This document shows positions 1 to 64,000 of a stretch of DNA of 64,000 nt, piece by piece (the first letter of the stretch is position 1; each line of letters opens with the position of its first letter). Origin of the DNA: an uncultured Anaerolineaceae bacterium. GTDB taxonomy: Bacteria; Chloroflexota; Limnocylindria; Limnocylindrales; CSP1-4. The notes under the pieces were generated by a model. It searched no databases. It saw only the letters and a list, made by a program, of their open reading frames with translations, and had not been told where the DNA came from. The position numbers were made by a program, and so were the translations under genes. Where the stretch lies: positions 28,702-92,701 of the forward strand of contig CAZVGO010000028.1 of assembly GCA_964626755.1 (NCBI GenBank), given 5' to 3'.

Positions 1-836
1 TTCTCGTTGAGCAGCCGGAAGTTATCGATGTCGACGAGGGCGACCCCGAAGCCGCCGCGGCCGGCGCGCGACTCGTCTACCGCCCGAGCGACCACGTCGA
101 CGAGCGCGCCGTGGTTGAGCGTCCCGGTCAGCGTGTCACCGGAGATGGCCGCGACGAGAGCCGCGGTCTGGCTCGAGATCCGGCCCTGGGCGGAACGGAA
201 GACGAGGAACAGGACGACGCCCGCGACGAGGCCGGCGGACAACGTGACCAGGGCGATGTTCTGGCGGATCGCGTCGACGTCGGCGAGGATCGGCCCCGCG
301 TCGCGCCATACGCCGACCACCGCCAGGACGCGGCCGCCTGTGACCAGGGGGAAGTACTCGCGCAGCACGGATGCGACGGGGAGCGGCGGTCCGACGGCCT
401 CGCTGGCGGCCACGTCGTCGATCCCGGCACTGGCGCTGTCGCCGCCGAGAGCGAGGGTGAAGTCGGCACTTGGGGCTCCAACGGCGCCGCGCAGCTCCGG
501 CCGGTCCGCGGCGACGACGCGGCCGTCCGGCAATCGAAGCTCGACACGGACAATCTGGCCGGGCTCGACGAGAGACGCGAGTCGCTCTTCGAGGGCCGCC
601 TGGCGCTCCGCGCTGGGGCCGGAGGCGTCGAGGTCGTCCGGAGACACGGTGCTCCTGACGAACAACCGCACCAGGGCTGCGTCCGTGCCCACCACGGAGT
701 TGAGGGTGGTCGTCGAGAAGTGGGCAGAAACCATCACCGTCTGGGCCATCGCGGTGACGCCTACGATGATCAGGAAGATCCCGTAGACGAGCAGAAGGAG
801 GATCGGGCGTGGTAGTCGCGCTGGTGCGCCGAACAC
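1..836 (-). CDS. Membrane-anchored sensor diguanylate cyclase (GGDEF), truncated by window edge
   Basis: Not in ORF track. GTG at 836 reads MFGAPARLPRPILLLLVYGIFLIIVGVTAMAQ (TM), a second TM follows, then DTLTGTLNHGAL...VALVDIDNFRLLNE, the typical start of a GGDEF domain. The frame runs off the window. Confidence 0.8.
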   Translation of the reverse strand, partial: MFGAPARLPRPILLLLVYGIFLIIVGVTAMAQTVMVSAHFSTTTLNSVVGTDAALVRLFVRSTVSPDDLDASGPSAERQAALEERLASLVEPGQIVRVELRLPDGRVVAADRPELRGAVGAPSADFTLALGGDSASAGIDDVAASEAVGPPLPVASVLREYFPLVTGGRVLAVVGVWRDAGPILADVDAIRQNIALVTLSAGLVAGVVLFLVFRSAQGRISSQTAALVAAISGDTLTGTLNHGALVDVVARAVDESRAGRGGFGVALVDIDNFRLLNE

Positions 837-1098
837 GGTTATGTCCCCGGAGGACCCCCTCAAGCGGGCGGAACCTCGCCAAACGTACCGATCCGTACCT
901 GCCTCGCCCACGGGACGGAAGTCCCGCCGGCCCCGGCCGAAATCGGGGGCCGAGCGCGTATGGCATCCCCAGGTCAGAAGGTTACCCAGGAGTGGATCGC
1001 CATTCGTACCGGTAAGGGGCCGCCGGGAGACCCGGGCGCCCAGCCGCGTGCTCGATCGTGGGCGCGATCTCAGCCTCGGAGCGATTCAGGCGTGGATC

Positions 1099-1125
1099 GC
1101 TGGCGGAGAGGGTCGGATTCGAACC
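1099..1125 (-). repeat. Duplicated 3' end of tRNA-Ser (att-like direct repeat)
   Basis: GCTGGCGGAGAGGGTCGGATTCGAACC matches 1590-1616 (GCTGGCGGAGAGGGTGGGATTCGAACC) at 26 of 27 positions. Confidence 0.85.
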
Positions 1126-1193
1126 GGTTGATCGGCCATCGTTCGGATGTAGCATGACCGGGCGAGCCAGTCGCTGAGGGAGGGCGCCGGCCA

Positions 1194-1574
1194 ATGAAGA
1201 ACCCGGACGCGGACGCAACAACCACCGCCAAATCGCTCGCCCAGTGGCGGGAGGCAGAGCGATCGGCTGCCGTGGCGCGCCGCGGACTGCTGGCGGCTGA
1301 GGCCGCGTCAGCCGCCGCAGTCGATGCGGCCGAGGCGGCGGCAGCCACGGCCAAGGCAGCCAAGGCATCGCTCAAGGCCGCCACGCTGGCGGAGGCATCG
1401 GCAAGCAAGACCGCGAAAGCAGCCCGGCTGTCGGTCGAAACGGCCCGGGCGGACGTCGCAGACACCGAGGCCGAGACCGCGATGGCGGATGTCACCGAGG
1501 TCGAGGCGCACGATCGGTATCGCCAGGCGGCCGATCGGGCGGCCTCCCGTCGCGAGGTCGACTCAGGAGCCTGA
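1194..1574 (+). CDS. Ala-rich coiled-coil hypothetical protein
   Basis: 126-aa ORF with amphipathic Ala/Lys/Glu helical composition, lying between the two tRNA-end repeats. Confidence 0.6.
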   Translation: MKNPDADATTTAKSLAQWREAERSAAVARRGLLAAEAASAAAVDAAEAAAATAKAAKASLKAATLAEASASKTAKAARLSVETARADVADTEAETAMADVTEVEAHDRYRQAADRAASRREVDSGA

Positions 1575-1590
1575 GACGGCCCTTCGCGAG

Positions 1591-1679
<89 letters not shown>

Positions 1680-1705
1680 GCGGCCGATTGTACGGCCGGG
1701 TCCCG

Positions 1706-3046
1706 TCAGGCCCGGATGGCGTCCGCGCCCATTGCCGGGCGTAGAACTTCCGGAACCGTGATCGAACCGTCCGGCTGCTGATACGTCTCGAGGAGAGCCG
1801 CGACCGTCCGGGCGAGGGCCATCGCGGACCCGTTGAGGGTGTGGACGAGCTCCGGCTTCGCGCCAGGCTCCGGGCGGTAGCGGATCGCCATCCGGCGGGC
1901 CTGGTAGTCGCGGAAGTTCGAGCATGAGCTGACCTCGAGCCAGCGCTCGACGCCCGGCGCCCACACCTCGAGGTCGTACTTCTTCGCCTGGACGAAGCCC
2001 AGCTCGCGGGTGCTCATCAGCACGACCCGGTAGGCGAGCCCGAGCCGCTGGAGGAGCGACTCGGCGCGCGCGGTCAGCCACTCGAGCGCGGCCTCCGATT
2101 CGGACGGCTTCTCGAACAGGACCATCTCGACCTTGTCGAACTGGTGGACCCGGAGGATCCCGCGAGTGTCACGACCGGCGGCGCCGGCCTCCCGGCGGAA
2201 GCACGGCGAGTACGCCGCGTAGCGCACCGGCAAGGACGACGCGTCGAAGATCTCGTCGCGGTGGAGGTTCGTGACCGGGACCTCGGCCGTCGGGACCAGG
2301 TAGAGGTCGTCGCGGGTCACGACGTACATCTGGTCTTCCTTGTCCGGGATCTGGCCCGTGCCCCGGGCCGAGTCGGCGTTGACGACGGCCGGCGGCCAGA
2401 CCTCGGTCATGCCGTTCTCGGTGACGTGGACATCGAGGAACCAGTTGATGAGCGCTCGCTGGAGTCGCGAGCCGGCTCCCTTGTAGACGGGAAAGCCCGA
2501 GCCTGCGATCTTCGCGCCCCGGGCGTTGTCGATGATGTCGAGCGCCTCGGCGAGCTCCCAGTGCGGCTTCCGGGTCCAGGTGGCGCCACCCGCCGGCGCA
2601 TCCGCCCCGACCTCACCGCTGAGCGGCTGTTCGCGGGGCAGCTGGTCGCCCCACGTCCGCACGGTGACGTTCGCCTCGAGGCCTCCGACCGGCACATCCG
2701 GATCGGCCGGGTTCGGAATCCGGAGGAGGAGCTCGTCGAGCTCGGCTTCGACCTTCGCGAGCTCCGCGTCGATCGCCGCGATCCGCTCGCCGGCCTTCGA
2801 GGACGCTGCCTTGAGCTTCGCCACCTCCGGGTCGCCGGCAGCCGCTCCGCCCTTCATCGCCTCGCCGATCCGCTTCGACGCGGCGTTCCGCTCTGCCTTC
2901 AGCGTGTCGCCCTCGCCGAGCAGCGCGCGGCGGCGTTCGTCGGCGGCGATCGCGTCGTCGACTGCCGCGGGGTCCTCGCCCTTGTCGACGGCGCCCTTGC
3001 GGATGATGTCAGGCTCGTCGCGCAGCCGCTGCAGCCCGACGCTCAC
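1706..3046 (-). CDS. serS: Serine--tRNA ligase
   Basis: LVPTAEVP, FRREAG, RVHQFDKVEM, EVSSCSNFRDYQARR and TLNGSAMA motifs. The GTG start overlaps the lysS stop (GTGA). Confidence 0.97.
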   Translation of the reverse strand: MSVGLQRLRDEPDIIRKGAVDKGEDPAAVDDAIAADERRRALLGEGDTLKAERNAASKRIGEAMKGGAAAGDPEVAKLKAASSKAGERIAAIDAELAKVEAELDELLLRIPNPADPDVPVGGLEANVTVRTWGDQLPREQPLSGEVGADAPAGGATWTRKPHWELAEALDIIDNARGAKIAGSGFPVYKGAGSRLQRALINWFLDVHVTENGMTEVWPPAVVNADSARGTGQIPDKEDQMYVVTRDDLYLVPTAEVPVTNLHRDEIFDASSLPVRYAAYSPCFRREAGAAGRDTRGILRVHQFDKVEMVLFEKPSESEAALEWLTARAESLLQRLGLAYRVVLMSTRELGFVQAKKYDLEVWAPGVERWLEVSSCSNFRDYQARRMAIRYRPEPGAKPELVHTLNGSAMALARTVAALLETYQQPDGSITVPEVLRPAMGADAIRA

Positions 3047-4653
3047 GACGACGCCTTCACGGTGGAGCCCGCGGCCTCGCGCAGCCGCGCCCGGACGAAC
3101 TCCGGTTCGAGGCTCGCGAGGAGCCAGCCGGCCCGCGGCCCGTTCGGGCGGCCGAGGAACGCCCGGTAGATCGCCTCGAACGCGCGCCGCGCCGCCACGT
3201 CCTTGTCCTGTGCCGCGAGGAAGATCCGCCCCTGCCACGCCTCGCCGCTCAGCGTCGTCCCGGGTTCATCCGCCGCGTCGGCCAGCGCGCCGAGGAACCG
3301 CCGCTGGGCGTCGTCGAGGTCCGCGGCCTCGGCCGGAAGTCCGTCACGGCGGACGACGAGCCGGGCGGCCTCGGGCGCGTATTCGCCGAGCCACGCGCGG
3401 GCGGACGCGGTCCGTTCGTCGAGGATCTCGCGCTCGCGCCCGGTCAGCGGTGCGCCCTTCTCGGCGGCGACCCGCTCCCCGATATCGACGCCCGGCACCT
3501 GGAGGAGCATCGCGAGATGGGCGAACGGCGGCCGGAACGCCGCCGCCTCGGCCGCGACGTCGGCGTCGGGCGAGAGGAGCGAGTAGCGGAAGATCTGCTC
3601 GTGGCCGGCGGGCAGCTCGCCGTGGACGTCCCGCCCGGCGGTCGCGGCGGCGAACTTGTCGAAGTCGTCGAACAGGCGCGGGACGGCGTCCGTGCCCTGC
3701 GGATCGAACTCGATCACCTGGTTCGGTCGCGGCCGGATGAACAGGAAGCGGAGCAGCTCAGGCGGCAGGACATCCGCGATCCGATGGGCGGCGGCGCCCC
3801 GACCCTTCGACGTCGACATCTTCTGGCCGCCGATGTTGAGGAACTCGTACGGAACGTTGAGCGGCGGCTCGCGCTCGAAGACCTCGCGCGCGATCGCATC
3901 GGACCGGTCGCGCGACCCGCCCTTCGTCGAGAGGTCCTTGCCGTTCGGCTCGATCGTCACCCCGAACAGCGACCACTGGGCCGCCCACTCGAGGTTCCAG
4001 GGCAGCTTCGCCCGGCCGCCGAACGGCGAGACCCAGCCGGAATGGCCGCATCCCTTCGCCCAGGTCACGAGGTTCGGCCGGCACTCGTAGAAGACCCGCT
4101 CGCCGTCCCACTTCGTCACGATCGTCGTCCCGACCTTGCCGCAGTTCTCGCACACAACACCGATCGGGTGCCATGTCTCGGGGTGTCGAACGTTCGCGAC
4201 CCGGCGGTAGATGTCGCGGACGACATCGGCCCGATCGAGCGCGAGGCGGATGTACTTGTCGAGATCGCCCGTCGGGTAGATCTCGCTCATCCAGTAGTAG
4301 CGGTCCGGATGGATCCCGAGCCGGGCGAAGATGTCGATGAACACCTGCGCGTGGTGGCGGCCATACGAGGCGTGGCCGTCGGGCTCCTGGTCCGGGATCT
4401 GGGCGAGCGGCCGGCCCATCGCGCCTTCGACCGCGTCGGGCGTAAGGAGCGCCTGGGCGTCCATCGGGTCCATGTCGTCGACGCCGTAGAGGTACGTCGT
4501 CGCGATTCCGTTCGCCCGCAGGGCTCGGACGATGACGTCGAGCAGGACGGGGCCGCGGAGGCTGCCGACGTGGACGGTCCCCGACGGAGTCTTCGAGTCG
4601 TTGACGACCTGCGGGCCGCTGACTCGTGCTGCTAGCTCATCCGCCCAGTCCAT
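3043..4653 (-). CDS. lysS: Lysine--tRNA ligase, class I
   Basis: SKTPSGTVHVGSLRG (HIGH-like), DDMDPMD, KLPWNLEWAAQW, EPNGKD and KMSTSKG motifs of class I LysRS. Confidence 0.95.
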   Translation of the reverse strand: MDWADELAARVSGPQVVNDSKTPSGTVHVGSLRGPVLLDVIVRALRANGIATTYLYGVDDMDPMDAQALLTPDAVEGAMGRPLAQIPDQEPDGHASYGRHHAQVFIDIFARLGIHPDRYYWMSEIYPTGDLDKYIRLALDRADVVRDIYRRVANVRHPETWHPIGVVCENCGKVGTTIVTKWDGERVFYECRPNLVTWAKGCGHSGWVSPFGGRAKLPWNLEWAAQWSLFGVTIEPNGKDLSTKGGSRDRSDAIAREVFEREPPLNVPYEFLNIGGQKMSTSKGRGAAAHRIADVLPPELLRFLFIRPRPNQVIEFDPQGTDAVPRLFDDFDKFAAATAGRDVHGELPAGHEQIFRYSLLSPDADVAAEAAAFRPPFAHLAMLLQVPGVDIGERVAAEKGAPLTGREREILDERTASARAWLGEYAPEAARLVVRRDGLPAEAADLDDAQRRFLGALADAADEPGTTLSGEAWQGRIFLAAQDKDVAARRAFEAIYRAFLGRPNGPRAGWLLASLEPEFVRARLREAAGSTVKASS

Positions 4654-4693
4654 GCCGCGTATTGTGCGCGGCGGGGTGCGACCCGCGCGCCGC

Positions 4694-5158
4694 CTAGGTG
4701 ATCCCGACGATCTTGTAGGTGAAGTCGCCCGCGGGGACGCGGACGAGGACCTTCTCGCCCTTCTTCTTGCCGAGCAACGCCCGTCCGACCGGGCTCTCGT
4801 TCGAGATGCGGCCCTCGGTCGGCTTCGCCTCAGCCGACCCGACGATCGTGAACGACTCCGACCCGTCAGGGCTCTCGACCGCCACCGTCGAGCCGATCTG
4901 GACGTGATCGGTCGAGTGGTTCTCCTCGATGATCGTAGCGTTCTTGATCAGCGCCTCGAGCGTCTGGATCCGGCCCTCGACGAACGCCTGCTCGTTCTTG
5001 GCGTCCTCGTACTCGGCGTTCTCCGAGAGGTCGCCGTGCTCCTTGGCGTCGTGGATCCGCGCCGCGACCTCGGGCCGCTTGACGGTGGTCATCTCGTCCA
5101 GCTCCGCGCGGAGCTTCTCGAGACCCTCTTTCGACAGGTAAGTCGGCTTGTTGTTCAC
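4694..5158 (-). CDS. greA: Transcription elongation factor GreA
   Basis: HGDLSENAEYEDAKNEQAFVEGRI and ISNESPVGRALLG motifs. Confidence 0.97.
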   Translation of the reverse strand: MNNKPTYLSKEGLEKLRAELDEMTTVKRPEVAARIHDAKEHGDLSENAEYEDAKNEQAFVEGRIQTLEALIKNATIIEENHSTDHVQIGSTVAVESPDGSESFTIVGSAEAKPTEGRISNESPVGRALLGKKKGEKVLVRVPAGDFTYKIVGIT

Positions 5159-5277
5159 GTGGGTGCGCCCCCAGGCGGTTGAGCGGGCGGCTGGCGGCCG
5201 AGACCGCAGCCATCGGATATGGAAAGAACTCCAGGTCTCCGCGGTCGTCGCGAGCCTGAAGTTCGAGCCGGTGGCGG

Positions 5278-5306
5278 AGTCTAGCGCGGCCCGGGAAGGG
5301 TGTCAA
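5278..5306 (-). promoter_or_regulatory. Sigma70-type promoter for greA
   Basis: TTGACA-N17-TAGACT on the minus strand, about 120 nt upstream of the greA start. Confidence 0.8.
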
Positions 5307-5308
5307 AG

Positions 5309-5330
5309 GTCCCGGCCGGGCGGCCGGGAC
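5309..5330 (-). terminator. GC-rich hairpin, probable terminator downstream of argR
   Basis: GTCCCGGCCG/CGGCCGGGAC inverted repeat, followed on the minus strand by only a short CTTT. Confidence 0.5.
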
Positions 5331-5348
5331 GGCTATTCGTGCCATCTA

Positions 5349-5482
5349 CCCAGGCGGCGGGTGATAGGCGGCTCGGAAGCCTGAAGGGATGCCCGCGACG
5401 GTCGAAAGTAGCCACCAGCGGCTATGGATTGCGCGGCTTCTCCCTTCGCGGCCGTCTAACCCCCACGGGGTGAATATCTGGG
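5349..5482. ncRNA. Candidate structured RNA (long irregular hairpin), family unassigned
   Basis: Nested complementary blocks CCCAG/CTGGG, TAGGCGGC/GCCGTCTA, GAAGGGA/TCCCTTC and GTAGCC/GGCTAT. G-U pairs favour the + strand. Confidence 0.35.
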
Positions 5483-5487
5483 GGAAG

Positions 5488-5958
5488 TCAGCGCCCGCCG
5501 GCCAGGCCTGCGAGGCGGCGCTTGACGCGCTGGAGGGAGCCCCGGTCGGGAACGGCAACGAACACGGTGTCGTCCCCGGCGATCGAGCCCGCCACCTCCG
5601 GCCAGCGTGCCCGGTCGAGCGCGGCGGCAATGGCGTGGGCCGATCCTGGCAATGTCCGCACGATCAGCAGGAGGCCTGCCTCCCGGACCTCGACCGGCAG
5701 GTCCGCCAGCAGCTTCCGGAGGCGATCCTCCCCGGATGTCTCCGCCTCGACCAGGCGGGGCGGCAGTGCGTAGGCCTGGGTGCCCTCGCGGGTGGCCTTG
5801 ATGAGTCCGAGCTCGGCGACGTCGCGGCTGATCGTCGCCTGGGTCGTCTGGAAGCCGCGTTCCCGGAGGGCCGCAGCCAGCTCCTGCTGGGTCCGGACGG
5901 GCCGCTGAGCGACGAGGTCGCGAATCGCCCGCTGGCGGAGCTGCTTCATGACGACCAT
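5488..5958 (-). CDS. argR: Arginine repressor
   Basis: TQQELAAAL..TQATISRDVAEL winged HTH and C-terminal RTLPGSAH..GSIAGDDTVFV. An alternative start lies at 5949. Confidence 0.95.
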   Translation of the reverse strand: MVVMKQLRQRAIRDLVAQRPVRTQQELAAALRERGFQTTQATISRDVAELGLIKATREGTQAYALPPRLVEAETSGEDRLRKLLADLPVEVREAGLLLIVRTLPGSAHAIAAALDRARWPEVAGSIAGDDTVFVAVPDRGSLQRVKRRLAGLAGGR

Positions 5959-5975
5959 TGCGGCCGGTCCCCGCC

Positions 5976-6809
5976 CTACCGCGCCAGGCCCAGCCAGGCG
6001 ATGACGACGACGGTGGCGAGGATGGCGCGGTAGACGACGAAGACGTGGGTCGGGTGCGATCGGAGGAACCGGAGGAGAAACGCGATTGCGGCGAACCCGG
6101 CGACGAGCGAGGCGACCAGCCCGGCGACGAGCGGCAGCAACGCTACCTCGACGCCGCTTTCCCCGATCAGGACTTTGCGGGTCTCATAGGCACCGGCGAG
6201 GGCCGTGATCGGGGTCGCCATCAGGAAAGAGAAACGAGCGGCCGATTCGCGATCGAGGCCGGCGAACAGGCCGGCCGAGATCGAGATTCCCGACCTTGAG
6301 ATGCCCGGGATCAGCGCAATCGCCTGGGCCCCGCCGATCCCGATCGCGGCGCGGAACGTCAGTCCGTCGATCCCCCGCCGGCGCGAGCCGTTCCGTTCGG
6401 CGAGCCACAGGATCGCCCCACCGATGACCAGCATGAGCGCGACGAGGCCGACCTGCCGGAACCGCTCCTCGATGAGATCGTTGAGCGCGAACCCGACAGC
6501 CAGCGCGGGTACGGTGGCCGCCGCGAGCAGCCACGCCAGGCGGCGGTCCGGGTCCTCGCCGAACGAGCGGTCACGGAGCGCAGCGAGACCGGCCGGCACG
6601 AGCCGCAGCCAGTCCGCGCGGAAATAGGCGAGCAAGGCGACGAGCGTGCCGAGATGGAGCATCACGCTGAACTCGAGCGACGTGATGAACGGGTCGTCCC
6701 AGCCGAGCAGGAACGGGACCACGATGAGGTGTCCGGAGCTCGAGACCGGGAGGAATTCCGTCAGTCCCTGGACGATCCCCATGACCAGGGCCTGCAGGAC
6801 GACGTCCAT
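5976..6809 (-). CDS. uppP: Undecaprenyl-diphosphatase
   Basis: GIVQGLTEFLPVSSSGHL and PGISRSGISI motifs. Confidence 0.95.
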   Translation of the reverse strand: MDVVLQALVMGIVQGLTEFLPVSSSGHLIVVPFLLGWDDPFITSLEFSVMLHLGTLVALLAYFRADWLRLVPAGLAALRDRSFGEDPDRRLAWLLAAATVPALAVGFALNDLIEERFRQVGLVALMLVIGGAILWLAERNGSRRRGIDGLTFRAAIGIGGAQAIALIPGISRSGISISAGLFAGLDRESAARFSFLMATPITALAGAYETRKVLIGESGVEVALLPLVAGLVASLVAGFAAIAFLLRFLRSHPTHVFVVYRAILATVVVIAWLGLAR

Positions 6810-6827
6810 CAGGCTTGCGGCGACGCC

Positions 6828-9035
6828 CTAACGAATAAAGAGCGGGGCCAGGACCAACGTGATCGTGGCGAGCAGCTTGACGAGAACGTGGAGCGACGGT
6901 CCGGCCGTGTCCTTGAACGGATCGCCGACCGTGTCTCCGACGACGGCCGCGGCATGGGCGGGCGAGCCCTTGCCGAGGACGTTGCCGTTGTCGTCCTTGA
7001 GGTTGCCGGACTCGATGTACTTCTTGGCGTTGTCCCACGCGCCGCCGCCGTTGTTCAGGACCGTTGCGAGCAGGACACCGGCGATCGTCCCGACCATCAG
7101 CATGCCGGCCACCGCCTCCGCCCCGAGCAGGAGCCCCACGATGATCGGCGTCGCGACCGCGACGAGGCCCGGGGCGATCATCTCCTTGAGCGCCGCCCTG
7201 GTCGTGATGTCGACGACCCGCGCATAGTCCGGGCGCTGGGTGTAGTCCATGATCCCGGGCATCTCGCGGAACTGGCGGCGAACCTCGACGATGATCGCCT
7301 GCGCCGTCGTGCCGACGGCCCGGATCGCGAGCGACGAGAAGAAGTACACGAGCATCGCCCCGATGAGCGCGGCGATGAACACGCTGACGTCGGCCAGGTT
7401 GACCGACGCGAGGAGCTCTTCACCGCGCCGGCCCTGGATCAGGTTGACCTTGTCGATGTAGGCGCTGAACAGCAGGAACGCGGCGAGTGAGGCCGAGGCG
7501 ATCGCGTAGCCCTTGGTCAGCGCCTTGGTCGTGTTGCCGACGGCGTCGAGCCGGTCGGTGATCTCGCGTGCACCCGCCTCGGCACGGCTGAACTCGGCGA
7601 TCCCGCCGGCGTTGTCAGTGATCGGGCCGAACGTGTCCATCGCGAGGATGTACGCGGTCGTCATGAGCATGCCCATGGTCGCGACGGCCGTGCCGAAGAT
7701 TCCGCCGACGTCGCGCCCGTCGGCCGTGGTGATCCCGGCCTGCGAGCCGAGCCAATGGCTGGCAAAGAGCGCGATGCCGATCGTGATCGCGGTGACAAAG
7801 GTCGTCTCGAACCCGACCGCAGTGCCGCTGATGATGTTCGTCGCCGGGCCCGTCTTCGACGCCTCGGCGATCGCGCGCACCGGCCGGAACGTGCCGGCGG
7901 TGTAGTACTGGGTGATGTACACAAACGCGACGCTCGTCGCGAGGCCGACGACGCCCGCTCCGAAGTAGTAGACCCACACGGGCAGGCCGCTCGGGGCGGT
8001 GCCGCTCGTCTGCATCATCACGTTCGTCGTGTACAGGAGGGCCGCGACCGACAGGAGCGTCGTGACCCAGTAGCCGCGGTTGAGGATGTTCATGGGGTTC
8101 TCGTCCTCGCGGCCGCGGATGAAGAACATCGCGACCATCGTCGCGAAGAGACCGAAGCCGCGGATGACGAGCGGGAAGAAGACCCAGGCCTCCGGGTTCG
8201 GCCAGCCGCTGTCGCGGGCGATGACGAACACGCCGACGCCGAGGATCATCGCGCCGATGTTCTCGGCCGCCGTCGACTCGAACAGGTCGGCACCACGGCC
8301 CGCGCAGTCGCCGACGTTGTCACCGACGAGGTCGGCTATGACGGCCGCGTTCCGCGGGTCGTCCTCGGGGATCCCCTTCTCGACCTTGCCGACGAGGTCC
8401 GAGCCCACGTCCGCGGCCTTCGTGTAGATCCCGCCGCCGAGCTGGGCGAAGAGGGCGACGAACGAAGCGCCGAAGCCGAAGCCGACGATGAGAAACGGTG
8501 CGTCGTGGAGCGACTCGGGGCTGCCGAGCCCGCCATACGCTGCGAAGATCCCCCACACGCCGAGGAGCGAGAGCGCGACGACGAGGAAGCCGGAGACTGC
8601 CCCGCCGCGCATCGCCACCTGGACCGCCTCGACGAGGCTTCGACGTGCCGCGGCCGCGGTCCGGACGTTCGACCGCACGCTGATATACATGCCGATGATC
8701 CCGGAGGCCATCGAGCATGCCGCGCCGACGAGGAACGCGACCCCTGTTCGCCAGCCGAGATCGAAGCCGAACACATTCGTGTCCGCGACTTCCTGCGTCT
8801 CGAAGATCGTGATCACCGCCCCGATGACGACCGCGCCGACGAGCGCGAGCAGCCCGATCGTCGAGTACTGGCGGCGAATGAACGCGACGGCTCCCTCGAA
8901 GATGGTCCCGGCGACGTCCTGCATCTCCTTCGTGCCCTGATCGCGCGACAGCACGTCGCGGGCGAGGTAGAGCGCGAACAGGACCGCCCCGAGGCCGGCC
9001 AGGGGGATGATCAACTGGAGCTGGTCGGCGTCCAT
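6828..9035 (-). CDS. hppA: Membrane-bound proton-translocating pyrophosphatase (K+-independent type)
   Basis: GGGIYTKAADVGSDLVGKVE, DNVGDCAGRGADLFE, GPITDNAGG and GDTVGDPFKD motifs. GNTTKA carries the Lys diagnostic of K+-independent enzymes. Confidence 0.95.
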   Translation of the reverse strand: MDADQLQLIIPLAGLGAVLFALYLARDVLSRDQGTKEMQDVAGTIFEGAVAFIRRQYSTIGLLALVGAVVIGAVITIFETQEVADTNVFGFDLGWRTGVAFLVGAACSMASGIIGMYISVRSNVRTAAAARRSLVEAVQVAMRGGAVSGFLVVALSLLGVWGIFAAYGGLGSPESLHDAPFLIVGFGFGASFVALFAQLGGGIYTKAADVGSDLVGKVEKGIPEDDPRNAAVIADLVGDNVGDCAGRGADLFESTAAENIGAMILGVGVFVIARDSGWPNPEAWVFFPLVIRGFGLFATMVAMFFIRGREDENPMNILNRGYWVTTLLSVAALLYTTNVMMQTSGTAPSGLPVWVYYFGAGVVGLATSVAFVYITQYYTAGTFRPVRAIAEASKTGPATNIISGTAVGFETTFVTAITIGIALFASHWLGSQAGITTADGRDVGGIFGTAVATMGMLMTTAYILAMDTFGPITDNAGGIAEFSRAEAGAREITDRLDAVGNTTKALTKGYAIASASLAAFLLFSAYIDKVNLIQGRRGEELLASVNLADVSVFIAALIGAMLVYFFSSLAIRAVGTTAQAIIVEVRRQFREMPGIMDYTQRPDYARVVDITTRAALKEMIAPGLVAVATPIIVGLLLGAEAVAGMLMVGTIAGVLLATVLNNGGGAWDNAKKYIESGNLKDDNGNVLGKGSPAHAAAVVGDTVGDPFKDTAGPSLHVLVKLLATITLVLAPLFIR

Positions 9036-9183
9036 CAGGGTCTGCGGGTCCTCCAGGCGGGAACTCGGTCTGTGGGCGGGCGCCGCGGCCCATGCCGGCC
9101 GCGGGCGGGCTCCGGGGAGTGCGATCGAACCGGGCAGGGAGTCCCGCGTTACGCTTCGGGACTGGGACCTTTCAGGCGGGCGG

Positions 9184-9213
9184 AGTGTAACAAGCGCTCG
9201 GACGGCGGGTCAA
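9184..9213 (-). promoter_or_regulatory. Sigma70-type promoter for hppA
   Basis: TTGACC-N18-TACACT with a TGn extended -10 on the minus strand. Confidence 0.65.
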
Positions 9214-9262
9214 ACGCATTCCGGGCCCCAGTTATGCACTCGGTGCGATGCGAATCGGCCTG

Positions 9263-11344
9263 TCAGGGCAGCCAGCGTGGATTGCTGCCGTCGGTCGTGA
9301 GCGGCGATAGCCGGGCCGTCGTCGGGTCGATGACCCAGATCCCAGCCGAGACGACCGTCTCGTCGCCACGAACGCGGGCGAACAGGATCGACCGGCCGTC
9401 CGGGGCGAAGGCGGGCGAGCGATCCGACAGGTCAGTGGCCGGAGTGAGAACGCGCGGCTGGACGTCGGTCGGTCGGAGGATCGCGAGGCGGCTTGCACCG
9501 GAGGAATCCGGCACGAGGAACGCCAGCGCCCCGTCCGATCCGACCGCCACCGATCCACCGCCCGCGATGATCCTGGTCACGGTCCCGTCGAGGCCCACCG
9601 CGTAGATCCCGTCCGCGGATTCGCCGCTTTCGCGGCCGGCAACGACGAACCGGCCGTCCGCCGGCGACCATGCCGGGCCGGCGACGGCGACGAGCCCGGT
9701 GTCGACAACCGCCAGCTCCGGCACGTCGGGGTCGAGGTCGACGAGCCGGACGTCGCCCCGACCGGTCGTGATCAGGAGCCTCTCGCCGGCCGGGTCGAAG
9801 GCAGCCTGGGCCGCCCACGGGAGGGCCCGCTGCGTCGTGTCGACCCCATCGCCCTCGACCAGCGTCGACCCGAGCGGGGGCGCGCCGCCGGTGAGGATCG
9901 GCCGTTCGTCTCCGGCCGTCGGGTCGAGGGGGACGAGCCAGTATCCGAGGTCCGCGCCGGCCCCATCGCGACGTCCCACGAGGAGCGAGCGCTCGTCCGG
10001 GCTGAACCGCGGCGCGTACTCGAACGCGTCCCCTTCCGTGAGCGTCCGGGCGTCGCGGCCGTCCATCCGCATCGTGCGGATCACCCCGCCGGCCGACCAG
10101 GCGATCCGGTCCCCGTCCGCGGACACGCCAAACCCGGCGACGGGCACGAGTTCCGTCGTGATCTGGCGGGGGTTCGAGCCGTCAGGGTTCATCAACCAGA
10201 CGTTGCGGACACCGCTCCGTGCCGAAAGGAACGCGATCTGGTTCTGGCCGGAGACGGCCGGCTGACCGGTCGTGAACGTCCACGTCCGCCCCGCCGCGAC
10301 CTGACCAGGTGCCTCGAGCCGCGTGATGACCGGCGCGAGTGACACGCTGTACGTCGTGTGCGACGCCAGCGCGGCGGACGGCCGGAAGACGAGGACGGTC
10401 GCCGGCCGCGGGGGCGAGTCCGGCGCCGGCTTGGGGCCGGCGTCCGTGGGCAGCGCGATCGCCTCGAAGGTGCCCCGCACGGGCGGCGTGATCTGGAGCG
10501 CCTCGCCGATCGTCGCGGGATCGATCGGGCCGTCGAAGAGGACCGCGATGGGTGTCCCGACGCCGACCCCGGCCACGCCGTTGGCGGGCACAGTTCGGGT
10601 GACGCCGAGGCCCGCGGCCACGGTCGAGAAGCGCGTCTCGAACGCGGTGCGCAGCGTGCTGCCGTCGGTGTCCGCGGCTCCAGTCCCGATCGTCACGGTG
10701 TACGTCGTCGCGAACTGCAACGGCCGCACGAAGGTCAGTGCGAGCGCCTGCCCGCTCCACGCGGGCCCGATCTCCGCGGGAGGATCGACTCGGAGTGCGG
10801 ACTCCACGGCCTCGGTGTCCATGAGCCGGTCGAAGGTGACCGTCACGACCGCGTCCACGGCGATCCCGGTGGCGCCGTCGAGCGGGTCGGTCGAGAGGAC
10901 CGCCGGCGGGCCAACGGTCCTGAACTGCCACTCGACGCCGCTCGGGGCCGCGTTTCCGGCGAGGTCCTCGAAGCCGCCGGCGATCCGGATCGTGAAGGCC
11001 GTGTCCTGGGGGAGCCGTTGGGAGGGCGTGAAGATCGCGTTCGAGCCGTCCCAGGAGATCGCGCCCGGCCAGTACGGGACGATTCCGAATCGGCGCTCGA
11101 CCGATCCTGTCTGGACGGGCTCGCTGAACTCGATGTCGATCGACGTGACCGTCTGGGCCAGGGTGCCGCTGTCGTCCGCGGCGGCGCTCAGGGAGATCCG
11201 CGCCACGCTCGGGGCGCGCCGGTCGACGAGGGTCGCGTTGACCAGCACGAAGCCGAGTGCGACGACCGCCAGGAGCAGGCTGCCGAGGGAGATGACGCGG
11301 CGGCGCACCCTCAGCGCCCGGGGCTTTTGGTCACGGCGCGGCAC
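9263..11344 (-). CDS. Membrane-anchored protein with tandem bacterial Ig-like domains and a TolB-like beta-propeller
   Basis: N-terminal TM, three repeats of the type V..T.P.DGA.GV..D..I.V.F...MD, then IAFLSARSGVRNVWLMNPDGSNP and PRFSPD/PAFAPDG repeats. The start is uncertain. Confidence 0.75.
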   Translation of the reverse strand: MPRRDQKPRALRVRRRVISLGSLLLAVVALGFVLVNATLVDRRAPSVARISLSAAADDSGTLAQTVTSIDIEFSEPVQTGSVERRFGIVPYWPGAISWDGSNAIFTPSQRLPQDTAFTIRIAGGFEDLAGNAAPSGVEWQFRTVGPPAVLSTDPLDGATGIAVDAVVTVTFDRLMDTEAVESALRVDPPAEIGPAWSGQALALTFVRPLQFATTYTVTIGTGAADTDGSTLRTAFETRFSTVAAGLGVTRTVPANGVAGVGVGTPIAVLFDGPIDPATIGEALQITPPVRGTFEAIALPTDAGPKPAPDSPPRPATVLVFRPSAALASHTTYSVSLAPVITRLEAPGQVAAGRTWTFTTGQPAVSGQNQIAFLSARSGVRNVWLMNPDGSNPRQITTELVPVAGFGVSADGDRIAWSAGGVIRTMRMDGRDARTLTEGDAFEYAPRFSPDERSLLVGRRDGAGADLGYWLVPLDPTAGDERPILTGGAPPLGSTLVEGDGVDTTQRALPWAAQAAFDPAGERLLITTGRGDVRLVDLDPDVPELAVVDTGLVAVAGPAWSPADGRFVVAGRESGESADGIYAVGLDGTVTRIIAGGGSVAVGSDGALAFLVPDSSGASRLAILRPTDVQPRVLTPATDLSDRSPAFAPDGRSILFARVRGDETVVSAGIWVIDPTTARLSPLTTDGSNPRWLP

Positions 11345-11373
11345 GATAGCACAGCCCCTATACTCGCCTACTT

Positions 11374-11970
11374 GTGAGCAAACGCCCCGCGCTAGGGTGT
11401 CTCTTCGAGGTGGTCGAGACACTCGTCTTGACCCTGATCATCTTCCTCGTCATCCAGACCTTCATCGCCCAGCCATACCGCGTCGAGCAGCAGTCAATGG
11501 AGCGCACCCTCGAGCCGGACCAGTACGTCCTCGTCGACAAGCTGACTCCCCGCTTCGACACGTACAAGCACGGCGACATCGTCGTCTTCAACCCGCCGGC
11601 GGACTGGATCCAGCCCGACGGCACTCCGTTCATCAAGCGGGTGATCGGGATCGGCGGTGACACGGTCGAGATCAAGGACGACGGGTTCGTGTACATCAAC
11701 GGCGTCCAGCTCAAGGAGCCGTACGTGTACCAGGAGGACGGCCTGCCCCAACCGACGGTGTCGTCCACCGACCCGCCCCGCTGGGAGATTCCGGACGGCG
11801 AGCTGTTCGTGATGGGCGACCACCGGGAGAAGTCCTCCGACTCGCGGACGTTCGGGCCCATCGAGAACGGGGACGTGATCGGCCGGGCGTGGCTCCGCTA
11901 CTGGCCATTCGACGCGTTCGGGATCCTCCCGACACCCACCCACCCGGAGCTGCAGACCTCGGCGCCGTGA
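11374..11970 (+). CDS. lepB: Signal peptidase I
   Basis: VEQQSMERTL (catalytic Ser), FIKRVIGIGGD (catalytic Lys) and MGDHREKSSDSR motifs. Confidence 0.95.
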   Translation: MSKRPALGCLFEVVETLVLTLIIFLVIQTFIAQPYRVEQQSMERTLEPDQYVLVDKLTPRFDTYKHGDIVVFNPPADWIQPDGTPFIKRVIGIGGDTVEIKDDGFVYINGVQLKEPYVYQEDGLPQPTVSSTDPPRWEIPDGELFVMGDHREKSSDSRTFGPIENGDVIGRAWLRYWPFDAFGILPTPTHPELQTSAP

Positions 11971-12749
11971 ACCTGTTGCTCGCGGCGGCCGCGATCGTGG
12001 TCGTGGCAGGCGGCGTCGTCGCGGTGTCGTGGCGGGAGTCGCGGCCGGCCATCCTGGGGCTCACGCTCGCCGCCGTCGCGGCGCCGCTCGTCGCCGACCC
12101 GCTGCCGGACACGCTGCCGCTGGCGGCCAGGCTCGTGGGCGCGATCCTCGGCGGGTTCCTCCTGTGGGTCGCGGTGCGCGGCCAGCCCGCGACCCGCGGA
12201 TCTCGCCTCGGCTGGCCGGTCGAGGCGCTCCTGGCTGCCGCGGCCGCGGTCGCAGGCTTCGGGGCGATCGGCATCGTCGCGCCGGGCCCGGCCGCCGAAG
12301 TGCTCGTCGGCGCGGAGCACGCGGTCATCGCACCGCGCGAGGCCCTCGCCGCCGGGTTCGCGACCGGCGCCCTCGCGATCGGGCCGATCTTCGCGGGCCG
12401 TGACGTCCTCCGGCTCGGAACCGGCCTCGTTCTCGCGGTCCTCGCCGCGCAACTGGTCCGGGTAGGGCTCGCGGGCTCACCATCGGGCCTCGAGCAGATC
12501 GTGACCGCCGGCTTGACCGTGGTCGTCGCCGGCGCGGCGGCGAGCCTCGCTGCGAACGCCGTCCGGAGCGGCAGCGGCCTCGAGCCGTCCACGGCCACAC
12601 GCCCTGCAGCCGGGCCACGGCAAGGCCCGGATTCACCGGCGCGCGAGTCCGGTGACCCGGGCGCGGACGAACACGTCCCCCGCTTCGGCCCGCGGAGCGC
12701 CGGCCGTCGCTCGTTGCCCGGTCGCTGGGGCCGTCGACCGAACCGGTGA
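11967..12749 (+). CDS. Multi-pass membrane protein, weakly HyfE/NuoK-like
   Basis: The GTG start overlaps the lepB stop. It has about 6-7 hydrophobic segments and is coupled to the next gene. Confidence 0.55.
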   Translation: MNLLLAAAAIVVVAGGVVAVSWRESRPAILGLTLAAVAAPLVADPLPDTLPLAARLVGAILGGFLLWVAVRGQPATRGSRLGWPVEALLAAAAAVAGFGAIGIVAPGPAAEVLVGAEHAVIAPREALAAGFATGALAIGPIFAGRDVLRLGTGLVLAVLAAQLVRVGLAGSPSGLEQIVTAGLTVVVAGAAASLAANAVRSGSGLEPSTATRPAAGPRQGPDSPARESGDPGADEHVPRFGPRSAGRRSLPGRWGRRPNR

Positions 12750-14260
12750 GCCTGCTGCCGTTCCTCCTCGTGACGTTCATCGTCGGTGGGCTGTCGCTGC
12801 TGGCCCGTCCGTACCCGCGGTGGTCCGCAGCCATTGGTTTCGCCGGTCTCGGCCTGGCGATTGCCACGGCGGCGACGATCGGCCCCGACGAGTCGTTCGT
12901 CGTCGCCGGCGGGGCGATCTCGGGGACCGAGTTCGCCCGGCTCTTTCTCATCATCGGCTCGATCGCAGGCTTCGTGCTGTGCCTCGTGGCGCTGATGCCG
13001 AGCCTGCCGCCGGCGTTTCCCGGGGCCACGCTCGTTGGCCTGGGCGGAGCGGGCCTTGCGCTGGGAGTCGTCGACACGGGCACTGCCGTCGCGGCGGCCA
13101 CGGCCGGGGCGGTCGTCGGAATCCTCCTGACGCTCATCCGGCCGGTCTCGCAGAGCGGCCTGATCGTCGCCGCCCGCGAGCTCCGGGCGCTCGTCGTCGC
13201 GGGCGCGCTCGGGCTCGCCGCGACGGCCGCGGTCGCGGGCCCGCTCGCCGCCGTCCGCCTGAACCCCGAGCTGATCGGGCTGGCCTACCTGGCGTTCGCG
13301 GTCGCGGTCGCGATCCGGCTCGGAGCGGTCCCGTTCCATCTCTGGGCGGCACGGGTCGCCGACGCGGCGCCGGAGGTCGGGCTGCCGCTGATCATGGCCT
13401 GGGGACCGGCCGCCTTCGCGGCCGTTGCACTGGCGTGGTCCGACGGCGCGGTTGCACCGCTCGGGCAGTCGCTCAGCATCGAGCGCGGGATGGTCGTCCT
13501 CATCGGGGCGGTGAGCATCGGCCTCGGCACTGTGGCGGCGGCCGCGCATGACGACCTCGAGCACGTCGTCGGCTACTCGATCGTGGCCGACGCGGGGATC
13601 ATCCTGCTCGGCCTCGCGGTGCTCGACCCCGCGGCCTGGGAGCCGACCCGGATCTGGCTCCTCGCGTTCGTGGCCGGGAAGAGTGCCTTCGCGGCGTGGG
13701 CCGCAGCGATGCGGGCGACGTTCGGGAGTCACCGCCTGAGCGAACTGCGCGGCTGGGCCAGGCGCGCCCCGGTCCTCGCCCTCGCGCTCGTCTCGATCGT
13801 CGTGGCCGGGGTCGGCTGGCCGGGCATGGCCGCGTTTGCGGCGCGCGCATCGCTCATCGACCTCGCGGTCGATGGTCCTCTCGCGAATGCGCTGCTGGCG
13901 GCCGCGCTCGGATCGCTCCTCTACTACGGACGGTTGTTCGTGACCGGGCTGCTTCCGCCCAGCCCGGTGGTTCTCGCCAGCACCGAACGGCGCGCCCCGG
14001 AGCCGGTCGGTCTCAAGGAGAGGTTCGCCTTCCTCCACGATGCCCGCGCGGCCTGGGCGACCAACCGCCCCGCGATTGCGGGCGCCGTCGTCCTCGTGCT
14101 TGCGAGCGTGGCGGTCGCGGTGTCGGGCGGCGGGCTCGGCGTGCGCGAGGCCGCGGCCGGCTTGCCGCCGGAAGTGGGTGCCCCGGTGGAGTCACTCGGG
14201 CCGGCGAACCCCTTCGACGAGCCGTCGTCCGGTCCGGAGCCGACCGCCGAGCCGCCCTGA
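12746..14260 (+). CDS. NuoN/MrpD-like antiporter-fold membrane subunit (divergent)
   Basis: AIRLGAVPFHLWAARVADAAP, VVGYSIVADAGIILL and GWPGMAAFAAR match the Proton_antipo_M pattern. Confidence 0.75.
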   Translation: MSLLPFLLVTFIVGGLSLLARPYPRWSAAIGFAGLGLAIATAATIGPDESFVVAGGAISGTEFARLFLIIGSIAGFVLCLVALMPSLPPAFPGATLVGLGGAGLALGVVDTGTAVAAATAGAVVGILLTLIRPVSQSGLIVAARELRALVVAGALGLAATAAVAGPLAAVRLNPELIGLAYLAFAVAVAIRLGAVPFHLWAARVADAAPEVGLPLIMAWGPAAFAAVALAWSDGAVAPLGQSLSIERGMVVLIGAVSIGLGTVAAAAHDDLEHVVGYSIVADAGIILLGLAVLDPAAWEPTRIWLLAFVAGKSAFAAWAAAMRATFGSHRLSELRGWARRAPVLALALVSIVVAGVGWPGMAAFAARASLIDLAVDGPLANALLAAALGSLLYYGRLFVTGLLPPSPVVLASTERRAPEPVGLKERFAFLHDARAAWATNRPAIAGAVVLVLASVAVAVSGGGLGVREAAAGLPPEVGAPVESLGPANPFDEPSSGPEPTAEPP

Positions 14261-14347
14261 TCGGTTCTCACGAATTCACCTGCGGGTGGCATTGCAATGA
14301 GCCAGCGTGAGCGTGTTCACCTCGGCGTGTCCTGGGCCGGGCCCGCC

Positions 14348-14809
14348 TCATTCCTCCGGGGCGAGCGCCCAGCGGTCGATGTCCCGCTCGTACTCGACGA
14401 CTTCGCCCGGGGCGAACCAGAGCGCCAGCTCGGTCTCGGCTGTCTCCGCGCTGTCCGACGCATGGACGAGGTTCTGGGCCGTCTCGAGTGCGAAGTCGCC
14501 GCGGATCGTGCCGGGGGCCGCCTCGTGTGGCCGCGTCGCGCCGTTCATGGCCCGAACGATCGCGATTGCATTCGGGCCCTCGAGGACGGCTGCGACGAGT
14601 GGACCACTCGTGATGAAGTCGACCAGCCCCCGAAAGAACGGCTTCTCCCGGTGCACCGCATAGTGCCGCTCGGCGAGCTCGGTCGAGACAGTCATGAGCT
14701 TCAGCGCCACGAGCTTCAGGCCGCGCTCTTCGTACCGCGCGAGGATGCGCCCGGCGAGGAGACGCTGGATGGCGTCGGGTTTCACAAGAACGAGAGTCCG
14801 TTCGTTCAC
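14348..14809 (-). CDS. ndk: Nucleoside-diphosphate kinase
   Basis: [18 protein letters not shown] and NLVHASDS motifs. Confidence 0.97.
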
Positions 14810-14820
14810 AGGCGGAAACT

Positions 14821-15675
14821 CTACTGCCCGCGCCGGGCGAGGGCGGCGGCCGCGGCCGCATAGGCGCGCTCGGCGTCCTCGTCATGGCCGGCGAGGCGGT
14901 ACGCGTCGCCCCGGACGAGCTCCAGCTCCGCGCTGAGCGAGGGGCTGCGGGCAATCGCTTCGAGCACGCCCTGGGCGAGATCCGGTGCCACGCGGAGGAT
15001 GATCGCGAGGCGAACGGCGACACCCGCCCGGTGACCGGCCGTGAGGGCCGCGGCCGCCGCCTCCAGCTCCGCCTTCGGGTCCGACATCGGGCCCGCGAGC
15101 TGATCGTCGGTGTCCCAGAAGCCCGGGCCGGTCGGGACCAGCTCGGCAGCGGCCGCGTCCGCGTCGGCTACCGGCGGCGCCCCGTCGCCGATCGACTGGT
15201 CATCGGCACCGTCCTGCGGAAAGAGCATCCCGGTGGGCTGGCCCGCTTCGGACGGGTCGGCCGGCCAGATCAGGCTGCGCGGCATCCCGGCGAAGATCTG
15301 CTCGAGTGACGCATCGGACCGCTCGAGGGCCCGGCCGGCCAGGCGGCGGGCCTCGCCGGGGCGGCCCACGGCCGCCGTCGCCTCCGCGGCGATGACGAGC
15401 GCGACGATCGAGTCGCCGCCGGCGGCGAGGTGCGCCTGGGCGGCCTCGCCGGCACCGGTCAGATCGCCGGTCCGCCAGCGTGCCTCGGCGAGGCCGAGGA
15501 GCCCGTCCGGACCGAGGTCCCCCACTCCGGCGAGCGCCTCGAGCTCGGCGCGGGCGAGGCCGAGGTGGCCCATCCGGAGGTGGAGCCTGGCGAGCCGCCG
15601 ATCCAGCTCCGCCTCGGCGGGGCGTCGTCGCGCCACCGGCTGGGCCGCGGGGCCCGGGGTCCGGACGTCGGTCAC
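14821..15675 (-). CDS. TPR-like helical repeat hypothetical protein
   Basis: Ala/Leu-rich helix pairs ([21 protein letters not shown]; [20 protein letters not shown]). Confidence 0.6.
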
Positions 15676-15688
15676 GTTGACTGCCTAC

Positions 15689-16960
15689 TCATGCCGCCAG
15701 CCGGAACCGGCGGTCGAGGCCGCGGGTGTGGCGGAGCGGGGCGACGACGGCCATCCGGAGGAGCTCATCCCTGAACAGCCGCCCGGCCAGCCGCCGGATC
15801 GACTCCCCGTCGACGGCCGCGACCGCGGCAAGGGCCTCGTCGAGCGTCAGGACGCGATCGTGGAGGGCCTCCTGGCTTCCGATCCACGACGCGAGGTACC
15901 GTGTCTCGTCGAGCCGCAGCTCGAGGCCACCCGAAAGATACGCCTTCGCCTTCGCCAGCTCGTCGTCGCCGACGGGCTCGTCGCGGAGCCGCCCGAGCTC
16001 GTCGAGAATCGCCCCGACCGCCTTCGGCAGGTTGGCGGGATCGACGCCGGCGGAGATCTCGAGCACGCCGGCATCGTCGTACTCGGCGACGCCCGACGAG
16101 ATGTCGTACGCGAGCCGGCGGTCCTCCCGGACGGCGAGGAAGAGCCGGCTGCTCATCCCGTCGCCGAGGACGCCGTTGAGGAGGGCGAGCGTCCACGTGT
16201 CCGGGTCGTCGCGCGGGAGTGCCGGGACGCCGATCGCGAGCTGGGCTTGCGTCGCATCGCGTCTCGCCCCGACGAGGATCCGCTCGCCGGCGGGCAGGGC
16301 AGGGGCCGGCGCCCAGCCAGGCAGCGCGCCGTTGCCGGTCCCGAAGGCCGTTTGGGCGAGCGCCACAGCCTCGTCGTGGTCGATGTCGCCGGCCACGGCC
16401 ACGACAGTGTTCGCCGGTCGGTAGGTGGTTCGCCAGAAGTCACGGATGCGGGCCTCGGGCAGCGCCCGGATGCCGGCCTCATCGCCGCAGATCTCGCGGC
16501 CGAGCGGCCCGGTCCCGAACATCGCCCGCTGGAAGAGGATCTGGCAGTACTCGGCCGGGTCGTCGAGGTAGGACCGGATCTCCTCGATGATCACCGATCG
16601 CTCCTGGTCGATCTCGCGATCGTCGAGGATGGGCCGGACGATCAGCTCGCCGAGGACGCTGGTCGCCCGCTCGACCTCGCGCCGGGGAACGCGGACCCAG
16701 TAGACGGTCGACTCGCGGTCGGTGGCCGCGTTGAACGACCCGCCCACCCCCTCGATCGCCTCCGAGATCGCCCGGCTCGAGGGGTAGGCGGCCGTCCCCT
16801 TGAACGTGATGTGCTCCATGAAGTGGGCGACGCCCGCGTCATCCGGCGTCTCGAGGCGCGAGCCGGCGAGGACGTACGCGGCGATCGACACCGACCGCGA
16901 CCCCGCGAGGCGGGCAGAAATCACCCGTGGCCCGTCGGGTAGCGCGGTACGTTCGAACAC
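15689..16960 (-). CDS. M16 family (pitrilysin-like) zinc peptidase
   Basis: GVAHFMEHITFKGT (inverted HxxEH) and NGVLGDGMSSRLF motifs. Confidence 0.93.
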   Translation of the reverse strand: MFERTALPDGPRVISARLAGSRSVSIAAYVLAGSRLETPDDAGVAHFMEHITFKGTAAYPSSRAISEAIEGVGGSFNAATDRESTVYWVRVPRREVERATSVLGELIVRPILDDREIDQERSVIIEEIRSYLDDPAEYCQILFQRAMFGTGPLGREICGDEAGIRALPEARIRDFWRTTYRPANTVVAVAGDIDHDEAVALAQTAFGTGNGALPGWAPAPALPAGERILVGARRDATQAQLAIGVPALPRDDPDTWTLALLNGVLGDGMSSRLFLAVREDRRLAYDISSGVAEYDDAGVLEISAGVDPANLPKAVGAILDELGRLRDEPVGDDELAKAKAYLSGGLELRLDETRYLASWIGSQEALHDRVLTLDEALAAVAAVDGESIRRLAGRLFRDELLRMAVVAPLRHTRGLDRRFRLAA

Positions 16961-17147
16961 GAGCCCGATGGTACAGGCAACAGGCGTCCAGATCGGCGGA
17001 CGGGTCCGGCCCGTTCGCGGGGGAGCTCGGCCTGTGCGCCCACCGCACTGGGCGCCACCGGTCGCGACCATCCTGTGCGCCGACGGCATGGAACCGCAGC
17101 TCCACGTGATCATTCGTGCGCCCAACGCGCCGGTGGTCTTCCTGACA

Positions 17148-17183
17148 AGACGGCGCCCCGGGCGAGGGCCCGGGGCGCCGTCT
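17148..17183 (-). terminator. Perfect 16-bp stem hairpin after the NCS2 permease
   Basis: AGACGGCGCCCCGGGC-gagg-GCCCGGGGCGCCGTCT, 15 nt past the permease stop codon. Confidence 0.7.
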
Positions 17184-17197
17184 GCACGCGCGCGGGG

Positions 17198-18589
17198 TCA
17201 GGCCGGCGGGTTGATCACGAGATTGAGCCAGCTCTGGGCGAAGTAGACGACAAACGCGGCGGCGACGAGCCACATCAACGGGTGGATGTCGCCGATCTTG
17301 CCGCGGACGACCTTGACCACGACGTAGGCGATGAAGCCAGCCCCGATCCCGACAGTGATGCTGAACGTCAGCGGCATGAGGATCAGCGCGAGGAGGGCCG
17401 GGAACCCTTCTTCGACGTCGGTGAAATCGATGCCCCGGATGAGGGTCACCATCAGATAGCCGACGACGATGAGGACCGGCGCCGTCGCCTGGAACGGCAC
17501 GAGTGTCGCGAGCGGCGTCAGGAGGATAGCGGCGAGGAACAGGAGCCCGACGACGACCGCGGTCAGACCCGTTCGGCCGCCTTCCGCGACTCCCGCGGCG
17601 CTCTCGATGTAGCTCGTGTTCGAGCTGATTCCCGCGGCGCCGCCCGCGGCGGCCGCGACGGCGTCGACCACGAGGATGCGCCCGGTGTTCGGGATCTGCC
17701 CGTTTTCGTCGACGAGGTCGGCCTGCTCGGCGATGGCCGTGGCCGTGCCCATCGTGTCGAAGAAGTCGGTCAGCATGAAGCTGAAGATCGTGAGGATCGC
17801 GGCGAGCGTCCCGAGCGTCGTGAACACGTTGCCGAGGTCGAACGCGCCGAGCGTGCTGAAGCTCGGAGTGATGATGAAGTTCGAGGGCAGCGGCTGGACG
17901 CCGAGGGCGATCGCGATGACGGTCGTGATGAGGATGCTGAGGAGCAGGGCCGCCGGCACGCGCCGGACGAACAGGGCGACGGTGATGATCAGCCCGATGA
18001 CCGTCACGGCCGCGGGCAGCGTCACCGGAAAGACGAACTCGACGGGGACGGCGGTACCGCCCCGGATGAGCCCGCCGTCGAAGAAGCCGATGAACAGGAT
18101 GAACAGGCCGATACCGACGGCGATCGCCCGCTTCAGCGAGTTGGGGACGGCGTTCATGATCGCCTCGCGCAGTCCGACGAGCACGAGGACGAGGACGACG
18201 AGGCCCTCGATCACGATCACGCCCATCGCGCCGGCGGGCGTGAGCCCGGCACCGAGCACGAGGGCGAACGCGACCAGCGCATTGATTCCGAGGCCCGCCG
18301 CCAGCGCGATCGGGACGTTCGCGACGACTCCCATCGCGATGCTCATCACCCCCGCGACCAGGGCAGTCGCGGCCGCGGCGGGTGCCTTGAATGCGTCCGC
18401 CTGGGCTTGATCGGTGAACATGTTCGAGAGAATGAGCGGGTTCAGGAACAGGATGTACGACATGACCATGAAGGTGGTCACGCCCGCCTTCACCTCGGTG
18501 GCGAAGTTCGTGCCACGTTCGGCGAACTTGAAGTAATCGGCGAGCGCGCCGCCGCTGGCGACGGGTCGCCGGGGCTCTGCAGCGTCCAA
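17198..18589 (-). CDS. NCS2/AzgA family purine permease
   Basis: EVKAGVTTFMVMSYILFLNP, FFDTMGT and YIESAAGVAEGGRTGL motifs. TTG start with a GGAGGGAAGG SD. Confidence 0.92.
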   Translation of the reverse strand: MDAAEPRRPVASGGALADYFKFAERGTNFATEVKAGVTTFMVMSYILFLNPLILSNMFTDQAQADAFKAPAAAATALVAGVMSIAMGVVANVPIALAAGLGINALVAFALVLGAGLTPAGAMGVIVIEGLVVLVLVLVGLREAIMNAVPNSLKRAIAVGIGLFILFIGFFDGGLIRGGTAVPVEFVFPVTLPAAVTVIGLIITVALFVRRVPAALLLSILITTVIAIALGVQPLPSNFIITPSFSTLGAFDLGNVFTTLGTLAAILTIFSFMLTDFFDTMGTATAIAEQADLVDENGQIPNTGRILVVDAVAAAAGGAAGISSNTSYIESAAGVAEGGRTGLTAVVVGLLFLAAILLTPLATLVPFQATAPVLIVVGYLMVTLIRGIDFTDVEEGFPALLALILMPLTFSITVGIGAGFIAYVVVKVVRGKIGDIHPLMWLVAAAFVVYFAQSWLNLVINPPA

Positions 18590-18684
18590 CTCGGTGCCTT
18601 CCCTCCTCGTAGCCGCCGGCCGCGCGTGTGCGCCGACGCCACCCTTCCACTCCCGCCGGCCGATCAGCCGGCGGTCCGGATCGG

Positions 18685-19119
18685 CTACTCGTCCTCGTGG
18701 GCGTCGAGGCCGAGCAGCTCCATCTGGACAAAACCGCTGGTGTCGAACTCGAGCTGACGCGGGGCAAAGGGAGACTCGGCGTCGGTCGGGCCGACCGGCG
18801 CGAATTCGATGACGACGCGCTCATCGCCCTGGACGAGGGCGTAGACGAGCAGCTGGTCCGGGCGGGTCTCGAACTCGAGGTGCTCGAACGAGTCGATGTT
18901 AAGGGTGATCGCGAGGGGCGTGAAGTATGTCGAGACGTCCGGCTGGTCGACGACGAGCCGTTCGACCCAGCCGGTCCCGTGATCGACCAGGTCACGGCCA
19001 CGGAAGTAGCGGTAGCTGACGGTCTGCTTGAGCAGCGGCCGGAGGAGGTTCTGGATGTCCGCACGGGTAGAGACGACGCCCTGGTTGACGAAGAACTTCG
19101 CGGGCGGGGCGCTCGACAC
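18685..19119 (-). CDS. Hypothetical beta-rich protein
   Basis: The C-terminal 144 codons of the ORF 18685..20013 have normal coding composition (MSSAPPAKFFVNQGVV...). No family was recognised. Confidence 0.65.
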   Translation of the reverse strand: MSSAPPAKFFVNQGVVSTRADIQNLLRPLLKQTVSYRYFRGRDLVDHGTGWVERLVVDQPDVSTYFTPLAITLNIDSFEHLEFETRPDQLLVYALVQGDERVVIEFAPVGPTDAESPFAPRQLEFDTSGFVQMELLGLDAHEDE

Positions 19120-19245
19120 GAGGCGGCTCCTGCGGCTGGCCGGTCCGGGGCACGGGGCGGGGCTCGGACGCTGGGGCTGACGGGGATGGTACTGCACCAA
19201 ACCAACCACGGAAAGGTGATTCCGGAGCCCGCGTATGATCGAGCC

Positions 19246-20058
19246 ATGCTCCTCGCGATCGACATCGGGAACACGAACCTCACGATCGGGCTGTTCCGGG
19301 TAGGCCAGCTCGTCGCCAACCGCCGGGCGGCCACGGTGGCCCGTGCCACGAGCGACGAGCTCGAGGTCCTGCTCGAGGGCCTCCTCCGCCTCGACGACGC
19401 CTCGTTCGCGGACGTGAGCTCGGTCGCCTGCGCCTCGGTGGTGCCGCACCTGACCGACGGGATCGAGGCGATCGCGGCCCGGCGCGAGCGGCCGCTCGTT
19501 GTCGCCACGGTGGGCACGATCCCGCTGGCCGTCCGGGTCGACCGGCCGGAGCAGGTGGGCGCGGACCGGCTCGTCAACGCGCTCGCGGCGCAGCGCCTCC
19601 ACGGGACGCCGGCCGTCGTCGTCGACTTCGGGACCGCGACGACGCTCGATTGCGTCGCCGCGGACGGGGCGTACGTCGGAGGGGCGATTGCGCCCGGGCT
19701 CGAGCTGGGGCTCGAGGCCCTCGCCGCCCGAACTGCCAAGCTGCCGCGAATCGAGCTCCGTGCCCCCGACCGGGCGATCGGCCGCGACACCGTCTCGGCG
19801 ATGCAGTCGGGGACGGTCTTCGGCTACCAGGCGCTGGCATCCGGGCTGCTCGCCCGCGTCCGGCGTGAGCTGGCCGAGGCGAATGGGGTGGAGCCCGCGG
19901 ACGTCAAGGCGATCCTCACCGGCGGGCTCTCGGCCGCGCCGTGGGTCCGGGCGCTCGAGGGGATCGACGCGATCGACCCGGAGCTGACGCTGCGGGGCCT
20001 CGCGATCCTTCACGCCGAGGTCTCGGGCGGCCAGCGAATGGAGCTGGGCCTGGGATGA
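19246..20058 (+). CDS. coaX: Type III pantothenate kinase
   Basis: MLLAIDIGNTN, GADRLVNA and VVVDFGTATT motifs. Confidence 0.95.
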   Translation: MLLAIDIGNTNLTIGLFRVGQLVANRRAATVARATSDELEVLLEGLLRLDDASFADVSSVACASVVPHLTDGIEAIAARRERPLVVATVGTIPLAVRVDRPEQVGADRLVNALAAQRLHGTPAVVVDFGTATTLDCVAADGAYVGGAIAPGLELGLEALAARTAKLPRIELRAPDRAIGRDTVSAMQSGTVFGYQALASGLLARVRRELAEANGVEPADVKAILTGGLSAAPWVRALEGIDAIDPELTLRGLAILHAEVSGGQRMELGLG

Positions 20059-21392
20059 CCTCCGGAACGAGGAGGCTCGAGGGCCGGCTCATCGCTCTCG
20101 GCGTCACCGGCTCGATCGCCGCGTACAAGGCCGTCGAGCTGCTCCGGCTGCTCACCGCCGAGGGCGCCGACGTCGTCGTTCTCCTGACTCCCGCCGCGAC
20201 TCGCTTCGTCGGTCCGCTGACGTTCGAGACGCTCACCCGCCACCCGGTCGAGTCGGAGCTCATGGAGCTCCTGCCCGACGGCCGGATCGGGCACGTCGTC
20301 ATCGCCGACAGCGCGGACGCGATCGTGGTCGCGCCGGCCACGGCTCATTGGCTCGGGGCGATGGCCAACGGCCTCGCGGGCGACGTCGTGACGGCGGCCT
20401 GCCTCGCGACCGCGGCGCCAGTCGTCGTCGCCCCGGCGATGGACGGGGAGATGTACGCCCACCCGGCGACCCGGACGAACGTCGCACGGCTGCGCGATGA
20501 GTTCGGCTACTCCGTCGTCGAGCCGGACGCCGGACCGCTCGCCTCCGGGCAGACCGGCCTCGGCCGGCTCGCGGAGCTGCCGCGGATCGTCGACGCGGTC
20601 GTCAGCGCGCTTCGCGACCGGCCTGTCAGGGCGCCGGACGCCGCGGCGCGGCCCCCGCTCGTCGAGCCACCGCGCCAGGCGGACCTCGAGGGCCGGCACG
20701 TGGTCGTCACCGCCGGTGGCACCCGCGAGCCGATCGATCCGGTCCGCTTCATCGGCAACCGCTCGACCGGCAAGATGGGCGCGGCGATCGCCCAGGCCGC
20801 TCTCCAGCGCGGGGCGCGGGTGACGGTGGTCGCGGCGAACATCGAGGTGGCCCTCCCGGAGGGAGCAACGGTCACCCGGATCGAGACTGCCGCCCAGCTC
20901 CTCGCGGCGCTCCGCGAGCTCGTCCGCGACGGGATGGATGCGCTGGTCATGGCCGCCGCCGTCGCCGACTTCCGGCCGACCCGGGCGGCAGCCTCGAAGA
21001 TCGCCCGCGACGGCGCCCTCACCCTCGACCTCGAGCCGACCGAGGACGTCCTCGCAACGATCGCGTCGCTCGTTCCGGCCGCGGGCACTCGCGGCCGGCC
21101 CGTGCTCGTCGGGTTCGCGGCCGAGACCGGGTCTCTCGAGCGGGCGCCGGACAAGCTCCGTCGGAAGGGCATCGACCTGCTCGTCGCGAACGACGTCAGC
21201 GAGCCCGGCTCGGGCTTCGGGACCGACACGAACCGGGTGACGATCCTCTCGGCCCGGGGCGAGCCGGAGGAGCTGCCGCTGCTACCGAAGCGGGAGGTCG
21301 CGGACCGGCTGCTCGACCGCGTCGCCCGGGCGCTGGACGAGCGGGACGCCGCCCGGCAGACTGATCACGTGACCCAGGAGACCCGAGCATGA
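20055..21392 (+). CDS. coaBC: Phosphopantothenoylcysteine decarboxylase/ligase
   Basis: LGVTGSIAAYKA, APAMDGEMY and VTAGGTREPIDPVRFIGNRSTGKMG motifs. Confidence 0.96.
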   Translation: MTSGTRRLEGRLIALGVTGSIAAYKAVELLRLLTAEGADVVVLLTPAATRFVGPLTFETLTRHPVESELMELLPDGRIGHVVIADSADAIVVAPATAHWLGAMANGLAGDVVTAACLATAAPVVVAPAMDGEMYAHPATRTNVARLRDEFGYSVVEPDAGPLASGQTGLGRLAELPRIVDAVVSALRDRPVRAPDAAARPPLVEPPRQADLEGRHVVVTAGGTREPIDPVRFIGNRSTGKMGAAIAQAALQRGARVTVVAANIEVALPEGATVTRIETAAQLLAALRELVRDGMDALVMAAAVADFRPTRAAASKIARDGALTLDLEPTEDVLATIASLVPAAGTRGRPVLVGFAAETGSLERAPDKLRRKGIDLLVANDVSEPGSGFGTDTNRVTILSARGEPEELPLLPKREVADRLLDRVARALDERDAARQTDHVTQETRA

Positions 21393-22300
21393 GCACCGCA
21401 CCGGAGGCCGTTCGCCGCCTCACCGTCCTCGACATCGCCAGGCTGCACGCGGACGGCGCGCGGATCCCGATGCTGACCGCCTACGACTACCCCACGGCGA
21501 AGCTCCTCGACGAAGCGGGGATCCCGATGCTCCTCGTCGGCGATTCGGTCGGCCGGGTGATGCTCGGGTACGACTCCGAGGTCCGGGTCACGATGGCGGA
21601 GATGCTCCACCACACGAAGGCCGTGACCCGCGGGACTGCTCGGGCCCTCGTCGTCGCCGACATGCCGTTCCTCTCCTACACGAATCCCGACGACGCCCTG
21701 GCGAACGCCGGCCGCTTCCTCCGGGAGTCCGGCGCGCAGGCGGTCAAAGTCGAGGGCGGCGTGCGAACCGCCCGGGTCATCGAGGCGGTCGTCAAGGCGG
21801 GGATCCCGGTGATGGGCCATATCGGCCTCACGCCCCAGACGATCAGCACGATCGGCAAGGTCCGCGTCCAGGGCAAGACCCGGGAGCAGGCCCGGTCGCT
21901 CCTCGCCGACGCGCTCGCCGTGCAGGAGGCGGGCGCGTTCGCGATCGTGCTCGAGCTTGTCCCGGAGCAGCTGGCCGGGGCGATCACCGAGCGGCTCCGG
22001 ATCCCGACGATCGGGATCGGGGCAGGGCCCGCCACGAGCGGCCAGGTCCAGGTCGTGACGGACCTCCTCGGACTCGACACCTGGCATCCGAAGCACGCGC
22101 GCCCCTACGCGGACCTGCGTGGGGCGATCCTCCAGGCGGCCACGAGCTACGCCGCCGACGTCTCGGCCGGAACATTCCCCGGCCCCGAGCAGACGGTCCG
22201 GATGGACGAGGCGGTTCTCGAGGAAGTGCTCGGGCGGTCGGCGCTCGACAGGGGCGGCGCGCCGATCGCCGGCGGCATCCCGTTGGATCGGGACCTCTGA
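21389..22300 (+). CDS. panB: 3-methyl-2-oxobutanoate hydroxymethyltransferase
   Basis: MLTAYDY, LLVGDSVG, VKVEGG and MGHIGLTPQ motifs. Confidence 0.96.
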   Translation: MSTAPEAVRRLTVLDIARLHADGARIPMLTAYDYPTAKLLDEAGIPMLLVGDSVGRVMLGYDSEVRVTMAEMLHHTKAVTRGTARALVVADMPFLSYTNPDDALANAGRFLRESGAQAVKVEGGVRTARVIEAVVKAGIPVMGHIGLTPQTISTIGKVRVQGKTREQARSLLADALAVQEAGAFAIVLELVPEQLAGAITERLRIPTIGIGAGPATSGQVQVVTDLLGLDTWHPKHARPYADLRGAILQAATSYAADVSAGTFPGPEQTVRMDEAVLEEVLGRSALDRGGAPIAGGIPLDRDL

Positions 22301-23139
22301 CGAAGGTTCTTCGCACGCGAGCGGCGCTGCGGGAAGCGCTCGCCTCCGTCCCACGCCCGATCGGCCTCGTGCCCACGATGGGCTGGCTCCACGAGGGCCA
22401 CCGCGAGCTCATGCGCCGGGCCCGCTCGGAGAACCGGACGACGATCGTGACGATCTTCGTCAACCCCCGCCAGTTCACCGAGGCCGGCGACTACACGAAG
22501 TACCCGCGCGACGAGCCCCGCGACCTCGCGATTGCCGAATCGGAAGGCGTCGACCTCGTCTTCGCGCCGCCGGTTGAGGAAATCTTCCCGCCGGGGTTCG
22601 ATACGACCGTCTCCGTGGGAGCGGTGGGGCGGCCCCTCGAGGGCGCGGCCCGGCCGGGCCACTTCGACGGCGTCGCCACGGTCGTGGCGATCCTCTTCGA
22701 CCTCGTCGGGGCGGATCGCGCCTACTTCGGCCAGAAGGACGCCCAGCAGGTGATGGTCATCCGCCAGATGGCGCGCGACCTCGCCATCCCGACCGAGGTG
22801 ATCGCCTGCCCGACGGTCCGCGAGCCGGACGGCCTGGCACTGTCGTCCCGGAACGTCCACCTGACCCGGGCGCAGCGGGCCGCCGCGCCGGTCCTCCGCC
22901 GGGCGCTCCTCGCCGCACGGGGCCGCTGGGAGGCCGGCGAGCGATCGGCGGAGGCGCTGCGCGAGGCGATGCGCGCCACCCTTGCCACGGAGCCGCTGGC
23001 CACGCCCGAGTACGTCAGCGTGGCCGACGGTCAAACGCTCGCCGAGCTCGACCGGGTCGACGGGCCCGCGCTCCTGTCTCTCGCCGTCCGCTTCGGGACG
23101 ACGCGACTGATCGACAACGAGCCCCTCGACCGGGCCTGA
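22297..23139 (+). CDS. panC: Pantoate--beta-alanine ligase (apparent CTG start)
   Basis: VPTMGWLHEGH, RPGHFDGVATVV, FGQKDAQQ and REPDGLALSSRN motifs. The usual N-terminus (TKVLRTRAALREAL...IGL) is reached only from CTG at 22297, which overlaps the panB TGA. Confidence 0.93.
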   Translation: MTKVLRTRAALREALASVPRPIGLVPTMGWLHEGHRELMRRARSENRTTIVTIFVNPRQFTEAGDYTKYPRDEPRDLAIAESEGVDLVFAPPVEEIFPPGFDTTVSVGAVGRPLEGAARPGHFDGVATVVAILFDLVGADRAYFGQKDAQQVMVIRQMARDLAIPTEVIACPTVREPDGLALSSRNVHLTRAQRAAAPVLRRALLAARGRWEAGERSAEALREAMRATLATEPLATPEYVSVADGQTLAELDRVDGPALLSLAVRFGTTRLIDNEPLDRA

Positions 23140-23152
23140 GCGGCCGGGCGGA

Positions 23153-24334
23153 TCAGTTCGGTGGCCGGGCCGCGGCGAGGATCCGGTCGACGTCGAGGCA
23201 CTCCGCGACCAGGCCCTTGATCAGGTCGATCTTCTCGCGGTCGGCGGCATGGGTCTTGACGAGGAGGTCGTGGACCTCGGAGGCGACCGAGTACGTGTCC
23301 TCGGCGACCAGCGTTGTGAAGAGGTCCGCCTGGCGGATCGCCGCGAGGACCGCGGGGCGGGGACGGTAGCCGCCGGTCAGCACGAGGCCGATGGCGGCCC
23401 CCTCGTGGCCCTCGACCGAGGCCGTGCGCTCGTTCGTCGCCTCGGCCGCGATCGCGGCGATCCGCGCGGCCTCGGTCACGCTCCCGAGCCGGACGCGCGG
23501 CAGGAGGTGGGCGGTCGTGATCGTGAGGATGACGTCCTCCCGATCGCCCGGCACGATGACGAGCGTCCCAGGGCCGACCCGCTCGAGCATGTGGCCGGGC
23601 TCCATCGCTCCGATCGCCACCCCGTCGATCACCCGATCGAGGTCGGGGCCGGGGTGGATCGTCTCGCCGTGGACGCCGTCGAGGACCATGCCGAGCGTCG
23701 GGTTCGAGAGGAGTGGCTTCACCGGCAACACGCCGAGGAGGTCAACGCCATGACGGGCCAGTCCCCGCTCGAGGACCGCGGCAATCCCCGGCTGCGAGTC
23801 GAGGTCGACCTTGTTGACGATTGCGCCCGCGACCTCGACCCCGTGGCTCTTGAACAGCGCCGCGTTCAGGACGATCTCGTCGATCGGCCGGCCGACGCCG
23901 CCCTCGCTGATGATGATTGTCGGAGCACGGAGCATCGCGGCGACGGTGGCGTTCGAGAGGCCAATTACGGCCCCGACCCCGGCGTGACCGGTGCCCTCGA
24001 TCAGGACGATGTCGTGGTCGGCGAACGCGGCGTGGGCGGCGAGGATCCGGGCGGGCAGGTCCTCGACCACCTCACCGGCGATGTACGCCTTGGTGAAGCC
24101 GCGCGGAATGTGGACGGGACTCATCACGGGGTACGGCTCGGGCAGCCCGAAGACACCCTTCATGAGCACGGCGTCCTCGTCGGCCACGATCCCCTCGTCG
24201 ATGACGGTTCGCTGCCCGACCGGCTTCATGAACCCGGTGCGCAGACCACGGGCCAGGAACCCGTCGAGGAGCCCGAGGGCGGCGGTCGTCTTGCCGCGGT
24301 TCTGGCCGGTTGCAGCCAGGTACAGGTGCCGCAT
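23153..24334 (-). CDS. AAA_26/DRTGG domain protein (Pta N-terminal-like, no acetyltransferase domain)
   Basis: ATGQNRGKTT P-loop, GFMKPVGQ, LIEGTGH and the DRTGG-type VIVPGDRED segment. Confidence 0.85.
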   Translation of the reverse strand: MRHLYLAATGQNRGKTTAALGLLDGFLARGLRTGFMKPVGQRTVIDEGIVADEDAVLMKGVFGLPEPYPVMSPVHIPRGFTKAYIAGEVVEDLPARILAAHAAFADHDIVLIEGTGHAGVGAVIGLSNATVAAMLRAPTIIISEGGVGRPIDEIVLNAALFKSHGVEVAGAIVNKVDLDSQPGIAAVLERGLARHGVDLLGVLPVKPLLSNPTLGMVLDGVHGETIHPGPDLDRVIDGVAIGAMEPGHMLERVGPGTLVIVPGDREDVILTITTAHLLPRVRLGSVTEAARIAAIAAEATNERTASVEGHEGAAIGLVLTGGYRPRPAVLAAIRQADLFTTLVAEDTYSVASEVHDLLVKTHAADREKIDLIKGLVAECLDVDRILAAARPPN

Positions 24335-24351
24335 CGCCGCAGTTTGCGGCG

Positions 24352-24957
24352 TCAGCCGCGTGTCGTGGTCTTCCGCTCGACCAGCTGGAGAGCGTCCCGG
24401 AGCCGGTTGACCGTCTCGCTGTCGACCGCGTCCGGCTCGAGGTAGGGGCCAAGCCGTTCCATGACGTCCGCGACCAGCCCCAGGAACACGCCCGCGTCGG
24501 CGACAAAGAACTGCGGCTCGTTGTTGTAGCGGACGAGCGTCAGCCGACCCTGGAGGACCCGCCGCTCCTCGACGTGGGCGATCTGGGTCGCGAAGTTGTG
24601 GCCCTGGATGCCGTCCGGGTTGTTCAGGAAGTTCAGGGCGTTGTCGATCGCCAGCCCGAACCGGGCCCGCCAGGCGACGAGGCGCTCGTGGACCTCGGAG
24701 GCGATCCGCACCTCGGCGACCTCGTCGAACACCTCGGGCGCGACCGTCAGGAGCCCCACGAGGGTCGTCCCGGCCCGGGGACCGAGCATGACCTGGAGGC
24801 TCCGCTCGAGGGTGAATACCTCCGAGTCGAACCGGGGGCTCGTGATGACGTCGGTCAGGAGGTCCTCGACGTTGTCCAGGATGCCCGGCTCGGCCACCGA
24901 GTTGGCGAGGTGGACGATCTCTTCCTTGAACAGGAATTTCTCTTCGTGATCGAGCAT
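24352..24957 (-). CDS. Hypothetical protein
   Basis: 201-aa acidic ORF with typical codon usage and a TACCAT -10-like hexamer 7 nt upstream. No family was recognised. Confidence 0.7.
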   Translation of the reverse strand: MLDHEEKFLFKEEIVHLANSVAEPGILDNVEDLLTDVITSPRFDSEVFTLERSLQVMLGPRAGTTLVGLLTVAPEVFDEVAEVRIASEVHERLVAWRARFGLAIDNALNFLNNPDGIQGHNFATQIAHVEERRVLQGRLTLVRYNNEPQFFVADAGVFLGLVADVMERLGPYLEPDAVDSETVNRLRDALQLVERKTTTRG

Positions 24958-25034
24958 GGCGGCGATGGTAGCACCCGGTCTTTCCGGGGCCGCCCGGGTG
25001 GTGTTCCGGCGCACCGAATCCGCCCCCGGAGGCC

Positions 25035-25195
25035 TTGTCTGACAGTCAACAAATCGGCCCTCAACCGACCGCCCTGCCCCAGTTCCGGGCGTCGCCGTGA
25101 CTCCGAGTCAACGATTTGGCGGCTCATCGGTCGCTCAGCCGGCCTCCGAGGCCTCCCCTCCCCGCCAGAGGCCTGGTTTGTTGACTCAGAGACAA
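25035..25195. repeat. ~160-bp three-site inverted-repeat element, copy A
   Basis: TTGTCTGACAGTCAA-CAAATCGG (25035), GTGACTCCGAGTCAA (25097) and GGTTTG-TTGACTCAGAGACAA (25181). Confidence 0.85.
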
Positions 25196-25226
25196 CGGCG
25201 TGGCCCTGCCGCGAGCCCGAGGCGAC

Positions 25227-26492
25227 CTACGGGTACAGGCCTCGCATCGACGTGGCGTCGGCCACCCGCTGGACCGCCAGCAGGTATGCCGCCGTGCGCA
25301 TGTCGCACTCCTCGCGCTCGGCGATCGCCAGGGTCTCCGCGAAGGACCGGGTCATGATGCCGCGCAGCTTCTCATTGACGACCGCTTCGCTCCAGTGGTC
25401 CCGGTTGAGGTCCTGGACCCACTCGAAGTAGCTGACGGTCACGCCGCCGGCGTTGCACAGGATGTCCGGGATCATGAATACGCCCCGCCGGGCGAGCTCC
25501 ACGTCGGCCTCCGGGGTCGTGGGGCCGTTCGCCGCCTCGGCCAGGATCTTCGCCTTGATGTTGGCGGCGTTGCGGCTCGTGATCTGGTTCTCGAGGGCGG
25601 CCGGGATGAGGATCTCGCAGTCGACCTCGAGCAGCTCCATGTTCGAGACGTCCTTCGAGCCGGGGAGGCCCTGGACCGTGCCGTGCTCCTTCTTCCAGTT
25701 GATGATCCTCGCCACGTCGAGGCCGGCCGCGTTGTGGATCCCGCCGGTCGAGTCGGACACCGCGACGACCGTGGCCCCCTCGTCGGCGATCAGCCGGGCG
25801 GCGATCGAGCCGGCGTTGCCGAAGCCCTGGACCGCCACCCGCGCCTTCTTCAGGTCCATGCCCAGGTGGCGGACGGCCTCGATGATGCAGAAGACCGTGC
25901 CCCGTGCCGTCGCCTCGTTCCGGCCCTCGGAGCCGCCCAGGCTGATCGGCTTGCCGGTCACGACTCCGGGCACCGTGTAGCCTTGGTGCATCGAGTACGT
26001 GTCCATCATCCAGGCCATGACCTGGGCGTTCGTATTGACGTCCGGGGCCGGGATGTCCCGCTCGGGGCCGATGAGGACCTCGATCTCGGTCGTGAACCGG
26101 CGGGTCAGGGCCTCGAGCTCCTTGATCGAGAGCTTCTTCGGGTCGACGATCACCCCGCCCTTGCCGCCGCCGTACGGGATCCCAACGACCGCGCACTTCC
26201 AGGTCATCCACATCGCGAGGGCCTTGACCTCGTCGAGGCTGACGTCCTGGTGGTAGCGGATGCCGCCCTTCGCCGGGCCCCGGCCCAGGTTGTGTTGAAC
26301 CCGGTAGCCGGTGAAGACCTGGACGCTCCCGTCGTCCATCTTCACGGGGAAGTGGACGGTGAGCTCGCGGCGCGGCTGGCGGAGGACCCGCCGCAGGCCC
26401 GGGTCGAGGTTGAGCTTGCCGGCGGCAAGATCGAACTGCCGCTGCGCGATCTCCCACGGGTTGATGTGCGCCGCGACTTGCTCGGTCGTCAT
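25227..26492 (-). CDS. gdhA: Glu/Leu/Phe/Val dehydrogenase (glutamate dehydrogenase-like)
   Basis: GPAKGGIRYH, PYGGGKGG, DIPAPDVNT, VQGFGNAG and NAGGVTVSYFEW motifs. Confidence 0.93.
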   Translation of the reverse strand: MTTEQVAAHINPWEIAQRQFDLAAGKLNLDPGLRRVLRQPRRELTVHFPVKMDDGSVQVFTGYRVQHNLGRGPAKGGIRYHQDVSLDEVKALAMWMTWKCAVVGIPYGGGKGGVIVDPKKLSIKELEALTRRFTTEIEVLIGPERDIPAPDVNTNAQVMAWMMDTYSMHQGYTVPGVVTGKPISLGGSEGRNEATARGTVFCIIEAVRHLGMDLKKARVAVQGFGNAGSIAARLIADEGATVVAVSDSTGGIHNAAGLDVARIINWKKEHGTVQGLPGSKDVSNMELLEVDCEILIPAALENQITSRNAANIKAKILAEAANGPTTPEADVELARRGVFMIPDILCNAGGVTVSYFEWVQDLNRDHWSEAVVNEKLRGIMTRSFAETLAIAEREECDMRTAAYLLAVQRVADATSMRGLYP

Positions 26493-26660
26493 GACCTCGA
26501 GGACCTCCGTCTGTGGCGGCGTCCGGCCGCCTCGGTTTCGGGCGCGCTGGGCGCCGGGATTTGGACCGAGTATAGCCCCGGGAGAGGCCTCGGACGACTC
26601 CCCGATGGTCCCGTCGCGCAACCTCACCGCAACCGGACCGCAACTTTCGCGTGCGGCGGA

Positions 26661-27512
26661 CTACCGGGCGTAGAGGACGACGGCGCCGAGGCAGCTCGGC
26701 CCGATGTGCGGCCCGACCGAAGCCCCGACCGGCTGGACGGAGACCTGGCTCCGGTCGAGCCTCGAGCCGGCCCGGGCTACGACCTCGTCGCGGAACGTAT
26801 CGGCGTCCGCCGGCGGCGTGAAGAGGACCGCGAGCCGCTCGATCGGCCGCTGGACGAGGAGCTCGATCGTCCGCTCGCGGGCTTTGCCCCGCGTCCGGGG
26901 CTTGTCCGCCGTCTCCACGACCCCGTCCCGGATCGTGATGATCGGCTTGACCGAGAGGAGCGTCCCGATCGCCGCCCGGGCGCCGCTGATCCGGCCGCCC
27001 TTCTTGAGGTACTCGAGCGTGTCGAGCGCGACGTACAGGTCGAGGTCCTTCTTCCGGTCTTCGAGGACGCGGGCGATGTCGGCCGCCGAAGCACCACTCG
27101 CAGCCATCTCCGCGCCGATCTGGGCGAGGATCCCCTCCCCCATCGACGCGCTGCCCGAGTCGACGATGTGGACCTCCCGGTTCGGGAGCATCCCTTTCGC
27201 GATCTCGGCACTCTTTATCGTGGCCGACAGGCTCCCCGCGACGTGGATCGACACGATCGCCTCGGCCCCGTCCGCGAATGCCTTGTCGTAGACCGCCTTG
27301 AACTCGCCGGGCGCGGACGCGGCCGTGGTCGGGAACGGGGCGTCCGGCGCGGTCATCCGGCGCCAGAACTCGTCGGTCGAAAGGTCGACCCCCGCCTTGA
27401 AGGTCTGCTGCCCGAAGTTGACGATCAGCGGGACGACCGCGATGCCTGCCGCGGCGGCTGCTGACGGCGGCAGGTCCGACGCTGAATCGGTGACGATCGC
27501 GACGCGGCTCAC
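26661..27512 (-). CDS. degV: DegV family fatty-acid-binding protein
   Basis: VAIVTDSASDL, PTTAASAPG and YLKKGGRI motifs. Confidence 0.92.
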   Translation of the reverse strand: MSRVAIVTDSASDLPPSAAAAAGIAVVPLIVNFGQQTFKAGVDLSTDEFWRRMTAPDAPFPTTAASAPGEFKAVYDKAFADGAEAIVSIHVAGSLSATIKSAEIAKGMLPNREVHIVDSGSASMGEGILAQIGAEMAASGASAADIARVLEDRKKDLDLYVALDTLEYLKKGGRISGARAAIGTLLSVKPIITIRDGVVETADKPRTRGKARERTIELLVQRPIERLAVLFTPPADADTFRDEVVARAGSRLDRSQVSVQPVGASVGPHIGPSCLGAVVLYAR

Positions 27513-27581
27513 GTGGCTCCTCCTCCAACGCGCTGCCCACCCCCGGTTCGGGCGATCATACGGGGCTGATGCGAGGCCCCG

Positions 27582-28862
27582 TCAGGTCGCCGGCGCGCCC
27601 GGAGCTACGCCCACCTCGTACTCGACCGAGCGCAGCCGCGACAGGGGCAGGATCGCGATCGCAAGGAGGCCAAGCGTCGCGATGAGGATTCCGTCGATCC
27701 CGAACGGGCCGGCAGCGGCTCCGCCGAGGAACGCTCCGCCGATCTGGCCGAGGGCGAGGAAGACCGAATAGAGACCCATGATCGCGCCGCGGTCGGCCGG
27801 GTAGGCCTCGCTCACGTCGGCCAGGAGGCCCAGGGCGGCCGGCGTGGCCCCGGCGAGGACAAACAGGCCGCCGGCCGCTGCGAGTCCGAAGGCGAGCAGG
27901 TAGAGGTCGGGTTGGCCGCGGCTGTGATTGATCACGACCGCCGACCCGACGGTCACGGCGCCGCCGAGGATTCCGTACAGGATGATCGTCGTCCGGCGCA
28001 TGTTCTTGAACCGGTCGCCCCAGTACCAGAGCCCGGCGAAGAACACGACCAATCCGACGGCGGCCCCGAGCGCGATCTGGGCACCCTGGAACTGGCCCAT
28101 CAGGAGCTGGTCGGCGAATCGCGGATCCGGCTGCCTGATGAGCTGGAAGATCGACTGGCTCGTCCACAGCCCGAGGGCCGCGTTGATCGCGATCCAGGTC
28201 GGGGCGAGCAGCCAGACGTGGGAGCTCGTCAGGAGGGCGAGATACCGCCGCCACCCGAAGTGCGGCGCATCGAGCGTCGCCTTCTCACCGGCCGGGGTCG
28301 CGACGCCAACCCGGTAGATGAGGAACGACACCCCGTAGATCACGGCGTTGAGGAGGAACGCGTCGCGGCCCATGCCGGACCACACTCCCGGGATGCCGTC
28401 GTACAAAAGGCCGGCGAGAACGAAGCCCACCCCGAGGCCGGCGAGTGTCGCTCCCTCGAAACGGGCCGACATTCGTCCACGGAGCAGCTCGTTGCCCGCC
28501 GTCGCCATCGCGATGAAGCCGAGGATCGACGGGACGGAGGCCGCTGTCGACGCGCCCTCGAGCCAGCGGGTCGCGCCGATCACGAAGATGTCCGTCGACG
28601 CCCAGGTCATGACGACCGCGATGACGCCGAAGATCGGCCCGACCTGCATGATCCGGTGGTGGCCGAACCGGTCGGACAGCAGACCGAACGGGGTTGACAG
28701 GACGAGCTCAGCGGCGAAGAACGTCGCGGTGAGCAGCGCGAGCGTCAGCTCGTTGGTATTGAGGACGCGGTCCGCGTAGAAGACGAGCAGCCCGCCGGTC
28801 AACCCGGTGCTGAGGCGCAGCGTGAACGTGCCGAAGAGCACGGCATACAGCGAGCGGGTCAC
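27582..28862 (-). CDS. MFS transporter
   Basis: About 12 TM segments and the motif-A-like FGLLSDRFGHHR. Confidence 0.88.
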   Translation of the reverse strand: MTRSLYAVLFGTFTLRLSTGLTGGLLVFYADRVLNTNELTLALLTATFFAAELVLSTPFGLLSDRFGHHRIMQVGPIFGVIAVVMTWASTDIFVIGATRWLEGASTAASVPSILGFIAMATAGNELLRGRMSARFEGATLAGLGVGFVLAGLLYDGIPGVWSGMGRDAFLLNAVIYGVSFLIYRVGVATPAGEKATLDAPHFGWRRYLALLTSSHVWLLAPTWIAINAALGLWTSQSIFQLIRQPDPRFADQLLMGQFQGAQIALGAAVGLVVFFAGLWYWGDRFKNMRRTTIILYGILGGAVTVGSAVVINHSRGQPDLYLLAFGLAAAGGLFVLAGATPAALGLLADVSEAYPADRGAIMGLYSVFLALGQIGGAFLGGAAAGPFGIDGILIATLGLLAIAILPLSRLRSVEYEVGVAPGAPAT

Positions 28863-28901
28863 ACTGAAAGCGTAGCGGGCCTGCCCGCCTAGAATGCGGC
28901 G

Positions 28902-30566
28902 ATGCCCGAATCCCTCCTCGTCCCGGTGCCGCTCGCGCGGGGCCGGCGCGGCGCCGTCGTCGCTCCCCATCACCTCGCGACCGCTGCCGGCCTCGAGATC
29001 CTTGCCGCCGGCGGCTCGGCCGTCGACGCGGCGATCGCGACGAACGCCGTCCTCGGCGTCGTCATGCCGAGCGGCTGCGGGATTGGCGGGGATGCGTTCT
29101 GGCTCCTCTGGGACGCGGCGTCCCGTCGCCAGCACGCCTTGAACGGGTCCGGCCGAGCCGCCGCCGCGGCCGACGCCGGGCGGCTTCGCGAGCAGGGGCT
29201 GCGTACGCTCCCGCTACACGGGGGCCTGTCGATCTCGGTTCCCGGTGCGGTTCGATCGTGGGGAGACGCGCACGCCCGCTTCGGGCGGCTGTCACGGGCG
29301 GTCATCCTCGGCCGGGCGATCGAGCTCGCGGACGGCGGTTTCCCGGCAACCAACTCGTTCATCAGGGCGGTTGAGCGGACGGCGGAGATCGTCGCGCGGG
29401 ACATCGGCCCGGACTCCGGTTTCGAGCGGGTCTACCGGCCGCACGGCTGCGCCTGGCGTCCCGGCGAGCTCATCCGGCTGCCGGCCCTCGCCGCCACGCT
29501 GCGCCTGCTCGCGGAGGACGGCTTCGAGGCGTTCTACACGGGCGACCTCGCCGAACGCCAGGCTCGCGCCCTCGCCGCGGCCGGCTCGGAGATCACCGCC
29601 GCGGACCTCGAGGCGCACGAGTCCACGTGGACGAACCCGATCTCGACCACGTACCGCGGGGTCCGCATCACGACCCACCCGCCGAACAGCTCCGGTCTCG
29701 TCGCCCTCGAGCTGCTCAACATCCTCGAGAAGTTCGATCCGCCGGCCGCGGCGGTCTTCGCCGCCGGACGCGGCGCTGATGCCCGCTGGGTCCACCTCGG
29801 GATCGAGGCGTCGAAGCTCGCGATGGCGGATCGGGATGCCCACCTGACCGATCCGGACTTCCACGTGATCCCGATCGACCGGCTCCTCGACAAGGCATAT
29901 GCGGCGGAGCTCGCCGGGCAGATCGACCCGGCCCGGGCCGCGCGCCCCCCGGCCGCGACGGCGCCCAGAGGCGGCGGCACGATCTATCTCGCGGTGGTCG
30001 ATGGGGAGGGCAACGCGATCAGCCTGATCGAGTCGAACTACATGGGCTTCGGGTCCGGGATCGTCGACCCAGATACCGGGATCCACTACCAGAACCGGGG
30101 CTCGTACTTCAGCCTCGATCCCGACCACCCCAACGTCCTTGCCCCGGGCAAGCGGACCCTCCACACCCTGATGCCAGGGATGCTCTTCCGGGACGACGCT
30201 GCGCCGTGGGTCGTGGCCGGGTCGATGGGCGGCGACGCGCAGCCCCAGATCCATGCCCAGCTCGTCTCGTGCCTCGTCGACGGCGGCGTGGACGTCGGCG
30301 CCGGCGTGGCCTCGCCGCGCTGGTACGTCCAGTCGGACGCGCACTTCGCTCCGCCGGTCGAGGTCCGGGCCGAGCCGCGCTTCGCCCCGGGCGTGCTCGA
30401 GGAGCTGGAGGCGATGGGCCACCCGGTGACCCGGACCGAGCCCTTCGACAGCTGGCTCGGCCACTGCCACGCGATCGAGCTGGTGAGCGGCGGACCGGGC
30501 GCCAGGGACGGCTCGCTGGCCGCGGCGACGGACCCCCGGAGCGACGGACGGCCCGCCATGCGTTGA
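28902..30566 (+). CDS. ggt: Gamma-glutamyltransferase family Ntn hydrolase
   Basis: GGSAVDAAIA, GIGGDAF, GGTIYLAVVD (Thr nucleophile), PGKRTLHTL and MGGDAQPQ motifs. Confidence 0.93.
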   Translation: MPESLLVPVPLARGRRGAVVAPHHLATAAGLEILAAGGSAVDAAIATNAVLGVVMPSGCGIGGDAFWLLWDAASRRQHALNGSGRAAAAADAGRLREQGLRTLPLHGGLSISVPGAVRSWGDAHARFGRLSRAVILGRAIELADGGFPATNSFIRAVERTAEIVARDIGPDSGFERVYRPHGCAWRPGELIRLPALAATLRLLAEDGFEAFYTGDLAERQARALAAAGSEITAADLEAHESTWTNPISTTYRGVRITTHPPNSSGLVALELLNILEKFDPPAAAVFAAGRGADARWVHLGIEASKLAMADRDAHLTDPDFHVIPIDRLLDKAYAAELAGQIDPARAARPPAATAPRGGGTIYLAVVDGEGNAISLIESNYMGFGSGIVDPDTGIHYQNRGSYFSLDPDHPNVLAPGKRTLHTLMPGMLFRDDAAPWVVAGSMGGDAQPQIHAQLVSCLVDGGVDVGAGVASPRWYVQSDAHFAPPVEVRAEPRFAPGVLEELEAMGHPVTRTEPFDSWLGHCHAIELVSGGPGARDGSLAAATDPRSDGRPAMR

Positions 30567-30672
30567 CGGCAGGGCTGGCTATACTCCTCCGTGCCGGTGG
30601 CAGGCTGCGCTCACACGAGGCCGCCACCGGTCTCCATGCCGGCGAGGCGGGAGGGCGCAGGCGGAGGGCGGC

Positions 30673-30945
30673 GTGACCTCGAACGTCGGGCAGAACTACC
30701 CGTACACGAGCGAGACCGAGTCGGACCGCGCCGCGACGGTCGCCCGCCTCGTGGCCGCCCGCGAGGGGCTCGCCACCACGATCTCCGCCGAAACGACGCC
30801 GCTCGACCCCCACGACCGTTGGTGGGTCTGGAAGTGCCCGACGAAGGGATGCCCGGGCCTCCTCCACGCGGCCGGCTACGCCCGCGACCTCCATGCCATG
30901 TGGGTCGTGTGCGACGGGACGTGCGCAAAGACGTTCCTGCGCTAA
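30673..30945 (+). CDS. Small Cys-rich hypothetical protein
   Basis: 90 aa with WKCPTKGC...VCDGTC and a GGAGG SD upstream. Confidence 0.7.
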   Translation: MTSNVGQNYPYTSETESDRAATVARLVAAREGLATTISAETTPLDPHDRWWVWKCPTKGCPGLLHAAGYARDLHAMWVVCDGTCAKTFLR

Positions 30946-30961
30946 GAGCGCGGGGCGCCGG

Positions 30962-31759
30962 ATGACCGACCCCGGACTCTCCGCCCACCGCCGCCAGCTC
31001 GTCGTCGACGGCATCGGGATCATCGTCACCGCGGCGGGCTTCGGGTTCGTGTACGGGGTGGCCGCCGGCGCGGCGGGCTTCACGCTCCTCGACGCGAGCG
31101 CGATGAGTGTCATCGTCTTCGGGGGGGCCGCCCAGTTCGCCGCCATCGGCTACGTCGCCGGCGGATTCTCGTGGCTCGGGATCGTCCTGCTGACCGCGTT
31201 CCTCAACGCGCGGCATGTCCTCTACTCCGCTGCGCTCGCCCCGTGGCTCGCCGACCGCCGCCTCGCCGAGCGGGCAGTCATGGCCCACCTCCTGACCGAC
31301 GAGGCATTCGCGCTGTCGATCACCCACTTCCGGCGCGTCGGGCGGGCCGACACGTGGGGCTACTGGTTCGCCGCGATCGGGGCGACGTTCATTCCGTGGA
31401 ACCTCGCGACGATCGCCGGGGTGCTCGTCGGCGGCGCGATTCCGGACCCGTCGCGATTCGGGCTGGGCGTCGTCTTCCCCGCGGCGATGGCCGGGCTCGC
31501 CGTCGGCCTGGCGACGGGCCGGCGCGAGATTGTCGCGGCGGTCGTCGGCGCGGTCCTCGGCGTCGCGATCTCGCTCGCCTGGGACCCGGCCATCGGGATC
31601 ATCGCCGGCGGGTTGGGCGGACCGCTCGTGGCCCTGGCGCTGCCCGGCGCGCCGATGCGGGAGCGCTATCCCGGCGATCCGGTCCCGCTCGGTGTGGCCC
31701 ACCCGGAACGGCTGATCGACGAGGGCGGGCTCGAGGGCCCGACGGATCGGCGGCCGTGA
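30962..31759 (+). CDS. azlC: AzlC family branched-chain amino acid exporter
   Basis: VFGGAAQFAA, FLNARHVLYS and LLTDEAFA motifs. Confidence 0.9.
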   Translation: MTDPGLSAHRRQLVVDGIGIIVTAAGFGFVYGVAAGAAGFTLLDASAMSVIVFGGAAQFAAIGYVAGGFSWLGIVLLTAFLNARHVLYSAALAPWLADRRLAERAVMAHLLTDEAFALSITHFRRVGRADTWGYWFAAIGATFIPWNLATIAGVLVGGAIPDPSRFGLGVVFPAAMAGLAVGLATGRREIVAAVVGAVLGVAISLAWDPAIGIIAGGLGGPLVALALPGAPMRERYPGDPVPLGVAHPERLIDEGGLEGPTDRRP

Positions 31760-32094
31760 GCCTCGTCCCGCTCGCGTTCCTCATGGCGCTCGTGACGTAT
31801 CCGTCGCGCGCGCTGCCGCTGCTGCTCGTCCGGTCGGCGCGCTTCCCCGCCCCGCTGCTCGCCTACCTGCGACTCGTCGGCCCGGCCGTGCTCGCTGCGC
31901 TTGCCGCGGTCAATACCGTGGTCGTCGTCGAGACGGCGGCCGATGGCGGGCGTATCGCGTCATTCCATGTCGGAGTCGAGTGGATCGCGGTGCTCGTGTG
32001 TCTCGCCCTCGTCGCCTGGCGAAAGAACCTGTTCCTCGGCATCGCGGCCGCGGTCGCGATCGTCGCGCTGGCACGCGCGGCGGGAATCGGTTAG
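31756..32094 (+). CDS. azlD: AzlD family protein
   Basis: MALVTYPSRALPL..YLRLVGPAVLAAL, with a GTGA overlap on azlC. Confidence 0.82.
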   Translation: MSLVPLAFLMALVTYPSRALPLLLVRSARFPAPLLAYLRLVGPAVLAALAAVNTVVVVETAADGGRIASFHVGVEWIAVLVCLALVAWRKNLFLGIAAAVAIVALARAAGIG

Positions 32095-32480
32095 CCGCGG
32101 CTGGCCTCGGCCTCGATCTCGACGAGCAACGACGGATCCATCAACGCCGACACCTCGACCATCGTCGCGGCCGGGCGGATCGCCCCGAAGACCTCGCCGT
32201 GGACCGCGCTGATCGCGGCCGATGAGCCGGCGATGTCGACGACGAACATCCGCGTCCGGACGACGTCGGCGAGCGAGAAGCCGCCCTCCTCGAGGGCGCG
32301 GCCGATGATCTCGAACACGGCCCACGCCTGGCCCGCGGCGTCGCCCGGGTGCCGCGAGCGCCCGTCCGGTCCCGCGTCCGTCGTGCCCGCGACCCAGCAC
32401 GAATCGCCGACGACGACCGCGCGGCTGTAGCCGGCGACCGATTCCCACGGGCCGCCCGACGAGACGAGCCGCCGGCTCAC
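32091..32480 (-). CDS. RidA/YjgF family protein
   Basis: WESVAGYSRAV, DVVRTRMF and LLVEIEAEA motifs. Confidence 0.92.
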   Translation of the reverse strand: MSRRLVSSGGPWESVAGYSRAVVVGDSCWVAGTTDAGPDGRSRHPGDAAGQAWAVFEIIGRALEEGGFSLADVVRTRMFVVDIAGSSAAISAVHGEVFGAIRPAATMVEVSALMDPSLLVEIEAEASRG

Positions 32481-32502
32481 CGCGGGACCGCTCACCGCCG
32501 TG

Positions 32503-33723
32503 TCACCGGCGCCAACCGGCGACGACCGGGTCGCGCGCGATCGCCACGAGGAGCCCGGCGAGGAGCGTCGTCCGGGGCACGATCGAATCGACCTCGAGGT
32601 ACTCCGCCGGCGAGTGGTCGTTGCCGCCGATCGGGCCGAGCCCGTCGATGGTGGGCACGCCGAGGCCCGCGGTCGTATTTGCATCCGACGCGCCCCCGGT
32701 GAGCGTGTCGCGCACTTCGAACCCGAGCCGCTTCGCCACGGCCTGGACATGCTCGACGAGCCGCCCGGACCGCTCGAGCTTCTCCATCGGCCAGTGGCGG
32801 CCCATCTGTTCAGCGTCGACCCGCGTGTCCGGCACGGTCGTCGACGCGGCCAGCTCGCGGATCGCTGCCTCGGCGGCCTCGAGGTCCGCCCGCGCGACCG
32901 CCCGGACGTCGACCTCGAGCGTGCACCGCTCCGGCACGACGTTCGGTCGCGTCCCGCCGCTGATCACGCCCGGATTCACCGTGACCTCCGGCCAGCGCCC
33001 GTTGAGCGCCTGGAGCGCGGCCACGAGCCGGGCCGCCTCAACGATCGCGTTGCGGCCCTTCTCCGGCTCGACGCCGGCGTGGGCCGCGCGGCCGTGGACG
33101 GTGAGGCGCAGGTCGAGGATCCCCTTGCGGGCGGACACGATGTCGCCGTTGGCGCGGGCACATTCGAGGACGAGGCAGGCGTCGGCGTTCGCGGTGAGCG
33201 CCCGGATGTGGGGGCTCGAGCTCGGCGAACCAATCTCCTCGTCCGGGTTGGCGACGAACACGAGCCGCTCGAACGGCAGACCGCCGAGCGTGCCGCGAAC
33301 CGCCTGGATCGCGTAGAGCCCTGCGAGCAGGCCGGACTTCATGTCCGTGACGCCCGGCCCGTACGCCCGGCCGCCCTCGATCCGGAACGGCCGCTCGGCC
33401 GCCGTGCCCTCGTCGAACACCGTGTCGAGATGGCCGATGAGGAGGAGCCGCGGTCCGGCCCCCGCCCCCTCGAACGTCCCGACGACCGTCTCGCCGAGCG
33501 TGTCGTGGGCCCGCTGCTCGACCTTGGCACCCATGCGCTCGAGAAACTCGGCCGTCCACTGCCCGACCGCATCGACGCCCGCCTTCGAATAGCTGCCGCA
33601 GTCCGTGTTGACGAGGCGCTCGAGATCGGCGAGGTAGGACGGGAGCGCCTGTTCGACGCGTTCGCGGAGCGCCTCGAGATCAGCCTGCTCGACTCCGCCA
33701 CCGGGCTCCGCGGCCGTCTTCAT
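32503..33723 (-). CDS. M20 family metallopeptidase (carboxypeptidase G2-like)
   Basis: LIGHLDTVF, GPGVTDMKSG, NPDEEIGS, VHGRAAHAG and GGASDAN motifs. Confidence 0.92.
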   Translation of the reverse strand: MKTAAEPGGGVEQADLEALRERVEQALPSYLADLERLVNTDCGSYSKAGVDAVGQWTAEFLERMGAKVEQRAHDTLGETVVGTFEGAGAGPRLLLIGHLDTVFDEGTAAERPFRIEGGRAYGPGVTDMKSGLLAGLYAIQAVRGTLGGLPFERLVFVANPDEEIGSPSSSPHIRALTANADACLVLECARANGDIVSARKGILDLRLTVHGRAAHAGVEPEKGRNAIVEAARLVAALQALNGRWPEVTVNPGVISGGTRPNVVPERCTLEVDVRAVARADLEAAEAAIRELAASTTVPDTRVDAEQMGRHWPMEKLERSGRLVEHVQAVAKRLGFEVRDTLTGGASDANTTAGLGVPTIDGLGPIGGNDHSPAEYLEVDSIVPRTTLLAGLLVAIARDPVVAGWRR

Positions 33724-33762
33724 CGGGGCAGTCTATCGAGACGTTGGTATCCTGCGCGAACC

Positions 33763-35511
33763 GTGCGCCTCGTCGAGATCCGCCTGCTCGATGGCCCGAA
33801 CGTCTACCGGCTCGAGCCGGTGGTGAAGGTCGAGCTCGGCATCGGGCGGCGGCGAAGCTGGTACGGCAAGCGTATCCCGGCCCGCCACGCCCTCGTCGCG
33901 CTCGGGGCGACCGTCCCGGCCGGCGACTGGCCGGATGGCGTCGCCGCGGTCGTGGCCTGGATCCGCCGGCTTCGAGCGGACCACGGCGAGGGCACCGGCG
34001 GTGGCAGGGTCCACCGGTCGTCCGATCCCGGCCACTGGATCATCACCTGGCCGTGGACGGGCGCCGAGCGGGCACGAACGATCGCCGAGGCGGCCTTTGC
34101 GCTCGCGGAGCGGAACACCTCGCCGCTCCGCAAGGATGAGCTCACGCCCGGGCAGACGCGGGCCCTCGAGGGGTGGACGCGGCGGATCGAGGCCGCGGGC
34201 GCGACCCCGCCGTCCTGGATTCGCGACACCGATCGGCATGTCCCGATCGTCTCGATCAGCGGCACGAACGGCAAGAGCACGGTCACCCGCCTGATCACGC
34301 ACATCCTCCTGCTCGCCGGCCGGCACGTCGGAACGACGACCTCCGACGGTGTCCTCGTCGACGAGCGGATGGTCGACCCGGGCGACTGGACGGGGCCGGC
34401 GGGCGCCGCCCAGATCCTCGAGCGGAGCGACATCGACGTCGCGGTGCTCGAGACCGCGCGGGGCGGGATCGTCCTGCGCGGGGTCGGCTACGAGTCGAAC
34501 GACGCGAGCGTCCTGACGAACGTCTCGTCCGACCATCTCGATCTCCAGGGAATCCACACCCTGCCCGAGCTTGCCGAGGTGAAGTCGGTCATCAACCGGA
34601 TCACGAAGCCGTCCGGCTGGGTGATCCTCAACGGCGACGACCCGTTCGTCGCGGCGGTCGGGCGGCGGGTGCGGTCGAAGCTTGCCTACTTCTCGCTCGA
34701 CGGGAAAGCGTCGGTCGTCCGTCGCCACGTCGCGTCCGGCGGCCGCGCCTACCTCCTCGAGGACGGCGACATCGTCGAGGCCGAGGGCGAGCGGCGCTCG
34801 ACGATCATCGCCGCGGCGGATGTCCCGATCACGATCGCCGGGCTCGCCCGCCACAACGTCGCAAATGCGCTGGCCGCTGCCGGCGCGGCACGAGGGCTCG
34901 GGGCGACGCTTGCCCAGGTCCGCGATGGGCTCCGCGACTTCCGCCCGTCGTCGGAGCGCTCGCCGGGCCGGCTCAACCTGTTCCGGGTCGGCTCGAAGGT
35001 CGTGATCGTCGACTTCGCCCACAACGAGGCGGGCATTGGGGCCATCCTCGACGTGGCCGAGGGAATCGCGGCCGGCGGGGCCGGGCGGACGGCGCCGATC
35101 ACGGCGATCATCGGGACGGCGGGCGACCGGCCGGACGACACGCTGCGGGGCATCGGCCGGGTCGCCGGAAAGCGGGCCCAGCGTGTCGTGATCAAGGAGA
35201 CGCTCAAGTACCTCCGCGGCCGGACGCGGGAGTCGATGATCGGCGAGCTGCTGGCCGGAGTCCGAGCCGCGGGTCGCTCCACCTCCGACATCGCCATCTA
35301 CGAATCGGAGACGGAGGCACTCCGCGCGGAGGTGACCCTCAACGGCGCACCGGCCGGCGGGTCCGACGCGGGCCGGGTGATCGTCATCATGTGCCACGAG
35401 GAGCGCGAGGAGGTCTTCAAGCTCCTCGAGACGCTGGGCGCGCGGCCGGTCGATGTCGTCTCAGAGCTGACCGAGCTCATCCCGCGCCTCCAGGGCCGCC
35501 CGCGCGGCTAA
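33763..35511 (+). CDS. Cyanophycin synthetase-like protein with N domain and Mur-ligase domain but no ATP-grasp domain
   Basis: VEIRLLDGPNVY N-domain start, then ISGTNGKSTVTR, AVLETARGGI, TNVSSDHL, HNVANALAA, PGRLNL and VDFAHN, all collinear with the CphA C-terminal half. It is 582 aa long. Confidence 0.85.
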   Translation: MRLVEIRLLDGPNVYRLEPVVKVELGIGRRRSWYGKRIPARHALVALGATVPAGDWPDGVAAVVAWIRRLRADHGEGTGGGRVHRSSDPGHWIITWPWTGAERARTIAEAAFALAERNTSPLRKDELTPGQTRALEGWTRRIEAAGATPPSWIRDTDRHVPIVSISGTNGKSTVTRLITHILLLAGRHVGTTTSDGVLVDERMVDPGDWTGPAGAAQILERSDIDVAVLETARGGIVLRGVGYESNDASVLTNVSSDHLDLQGIHTLPELAEVKSVINRITKPSGWVILNGDDPFVAAVGRRVRSKLAYFSLDGKASVVRRHVASGGRAYLLEDGDIVEAEGERRSTIIAAADVPITIAGLARHNVANALAAAGAARGLGATLAQVRDGLRDFRPSSERSPGRLNLFRVGSKVVIVDFAHNEAGIGAILDVAEGIAAGGAGRTAPITAIIGTAGDRPDDTLRGIGRVAGKRAQRVVIKETLKYLRGRTRESMIGELLAGVRAAGRSTSDIAIYESETEALRAEVTLNGAPAGGSDAGRVIVIMCHEEREEVFKLLETLGARPVDVVSELTELIPRLQGRPRG

Positions 35512-35546
35512 GGCGCCTCTTCCAGGCCGTCCGCCAGGCGGGAGTA

Positions 35547-36503
35547 TCAGCGGGCGCGGCGGAGGGCGACGAGCGAGAGCATCTCGTAGGCAAGGTTCGC
35601 GGCGAGCGTCGCCGTCTGCCCGGCCGGGTCGTAGGCGGGGATCACCTCGACGACGTCGAAGCCGAGGAAGTCGATCCCGGTGAGGCCGCGCAGGACGACG
35701 AGCATGTCGTGGGCCGACGGACCGCCCGCCTCGGGCGTGCCCGTGCCGGGTGCGAAGGCCGGGTCGACGACGTCGATGTCGAAGCTGATGAACGCCTTCT
35801 TCTTGCCGACCCGCTTCCGAATTCGCTCGGCGGTCTTCTCCGGCCCGAGGTCGAAGACCTCCTCCGTCGTGATGTATTCGAGGCCCAGCTCGTCGCGGAG
35901 CCCGGTCCAGTCGTCCTTTTCGTAGAGCCCGCCACGTAGCCCCACCTCGATCGAGTGGGCGACGTCGACAAGGCCTTCCTCGATCGCGCGGCGCATCCAC
36001 GTCCCGTGGTTGTACTTCTCGCCGAAGTAGCTGTCCCAGGCGTCCGTGTGGGAGTCGAAGTCGATCACGGCGACGGGGCCACGCGACTTCGTCGCACGGA
36101 GATGGGGCAGCGTGCAGGCGTGGTCGCCGCCGATGAGGAGCGGCACGACGCCGGCCCCGACGATCGGGGCGACTGCCTTCTCGATCGCCTCGTAGCTCCG
36201 CTCGATGTAGCCGGGCACGATCGCCACGTCCCCGTAGTCGACGCACGACAGGACGTCGAACGGCTTGACGTCGAGGTTCGTGTTGTACGGGCGGAGCATG
36301 ACGCTCGCGGTTCGCACCGCGGCCGGCCCGAACCGTCCGCCGACGCGGTACGTGACGCCGGTGTCGAACGGCACGCCGACGATCGCGACGTCGACTTCCT
36401 CGAGCGTCCGGACGTGGGGCAGGCGAGCGAACGTGGTCGGCCCCGTGAACCGGGGCGAGGCGAGCGAGTTTTCGGGAACGTAACGCGGCTTCGAACGCGG
36501 CAA
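35547..36503 (-). CDS. speB: Agmatinase-like ureohydrolase
   Basis: GVPFDTG, GRFGPAAVR, GGDHAC, DFDSHTD and SFDIDVVDP motifs. TTG start at 36503 with a GGAGGAGG SD. Confidence 0.9.
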   Translation of the reverse strand: MPRSKPRYVPENSLASPRFTGPTTFARLPHVRTLEEVDVAIVGVPFDTGVTYRVGGRFGPAAVRTASVMLRPYNTNLDVKPFDVLSCVDYGDVAIVPGYIERSYEAIEKAVAPIVGAGVVPLLIGGDHACTLPHLRATKSRGPVAVIDFDSHTDAWDSYFGEKYNHGTWMRRAIEEGLVDVAHSIEVGLRGGLYEKDDWTGLRDELGLEYITTEEVFDLGPEKTAERIRKRVGKKKAFISFDIDVVDPAFAPGTGTPEAGGPSAHDMLVVLRGLTGIDFLGFDVVEVIPAYDPAGQTATLAANLAYEMLSLVALRRAR

Positions 36504-36515
36504 GGTCGCCTCCTC

Positions 36516-36653
36516 CCCAATTGTCACCCGGGGACCGCCAAACAGGTTCCCAGGGGCGATTCGCGGCGATCGTAGTCAGGAACGGCTATGGGGTGGCCGC
36601 TTCTGGCGTTCGATCCTGGCTAGCGGTCCTGGCATGAAGGATAGGCAAGTTGC
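36516..36653. repeat. Second repeat family, copy between cphA and speB
   Basis: CCCAATTGTCACCCGGGGACCGCCAAA resembles 59035 CCCAACTCTCACCCCGGACCGCAAA. An inverted GGCAAGTTG lies at about 36644-36652. Confidence 0.5.
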
Positions 36654-36673
36654 GGAGCGCCGCCGAGACCGGA

Positions 36674-39577
36674 CTACCCCTCCGGCGCCTCGAGCTCCCC
36701 CGGATCGGCAAATGCCGTCGCCCCGTGGGCGGCTCCGGCGGCGGCCATCGCCTCCCGGTAGACCGCGATCGCGTCGTCGACGCACATGACCACGAGATCG
36801 CCCGGCTTCGCCCGCCGGAGCGCCGTCCGGACGGCCGTGATCTCCTCGAGGACCTTCTCCGCCTTCGTCGTCCGTGCGCCGGCGTTGCCCCGCGCCGCCC
36901 GGACTCCTTCGACGACGTTCGTCGCGGAGACCCCCGGGGCGCGGCCGCGGAGGTTCTTGTCCTCGCGGACGATGATCTCGTCGAACGCCGCGGCGGCGAG
37001 CGCCCCGTACTCGCGCTGGTCGTCGTCGCGCCGGTCGCCCGGGATCCCGATCACGCCGATCGCCCGCCCATTGCCGGCCGAGCCGTTCGTCGCCGGCTTG
37101 ATCCGGCCGGCCGCCGTCTGTGGCTCGGCCATCATCCGCCGGACGAACTCCGCGAGCTGGCGCATCCCGTCGACGTTGTGGCAGTAGTCGATCACGACCC
37201 GAACCCCGCCCACGTCGACCAGGTTGAGCCGCCCGGGCGCCTGGAAGAACGAGGTCGTGAACGTCCGGAGGCCCTGCCGGATGTCGTGGAGATGGGCGCC
37301 CGCGGCCCAGGCGGCCGCAGCCGCGGCCAGGGCGTTCGCGACGTTCATCCGCGCCTTGCCACCGAACGTGGCCGGCGCTAGGTGGGTGTAGAGAACAGGC
37401 ATCTTGCGCGGGCCGTGCTTGAGGACGATCAGCTCCCCCTCCGGCGTGGCCTCGAGGCAGAACGCCGCGTTGCCCCGGCTCGTGTGGCCGTCGACCCGAT
37501 CGAACCCGTCCTCGCCCTTCTGCGTCGCCATGCTGAACAGGACGACTCGACCTGCACAGTGGCGGCCCATCCGGTAGACGTGCGGGTCGTCGGCGTTGAG
37601 CACGGCCGTGCCGGACCGCGGCACCGCCTCGACGACGACCGCCTTGACGTTCGCGAGCTGGCCGAGCGAATCGATCCCCCCGAGTCCGAGGTGATCGCCG
37701 GTGACATTCGTCACGACCGCGACGTCGTTCCGGTCGTAGCCGAGCCCCTCGCGCAGGATCCCGCCCCGGGCGACCTCGAACACCGCGGTGTCGACGGTCG
37801 GGTTCTGGAGAACCATCTGGGCCGACTTCGGGCCGGACATGTCGCCCCGCTTGATGAGCCGTCCGTCGACGACGATCCCGTCGGTCGACGTCATCCCGAC
37901 CCGCCTGCCCATGAGCTTGAGGATGTGGCTGATCATCCGGACCGTCGTCGTCTTGCCGTTCGTGCCGGTCACCGCCAGGATCGGGATTCGGGCCGCCGTT
38001 CCGGGCGGGAACAGCAGGTCGATCACCGGCCGGGCGACGTACTGCGGCTCGCCCTCGGTGGGATGGGTGTGCATCCGGAACCCGGGCGCGGCGTTGACCT
38101 CGACGATTCCGCCGCCCGTCTCGCGAACGGGTGAGGCGATGTCCGGTGCGATGAAGTCGATCCCCGCGACGTCGAGGCCGACGATCCGGGCGGCCGTCTC
38201 GGCGATCTCGACGTTGTCCGGGTGGGCCTCGATGGTCCGGTCGATCGAGGTGCCGCCGGTCGACATGTTGCCGGTGAGCGCGAGCTTGATCCGGATTCCC
38301 GCGGGGGGCACGTCGTCGAGCCCGAAGCCCTGGGCGCGGAGGAGCTCCTGGGCCGCCTCGTCCACCTTGATCCGGGTGAGGACCTTCTCGTGCCCGATCC
38401 CCCGGCGCGGATCGGCGTTCGCGATGTCGACGAGCTGGCGAACCGTGTGCTCGCCGTCGCCGGTCACGCTGGCCGGCACCCGCTCGGCCATCGCGGCGAG
38501 CTTGCCGCCGATGACCAGGCAGCGGTAGTCGTTGCCCGCGACGTATGTCTCGACGACCACATCGCCCGCCTGGCTCTGGGCGGCGGCGCCGGGGAATGCC
38601 TTGCGGACCGCCTCCTCCGAGCGGAGGTCGAGATGGACGCCCCGGCCGTGGTTGCCGTCGAGAGGCTTGACGACGCACGGGAAGCCAATTCGCTTGGCGG
38701 CGGCGACCGCTCCCTCCTCCGATGAAACGACCGCCGACTTCGGGACCGGCAGGCCGGCCGAATCGAGGAGCCGATTCGTCAGGCCCTTGTCCGACGCGAT
38801 GTCGACCCCGATCGCGGACGTTCGCGAGGTCATCGTCGCGCGGAGCCGCTGCTGGTGGACGCCCTGCCCCAGCTGGACGAGCGAGTGGCGGTCGAGGCGG
38901 ATGTACGGGATGTCGCGGCTGACCGCCTCGTCGATGATCGCCTGGGTCGACGGCCCGAACGCCTGGCGCTCGGCGAGGAGGATGAGCCGCTCGAGCTCGG
39001 CGATGAGGTCGATGGTGTAGGCGGGATCGTTCGGCGCGACGAGGTGGTTGATGAGCGCGACCGCCATCCGGCCGGCCTCGATCCCGACGTTCTCCTCGCG
39101 GTACTCGTAGATGACGTTGTACTGGCCGTGGTCACCGGTCGAGCGGGTCTTGCCGTGGCGGACGTTCGTGCCGGCGAGGTTCTGGAGCTCGAGCGCGATG
39201 TGCTCGGCGATGTGCCCGGCCCACGTGCCCTCCTTGAGCCGGCTGATGAAGCCGCCCCGCCGGCCGAGCGAGCAGGCGTGGTCCTCGAGCGACGGCAGGA
39301 GCTCGACGAGTGCCTCGGTGAAGCCCGGGATGAGGTTCGAGGGGAACTCCTCGAGCACCCCGAGGTCGACGAGCATCCGGATGACCTGCTCGCGCGCCCA
39401 GTAGTTCGGGCCCCTGAGGCTCCGCGCCTCGATGATCCGGAGGGTCGGCTCAGGGCGGACGCTCTTCGGGCGCCGTTCCGGGCCGCTCCATCGGGCGTCC
39501 GCGTTCGAGAGGGCCGCAGCAGGGGTGGCGGGCGCGGCCTTCCGCTTCGACCGGGGCGGAGGCACGGTCTGGGCCAC
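36674..39577 (-). CDS. cphA: Cyanophycin synthetase (CphA1 type)
   Basis: N domain with HAC...GHIAEHIALELQ, ATP-grasp (FGPSTQAI, VVKPLDGNHGRGV, EVNAAPG) and Mur domain (TGTNGKTTT, EVARGGIL, DYCHN). Confidence 0.96.
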   Translation of the reverse strand: MAQTVPPPRSKRKAAPATPAAALSNADARWSGPERRPKSVRPEPTLRIIEARSLRGPNYWAREQVIRMLVDLGVLEEFPSNLIPGFTEALVELLPSLEDHACSLGRRGGFISRLKEGTWAGHIAEHIALELQNLAGTNVRHGKTRSTGDHGQYNVIYEYREENVGIEAGRMAVALINHLVAPNDPAYTIDLIAELERLILLAERQAFGPSTQAIIDEAVSRDIPYIRLDRHSLVQLGQGVHQQRLRATMTSRTSAIGVDIASDKGLTNRLLDSAGLPVPKSAVVSSEEGAVAAAKRIGFPCVVKPLDGNHGRGVHLDLRSEEAVRKAFPGAAAQSQAGDVVVETYVAGNDYRCLVIGGKLAAMAERVPASVTGDGEHTVRQLVDIANADPRRGIGHEKVLTRIKVDEAAQELLRAQGFGLDDVPPAGIRIKLALTGNMSTGGTSIDRTIEAHPDNVEIAETAARIVGLDVAGIDFIAPDIASPVRETGGGIVEVNAAPGFRMHTHPTEGEPQYVARPVIDLLFPPGTAARIPILAVTGTNGKTTTVRMISHILKLMGRRVGMTSTDGIVVDGRLIKRGDMSGPKSAQMVLQNPTVDTAVFEVARGGILREGLGYDRNDVAVVTNVTGDHLGLGGIDSLGQLANVKAVVVEAVPRSGTAVLNADDPHVYRMGRHCAGRVVLFSMATQKGEDGFDRVDGHTSRGNAAFCLEATPEGELIVLKHGPRKMPVLYTHLAPATFGGKARMNVANALAAAAAAWAAGAHLHDIRQGLRTFTTSFFQAPGRLNLVDVGGVRVVIDYCHNVDGMRQLAEFVRRMMAEPQTAAGRIKPATNGSAGNGRAIGVIGIPGDRRDDDQREYGALAAAAFDEIIVREDKNLRGRAPGVSATNVVEGVRAARGNAGARTTKAEKVLEEITAVRTALRRAKPGDLVVMCVDDAIAVYREAMAAAGAAHGATAFADPGELEAPEG

Positions 39578-39661
39578 GATTCACTCCTCGGCAGGGCGCA
39601 GTGGCGGGAGTGTACGTCGATTTGTGGCGCTCGCGGTCACCCGCCACCGGGTGCTCTTCGC

Positions 39662-39820
39662 GTGACTGGCAGTCAACAAACCGGCGGGAAGGTTCGCTGT
39701 CCGCCTCCAGGATGGCCCGCGGGGCCACTTTTCGAGCCACTTGGTGTCTCTGAGTCACGGATCAGCGCCCAGAGGACGCGTCTTCGGCCGTCAGGTCCCG
39801 ATTTGTTGACTGTGAGACAC
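39662..39820. repeat. ~160-bp three-site inverted-repeat element, copy B
   Basis: GTGACTGGCAGTCAA-CAAACCGG (39662), GTGTCTCTGAGTCAC (39744) and CGATTTG-TTGACTGTGAGACAC (39806). Confidence 0.85.
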
Positions 39821-39837
39821 GGCCCCGGAGCGGGCCC

Positions 39838-40779
39838 TCAGTTCGAGGCGGCCCCGCCGGGCAGGGCGTGGAGCGCGGGGGTGGCGATCCGATGGCGGCG
39901 CCGGAGGTCGAACCGGTACCCGGACGGGAGCGAGTGGAGCACGACCCCGCTGATCATCAGCGGGCGGTGGCCCTTCACCTCCCAGGCGTCGGTTTCCGAG
40001 CCCGAGCCGTCCACGACCGTGATGCTGCCCCGCCCGATGACCTCGAGCTGGTGATCCGGGCCGACGACCCCGGCCGTGTCCTCGTCGACCCCGATTCCGA
40101 GCAGGCTCGGGTTCTGGGCGATGAGGCTGAGCAGCCGCCCGAGCCGGTTCCGCTGCTGGAAGTGCTGGTCGACGATGACCCCCGGGATCAAGCCGAGGCC
40201 CGCGGAGATCTGGGCCATCCGCTGCTTCGGGGTCGCCCCGGACGCTCCGAACGCGATCATGTGGCTGCTCAGCGCGCTCGCGCCGGCGGATGTGCCGGCG
40301 ACGACGGCGCCGTGCCGGAAGCGCTCGAGGATCGCGTCGGCCAGGCGGGTGCCGCCGATCGTCGAGGCGAGGCGGAGCTGGTTGCCGCCGGTCAGGAAGA
40401 TCCCCGTCGCGTCGCGCAGCAGGAGGGCCGCCGACTCGTCGTTCGCCTGCGGCCGGGTCACCGCGTGGAGCGGCCGAACCCGGCTCACCCCGAGCCCGCC
40501 GAACACCGCCTTGTACCGCTCGCCCGCCTCTGCCCCGAGGGACGACGCGGTCGAGATGACGACGATCGTGGCGTCCGGGCCGCCCGCGAGCGTGACGAAC
40601 CGGTTGAGGATGACCCGGTCGCGGACCTTGTCCTCGGCGCCGCCGATGATGATGACTGACCCTTCGGTCACGAGCGCGCTCGCCTCCGGTTGAACGTGAT
40701 CGAGAGGATACCCGGCCCGGCGTGCGGGCCGCACTGGGTCCATCGTCCCACCCTCGCCACCTGAGCCTCGAGCGGTCAT
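39838..40779 (-). CDS. cphB: Cyanophycinase
   Basis: IIIGGAEDK, TGGNQLRL, AGTSAGAS (catalytic Ser), DQHFQQRNRLGRL and GVDEDT motifs. An alternative ATG lies at 40743. Confidence 0.95.
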   Translation of the reverse strand: MTARGSGGEGGTMDPVRPARRAGYPLDHVQPEASALVTEGSVIIIGGAEDKVRDRVILNRFVTLAGGPDATIVVISTASSLGAEAGERYKAVFGGLGVSRVRPLHAVTRPQANDESAALLLRDATGIFLTGGNQLRLASTIGGTRLADAILERFRHGAVVAGTSAGASALSSHMIAFGASGATPKQRMAQISAGLGLIPGVIVDQHFQQRNRLGRLLSLIAQNPSLLGIGVDEDTAGVVGPDHQLEVIGRGSITVVDGSGSETDAWEVKGHRPLMISGVVLHSLPSGYRFDLRRRHRIATPALHALPGGAASN

Positions 40780-41999
40780 GGCCTCGGGGGTGAGGGGTCC
40801 GGGCCCGCGGCACGCGGCGGTAGTGGCAGCGGGCCGGCGTCGATCCCCTCGGCAGCCTCGAAGTCCTCGAACGCCTCGCCGGTTGCCGGCTCAGGCTCGA
40901 AGAACGTCGTCGCGATCAGGGTCGGCACGATTGCGCTGAGGATGACGACCGTGACGAGGATCGTGTAGGTCGGCTGGTCGATGTGGCCGTTCGTCAGGCC
41001 GTACAGGGCGGCGATCGTGCCGAACGTGAGCCCGGTGGACATGAGCAGCGTCGTGTAATTCGCGTCCCGCGTCGGCAGGCCGAAGGCGCGGGCCGCCGGC
41101 CACACGCCCATCACCTTGGCACCGACTTTGACGGCCAGGTAGAGCCCGATCAGCCCGGCGCCAGCGGCCATTGCCGGGAGCGACACGAGCGAGCCCGCCT
41201 TCAGGAAGTAGAACGGAGTCAGCAGGGAGAACGCCGTGGCCCGCATACGCTGGACGAGCACCCGATCGGCGACGAACACGCCCGCGACCGCCAGGCCGAT
41301 GAGATAGGCGGGCAGGACGGCCTCGCTGCCGGCCACCTGGGCGATGCCGCCGACGGCGAGGAGAACGAGGAACAGGAACTTGATCTCCGGCTCCGACACC
41401 CGACCGGGGACATGGGCAACGAGAAGGCGGGTCAGGCGCGGCACCAGGAGGACCGCGAGGGCCGTCGCCGCGGCAAACCCGATGAGAATCGGGCTGACAT
41501 TTGCGAACAGGAACCCGAGGAACAGGACCGTGCCAAGGTCCGTGACGAAGCAGGCGGCCAGGATCAGCTTGCCGAGCTCCTGGCGGGCGAGCCCCGACTC
41601 AATCATCACGGCGTAGACGACGGCGACCGAGGTGGTCGACAGCGCGAGGCCAGCGATCTCGGAGGCCTCGAGTGACCAACCGAGCCCGAACCTGGCGACA
41701 GCAAAAACAGCCGCAAAGGGCGCGGCGAAGGATACGGCCCCGATCACGAGGCTCGGCCGAAGGTGCCGGCGAAGTGAGTCCGGATCGATCTCGGCCCCGG
41801 CGAGGAACGTGAGGAGGACAGCGCCGAAGGCAGCCAGGAAGTCGATCCAGGGGGTGGTGTGAAGCCCCAGGAAGTTGCCGCCGATGACGCCCATCCCGAT
41901 CTCGACAAGGGCGACCGAGATTCCGATCCGGATCGAGACGAGGCTTGCGAGCAGGGCGAGCCCGATCCACAGGGCAGCCACGAGAAAGTCGTTATCCAC
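40776..41999 (-). CDS. Cation:proton antiporter (CPA2)
   Basis: LLTFLAGAEID, ALSTTSVAVV and ACFVTDLG motifs, with about 12 TM segments. Confidence 0.9.
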   Translation of the reverse strand: MDNDFLVAALWIGLALLASLVSIRIGISVALVEIGMGVIGGNFLGLHTTPWIDFLAAFGAVLLTFLAGAEIDPDSLRRHLRPSLVIGAVSFAAPFAAVFAVARFGLGWSLEASEIAGLALSTTSVAVVYAVMIESGLARQELGKLILAACFVTDLGTVLFLGFLFANVSPILIGFAAATALAVLLVPRLTRLLVAHVPGRVSEPEIKFLFLVLLAVGGIAQVAGSEAVLPAYLIGLAVAGVFVADRVLVQRMRATAFSLLTPFYFLKAGSLVSLPAMAAGAGLIGLYLAVKVGAKVMGVWPAARAFGLPTRDANYTTLLMSTGLTFGTIAALYGLTNGHIDQPTYTILVTVVILSAIVPTLIATTFFEPEPATGEAFEDFEAAEGIDAGPLPLPPRAAGPDPSPPRP

Positions 42000-42043
42000 G
42001 CGAGCACCTCCGGGGGCAGAAGAACGCCCCTGGCTGTCGATCA

Positions 42044-42110
42044 GTCAGGAGCCATCAGCCCAAGGAGGGCGGTTCAGGCGCGGAGCTGCGCCTCGGCGGA
42101 CGCCATCGCC
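42044..42110 (-). promoter_or_regulatory. Fluoride riboswitch (crcB motif)
   Basis: GGCGATGGCGTCCGCC...TGAACCGCCC..GGGCTGATGGCTCCTGA matches the consensus GGCGAUGGNGUUCGCC..AACCGC..GCUGAUGRCUCCU. It lies just downstream of a promoter and upstream of an antiporter. Confidence 0.88.
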
Positions 42111-42119
42111 GGCGTTGCG

Positions 42120-42148
42120 AGCGTACGGTCGGGGGGACGATCGGTCAA
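42120..42148 (-). promoter_or_regulatory. Sigma70-type promoter driving the riboswitch leader
   Basis: TTGACC-N17-TACGCT, 10 nt before the riboswitch 5' end. Confidence 0.8.
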
Positions 42149-42255
42149 TCCTCGCTGTCGCCGAACCGCCGCGAACCCGTGTGACAATCGGCGGCGTGGA
42201 ACCGCCGCTCCGCGATCCCGCTCGTCGAAGGACCCGGCGGGTTCCCATACCGCCA

Positions 42256-43149
42256 ATGCCGGATCCGGCGAGCCTCGTGGGAGCCCCGACGCGGCGTCGC
42301 GCCGGCGTCTTTCGGCGTGCCCTCCGGCGCGAGGCGTCCCGATTGAGGGACCGGCGGCGGATCGCGGCGATGGCAATCCTCATCGTCGTGTTCGGGGTCG
42401 TGGCCGCCGGGCTCGCCGCCCGCGGTGAGCTCAGCGGCGCGGACGCCCGGGCGTACTGGGCAGGGGTCCGGATCTGGCTGAGCGGCGGGGATCCATACCA
42501 CCCGACCGGCCCGTTCCTCCCCTACGTCTATGCCCCCTGGATGCTCCCCCTCTTCACGCCGTGGGCGCTCCTGCCGTGGGACGTCGCGTGGGTCGTCTGG
42601 CGAGGAGCCACGATCCTCCTGCTGCTCTGGACCATCGACTGGGCATATCGCCGCCGGCCGCTCGAAACGGCGCTCATCGCCGTGTTCCTCGCCTTCCCGG
42701 TCGCGGCCAACCTCGACACCGGCAACGTCACGCTGCTCCTCGCGCTCGCGGTCTGGTACGCGCAGTTCAGCAGGCCGCGGCTGGCCGGGCTGTTGTGGGG
42801 CCTCGCGACGTGGATGAAGTGGGCCCCGGCGCCGCTGTGGCTCGTCCTCGCTCCGCGGGCGCGGGCGTGGGGCCTCGTCTGGCTCGGTCTCTCTGCGTTG
42901 CTCTCGCTCGCGACGCTGCCACTCACGATCGTCCAGTTCCAGGCGCTGTTCGGGTTCGGGGCGCGGCCGATCCGGCTCGACTACCTCGTGCTGCTCTGGC
43001 CGCTGGTGCCGTACCTGTGGCGACGCGAGGAGCCGCTCGGGTTCCTGCGGCCGTCGGCCTGGCGAGCGTTCGCGGGCCGGGTACGTGAGGCGGTCGCCCG
43101 GCGGGAGGTTTCCGACCGGGTCCGCGCCTTCCTCGGCCTGGGCGCCTGA
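42256..43149 (+). CDS. GT87/DUF2029 family membrane glycosyltransferase
   Basis: GADARAYWAG, PYVYAPWMLPLF, NLDTGNV and ATWMKWAP motifs. The start is uncertain. Confidence 0.8.
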   Translation: MPDPASLVGAPTRRRAGVFRRALRREASRLRDRRRIAAMAILIVVFGVVAAGLAARGELSGADARAYWAGVRIWLSGGDPYHPTGPFLPYVYAPWMLPLFTPWALLPWDVAWVVWRGATILLLLWTIDWAYRRRPLETALIAVFLAFPVAANLDTGNVTLLLALAVWYAQFSRPRLAGLLWGLATWMKWAPAPLWLVLAPRARAWGLVWLGLSALLSLATLPLTIVQFQALFGFGARPIRLDYLVLLWPLVPYLWRREEPLGFLRPSAWRAFAGRVREAVARREVSDRVRAFLGLGA

Positions 43150-43152
43150 GCG

Positions 43153-44520
43153 TCAGGCGGGGGCGTCCCGCGCAGCCCGCGGCGGCTCTACCACCGGACG
43201 GAAGAGGATGAGCGCGACGCCGTAGAGCGCGACACCGGTGAGGAACGCGACGCGCGGACCAACGTCCAGCGAGCCTGTCGACGTGTTCACGGCGTCGATG
43301 ATCAGGCCGCCGACCGCGACGGACAGCGGGGTCGAGGCACCGGTCGCGACGTTCGAAAGGCCCATGTACCGCCCCGCGTCGGCCTTCGGGATGATGTCGG
43401 TCATCAGGGCCCAGTCGACCGACAGGAACATTCCGGCAGACCCCCCAAAGAGCGCGGCACCGACGAGGGCGAAGTCGACCGTCGGGGCGAGGGCCACGAT
43501 CGTCACCCCGACCGCCCCGATCGCGCAGGCGGCGTAGATCACCGGTTTTCGGCCGATTCGGTCGGAGGCGCGCGCGGCCGGGATGATCGCAATGACATTG
43601 GCGACGATGACCACGACCAGCATCGCGAGGTAGAGCTGGTTGGCGGCGGCCTGGCCGAGGCGGTGGGTGAACTCGAGGTAGACCAGCGCGAGATTGACGA
43701 GGATGCCGCCGCCCATGAGGAAGAACAGGCGCGAAGCGACGAGGTAGACGTACGAGCGCTCCTTGAGGATGTCGGTCGCCCACGCCTCGCGGGCGATCCT
43801 CCCCCAGGACCTCCCGCCGCGCGGCTTGGGTGGCTGCCCCTCGCCCACGTTGCGGACCACGCTGACCATCGTCACGAGCTCGACGACGGCGATCGCGATC
43901 AGCGCGAGCGGCAGGTAGTCGGCCGGCGGGCGGCCTTCCAGCGTGGCCGCGGCGCGCTCGGCGGCCGTGAGGCTGGCCGCGAGCGAGGCAATTCCAAAGC
44001 CGATGACGTTGCCGAGGATCTGCATGAGGCCGACCATCGCGCTGGCCAGGCCGACCTGCCGGCTCGGCACGAGGTCCGGCACATACCCCTGGAATGGGCC
44101 GCGCGCGATGTTCGTGCTGAACGCCAGAAGGACGACGAAGGCCGCAATTGCGAGGAGCGTGTTCGAGTAGGCGATCCCGAGGAGGAAAACGACGTCGAGC
44201 AGTGAGCCGATGACGATCCACGGCTTGCGCCGGCCCCAGCGACTCACCGTGTAGTCGCTGATCGCCCCGACCGTCGGCTGGATGATGATCCCGACGATCG
44301 CCCCACCCACGCCGACGAGGAAGAGCGTTCGACCCACTTCGAGCGCGGGAACCCAGCCCTCGTACAGGATCCGGTTCTGGACGACGAGGCCGACGGCGGC
44401 GTCGATCGCGGTCAGGCCCAGCCAGTAGGCGGAGATCCGGGCGAGGTGGGCGAAGGGCAGCGCCGCGGTGGGTCTGCCGCGGGCATCCGTGCCGTCGAGG
44501 ACGGCCGCTTGGGTTGTCAG
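43153..44520 (-). CDS. MFS transporter (apparent CTG start)
   Basis: GAISDYTVSRWGRRKPWI and ASDRIGRKPV motifs. The N-terminus collinear with paralog 45095..46441 needs CTG at 44520, which has a GAGGAG SD. Confidence 0.88.
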   Translation of the reverse strand: MTTQAAVLDGTDARGRPTAALPFAHLARISAYWLGLTAIDAAVGLVVQNRILYEGWVPALEVGRTLFLVGVGGAIVGIIIQPTVGAISDYTVSRWGRRKPWIVIGSLLDVVFLLGIAYSNTLLAIAAFVVLLAFSTNIARGPFQGYVPDLVPSRQVGLASAMVGLMQILGNVIGFGIASLAASLTAAERAAATLEGRPPADYLPLALIAIAVVELVTMVSVVRNVGEGQPPKPRGGRSWGRIAREAWATDILKERSYVYLVASRLFFLMGGGILVNLALVYLEFTHRLGQAAANQLYLAMLVVVIVANVIAIIPAARASDRIGRKPVIYAACAIGAVGVTIVALAPTVDFALVGAALFGGSAGMFLSVDWALMTDIIPKADAGRYMGLSNVATGASTPLSVAVGGLIIDAVNTSTGSLDVGPRVAFLTGVALYGVALILFRPVVEPPRAARDAPA

Positions 44521-44539
44521 GGTGGGGCCCTCCTCGTTC

Positions 44540-45070
44540 CTACGGCGTGATCGAATTCGCGCATTGCCGGTTGGACCCGTCGGCCGCGCCCAATCCGGCC
44601 GCGCGACCGGACTCGATCATCGCGAACCAGGCTTCAAGCCCACCCGCCTGCTCGAAGGCGGCCTGTGGATCGACGGCATTCGGCACGCTCTTCGCGACCG
44701 CGAGCTTCGCGGCAGTGCCGACTTCAAAGGCAGCGAGCACCCGGTCGAACTCGACCATCATGGCGGTCCGCGGCGCCCATCCGCGGGCAACGGCGGCCTG
44801 CTCGCGGGCAGCCTTCAGCTCCCTGGCCATCTCAGCCGCCGCCCGCTCCGCGGACGCCACATCGCCGGCCGTCATCGCCGCGTCCAATGCACGGCTGAGG
44901 TCCGAGCCGTTCCCGGTGTCCGGGTTGCCAACCGCCCGGAACAGTCCGTCCCACGCCGCGCAGGCCGCGACGAAATACTCCTCGTACGACGAGGCCAGGC
45001 GGGGTTGCGGCGCGCAGGCCGCCGCTGCAACCGCCACGATCAGCACAACCGCGACACAACGCAGGCGCAA
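44540..45070 (-). CDS. Hypothetical lipoprotein
   Basis: Signal peptide with lipobox-like AAAAC followed by a helical domain. Confidence 0.7.
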   Translation of the reverse strand: MRLRCVAVVLIVAVAAAACAPQPRLASSYEEYFVAACAAWDGLFRAVGNPDTGNGSDLSRALDAAMTAGDVASAERAAAEMARELKAAREQAAVARGWAPRTAMMVEFDRVLAAFEVGTAAKLAVAKSVPNAVDPQAAFEQAGGLEAWFAMIESGRAAGLGAADGSNRQCANSITP

Positions 45071-45094
45071 TTTCTCGCCTCCTTTGCTGACGTT

Positions 45095-46441
45095 TCAGGC
45101 AGGGAGGGGAACGATGACCGCCTGCTCGCCCAGGGGCGGGTCGTCGCGTCGACGTTCGTTGACCGGTCGCAGGAGAAGCGCTCCGATGACGAGGAGCGCA
45201 ACACCGAGAACGAGAGCCGACCGCGGGCCGATGCCAAGTTCCTGCTTGCCACCGATGAAGTCCATGAGGGGCCCCCCGAAGCCGGTGGCCAACACGCCCG
45301 CGGACGCGGTCGCAACGTTGCTCAACCCCATGAACCGGCCCGACGAGGCCTTCGGGATGATGTCGGTCATGAGGGCCCAATCGACGGCCAGGAAGATGCC
45401 CGCCGACACACCGTAGATTGCGACGCCGAGGTAGGCGATCGGGAGCGTCGGCGCGGCGGCCACGATCCCAATCCCTACGGCTCCGATTGCACAGCTCGCG
45501 TAGATCACCTTCTTCCGGCCGAACCTGTCGGACACCCGCGCCGCCGGAACGACCGACACGACGACACACAGGGCGATGATGGCGGAGTTGATGACAATCG
45601 CGCCCGCCGACTCCTCCTGCGAAAGGCCTTGGGAGCGCTTGAAGTAGAAGATCCCGAGATTCACGAGGATGGAGCCACCCGTCAGGATCGCGAGCCGGGA
45701 GCCGACGAGCCACAGGAAGCTTCGCTCGCGGAAGATGTCGGTGCCCCATGCTTCCCGAGCGATCGACAGCCAGGAGCGGCCCGCACGGGGTTTCGGTGTT
45801 CGGCCTTCTCGGACGCCCACGAAGACGGCGACCATCGTCGCGAGCTCGAAAACGCCGAGTGCGATCAGCCCGAGCGCGAACTGGTTCGTCGCCACAGCGA
45901 TCGCCGCGATGGCGGCTCCTGCGACATTACCGAGGATCTGGAAGAGCCCGACCAGGGCGCTCGCGAGGCCGACCTGCTGAGCTGGGACGAGGTCGGGAAC
46001 ATAGCCCTGAAACGGTCCTTGTGCGAAGTTCGAACTGAACTGCAGCAGGCTGATGAACGCCGCAATCGCGAGCAGGTCGTTGGACAGCGCGATCCCGACG
46101 AGGAAGACGACGTCGAGGACCGAGCCGATGAGGATGTACGGCTTGCGGCGTCCCCAGCGGCTGGTCGTGTAGTCGCTGATCGAGCCTATCGTCGGCTGGA
46201 CGATCATCGCGATGATCGCGCCGCCGATGGTCATCAGAAAAAGTGCCCCTCCCGCCTCTCCGGGACCGACCAGGCCGGTGAATTCCAGCCGGCCGGTGAG
46301 GATCACATTCAGGCCGATGAAGATCGAGGACAGGCCCAGCCAGTAGGCGGACATCGCGAGCAGCTGCCGGCGAGGCAGGAGCGTCGTCGGCCGGCCCTGG
46401 GCGTCCGTGACGGGTTCGGAACCCGGTGCGCTGGACTGCAT
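45095..46441 (-). CDS. MFS transporter
   Basis: GSISDYTTSRWGRRKPYI, GPFQGYVPDLVP and VSDRFGRKKV motifs. Confidence 0.92.
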   Translation of the reverse strand: MQSSAPGSEPVTDAQGRPTTLLPRRQLLAMSAYWLGLSSIFIGLNVILTGRLEFTGLVGPGEAGGALFLMTIGGAIIAMIVQPTIGSISDYTTSRWGRRKPYILIGSVLDVVFLVGIALSNDLLAIAAFISLLQFSSNFAQGPFQGYVPDLVPAQQVGLASALVGLFQILGNVAGAAIAAIAVATNQFALGLIALGVFELATMVAVFVGVREGRTPKPRAGRSWLSIAREAWGTDIFRERSFLWLVGSRLAILTGGSILVNLGIFYFKRSQGLSQEESAGAIVINSAIIALCVVVSVVPAARVSDRFGRKKVIYASCAIGAVGIGIVAAAPTLPIAYLGVAIYGVSAGIFLAVDWALMTDIIPKASSGRFMGLSNVATASAGVLATGFGGPLMDFIGGKQELGIGPRSALVLGVALLVIGALLLRPVNERRRDDPPLGEQAVIVPLPA

Positions 46442-46533
46442 GTGACCCCTCTCTCGGATCGAGCGCGTGATGACGGAAGACGCTCGACGCGGGCCGGTGT
46501 TACGCCCCTGCTGCGGGGACAGCCGGGACCATC

Positions 46534-47250
46534 CTACGCGGCCGGGGAAGCCCTCCCGGCGGGATCGAGGGTCACGCTGCTACGGCTTCGGACGAGGCGC
46601 CGATCGGCTGCCTCGGGCGCCACGAACCTGAACAGCGAGCGATCGATTGAGTAGATCCCGGTGGACGCGACGCCGATCCGCCCGAGTCGAAACGTGAAGA
46701 GCGGGTTCTCGGTGTTGCCGGCGTAGGCATGGGGCGTGCCATCGGCGGTGAGGACCGCCAGGTTTGCCTGGCCGCCGAACGTGTCGTGAAGCGCGCACAA
46801 GAGCTGGGGCACCGGTTGTGCCTCCTGCCACGCGTCCTCGAGCCAGCGAGCGCCGACCTCCGTGTCCGCCCGGCCGTGAATCCGGCCCTGCGCGCGGTAG
46901 CGAGTACGGAGCGCGCGGGTCTCGCGGAGATCGCCGTTGTGGCTGAAGATGAACCGCCCGGCCGGGTCGGCTAACGGCTGCGTGTCCGGCAGCGTCAGCG
47001 TCGAGAGCTTCGAGGGCCGCCGGAGATGGACGAGCGCGCTCGTCGTCTCGGTGGCACCGAGGGCTTCGCGCCCTGGATCGTCGCGAAATGCGCTGAGGTT
47101 GCGGTAGCTCTCGAGCCGGCCGTTCCCCGTCAGCCAGCCGGCTCCCCAGCCGAAGCCGGCGATCCCGTACCGCTCGAGCCGCTCGGCGAACGGCCACAGC
47201 TCGTCGAGCCGGAACGGCTCCGCGGCCCGGGCAACGAAGTGCTCACACAT
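46534..47250 (-). CDS. Class II glutamine amidotransferase-like Ntn protein (EgtC/YafJ-like)
   Basis: N-terminal MC (Cys nucleophile), GFGWG, LVHLR, FSHNG and DTE motifs. Confidence 0.8.
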   Translation of the reverse strand: MCEHFVARAAEPFRLDELWPFAERLERYGIAGFGWGAGWLTGNGRLESYRNLSAFRDDPGREALGATETTSALVHLRRPSKLSTLTLPDTQPLADPAGRFIFSHNGDLRETRALRTRYRAQGRIHGRADTEVGARWLEDAWQEAQPVPQLLCALHDTFGGQANLAVLTADGTPHAYAGNTENPLFTFRLGRIGVASTGIYSIDRSLFRFVAPEAADRRLVRSRSSVTLDPAGRASPAA

Positions 47251-47282
47251 CGGCCCGGATCATACGCGGCTGCCACGTGCGA

Positions 47283-48083
47283 TCAGCGTCCGAGGACCAC
47301 CTCGCCCGCGGGACCGGACAGCACGATCGTGCCGTCGGCGCCGAGGCGACCCATCGTGACTTCGACGAGGAGGGCCCTGAGTGCCACGCGGGCGTCGATC
47401 GGGCCGCCGTCGCAACCACCCGCCACGTCCCAGCCCACGTCGACGATGTCGAGCGCACCACCCGAGCCGAACCGGTGGTCTCCGGAGAAGCCGCATCGGC
47501 CACCGTCGATGAACCGCGCGACGAACCGCGTGTCAGTGAAGGTCACCGGGGGCAGGCCTTCGAGACCAACTACGCCGATCGCCCGAACGACCCTCCACTC
47601 GCCAGCCATTAGGGCATCCGCGAGCTGCCGGCCAGGATCGCCCGCGGGCGGTAACTGCCGCGCAAGCACGATCTCCCCGGGCACGCCGGCCAGCGTGAGC
47701 CGGTCGCCGGCCACCGACCACGCCTGGGTTGCCTCGAAGACGTTCAGGAACCGCTCCTCGAGCTGGCCCCTGGCCCCTATGCAGGCCGTCGGAGGTGGCG
47801 TGACATCGGAGATCGTCATCCGGTCACCCTGGATGGTCGCCGAGAAGAGGAAGTCGTTGCACCCGGTGGATCCATATCCGCCCGAATCGCCGCCCGAGGT
47901 GAATGTGAAGTGGGGCGCGTTCTCCGCGGGCACCGCCTGGCCGCTCACCGACGTGGCCCGCCACGCGGTCCCACTCAGGTCGAACGGGGTCGGGTCGGAG
48001 GTTGGCGGCGAGGTCGACGGCGCGGATGTCCCGCAGCCCGCTAGCGCCAGGCATATGGCAGCGACAAACGCGCGGAATCTCAT
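47283..48083 (-). CDS. META-domain lipoprotein (two domains)
   Basis: Lipobox LAGC, then GTAWRATSVSG, GSTGCN, TACIG and DRLTL, followed by a second degenerate domain. Confidence 0.8.
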   Translation of the reverse strand: MRFRAFVAAICLALAGCGTSAPSTSPPTSDPTPFDLSGTAWRATSVSGQAVPAENAPHFTFTSGGDSGGYGSTGCNDFLFSATIQGDRMTISDVTPPPTACIGARGQLEERFLNVFEATQAWSVAGDRLTLAGVPGEIVLARQLPPAGDPGRQLADALMAGEWRVVRAIGVVGLEGLPPVTFTDTRFVARFIDGGRCGFSGDHRFGSGGALDIVDVGWDVAGGCDGGPIDARVALRALLVEVTMGRLGADGTIVLSGPAGEVVLGR

Positions 48084-48367
48084 CGTGTGAATTCGCGCCG
48101 AATCTCGCGCTCGAACTCCGGAAAGTAGCGCTCGATGACCGGCAGGTCGAATTCGCGCAGGATCGACGTTCGCGGCTCGCGCTCGAGGAGGAACTCGAAC
48201 GAGCGGCGCACGAGGTCCTCCGGATCAGGGGCGTCGGGCGCGAGCCGATCGAGATCGGCCCGGGTGACGCGGACGAGATGCTCGCCGGTCCCTCGGTCGT
48301 CGGTCAGCCGGACGCGGCACTGCCACCCGTCGCCGTCGGGTCGGCAGGCCACCTCGATCTCGGTCAC
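48080..48367 (-). CDS. Conserved-looking small hypothetical protein
   Basis: MTEIEV...LVRRSFEFLLEREPRTSILREFDLPVIERYFPEFE. It has GTGA/ATGA overlaps with both neighbours. Confidence 0.75.
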   Translation of the reverse strand: MTEIEVACRPDGDGWQCRVRLTDDRGTGEHLVRVTRADLDRLAPDAPDPEDLVRRSFEFLLEREPRTSILREFDLPVIERYFPEFEREIRREFTR

Positions 48368-49143
48368 GCCTGGCACGCCGGGCACCAGTACGTCGTCCGC
48401 GGCAGCTCCACTGGGAGCGGCGCCGAGCGGATGAGCGTTCCGCAGCGGTGGCAGGGCCTTCCGGCTCGGCGATAGACCGCCATTGGCGTCCGGCCCGGCG
48501 CCCGACCCACGCTCTGCATGAGAAGCCGGCGAGCGGTCGCGACGAGCCGCTCGAGCGTCGCGTCGTCGAGGTCGCGGACCCGCGCAAGCGGATCGACGCG
48601 CTCGGCGAACAACGTTTCGTTCCGCCAGATGTTGCCGATCCCCGCGAGCGCGCGCTGGTCGAGGAGGGCCTGCGAGATCGTCCAGCCGGCCCTGTCCGGA
48701 TGACGGAGCCGCCGCATCACCTCGGCGGCGTGGGCCCCGGACCAGGAAGGATCGAGGAGATCCGGGCCGAGCCGGCCAAGCGACGGGTGGAGCGATTCGG
48801 TCCGCTGCTCGAACAGCTCGACGACCGGCGCGTCGAAGCACACAGCGACCGCGCCCGGTACCTCGAGCACGAGCCGTGCCCGCGACGGCGCGAGCCGCCA
48901 GCGCTCGCCGGGCCGGTACCGATGCCACGAGCCAGTCATCCGGAGATGCGTCCGCAGCTCGAGCCCGTTGTCGAACCGGACGAGGAGATTCTTGCCGCGC
49001 GCCTCGACGCCGGTCACGGTCGCGCCGACGACCCGCGCCACCTGCGGGCCGGGCATCCGCGCCCGCGCGGCCGTCACCTCGCGACCGAGGAGGTACGGAC
49101 GAAGACCCGATGCGGTCCTGTGGAGCGTGTCGCCCTCAGGCAC
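48364..49143 (-). CDS. nei: Fpg/Nei family DNA glycosylase (Nei-type)
   Basis: MPEGD N-terminus, RGKNLL, THLRMTGSW, H2TH LAGIGNIWRNE and C-terminal CHRC..WCPACQ zinc finger. Confidence 0.93.
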   Translation of the reverse strand: MPEGDTLHRTASGLRPYLLGREVTAARARMPGPQVARVVGATVTGVEARGKNLLVRFDNGLELRTHLRMTGSWHRYRPGERWRLAPSRARLVLEVPGAVAVCFDAPVVELFEQRTESLHPSLGRLGPDLLDPSWSGAHAAEVMRRLRHPDRAGWTISQALLDQRALAGIGNIWRNETLFAERVDPLARVRDLDDATLERLVATARRLLMQSVGRAPGRTPMAVYRRAGRPCHRCGTLIRSAPLPVELPRTTYWCPACQA

Positions 49144-52100
49144 CTCGGTTGCGCGACCGTGATCCGCTGCTCGCCGCGGCCCACGGCGTCGGTGGTGCTG
49201 GCGCGGCGCGCATCAGCAGGCCGCGGTAGCCGGCGACGAAACCGGCGTCGAGGAGCGCCTGGCGATGGGGCGACTCGGTGACCGGCTGGCCATCGATCTT
49301 CGCGATGACGAGCTCGCGGACGCGGCCGTCGACGACGAGCCCACGCAGGGCCGATGCCGCGGCCCCGGCCAGCTCCGGGTCGTCGAAGGCCGGCAGGGTC
49401 TGCAAAGACGTGCCGCCACGATCGACGTAGAGGACTGCCTCGCCGTCGACGAGCACGACGTACGCGCCCGCGGCGCGCTGGAACGGCCGCCGGTCGTCAT
49501 CGCCGCGGCGAGGCCACGAGATCGCGGCGCCGTACGGGTTCGCCGGGTCCGCGGCGGCGAGGAGATGAACCGTGCGCTCCCCGCGCGACGCGGCCGGCTC
49601 GCGGACCGCGCGCAATCGATCGATCGCCCCGGCCAGCGCGAACTGGGCGGCCCCGAGGCCCTCGACGAAATAGCCGCGCCGGATCCGGCCCGCTTCTTCG
49701 AGAGCCCGGAGGATCGGGTAAACGGCGCTGAACCCTCCATCGATCCCCTCCGACACCACTGCCTCGCGGGTCACGATGCCGTGCCGGTCGAGCAGGGCGA
49801 GCGACGCGGCATGAAGGCGCTCGGTCGCGGCAGGGCTCACGGCTTCTGTGGTCAGTAGCGACCACCGCCCCGCCGCCTCGGGCGGCCCGAGTGCAGTGAG
49901 CCGGCCCGGTCGGCGCCGGGCATCCCGGCCGGGCCGCTTCCAGCGGAGCGCCCGGAGCGGCGCGAACGTGTCGTTGGTCACTTCGCCCGCCCAGACGAGG
50001 TCCCACAGCGCGTCGAGGACTTCGCGGTCCGACCCGCCCCCGGCTGCCACGTACAGCTCGCGATAGAACGAGGCCCCCCGGCGTGCGAGGTGCTCCCGAA
50101 TGCGTTCGTGCCGCTCGCCGGCCGGCCGCTCGGCCCCGTCGGCAAGCCCGGCCGGCCGCAGCACCTCGCGGCCTGGCCGGTAGAGCGCGATCCGGCCGTC
50201 GTCGCGGCCGAGGCTCCCCCGCCCCACCCAGGCCACCTCGCCGAGGCTGCCCAGCTCGTCGAGGAGGCGCGGCTGGTAACCGGGAACGCGGATCGGCAGG
50301 ATGTCGCGCTCGAGAACGGATGCGGGGATCGGCAGCCCGGCGAGCTGATCGACGACCTCCGCCAATCGCTCGAGCGCCGCGGTCCCCCGCAGTGGCGGCA
50401 GCACGTCCCTGGCCGCGGCCACGCCCTGCCAGGCCGGCAGGAACCGCGCCAGCGCCGCGGGATCGACCGGCTCGACCTCTCGGCGGAGCCGCGCCAGCGA
50501 TCGCCGGCGGAGCTGCCGCAGCACGTCCGGATCCGACCACTCTCGCTCCGAGCCGTCCGGCCGGAACTCGCCGCGGAGAATCGAGCCGGCGGCAAGCAGC
50601 CGCTCCAGCGCGTCCTCGACGATCCCGACCGGCAGCCCCCACCGCGCCGCGGGCTGAGGCGTGAGGAACGGGCCGTGTGTCCGCGCCCATCGGGCGATGA
50701 GTCCGTCAAGAGCCGCGCTCGTCGGGCCGAGGAATGCGTGCGGCACGCCCGCCGGCGGCGCGACCCCGACCGCGTCTCGGTACCGCGCCACGTCCTCGAT
50801 CGCGATCCAGCGCTCCTCGCCACCGATGCGGACGGCGACCGCACGCCGCGCCCCCGCAAGCTCGGACAACCACGCATCAGCCGCCCGCGATCCGCCTTCC
50901 ACGCGCGCCGCGACCTCGTCCGCCGAGAGATCGCCCAGCCGTCGCAACAGGTCGTGAACCTGGTCGGCCGTCGTCGCTCGCCGGTCGACCGTGAGCGCCT
51001 GGAGCGAGAGCTCGAGGTCGGCGAGCGCGTCGGGATCGAGGAGCTCGCGCAGCTCCTCCTGCCCGAGGAGCTCGCGGAGGAGGTCGCGGTCCAGCGTCAG
51101 GGCGCCGGCGCGGCGCTCTGCCATGGGAGCATCGCCGTCGTACATGTAGGCGGCGATGTAGTCGAACATCAGCGAGCTGGCGAACGGCGAAGCCTTGACC
51201 GTCTCGACGCTCTGGACGGAGATCTCTCGACTCGCGATGCCGGCGAGGATCTCGCGCAGCGCCGGCAGGTCGAACACGTCGCTCAGCACCTCGCGGTACG
51301 TCTCGACGAGGATCGGGAAGCTGCCGTACCGGCTCGCGACCTGGAGCAAGTCCGCCGCGCGCTGCCGCTGCTGCCACAGCGGGGTCCGACTGCCGGGCCG
51401 GCGGCGCGGCAGGAGCAGGGCGCGGCCGGCGTTCTCGCGGAACCGCGCCGCGAACAGCGCGGACGAGCCGACCTGCGACACGACGAGGTCCTCGACCTCG
51501 TCGGCGTCGGGGAACAACAGCTCCTCGATCCCCTCGAGATCGCCGTCGGGCAGCCGGATCGCGATCCCGTCGTCCGACCAGATCGTCTGGACCTCCTGGC
51601 CCAGGCGCTCGCGGACGCGGGTCTCGATCGCGAGCGACCACGGGGCGTGGACGCGGGCACCGAACGGCGTGAGGATGCAGAGCCGCCAGTCGCCGAGCTC
51701 GTCGCGGAAGCGCTCGACGACGATCCGCTTGTCGGTCGGCAGCGCGCCGGCGACGTCGCGCTCCTCCTCGAGATAGGCGAGCAGGTTCTCCGCGGCGAGC
51801 TCATCGAGGTCGTGGAGCTCCTTCAGCCGATCGGCGGCCTTCGCCCGGGCTCTCGGGCCCTTTGCGAGATCCGACTCGGTCTCCCGGACGAACGCCCCGA
51901 TTGCCCGACCCAGCTCGATCGGCCGGCCGACGGCGTCGCCCTTCCAGAACGGCAGCTTGCCGGGGACGCCCGGCGCGGGCTCGACGAGCACCCGGTCCTG
52001 GGTGATCTCGGCGATCCGCCAGCTGCTCGCGCCGAGAACGATGACGTCGCCGTGCATCCCCGCGCGGAGCTCGTAGACCATCTCTTCGTCGAGCTCGCCG

Positions 52101-53719
52101 ACGCGCCTGCCCGGGGTCCCGGCCTCCCCGACCATGAACACGCCGAACAGCCCGCGGTCAGGGATGGTCCCGCCGCTCGTCACCGCGACCACGCGGGCAT
52201 CGCGCCGGCCCTCGATCTCGTCGGTCACGCGGTCCCAGGTGATCCGCGGCTTCAGCTCCGCAAATTCATCGGACGGGTACGCGCCGGCAAGCATTCCGAG
52301 GACGCCCTCGAGGACCTCGCGGCTCAGGGTCTCGTACGGGGCCGCGCGCGTCACCGTCGCGAGCAGGTCGTCAACGGTCCAGCGGTCCTGGACGGCCATT
52401 GCGACGATCTGCTGGGCGAGGACGTCGAGCGGGTTGCGGGGCAACGTCGTCGCCTCGATCTCGCCTTCGTGCATCCGCCGCGTGACGACCGCGGTCTCGA
52501 GGAGATCGCCGCGGTATTTCGGGAAGAGGATCCCCTTGCTCGGTGCGCCGACCTGGTGGCCCGCCCGACCGACTCGTTGCAGGCCGCGGGCGACGCTCGT
52601 GGGGCTCTCGACCTGGATCACGAGATCGACGGCGCCCATGTCAATGCCGAGCTCGAGGCTCGACGTCGCGACGAGGGCGGGCAGGCGACCGGCCTTCAGC
52701 TCCTCCTCGATCTGGATCCGCTGCTCGCGGGCGATGCTGCCGTGATGGGCGCGGACGAGCTCTTCGCCGGCGAGCTCGTTGAGGCGGTGGGCGAGGCGCT
52801 CGGCAAGGCGGCGACTGTTCGTGAAGACGATCGTGCTCTTGTGCGCCCGGATCAGCTCGAGGATCCGCGGATGGACGGCGGGCCAGATGCTCGTTCGCAT
52901 GTCGCCGTTCGTCGCGGGGCCGCCGGGCTGGTCATCGGGCGGCAGGATCTCGCCGATCCGGGCCATGTCCTCGACCGGGACGACGACCTTGAGCTCGAGT
53001 GGCTTGCGGGCCCCGGCATCGACGACGTGCACGTCACGGCCGGGTCCGGTGCCTCCAAGGAATCGGGCGATCGTTTCGAGCGGGCGCTGCGTGGCCGACA
53101 GGCCGATCCTCTGCGGGGGCTTGCTCGTCAGCCTCTCCAGTCGCTCCAGGGACAGGGCCAGGTGCGCGCCCCGCTTCGTGCCGGCGATCGCGTGGACCTC
53201 ATCGACGATCACGTGCTCGACGGTCTTGAGAATCTCCCTGGCCTGGCTCGTGAGCATCAGGTAGAGCGATTCCGGCGTCGTGACGAGGATGTCCGGGGGG
53301 TGCCGCGTCAGGTCGCGGCGCTCGTCCTGGGGCGTGTCGCCGGTCCGGCTCGCGACGGAGATGCTCGGCGGTTTCTCCCCGAGCCGCGCCGCGGCGAGCG
53401 CGATCCCCGCGAGAGGGGCACGCAGGTTGCGCTCGATGTCGTAGGTCAGTGCCTTGAGCGGCGAGACGTACAGGACGCGGACGCCCTTTCCGGTGCCGGG
53501 CTGGCGCGCGAGGCGATCCAGCATCCAGAGGAACGCGGCCAGGGTCTTGCCACTCCCCGTCGGCGCGTGGATGAGCGTGTGCCGGCCCTCGGAGATCGCG
53601 CGCCAGCCCTCCGACTGGGCCTCGGTCGGCGCCTCGAACGTGGCCGCGAACCAGTCGCGGACGGGTGCGCTGAACGGCGCCAGCGGGTCGGTCGTGGGGG
53701 TCGCTCGTCGGGCACTCAC
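49136..53719 (-). CDS. lhr: Lhr helicase (long form with C-terminal domain)
   Basis: APTGSGKT, YVSPLKAL, VDEVH, GLSATQ, AHHGS, TSSLELGIDMG and QRVGRAGH motifs, plus the Lhr-CTD RRGYFVEGLGAAQF. Confidence 0.96.
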   Translation of the reverse strand: MSARRATPTTDPLAPFSAPVRDWFAATFEAPTEAQSEGWRAISEGRHTLIHAPTGSGKTLAAFLWMLDRLARQPGTGKGVRVLYVSPLKALTYDIERNLRAPLAGIALAAARLGEKPPSISVASRTGDTPQDERRDLTRHPPDILVTTPESLYLMLTSQAREILKTVEHVIVDEVHAIAGTKRGAHLALSLERLERLTSKPPQRIGLSATQRPLETIARFLGGTGPGRDVHVVDAGARKPLELKVVVPVEDMARIGEILPPDDQPGGPATNGDMRTSIWPAVHPRILELIRAHKSTIVFTNSRRLAERLAHRLNELAGEELVRAHHGSIAREQRIQIEEELKAGRLPALVATSSLELGIDMGAVDLVIQVESPTSVARGLQRVGRAGHQVGAPSKGILFPKYRGDLLETAVVTRRMHEGEIEATTLPRNPLDVLAQQIVAMAVQDRWTVDDLLATVTRAAPYETLSREVLEGVLGMLAGAYPSDEFAELKPRITWDRVTDEIEGRRDARVVAVTSGGTIPDRGLFGVFMVGEAGTPGRRVGELDEEMVYELRAGMHGDVIVLGASSWRIAEITQDRVLVEPAPGVPGKLPFWKGDAVGRPIELGRAIGAFVRETESDLAKGPRARAKAADRLKELHDLDELAAENLLAYLEEERDVAGALPTDKRIVVERFRDELGDWRLCILTPFGARVHAPWSLAIETRVRERLGQEVQTIWSDDGIAIRLPDGDLEGIEELLFPDADEVEDLVVSQVGSSALFAARFRENAGRALLLPRRRPGSRTPLWQQRQRAADLLQVASRYGSFPILVETYREVLSDVFDLPALREILAGIASREISVQSVETVKASPFASSLMFDYIAAYMYDGDAPMAERRAGALTLDRDLLRELLGQEELRELLDPDALADLELSLQALTVDRRATTADQVHDLLRRLGDLSADEVAARVEGGSRAADAWLSELAGARRAVAVRIGGEERWIAIEDVARYRDAVGVAPPAGVPHAFLGPTSAALDGLIARWARTHGPFLTPQPAARWGLPVGIVEDALERLLAAGSILRGEFRPDGSEREWSDPDVLRQLRRRSLARLRREVEPVDPAALARFLPAWQGVAAARDVLPPLRGTAALERLAEVVDQLAGLPIPASVLERDILPIRVPGYQPRLLDELGSLGEVAWVGRGSLGRDDGRIALYRPGREVLRPAGLADGAERPAGERHERIREHLARRGASFYRELYVAAGGGSDREVLDALWDLVWAGEVTNDTFAPLRALRWKRPGRDARRRPGRLTALGPPEAAGRWSLLTTEAVSPAATERLHAASLALLDRHGIVTREAVVSEGIDGGFSAVYPILRALEEAGRIRRGYFVEGLGAAQFALAGAIDRLRAVREPAASRGERTVHLLAAADPANPYGAAISWPRRGDDDRRPFQRAAGAYVVLVDGEAVLYVDRGGTSLQTLPAFDDPELAGAAASALRGLVVDGRVRELVIAKIDGQPVTESPHRQALLDAGFVAGYRGLLMRAAPAPPTPWAAASSGSRSRNRGA

Positions 53720-53911
53720 GGGATCAGCGAGTATCCCACGGAAACCTGACAGAAGGCGTCCGGAATACGGCGCTAACGGCCCCGGGGCCGACCGTTGGAG
53801 CCGGGCGGCCGCCGAAGGTACGCCTTTCGCCGCGTGACACGAAGGCTAGACTTCGCGCGTCTTGTGCCTGCAGGCACCAGAGAGGGCTCTTCTGATACAG
53901 GCGAACTGGCG

Positions 53912-55735
53912 ATGACCGCGACCTTCCTCGAGCGTGCGCGCCGGGCGACCCCGCTCGGCGGTTATACGCGGCCCACGGCGCGCGTCGTGGCGGCGGCCGC
54001 CGCGCTGGTGCTGGTCGCTGCCGCCGTCCTCGCGGCAGCGGCCTTCGACCGGGCCTATGCAGGACGGGTCCTGCCCGGGGTGTCGGTGGCCGGCATCGAC
54101 CTGGGCGGTGCGTCGCCGGAAGAAGCACGCACGCGCCTCGCGGGCCTTCCGGTCGGGCCGGCCGGTCTCGTCCTCGTGGTCGGCTTGAGGAGCGAAACGG
54201 TCCCCGCCGAGGCGCTGGGCCGTCGGATCGCCATCGATGCGGCCGTGGAGGCCGCGATGGCCTCGGGTCGGGGTCGTGGCTTCCTCGGCGACATCGCCCC
54301 ACGACTCGGTCTGGTCCGCGACGGCCGATCGCTGCCGCTCGAGGTCACGGTCGACGAACCGACCCTCGCGGCGTGGATCGCGGCCGCGGCTGGCGAGGCC
54401 TACCGCGAGCCGGTCGACGCGAAGATCATCCCGGCTGACGGCCAGTGGGAGATGAGGAAAGCCGTCCGCGGGGCCGCGCTCGACGAGGCAGCGGCTTCCG
54501 CGCTCATCCGGAGCGCGCTTCTCGGCACCCAGGGCGGAACACCCCGGATCGTCCTGCCGGTCGGCTCGGTCGACCCGGACGTCGCGGACGCTGCCGTCGC
54601 GAGCGCCATCCAGGCAGCGTCACGGATGGTCGCCGACGTCACGGTGACGCTCGACGACAAGAGCTGGACGATTCCTTCGAAGAGCCTTCGCCCCGCGATC
54701 GTCTTCGTCTCGAGCAACGGGCGACCGGTGCCGGTGATGTACGGGTCGCCCATCGAGGCGGCTGTCCGAAAGCTGGCCTCGACGGTGAAGGTCGCCCCAC
54801 GGCAGACGCTCATCCTCAAGACGAAGTCCGGGGCGACCTTCGGCTACGTGCCCGGCGCCGCAGGTCGCACTCTCGACGTCCCGGGGACGGCGCGGGCCGT
54901 GACGGCGCTTGCCGCCGAGCGGCGGGATGACCCGTCGGATCCGCTTGTCGAGGTCGACGCAGTGACGATCGACGTGCAGCCGAAGATCAGCAACGCACAG
55001 GCTGCCGCCGCCGGCCCGAAGATGACCCGGATCTCCGGCTGGACGGTCCGCTATACCTCGAGCGAGCGCAACGGCTTCGGCAACAACATCGTGATCCCGG
55101 CTCGCCTGATCAACGGAACGGTCGTGAGGCCGGGCGAGGTGTTCGACTTCTGGCGCGCCGTCGGGCCCGTGACCTTCTCGCGCGGCTTCCGGATGGGCGG
55201 CATCATCCAGGGCGGCCGGACCAACCCGACAGGCGCTATCGCCGGTGGCATCTGCTCGGCGTCGACGACGCTGTTCAACGCCGCGGTTCGTGGCGGCTTC
55301 CAGATCGTCGAGCGCTCCCCGCACTTCTACTACATCTCCCGCTACCCGCTGGGCCTCGACGCGACCGTCTCGAAGTCGGGCGGCAGGAGCACCCAGAACA
55401 TGCGGTTCCGCAACGACACGAACGTGCCGATCTACATCCGCGGCATCGGGGGCGGGGGCTCCGTGCGGTTCGAGATCTACTCCCTACCCACCGGGCGGAA
55501 GGTGACGTTCAGCAAGGCGAGCGTCGCGAATGTCCGTCGGGCGGTCGACCGGGCCGTCCGGACCGACGCCCTGCGGGCTGGCACGAGGCGGCGCGACGAG
55601 ACGCCCGCCAACGGAATGGACGTCGCCGTCTCCCGAACGGTCCGCAACGCGAGCGGTGCCGTCATCCGCCGGGACAGGTTCGTCAGCCACTATGGCCGGG
55701 TCGACGGCATCGTCCTGATCGGAACGCGCCGCTAG
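53912..55735 (+). CDS. VanW family protein with PG-binding-4 repeats
   Basis: N-terminal TM, GRVLPGVSVAG, VRPGEVFDFW, GGICSASTTLFNA, ERSPH, GLDATV and RFRNDT motifs. Confidence 0.9.
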   Translation: MTATFLERARRATPLGGYTRPTARVVAAAAALVLVAAAVLAAAAFDRAYAGRVLPGVSVAGIDLGGASPEEARTRLAGLPVGPAGLVLVVGLRSETVPAEALGRRIAIDAAVEAAMASGRGRGFLGDIAPRLGLVRDGRSLPLEVTVDEPTLAAWIAAAAGEAYREPVDAKIIPADGQWEMRKAVRGAALDEAAASALIRSALLGTQGGTPRIVLPVGSVDPDVADAAVASAIQAASRMVADVTVTLDDKSWTIPSKSLRPAIVFVSSNGRPVPVMYGSPIEAAVRKLASTVKVAPRQTLILKTKSGATFGYVPGAAGRTLDVPGTARAVTALAAERRDDPSDPLVEVDAVTIDVQPKISNAQAAAAGPKMTRISGWTVRYTSSERNGFGNNIVIPARLINGTVVRPGEVFDFWRAVGPVTFSRGFRMGGIIQGGRTNPTGAIAGGICSASTTLFNAAVRGGFQIVERSPHFYYISRYPLGLDATVSKSGGRSTQNMRFRNDTNVPIYIRGIGGGGSVRFEIYSLPTGRKVTFSKASVANVRRAVDRAVRTDALRAGTRRRDETPANGMDVAVSRTVRNASGAVIRRDRFVSHYGRVDGIVLIGTRR

Positions 55736-55790
55736 CGTCGGACCGCCCGCAGCCCGCCTGCGGCCCGCGGCCAGGTCTCCACCCTGCGGC

Positions 55791-55950
55791 TTGTCTGCCA
55801 GTCAACAAATCGGGCAGGTGTCGGGCCGGCCGCCCCTCGATCGGTCGATTTGCTGTTTCGGGGACACCACCCGGCCGGCATTGCGGCATCTCGTCCGCGT
55901 AAGCCTCGGCGAATAGCGCGCAAAGGCCGTTGTTGTTGACTGTCAGTCAT
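55791..55950. repeat. ~160-bp three-site inverted-repeat element, copy C (overlaps the ATG of the XRE gene)
   Basis: TTGTCTGCCAGTCAA-CAAATCGG (55791), CGATTTG-CTGTTTCGGGGACAC (55853) and TTG-TTGACTGTCAGTCAT (55936). Confidence 0.85.
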
Positions 55951-56712
55951 GGGCCAGCGCACGAAGATCCAACTCGCCGCGGACCAACGAACGCGGGAGG
56001 CGACCCGCGCAATCGGTGCCGAGCTCCGCCGCAGCCGCGAGGACCAAGGCATCTCCCAACGCGCCGTCGCAGCGTCGGCCGGCATCGATCCAGGCCACCT
56101 TTCGCGAATCGAGGCGGGCGCGGTGGAGGCCAGTCTCGGATCCCTGGCGCGTGCGTCGGCGGCTCTCGGGGGTGAACTCAGCGTGCGGTTCTATCCGGGC
56201 ACCGGGCCGCGGCTGCGCGACCACATCCAGGCCGCGATCGTCGAGGCCCTGCTCCGCGAGCTGCATCCGCGCTGGAAGCGGTTCGTCGAGGTGCCCGTCT
56301 ACCGGCCCGCGAGGGGCGTGATCGACCTCGTACTGCACGACCCGACCGCCCCGGTCGTCGTTGCCGTGGAGGTCCAGTCCGAGCTGCGACGGCTCGAGCA
56401 GCTCATTCGCTGGTCGAACCAGAAGCGCGACGCCCTGCCGTCGGCCGACATCTGGCAATTCGCCGCGGCCGCGAACTCCCCGCCCGTCTCGGCCCTGCTC
56501 GTGTCGTGCGATCCACGCGCGCGACGAGGACAGTCGCCAACGACCACCCGGAACAGCTGCGCTCCCTCTACCCGGCGCACGCGGGAGGCATATATGCGGC
56601 GCTGACGACCGATGCGCCGTGGCCCGGCGCGGGCCTGGTGTGGGCAGTCGTCGACGGCGGCCGGGCTCGGTTGATGCCGCGGCCGCCTCGCGGGGTCGGC
56701 TTCGGGCGTTAG
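55949..56712 (+). pseudogene. XRE-family HTH fused to a PD-(D/E)xK-like domain, split by a 1-nt frameshift near 56504
   Basis: LRRSREDQGISQRAVAASAGIDPGHLSRIEAG (HTH), then RGVIDLVLHD..VVAVEVQSEL. A coherent C-terminus (VRSTRATRTVANDHPEQLRSLYP..WPGAGLVWAVV) continues in the 56506..56712 frame. Confidence 0.75.
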
Positions 56713-56768
56713 ATGAGCAGCACGGCGGCCAGGATGCCGACCGACAGGGCCAGATTTCGCAGGGACAT
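56709..56768 (-). CDS. 19-aa hydrophobic small protein
   Basis: GGAGG SD 5 nt upstream of ATG; MSLRNLALSVGILAAVLLI*. The stop overlaps the stop of the XRE gene's second frame. Confidence 0.5.
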   Translation of the reverse strand: MSLRNLALSVGILAAVLLI

Positions 56769-56875
56769 GCCTGCCTCCGTCGAGGTCGATCGCGCGCGCC
56801 ACGACGCCGGAGAGTCCCGGGAGACCTATGAGGAGGCCGAGCCAACGCCCGGCTAGCAGGTCGACGCGCCACCGG

Positions 56876-58585
56876 CTAGCGGCGAGTGGCGCGGACCGCG
56901 TGCGGATCGATCCGCGAGAGCGGCGCCGCGGCACCCTCGACCGTGAAGCCGGCTCGCTCCAGGAGGCGTCGGGCGATCGAGATACGCAAGGCGTGGTCGA
57001 GCGGCTCGACCGGGTCGCGCTCGGCGACGGTCACGAGCGCCTCGATCTCGCCGCCGACCCGAGCCGCGAGCGCATTGAGCAACGCTCCGGCCAACCCTTG
57101 GCGGCGAAACGCCGGCGCGACCCCCAGCCCGAGGAGCTGGCGTGATGGCCCGCTCGGTCCGGCGACCGCGAGGCCGACGATCGTGTCGCCGGCGACCGCT
57201 GCAACCGCGACGGAATCGGCCCGTAGCGCGGCGTGCAGCAGGCCCTTCCCCGCGGCGGGGTCAAACAGCGCCATGACCCGTGGCGCAACGCTCAGCCGCG
57301 CGAGCTGATCTGGCGTGAGGGGATCGAGGATTGTTGCGGTTCCGGTTGGGGCGTGAGTGTCGATCGCAAATGTCTCCCTGACGAGATCCTCCGCCGCGTC
57401 CCACCAGCCCCTCCGCGCCGCCTCGCGGAGCAACGCCGGGACCGCGATCATCTCGACCAGCCCCAGCCCGGCCAGCGATGCCTCCTCGGCGACCCGCTGC
57501 TGGCCATCGACCGGCTCGCCCGCATTCGGCTCGTCGATGAACGCCGCGGGGAGCGGCGCCTGCCCGAACCGAGCCGCCTCGCCCGCCCACCGCTCCCGCC
57601 ACGCGAGAGGCGTCGTCGCCGGCGCCGGGAGGTGCGCGCCGGCGAGCCAGACCAGCGACCAGGCCCGCGGCACCACTCGGTAGGCGTCGTACCCACCACC
57701 GCCCGTCGACAGCCACCGACCGCCCGCCCAGCGATGGGCGACCCGATCGACCAGCCGCGCCGCCTCGCCCATCGCGGTCGTCGTCAACCGCAGGTCGGCC
57801 AGCGGATCCCAGGCATGCGTGTCGCAGCCGTGCTGGGACACGACGACATCGGGCCCGAACGCGGCCGCGACTGCCGGCACCAGCGACGAGACGGCCGACA
57901 GCCACGCCTCCTCGCCCGCCCCCGGCTCGAACGGGAAATTCAACGACGTTCCCGCGGCCTCTCCCTCGCCGATCTCGCCGACGAACCCGGTGCCCGGAAA
58001 GAGATACCGCCCGGATTCGTGGAACGACAGCGTCAGGACGCCGGGATCGGCCCAATGGATGGCCTGCACGCCGTCGCCGTGGTGAACGTCGAAGTCGAGG
58101 TACAGGACCCGCAACCCCTCGCGACGCACCCGCGAGATCGCGAGCGCCGGATCGTCGTAGATGCAGAAGCCCGACGCCTGATCCGGCATCGCATGGTGGA
58201 GCCCACCGCCCGGATGGAACGCGTGCTCGACGTCGCCGCGCAGGATGGCTTCCATCGCCCGAATCGATCCGCCGGCGACCGCCGCCCCCGCCTGCTGCAT
58301 CCCGGCGAACGACGGGTTGTCGCCACCGGGTCCGATCCCGGCCTCCGGCGGCCCCCACGGGTCCGTCGAGAAGCGCTTCACCGCCGCGATGTAACGCGCC
58401 GTGTGGCACATGAGGAGCTCGTCGTCCGCGGCCGGCTCGGGCGCCAGCCCAGGGCGCGCCCCCACGTGCTCGAGCAGATCGATCCCCGGGCCGAACCGCC
58501 GGGGAGTGAGCGGATGCGCCGGCCCGAAGTCGTACCGCCCCGAATTCGGGCCGAACACGAGCAGCGGTCCGGGAAGCGGTGTCAC
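56876..58585 (-). CDS. AcuC/HDAC-family deacetylase fused to a C-terminal GNAT domain
   Basis: FGPAHPLTPRR, GGGLHHA, SGFCIYDD, DFDVHHGDG, SFHESG and GGGGY motifs. The C-terminus has a GNAT motif A, GVAPAFRRQGLAGALL. Confidence 0.88.
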   Translation of the reverse strand: MTPLPGPLLVFGPNSGRYDFGPAHPLTPRRFGPGIDLLEHVGARPGLAPEPAADDELLMCHTARYIAAVKRFSTDPWGPPEAGIGPGGDNPSFAGMQQAGAAVAGGSIRAMEAILRGDVEHAFHPGGGLHHAMPDQASGFCIYDDPALAISRVRREGLRVLYLDFDVHHGDGVQAIHWADPGVLTLSFHESGRYLFPGTGFVGEIGEGEAAGTSLNFPFEPGAGEEAWLSAVSSLVPAVAAAFGPDVVVSQHGCDTHAWDPLADLRLTTTAMGEAARLVDRVAHRWAGGRWLSTGGGGYDAYRVVPRAWSLVWLAGAHLPAPATTPLAWRERWAGEAARFGQAPLPAAFIDEPNAGEPVDGQQRVAEEASLAGLGLVEMIAVPALLREAARRGWWDAAEDLVRETFAIDTHAPTGTATILDPLTPDQLARLSVAPRVMALFDPAAGKGLLHAALRADSVAVAAVAGDTIVGLAVAGPSGPSRQLLGLGVAPAFRRQGLAGALLNALAARVGGEIEALVTVAERDPVEPLDHALRISIARRLLERAGFTVEGAAAPLSRIDPHAVRATRR

Positions 58586-58605
58586 GGTGGCAGGATAGGC
58601 CCGCC

Positions 58606-59010
58606 ATGGAGCGCGTCTACATGACGCCGCTGCTCGACAAGCTCGGGGTGAAGCCAAGGGCGCGCGTCGCGATCCTCAACGTCCCCGACGTGGACTTCCG
58701 CGCGCTCCTCCCCGAACGGACGGCCGACGTCACCGACGGCTGGCCGGCGCCCAAGACGGACCTCGTCTTCCTCGGTGCGGATTCGATCGACGAGCTGCTC
58801 CGGATCGGCCCGCTCCAGGAGGCGCTCGTGCCGAACGGCGCGATCTGGGTCGTGTCCCGCAAGGGCAGGGCCGCGACCCTCCGGGACGTCGACGTCATCG
58901 AGGCCGCGAAGGCGGTCGGGCTCGTCGACAACAAGGTCGTGTCGTTCTCGCCGACCCACACCGCGCTTCGGCTCGTGATCCCCGTGGCCAGGCGCGCGGA
59001 GCGCGGCTGA
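58606..59010 (+). CDS. DUF3052-like small protein
   Basis: LLDKLGVKP, LVPNGAIWVV..KG and GLVDNKV pattern. Confidence 0.7.
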   Translation: MERVYMTPLLDKLGVKPRARVAILNVPDVDFRALLPERTADVTDGWPAPKTDLVFLGADSIDELLRIGPLQEALVPNGAIWVVSRKGRAATLRDVDVIEAAKAVGLVDNKVVSFSPTHTALRLVIPVARRAERG

Positions 59011-59034
59011 GAGCGACCGAGGGCCAGCGTTCTC

Positions 59035-59186
59035 CCCAACTCTCACCCCCGGACCGCAAAGGGACTTCCCGACCGCATTCCACGTCACGCGCGACCATCT
59101 CGCGCTTACGCCGAGCGTGGGTTGGAAGGCGCAGGGGCCGGGACCGTGGCTCGGGTCCGTCTAAGAGTCCGAGGGTGCAAGTTGGG
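59035..59186. repeat. Second repeat family: ~150-bp element with imperfect inverted ends and a middle copy
   Basis: CCCAACTCTCACCCCGGAC (59035) versus the reverse complement of 59167-59186, CCCAACTTGCACCCTCGGAC. Middle copy CCGAGCGTGGGTTGG at 59111. Confidence 0.65.
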
Positions 59187-59252
59187 CAAGTTGGCCCGTC
59201 CCGCGGGCTCGGCGGCGGCTAGCGCTCCCTTCTGCGGAGTACCATCCGGGCC

Positions 59253-59417
59253 ATGCAGGATCTGGCCGTCGTCCTCATCGTCATCCTCGTGCTCGTGCTC
59301 CTCTGGCGCGGCCCAAAGACGATCCCGAAGCTCGGCGAGGCGCTGGGGCGCGGCGTGCGAGAGGCGAAACGCGAGGCGAACGAGCTCCGATCCGACAAGG
59401 ACGAGCCGGCGCCCTAG
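59253..59417 (+). CDS. tatA: Twin-arginine translocase TatA/E subunit
   Basis: Not in ORF track. MQDLAVVLIVILVLVLLWRGPKTIPKLGEALGRGVREAKREANE: one TM, a G-P-K hinge and an amphipathic helix. Confidence 0.88.
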   Translation: MQDLAVVLIVILVLVLLWRGPKTIPKLGEALGRGVREAKREANELRSDKDEPAP

Positions 59418-59437
59418 CCGGCCCACCCAGCCGCGAC

Positions 59438-60058
59438 GTGCCATCTCGCACGAATGGCGACGCGCCACCGGACCTGACCGAGCTCACCGCCCGCCCGGAA
59501 CCCGGCCCCCACCGGACGACGATCCTGGTCGACGGGAAGAAGATCACGACGCTCGCGGACATCCCGCCGCTCCGGAACCGGCTGCTGTTCGTGGGGCTCA
59601 ACCCCTCGCCGGTGAGCGTTAAAGCCGGCCACTACCACCAGGGCCGCCTCGGGCAGACGTTCTGGCGCCGGCTGATGACCGCCCGAATCCTTCCGAAGGA
59701 CACGCCGATCGAAACGGCCGACGACGCACTCCTCGCGGCAGGCCACGGGATTACCGACCTGCTCAAGCGCCCGACCGCGCGCGACACGGCCACCCCGGCC
59801 GAGCTGACCGCCGGCGTCGGGCCGCTGTGGCAGAAGGTCGCGGTCTGGCGGCCGGCCGCGATCGTGTTCATCTACAAGCGGGCGGCCGAGATCGCTGCCG
59901 GTCGATCGCTCACCGAGCGCTGGGGCCAGCTCGAGGGCGTCGCGCTGGCAGCCCGGCCGTGCTTTCTCATGCCAGGCGCATACGCCCCGCGCGCGGAGGT
60001 CGACGCCGGCCTGAACTTCATCCGCAACCTCGGCGCGGCACTGCCGGCGGACCAATGA
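59438..60058 (+). CDS. mug: Mismatch-specific uracil-DNA glycosylase family protein
   Basis: LFVGLNPS, GHYHQG..FWRRL, GITDLLKRPT and EL..G motifs. Confidence 0.82.
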   Translation: MPSRTNGDAPPDLTELTARPEPGPHRTTILVDGKKITTLADIPPLRNRLLFVGLNPSPVSVKAGHYHQGRLGQTFWRRLMTARILPKDTPIETADDALLAAGHGITDLLKRPTARDTATPAELTAGVGPLWQKVAVWRPAAIVFIYKRAAEIAAGRSLTERWGQLEGVALAARPCFLMPGAYAPRAEVDAGLNFIRNLGAALPADQ

Positions 60059-60110
60059 GGCGAGTCGGGGTCATTTCGCTCCAGGTGGAGCTGATGGGGG
60101 ACGGGAAGGG

Positions 60111-61379
60111 CTAACGCGGGCGCGCCGCCTCGATCGCCGCGGTCGCGTCGCGGGGCGGGTCGCCGTGACCCGGCAGCAGGCGCGGTGGCTTGAGCGCAGC
60201 GAGCCGATCGAGCGACGCGAGCAACGCATCGACGTCCGGCGGACCGAGGATCGAGCGGGAGGGTCCCGGCCCAACGAGATCGCCGCAGAGGACAAATCCG
60301 TCGCCGGCGAGCGCGATGTGGTCGGCCCGGTGGCCCGGCGTCGACATCGCGGCGAGCTTCATGTCGCCGAGGGGCATGAGCTGAGCATCCGCGAGCTCGA
60401 CGACGTCGTGCGGCAGGTCGCGGCCCGCTCCGGGACCCGCGAAGATCGGAACGCGGATCCGGCCGGCGAGCGCCTCGGCACCCGCGGCGTGATCGGGATC
60501 GGCATGGGTGAGGACGACGCCGACGATCGTCGCTTCGCGCGCGCGCGCCAGCTCGAGCAGCCTCTCCGCGGCGACGTCGGACGGGTCGCCCGGATCCACC
60601 GCGACCACGTCCCGCCGACCAACGAGGTATGCGTTGACCGACTGGCCCTCGACTCCGCCCGCGCTCGGAAGCACGACGCGAACGACGCCCGGCTCTTCTT
60701 CGAGGACGCGAATCCCCTCCGCCCGCCGCGGTCCCAGGCGCTCGCGAATCTGGTCGAACAATCGAACGTGTTCGAGCTGCTGAAGGGTCGCGCTCGTCGG
60801 CACCCACAAGCCGATCGTGCCGGCGGCCCGCTCGTCGAGTGCCGCTCGCGGCGTGATCCAGCGATGAGCGATCACCTCGTCGCCCACGAACGAAGGGAGC
60901 GCTGAGGCCGGCAGCTCGGCGGCGAAGAAGCGGACGTCGAATCGCCTTTCCACGAACGGCGGCGTCACCCAGCGCGAGAGAGGCGCGAGGAGGTCCGTAC
61001 GGAGATCGACGTCGAGCGCCTCGGCGACGTCCGCGATCGTTGCAGAACCACCGAGCAACCCCGCACGCGCCTCCGCGACCCGCTCGGCATTCGGCCACGC
61101 CCCGCGCGCGTCCGCCAGCAGGACCCCGGCTTCCTCGAACAGCTCTCGGACGCCCGCGGCCCGAGCCGCCGCTTCCTCGCTGTCCGACGCCGGCCTCGAT
61201 CGCGCGGCAACGCGCGGATCACTGTCCCCGGGATCGACGGCTCCACCGGGAAAGACGTGCATGTCGGCCGCGAATGCCATCGTCGCGGGCCGCTGAGTGA
61301 GCAACACCTCGAGGCCATCGCGCCCGGGACGAATCAGCACGACCGTCGCGGCCGGCCTGGGGATCTCCGGAGTGTTCAC
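60111..61379 (-). CDS. NUDIX hydrolase fused to an MBL-fold hydrolase
   Basis: RPAATVVL, VFPGGAVDPGD..RELFEEAG Nudix box, then THADPDH, TPGHRADH, GDL and PGHG motifs. Confidence 0.9.
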   Translation of the reverse strand: MNTPEIPRPAATVVLIRPGRDGLEVLLTQRPATMAFAADMHVFPGGAVDPGDSDPRVAARSRPASDSEEAAARAAGVRELFEEAGVLLADARGAWPNAERVAEARAGLLGGSATIADVAEALDVDLRTDLLAPLSRWVTPPFVERRFDVRFFAAELPASALPSFVGDEVIAHRWITPRAALDERAAGTIGLWVPTSATLQQLEHVRLFDQIRERLGPRRAEGIRVLEEEPGVVRVVLPSAGGVEGQSVNAYLVGRRDVVAVDPGDPSDVAAERLLELARAREATIVGVVLTHADPDHAAGAEALAGRIRVPIFAGPGAGRDLPHDVVELADAQLMPLGDMKLAAMSTPGHRADHIALAGDGFVLCGDLVGPGPSRSILGPPDVDALLASLDRLAALKPPRLLPGHGDPPRDATAAIEAARPR

Positions 61380-61422
61380 GCCGACGATCGTAGCCGCCCT
61401 CGTCGTCACGACGCCCAACCTG

Positions 61423-61582
61423 CTGACTCCCAGACAGCAAATCGTGCCCTTGGCCGCGGTTTGGGGCAGGACGATCTCGCTTCAGGCCCTCTCCGTTGAC
61501 CAGGAGACATGGAAACGTCCGATAGCTGGTGCCGCGACCGGGATCGGCGCGCTTCGATGCCGATTTGTTGACTGGCAGTCAG
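61423..61582. repeat. ~160-bp three-site inverted-repeat element, copy D
   Basis: CTGACTCCCAGACAG-CAAATCG (61423), TTGACCAGGAGACAT (61496) and CGATTTG-TTGACTGGCAGTCAG (61568). Confidence 0.85.
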
Positions 61583-61749
61583 CGGTCGCGCTTCCGGCTG
61601 CAGCCCCCAAAACACGGGATAGCCCAAAAGTACCAAACGACCACCCGACCGGATGGTGCCGGCGCGCCACAAACCTCTTGTCGCGACGGCCCTCCCGGCG
61701 TAGCGTGGGCGCCTTCGAACCGCGAGTTTTCGCTCGCGAGAGGGGTGTC

Positions 61750-63393
61750 TTGATCGAACCGCGAACACGCCGGCTGACGGTCGTCCTTGCGACGATCGCC
61801 CTTGCCTGTGCCGCGATTCTCCCCGCGGCCGCGCACGCCGCCGAACCCACGGACCCGACGAGCAGTGAGCTTCTCCACGTCATCGTCACGTTCACGGCCA
61901 CGCCCGGCAATGCGGCGCGCGACACCCTCCGGGACGCCGGCGCGAGGATTCGCCGCGAGTTCACGATCATCGACGCGATTTCGGTCGAGCTGCCGGCGAA
62001 TCAGGTCGAGAACCTGACGAACCACCCGCTCGTCAGGGCCGTGGAGCCGGACTGGGAGATCGCCGCCCTCGAACGGGACGGCAGCGCCAACGCCGAGCTC
62101 GCGAACGCGTGGGGGGTCGAGTACAGGGCCGTCCACGACACCGGGATCCAGGGCCAGGGGATCAAGGTCGCCATCATCGACACCGGCATCGACTACGTCC
62201 TCCCTGACGCGAACGACCCGCCGAACGACCTCGACACCGAGTTCCTGGGCAACTACCGCGGCGGCTACGACTTCGTCAATGACGACGCCGACCCGATGGA
62301 CGACAACGGCCACGGCACCCAGATCGCCCGGACGCTCGGCGCGCGACAGACCGACCACGCCGTCGTCGGGGTGGCGCCCAGGGTCGAGCTGTACGGGCTC
62401 AAGGTCCTCGGCGCCAACGGCTCGGGCGAGTACTCCGCGCTTATCGCGGCCCTCGAGTGGGCCGTCGCGAACGACATCGACGTCGTGAACATGAGTCTCG
62501 GCGGCCACGAAGCATCGGCCGCCCTCCAGTCCGCTGTCGAGGCGGCCTACCGCGCCGGGATTGTCCTGGTTGCCGCCGCCGGCAACGCGGCGACGCTCCA
62601 GGATCTCCGGAGCCGATGCGCGGTCGCCTACCCGGCGGCCTATGGCGAGGTCATCGCCGTGGCATCCACGGACGTCGGCGACGACGTGACCGGGTTCTCC
62701 TGTACCGGCCCGCAGGTCGACTTCGCCGCTCCCGGCAGTCTCATCTATCCGCTCGTGCCGTTCGGAATCTGCCCGTGGTGCGGGCCGTACGTCGACGCGC
62801 AGGAGAGCAGCTCGTCGATCGCCTCGCCCCATGTCGCCGGGGTCGCTGCACTCGTCCTGTCACACGGGATCGCCAACGCCGGAGACCCGAGGACGCTGGC
62901 CGACGACATCAAGGCCCACCTCTGCGCGACGGCCTCGCTGGTGAGCATCGCCCCGAGCGATCCGCGTAACCCGGCCTGGTACGGCTGCGGAGTCGTCAAC
63001 CCGCTGCAAGCCCTGATCGCGGCGCCGCCGCCGCCCGCCGATGGCAACCCGCTGCCGGCTGCTGCCGCCGCCGGCCCGATCGCTGTCGACGACTTTGTCC
63101 TGACGACCCGTGACACTCCCGTCTACGTCTCCGTCCTGGCGAACGACGTCGATCCCGACGACGACCCGCTCATCGTCGCCGCTGTTACTGATCCGCCTAA
63201 CGGCAGCGCGACGGTCGAGTTCGACGGCTCCATCACGTATTTCCCGGATCCGGGGTATGAGGGTTCGGACACTTTCTACTACAGGATCTCGGACGGGGCG
63301 GGCGGCGCCGACACTGGCAAGGTGACCGTCAAGGTCGTCCAGGATCCCGGCGAGGTTGTCGACGGGTCGACGATTCCGTTCGTCGGTCCGTAG
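61750..63393 (+). CDS. Secreted S8 subtilisin-like protease with I9 prodomain and C-terminal Ig/cadherin-like domain
   Basis: Signal peptide, AIIDTGID, DDNGHGT, AAAGN and SSIASPHVAG motifs, then P.AVDD....VLANDVDPDDDPL..YRISDG. Confidence 0.88.
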   Translation: MIEPRTRRLTVVLATIALACAAILPAAAHAAEPTDPTSSELLHVIVTFTATPGNAARDTLRDAGARIRREFTIIDAISVELPANQVENLTNHPLVRAVEPDWEIAALERDGSANAELANAWGVEYRAVHDTGIQGQGIKVAIIDTGIDYVLPDANDPPNDLDTEFLGNYRGGYDFVNDDADPMDDNGHGTQIARTLGARQTDHAVVGVAPRVELYGLKVLGANGSGEYSALIAALEWAVANDIDVVNMSLGGHEASAALQSAVEAAYRAGIVLVAAAGNAATLQDLRSRCAVAYPAAYGEVIAVASTDVGDDVTGFSCTGPQVDFAAPGSLIYPLVPFGICPWCGPYVDAQESSSSIASPHVAGVAALVLSHGIANAGDPRTLADDIKAHLCATASLVSIAPSDPRNPAWYGCGVVNPLQALIAAPPPPADGNPLPAAAAAGPIAVDDFVLTTRDTPVYVSVLANDVDPDDDPLIVAAVTDPPNGSATVEFDGSITYFPDPGYEGSDTFYYRISDGAGGADTGKVTVKVVQDPGEVVDGSTIPFVGP

Positions 63394-63437
63394 ATCGTCG
63401 GTCCGTAGGCCGGATCCCGAGCCCGCGTCACAGCCCG

Positions 63438-63941
63438 TCAGAGCGCGATGCGGTAGCCAAAGAGCCACTCGCCTGGCTCGAACTCCCAGTCGGACGCTTT
63501 GACGCGCTGGAACCCCATCGACTCGTACAGGCGATGGGCCATCTTCATCGACGGCCGGGTGTAGATCGCCAGGCCGGCCTTCCCATCGGCACGGGCCCGC
63601 TCGACGCACGCCTCGACGAGCGCCCGGCCAACTCCCCTGCCCTGCGCCCACGGCGCGACCGCGAGCATCCGGAAGCCCGCCTCGTCTTCGCGCTCCGATT
63701 CCGCGAACGGTCCGGGGCCAGGAATGTACGTCACGGTCCCGAGGAGTGCGCCGTCCGGCTCGGCCGCGACGAGGACGTTGACGAGCACCGCCCGACCCGC
63801 CACGTTGCGCAGCTCCGAGATGTACCCGAGGTCCGTCTCGCCCTCCAACGCCCCGTATGCCAGGACGGAGATCTCCCCGACCGCCTCGTACTCCGCCGGG
63901 CGCGCTTCGCGGATCTCGTACGTGCGGGCGGGATCGGTCAC
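63438..63941 (-). CDS. GNAT family N-acetyltransferase
   Basis: FRMLAVAPWAQGRGVGRAL and AHRLYESMGF motifs. Confidence 0.9.
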   Translation of the reverse strand: MTDPARTYEIREARPAEYEAVGEISVLAYGALEGETDLGYISELRNVAGRAVLVNVLVAAEPDGALLGTVTYIPGPGPFAESEREDEAGFRMLAVAPWAQGRGVGRALVEACVERARADGKAGLAIYTRPSMKMAHRLYESMGFQRVKASDWEFEPGEWLFGYRIAL

Positions 63942-64000
63942 GGCGCGAAGTCCGATAGGAGGGCGGCCAGCGCCTCGGGCTCGTTGACTGGCTGGCGGCA
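63938..64000 (-). CDS. C-terminal end of a gene entering from outside the window (possibly alpha/beta hydrolase)
   Basis: ...CRQPVNEPEALAALLSDFAP*. The TGA overlaps the GNAT GTG start. Confidence 0.4.
   Translation of the reverse strand, partial: CRQPVNEPEALAALLSDFAP

Follow-up and report, generated by a model that had tools for sequence, protein, structure and literature searches.

Four intergenic modules of ~160 bp (E1–E4), each with three palindromic putative protein-binding sites, are present in a 64-kb stretch of a Limnocylindrales (Chloroflexota) soil genome, to which we refer as the window. They are probably dispersed three-site arrays of a dimeric helix-turn-helix (HTH) protein; judging from site and gene sequences, the most likely binder would be the XRE protein whose gene lies downstream of E3 (Table 1).

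The ends of all four elements form a 22-bp inverted repeat, TGWCTSNCAGTCAACAAATCGG. The core of the sites, TGWCT-N3-AGWCA / TGWCTNNNAGWCA, has 10 exact matches per 64 kb, compared with 0.01 expected from shuffled sequences, and all 10 matches in the window fall within E1–E4. With up to two mismatches allowed, AGTCAACAAATCG gave seven matches (0.24 expected), every one of which is an element end, while a PWM built from the eight ends detected no additional site in the window above background (0–3 hits per shuffle). A motif scan had been suggested in an earlier, sequence-only reading of this DNA; within the window, the cores are confined to the four elements, not scattered. That reading had described a core at both ends with a more degenerate third core inside, separated by sequence without similarity and flanked by no target-site duplication, all of which was borne out: E3 and E4 have weak inner sites (TGTTTCGGGGACA and TGACCAGGAGACA), the interiors of E1–E4 are unalignable (the identity of 0.51–0.57 between non-orthologous interiors is the background of the aligner), and no direct repeat abuts any of the eight ends. 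Its element positions and all its other figures were exact, and its sequences were found where it had placed them.

Table 1. Elements E1–E4 and the adjoining candidate gene (window positions; spacings are centre to centre)
Feature	Position	Strand	Ends and inner site	Site centres	Spacings (bp)	Context or description
E1	25035..25195	.	left end 25036-25057, inner 25098-25110, right end 25173-25194	25042 / 25104 / 25188	62 and 84	between gdh (25227-26627, minus) and ~200-aa gene (minus)
E2	39662..39820	.	ends 39663-39684 and 39798-39819, inner 39745-39757	39669 / 39751 / 39813	82 and 62	between cphB stop (39838) and cphA start (39577), both minus
E3	55791..55950	.	ends 55792-55813 and 55928-55949, weak inner 55854-55866	55798 / 55860 / 55943	62 and 83	between VanW-domain gene (53795-55735, plus) and XRE gene
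E4	61423..61582	.	ends 61424-61445 and 61560-61581, weak inner 61497-61509	61430 / 61503 / 61575	73 and 72	upstream of MBL/NUDIX gene (60111-61418, minus) and of conserved leader of S8 peptidase gene (plus)
Candidate binding protein gene	55949..56709	+				XRE-family HTH_3/HTH_31 domain, type A (AGIDPGHLSRIEAG)

All four elements are intergenic. With only 22 bp in common, the family escaped a generic repeat finder, and Rfam searches (gathering threshold for the whole window, E <= 1 around E4) returned no match at the elements. Scans for the exact end pattern hit 19 genome, 30 metagenome and 1 viral loci, the majority being chance matches in low-G+C genomes; the ~10 true hits all have ~70% G+C and are Limnocylindrales-like wherever named. 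A solo site was observed at locus L013.

Orthologous elements were identified for E1 (L043 2349-2507, spacings 84/62, with the same right flank), E2 (L021 and L020), E3 (L053, 146 bp in total; L054, which has a 59-bp duplication; and L033) and E4 (L054, spanning 145 bp). Between orthologues, 270 of 308 end positions (88%) are identical, whereas interiors are 56% identical, which equals the background between non-orthologous copies; as a neutral yardstick, fourfold-degenerate sites of cphA are 69–74% identical between relatives. Furthermore, orthologues have locus-specific deviations in common (AGACA(G/C)C at the left end of E4, GTTGTTG at the right end of E3), which argues against homogenisation between copies. 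Consistent with the earlier suggestion that selection acts on site sequence and geometry rather than on the whole element, these sequence comparisons indicate that the sites and their helical phase, not the spacers, are most likely kept by purifying selection.

Centre-to-centre spacings in the elements and their orthologues are only 59–62, 71–73 or 82–84 bp, and the 62/84, 82/62, 62/83 and 73/72 bp given by the sequence-only reading were reproduced exactly. Its proposal that the sites lie ~6, 7 and 8 helical turns apart agrees with the periodicity of these spacings (Rayleigh R = 0.93, p ~6e-9), for which the best period is ~10.4 bp (10.25–10.5) with a phase of ~0, R being 0.93 across periods of 10.25–10.75 bp. 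Orthologues differ by whole turns, E2 having 62/82 compared with 72/83 in L021 and 135 in total in L020, and E3 having 62/83 in the window compared with 62/62 in L033 and 83/73, following the duplication, in L054. Arrays with other motif types in other lineages show the same phasing (R = 0.92, p ~6e-6 at 10.4 bp); this replication set comprised five loci (the L054 paralogue, L065, L067, L068 and L069), with L057 and L064 left out, and some spacings in L057 (50, 56 and 48 bp) fit the helical rule poorly. Given the conservation of the ends and the helical-repeat spacing, a looped or wrapped protein complex, which had also been proposed in the earlier note, is the natural reading. In vivo, repression loops of less than 0.4 persistence length do form, with twist as the limiting factor (PMC3001091), and short loops between the sites analyzed here appear plausible.

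The two ends of an element are able to pair in a 10–14-bp stem, and three of the elements, being flanked by co-directional genes, would be transcribed, as might be expected if they acted as RNA or single-stranded DNA structures, for instance as a hairpin (terminator or stabiliser), an sRNA, or a folded recombination site of the attC kind. However, we consider this most improbable: a zero-phase periodicity of 10.4 bp is characteristic of duplex DNA, and the W positions often break complementarity (TGTCT...AGTCA). Moreover, single-strand folding of the four elements yielded only the end stem, with unexceptional and non-significant z-scores (-2.2, -0.7, -1.7 and +0.2), Rfam offered no match, and the elements are without integrase or cassette context.

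The XRE gene belongs to the syntenic core genes of the class and lies in the lhr, VanW and HDAC neighbourhood (lhr, VanW, HDAC, TatA and UDG are neighbours in all loci); its ATG overlaps with the right-end core of E3. No promoter or terminator was detected in a scan around E3. We determined that a palindrome array lies just upstream of the XRE gene in 9/9 orthologue or paralogue copies examined from seven genomes (window, L053 and L054 main and paralogue, L057, L064, L065, L067, L068 and L069), the spacing of these arrays being irregular in L057 and not resolved in L064; the array is present even in lineages in which no other was found within 15–20 kb. Across about seven HTH variants, read by eye, the palindrome sequence tracks the HTH type, not the phylogeny of the C-terminal domain. 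Type A HTH domains are found with the upstream motif TGACT-N3-AGTCA, types B and E with GTTCAC-N5-GTGAAC, type C with TGGCT-N3-AGCCA or TGACC-N3-GGTCA, and type D with GATTGGTC/GACCAATC. Between the window and L057, the main orthologues share 85% identity in the C-domain and 45% in the HTH; for the paralogues of L053 and L054 the values are 75% and 42%, respectively. The upstream sites go with the HTH type in each of the two pairs. Since an array lies upstream of each XRE copy examined and its motif tracks the HTH, the elements are most likely copies of the operator array of that protein.

The XRE protein belongs to a family of ~550 as yet uncharacterised proteins found in Limnocylindria, a class of soil bacteria that is abundant and uncultured. 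The solved structures closest to its HTH domain are ClgR and the controller proteins C.BclI and C.AhdI. Its conserved C-terminal domain (~170 aa, alpha-beta-beta-beta-alpha-beta topology) had no match in Pfam (E <= 10), NCBIfam, PADLOC or PDB sequences, and tblastn searches of plasmid and phage sequences gave either no match or matches confined to the HTH domain. Structure prediction provided a monomer model, for which Foldseek returned HTH proteins only; the C-domain alone gave nuclease-fold hits only, all non-significant (best E-value 0.5), and on this model the domain may have a restriction-endonuclease-like fold.

Conservation and phasing require a protein without naming it, and the phased arrays might bind a different one, such as a nucleoid-associated or architectural protein, the XRE gene being merely one of its targets. 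This would accommodate the arrays in convergent intergenic regions and the reading frame of the window XRE gene, which shifts near 56503-56527; if this frameshift is real and not an assembly error, the genome would be without an intact main copy although its sites are intact. A different binder nevertheless seems unlikely to us, as the motif changes with the HTH of the adjacent gene in orthologues as well as paralogues, independent of the C-domain tree, and the array precedes the XRE gene in every lineage examined, even where it has no companion within 15–20 kb.

According to the explanation we favor, that of XRE operator arrays, each element would comprise three predicted binding sites for a dimeric HTH protein, a full site reading GTTGACTG-N-CAGTCAAC and the outer sites having an additional inward-facing AAATCGG tail. 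Sites 6, 7 or 8 turns apart would place the bound dimers on one face of the DNA, where they are predicted to assemble cooperatively into a single looped or wrapped complex. The most likely binder, an XRE HTH joined to the conserved C-terminal domain, is predicted from the gene directly downstream of E3, and we infer both its binding to the sites and its cooperativity. The ancestral array would be the operator region of the XRE gene itself, probably common to this gene and the divergent lhr helicase gene in several relatives, from which copies would have dispersed into unrelated intergenic regions in the window lineage. In the dispersed copies, purifying selection would retain the sites and helical phase but not the spacers, and array copy number would change via tandem duplication and deletion. 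The dispersed arrays may serve in titration, local regulation or chromosome bridging. Their presence is variable, their distance to neighboring promoters is not conserved, and convergent genes flank at least two arrays (L054 17108-17254 and L019); a classical regulon is therefore unlikely.

Comparison of orthologous loci for empty sites, a check that had been suggested for these elements, revealed that the E2 site is empty in L022, whose cphA is 96% identical (the difference is a 203-bp indel), and that L057, of a more distant lineage, has an empty E4 site. Close relatives also differ in presence/absence through extra elements in L043, L054 (17108-17254) and L053 (4858-5003), and in lineage D whole 61-bp units, spacers included, have been copied to a second locus (70–79% identity). 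The presence/absence differences, tandem duplications and whole-unit copies in this sister lineage show that arrays spread as DNA. Such differences and copied units, together with the TG...CA inverted 22-bp ends, the ~160-bp length and the strictly intergenic location, are also what old MITE- or REPIN-like non-autonomous transposons would display, the ends and the subterminal site then being transposase binding sites and the XRE link coincidental. We regard this origin as improbable. The interiors of any two copies are dissimilar, so there has been no recent transposition, and no recent copy was found among the copies compared. Inspection by eye and empty-site comparison identified no consistent target-site duplication: the 203-bp difference in L022, the sole clean empty site, is not of element length and is bounded by TGA only. 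(A 14-bp repeat in L021 was dropped as a candidate duplication, since it sits ~40 bp outside the ends.) No transposase was found in the window or in ~15 loci, and no autonomous partner with the same ends in the window, in the 19 genome, 30 metagenome and 1 viral hits, or in the fetched loci. In addition, conservation of the ends in place well above the neutral level is not predicted by element-level selection, spacings change by whole turns, and arrays with other motifs are single-copy upstream of XRE genes where no further array was found (15–20 kb). The sequence-only reading had left two possibilities, of which the multi-operator module is now much better supported, through the XRE-gene arrays and motif/HTH co-variation, while the REPIN/MITE-like unit is conceivable as the route by which arrays spread, although neither target-site duplications nor a transposase nor inter-copy similarity was found in the loci examined.

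As to the manner of spread, it is conceivable, if doubtful, that the XRE protein is a domesticated, vertically inherited nuclease that cuts at or near its own phased array and thereby copies it to new intergenic loci. Should this be true, it would represent a REPIN-RAYT-like partnership in which an HTH plus PD-(D/E)xK nuclease replaces the HUH transposase, with rapid co-evolution of recognition helix and repeat and a requirement for three in-phase sites, as in multi-site restriction enzymes.

Several other candidates were considered and dropped: a CRISPR-like array (the ends are inverted, there are three spacing classes, and the loci contain no cas genes), integron attC sites (the outer repeats are inverted, the flanks are syntenic housekeeping genes, and the loci contain no integrase), serine-resolvase res sites (for which the half-sites are wrongly spaced), Tn5-like or IS903-like ends (a resemblance only), and parS, matS or Noc-type single sites.

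The elements are a clean natural case of selection on DNA geometry, in which ~50-bp spacers are fully randomised while their lengths remain locked to 6, 7 or 8 turns and orthologues change by whole turns. In this family, a DNA-binding domain and the operator array that belongs to it swap jointly between paralogues, and the ~550 Limnocylindria proteins gain a testable function. An active C-terminal nuclease that moves arrays would constitute a second, mechanistically independent host-retained enzyme with its own repeat population; should the XRE protein act solely as a regulator, it would still be unusual for a portable 145-bp three-operator module to recur across a chromosome.

The sequence-only reading recognised no described family in the motif, which needs qualifying: controller-protein (PvuII-type) C-box operators are GACT-N3-AGTC (PMC2175313), and this symmetric half is identical to the core of the type A motif, although the element is not part of an R-M system. 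Like C-boxes of the PvuII, AhdI and Esp1396I type, the sites are predicted to bind an XRE-fold HTH dimer, the HTH has C.BclI and C.AhdI among its nearest solved structures, and operators lie upstream of the protein's own gene, as E3 abuts the XRE gene. However, C-boxes are two dimer sites 4 bp apart, whereas here three to five sites lie 6–8 turns apart (59–93 bp within arrays, never adjacent). In R-M systems a separate R gene follows C, while here a possibly endonuclease-like domain follows the HTH in one polypeptide; no methyltransferase or separate restriction endonuclease gene adjoins the XRE gene in the loci, the XRE gene is a syntenic core gene, and arrays are dispersed through the chromosome.

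In REPIN-RAYT systems, a single-copy, vertically inherited gene lies beside its cognate repeats, and paralogues pair with different repeat types (PMC3116915; bioRxiv 10.1101/2021.07.10.451892), an arrangement shared by the XRE gene and its arrays. REPINs and REP/BIME elements are further similar in having short palindromic units, inverted pairs, a less conserved spacer, an exclusively extragenic location and, sometimes, tandem clusters. In contrast, the protein here combines an HTH (HTH_3/HTH_31) with a domain without a Pfam match and is not a Y1 HUH transposase (no Y1_Tnp domain was found in any locus examined), copies lack interior similarity, the ends can pair but gave no clear hairpin signal (folding z-scores -2.2 to +0.2), three sites are helically phased on duplex DNA, and the arrays observed at the gene lie on its upstream side alone instead of flanking it. 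Correia/NEMIS, ERIC and similar MITEs are likewise 100–160 bp, intergenic and polymorphic for insertion between strains, with terminal inverted repeats, but their copies are similar over the whole length and have target-site duplications, whereas only three sites are shared here and no duplication is seen. Looped repressor modules (lac O1/O2/O3, gal OE/OI, deo and lambda OR/OL) also have multiple palindromic operators for one oligomeric repressor and autoregulation (both predicted here), and operators separated by integral helical turns, on which the activity of the known modules depends. While those are single loci fixed to one promoter, the arrays described here form a portable ~145-bp unit that occurs at many unrelated loci, some of them without promoters.

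The four stretches of the window described in the sequence-only reading, the three-site elements E1–E4, match that description; the observation holds up, and its statistics are solid. We counted 10 exact matches to TGWCTNNNAGWCA in the 64-kb window against 0.01 expected, all of them within E1–E4. When up to two mismatches were allowed, AGTCAACAAATCG, the motif of the tail, matched seven times in the window (0.24 expected), each time at an element end. Alignment of the eight element ends defined a 22-bp inverted terminal sequence, TGWCTSNCAGTCAACAAATCGG, beyond which no conservation was found in that alignment; the full site is a 17-bp palindrome, GTTGACTG-N-CAGTCAAC. A position weight matrix built from the ends and run over the 64-kb window detected no further sites outside the elements. 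The spacings read earlier were recovered exactly from the site centres (see the table), and the interiors give no alignment, in keeping with spacers described as non-conserved. When genes were called by third-position G+C (the window has a G+C content of ~70%), all four elements fell into intergenic gaps, and the flanking genes are mutually unrelated (gdh, cphB/cphA, a VanW-domain gene, an XRE-family gene, an MBL/NUDIX gene and an S8 peptidase gene).

The window also contains a tRNA gene, a fluoride riboswitch (RF01734, 47.8 bits), two ~1.2-kb segments that are 70–78% identical, lie in direct orientation ~1.9 kb apart and are probably tandem paralogous genes, and a 158-nt inverted repeat (71% identity) that joins cphA to a gene ~3.4 kb off and is probably due to paralogous coding sequence of the Mur-ligase or ATP-grasp kind.

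Adjacent spacings between sites of this type (type A, core TGACT-N3-AGTCA) occur only at 59–62, 71–73 and 82–84 bp. A Rayleigh test on 22 conservatively picked spacings gives a statistic of 0.93 (p ~6e-9), with a best period of 10.25–10.5 bp and a phase near zero. Furthermore, orthologues of E2 and of E3 differ in spacing by whole turns, the L054 arrangement following a fresh 59-bp duplication, so that the helical phasing proposed from the sequence is borne out. A 10.4-bp period at zero phase is characteristic of duplex DNA that carries its proteins on one face. That the arrays act instead as RNA or as hairpins is unlikely, as the folding z-scores of the elements are unremarkable, an Rfam match is absent, half-sites are often non-complementary (TGTCT...AGTCA), and some arrays lie between convergent genes.

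Homologues of cphA and the XRE gene led to syntenic contigs from relatives. L021 and L020 (cphA 92% and 90% identical, respectively) carry E2, but L022 lacks it despite a cphA identity of 96%, a 203-bp indel relative to the window taking in the element. Orthologues of E3 and E4 were found in L053 and L054, and L054 has an extra element between convergent S8 and acetyltransferase genes, where the window has only 45 bp. No type-A sites were detected in the more distant lineage L057–L062, in which up to 20 kb were searched. Over seven orthologous pairs, 270 of 308 positions of the 22-bp ends agree (88% identity); orthologous interiors are 56% identical, which is not above the 0.51–0.57 obtained for unrelated interiors with the same aligner, and fourfold-degenerate sites of cphA are 69–74% identical. 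On these comparisons, the sites are under purifying selection within otherwise free DNA. Since locus-specific departures from the consensus are common to orthologues, the ends descend in place, with no homogenisation between copies.

Other non-coding stretches at these loci are also conserved. The cphA leader, CCGCGAGCGCCACAAATCGACGTACACTCCCGCCACTGCGCC..GCCGAGGAGTGAATCGTG, is kept in four of four relatives, including the one without E2; a TACACT hexamer within it looks like a -10 box. Upstream of the S8 peptidase gene, a block of about 110 bp (TAGCCCGAAAGTACCAATCCCCCACCCGACCGGCTGGTGCC...GGCGTAGCGTGGGCGCCTTCGAAC) has hardly changed even in the distant L057 lineage, while the adjoining intergenic DNA is randomised; the block, for which Rfam gave no match at E <= 1, may represent a leader RNA or promoter region.

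The ATG of an XRE-HTH gene coincides with the end of E3. Homologues of its product (~550 clusters, the named ones from Limnocylindrales, none on plasmids or phages) are ~250 aa long and combine an HTH_3/HTH_31 domain with a conserved ~170-aa C-terminal domain, for which no family assignment was found. Synteny of the gene holds across the class, with lhr, VanW, HDAC, TatA and UDG as its neighbours, and some genomes carry a paralogue between lhr and VanW, although the window does not. The reading frame changes within the window gene, which is why the gene caller gives a product of 218 aa whose tail is unrelated; the frameshift may be genuine or an artefact of assembly.

A palindrome array lies just upstream of all nine XRE gene copies examined, orthologues and paralogues alike, and among these copies the palindrome sequence tracks the HTH type (see the table). 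The protein domains are mosaic: the window and L057 orthologues share 85% identity in the C-domain and 45% in the HTH domain, and the L053 and L054 paralogues, in which the C-domains are orthologous and the HTH domains have been swapped (type A and type B, respectively), share 75% and 42%. The sites upstream go with the HTH type in both pairs. Arrays of the other motifs obey the helical rule as well (R = 0.92, p ~6e-6 at 10.4 bp; five loci: the L054 paralogue, L065, L067, L068 and L069, with L057 and L064 left out). On this comparative evidence, in which the motif follows the HTH type and the same helical rule applies, we name the XRE protein as the putative binder.

An AlphaFold model (pLDDT 89) has an alpha-beta-beta-beta-alpha-beta core which, together with the invariant residues of the family (D91, E114, D126, E141, S144 and K159), resembles, as modelled, a PD-(D/E)xK nuclease. 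Foldseek matches to the C-domain alone (Bax1, McrC, NucS/EndoMS and 3ijm) were all non-significant, with a best E-value of 0.5, so that the nuclease fold is a tentative assignment.

When one genome per species was scanned for the exact pattern, 19 loci came back, which were real only in Candidatus Limnocylindrales/Chloroflexota MAGs with ~70% G+C; the remaining loci were single chance matches. In a metagenome scan, five of 30 loci were real, and a viral scan gave one match, by chance, and no real array. The element architecture recurs at the real loci (see the table). Given where the real loci fall, the family is restricted to a narrow lineage.

Positions, HTH types and site geometry of the elements, arrays and other features
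Feature	Position	HTH type; helix	Site	Spacing (bp)	Remark
E1	window 25035-25195			62/84	
E2	window 39662-39820			82/62	
E2 orthologue	L021			72/83	
E2 orthologue	L020			135 in total	
E3	window 55791-55950			62/83	
E3 orthologue	L033			62/62	
E3 orthologue	L054			83/73	
E4	window 61423-61582			73/72	
Array	L023			73/73	
Array	L019			61/83	
Array	L014			71/72/72	four sites
Two adjacent elements	L043			83/62 and 84/62	144 bp between them
Tandem array	L010 4856-5165				five type-A 71-bp units
XRE gene	window 55949-56709 (+)	A; AGID(R/P)GHLSRIE	TGACT-N3-AGTCA		residues 1-193 on 55949-56527, 185-253 on 56503-56709; frame shift at 56503-56527
XRE orthologues	L053, L054	A; as window	as window		
XRE paralogue	L053 4966-5796	A; as window	as window		
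XRE paralogue	L054 5029-5748	B; ISRxHLCxIE	GTTCRCC-N3-GGTGAAC	93/62	
XRE orthologue	L057	B; ISRxHLCxIE	as L054 paralogue	50, 56, 48	irregular
XRE copy	L067	E; VGRTHLWGIE	as type B	73/63	
XRE copy	L064	C; IDHGYLSQVE	TGGCT-N3-AGCCA	168	two outer sites scored
XRE copy	L069	C; INHGHLSLIE	GTTGACC-N3-GGTCAAC	62/62/63/62	
XRE copy	L068	C; IDDGFLSLIE	GCTGACC-N3-GGTCAGC	51/63/73	
XRE copy	L065 1-300	D; ISQGTLSQIE	GATTGGTC / GACCAATC	61	five sites; at least five units upstream of gene
Second type-D array	L065 10560-10710				three 61-bp units
cphA leader	window 39578-39645 (-)				
S8 upstream block	window ~61600-61720; L054 13860-13990; L057 15540-15660				
tRNA gene	window 1595-1679 (-)				
Fluoride riboswitch	window 42039-42119 (-)				
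~1.2-kb segments	window 43294-44494 and 45260-46412				
Inverted repeat	window 34241-34398/37829-37986				

Array copy number clearly changes through tandem duplication and deletion, as in the five 71-bp units of L010, the 59-bp duplication of L054, a 289-bp doublet in L043 and the 61-bp units of L065. The whole-unit amplifications of L010 (type A) and L065 (type D) are recent. In lineage D, the units of the second array, 10 kb off, match the ones ahead of the XRE gene at 70–79% identity over sites and spacers alike, and whole units have therefore been copied as DNA; for type-A copies, any whole-unit copying is older than spacer saturation. We found no target-site duplication at the arrays and no transposase at their loci. 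As two arrays lie between convergent genes, and the distance to neighbouring promoters is not conserved, the dispersed arrays probably do not serve as ordinary operators for the genes beside them; their selective value could lie in protein titration, in chromosome bridging or in serving as substrate for the C-domain. Overall, the best explanation, which we consider fairly probable, is that the elements form a dispersed family of phased operator arrays and that their cognate protein is the XRE protein, whose second domain may be endonuclease-like.

The sequence-only reading did not recognise the motif from any described family, and this needs a qualification. The type-A core equals GACT-N3-AGTC, one half of the C-box of controller proteins of the PvuII type (PMC2175313), and the HTH domain is nearest to ClgR, C.BclI and C.AhdI; C-boxes, however, consist of two adjacent sites, unlike the arrays described here, and, unlike in restriction-modification systems, no methyltransferase was found at the array and XRE loci. 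The arrays are also similar to REPIN-RAYT systems in (i) a vertically inherited single-copy gene, (ii) cognate inverted palindromes scattered through extragenic space and (iii) repeat types specific to paralogues (PMC3116915; bioRxiv 10.1101/2021.07.10.451892), but differ from them in having no HUH transposase, hairpin signal or similarity between copies. Finally, they are like looped multi-operator repression modules, and very short, twist-limited loops work in vivo (PMC3001091).
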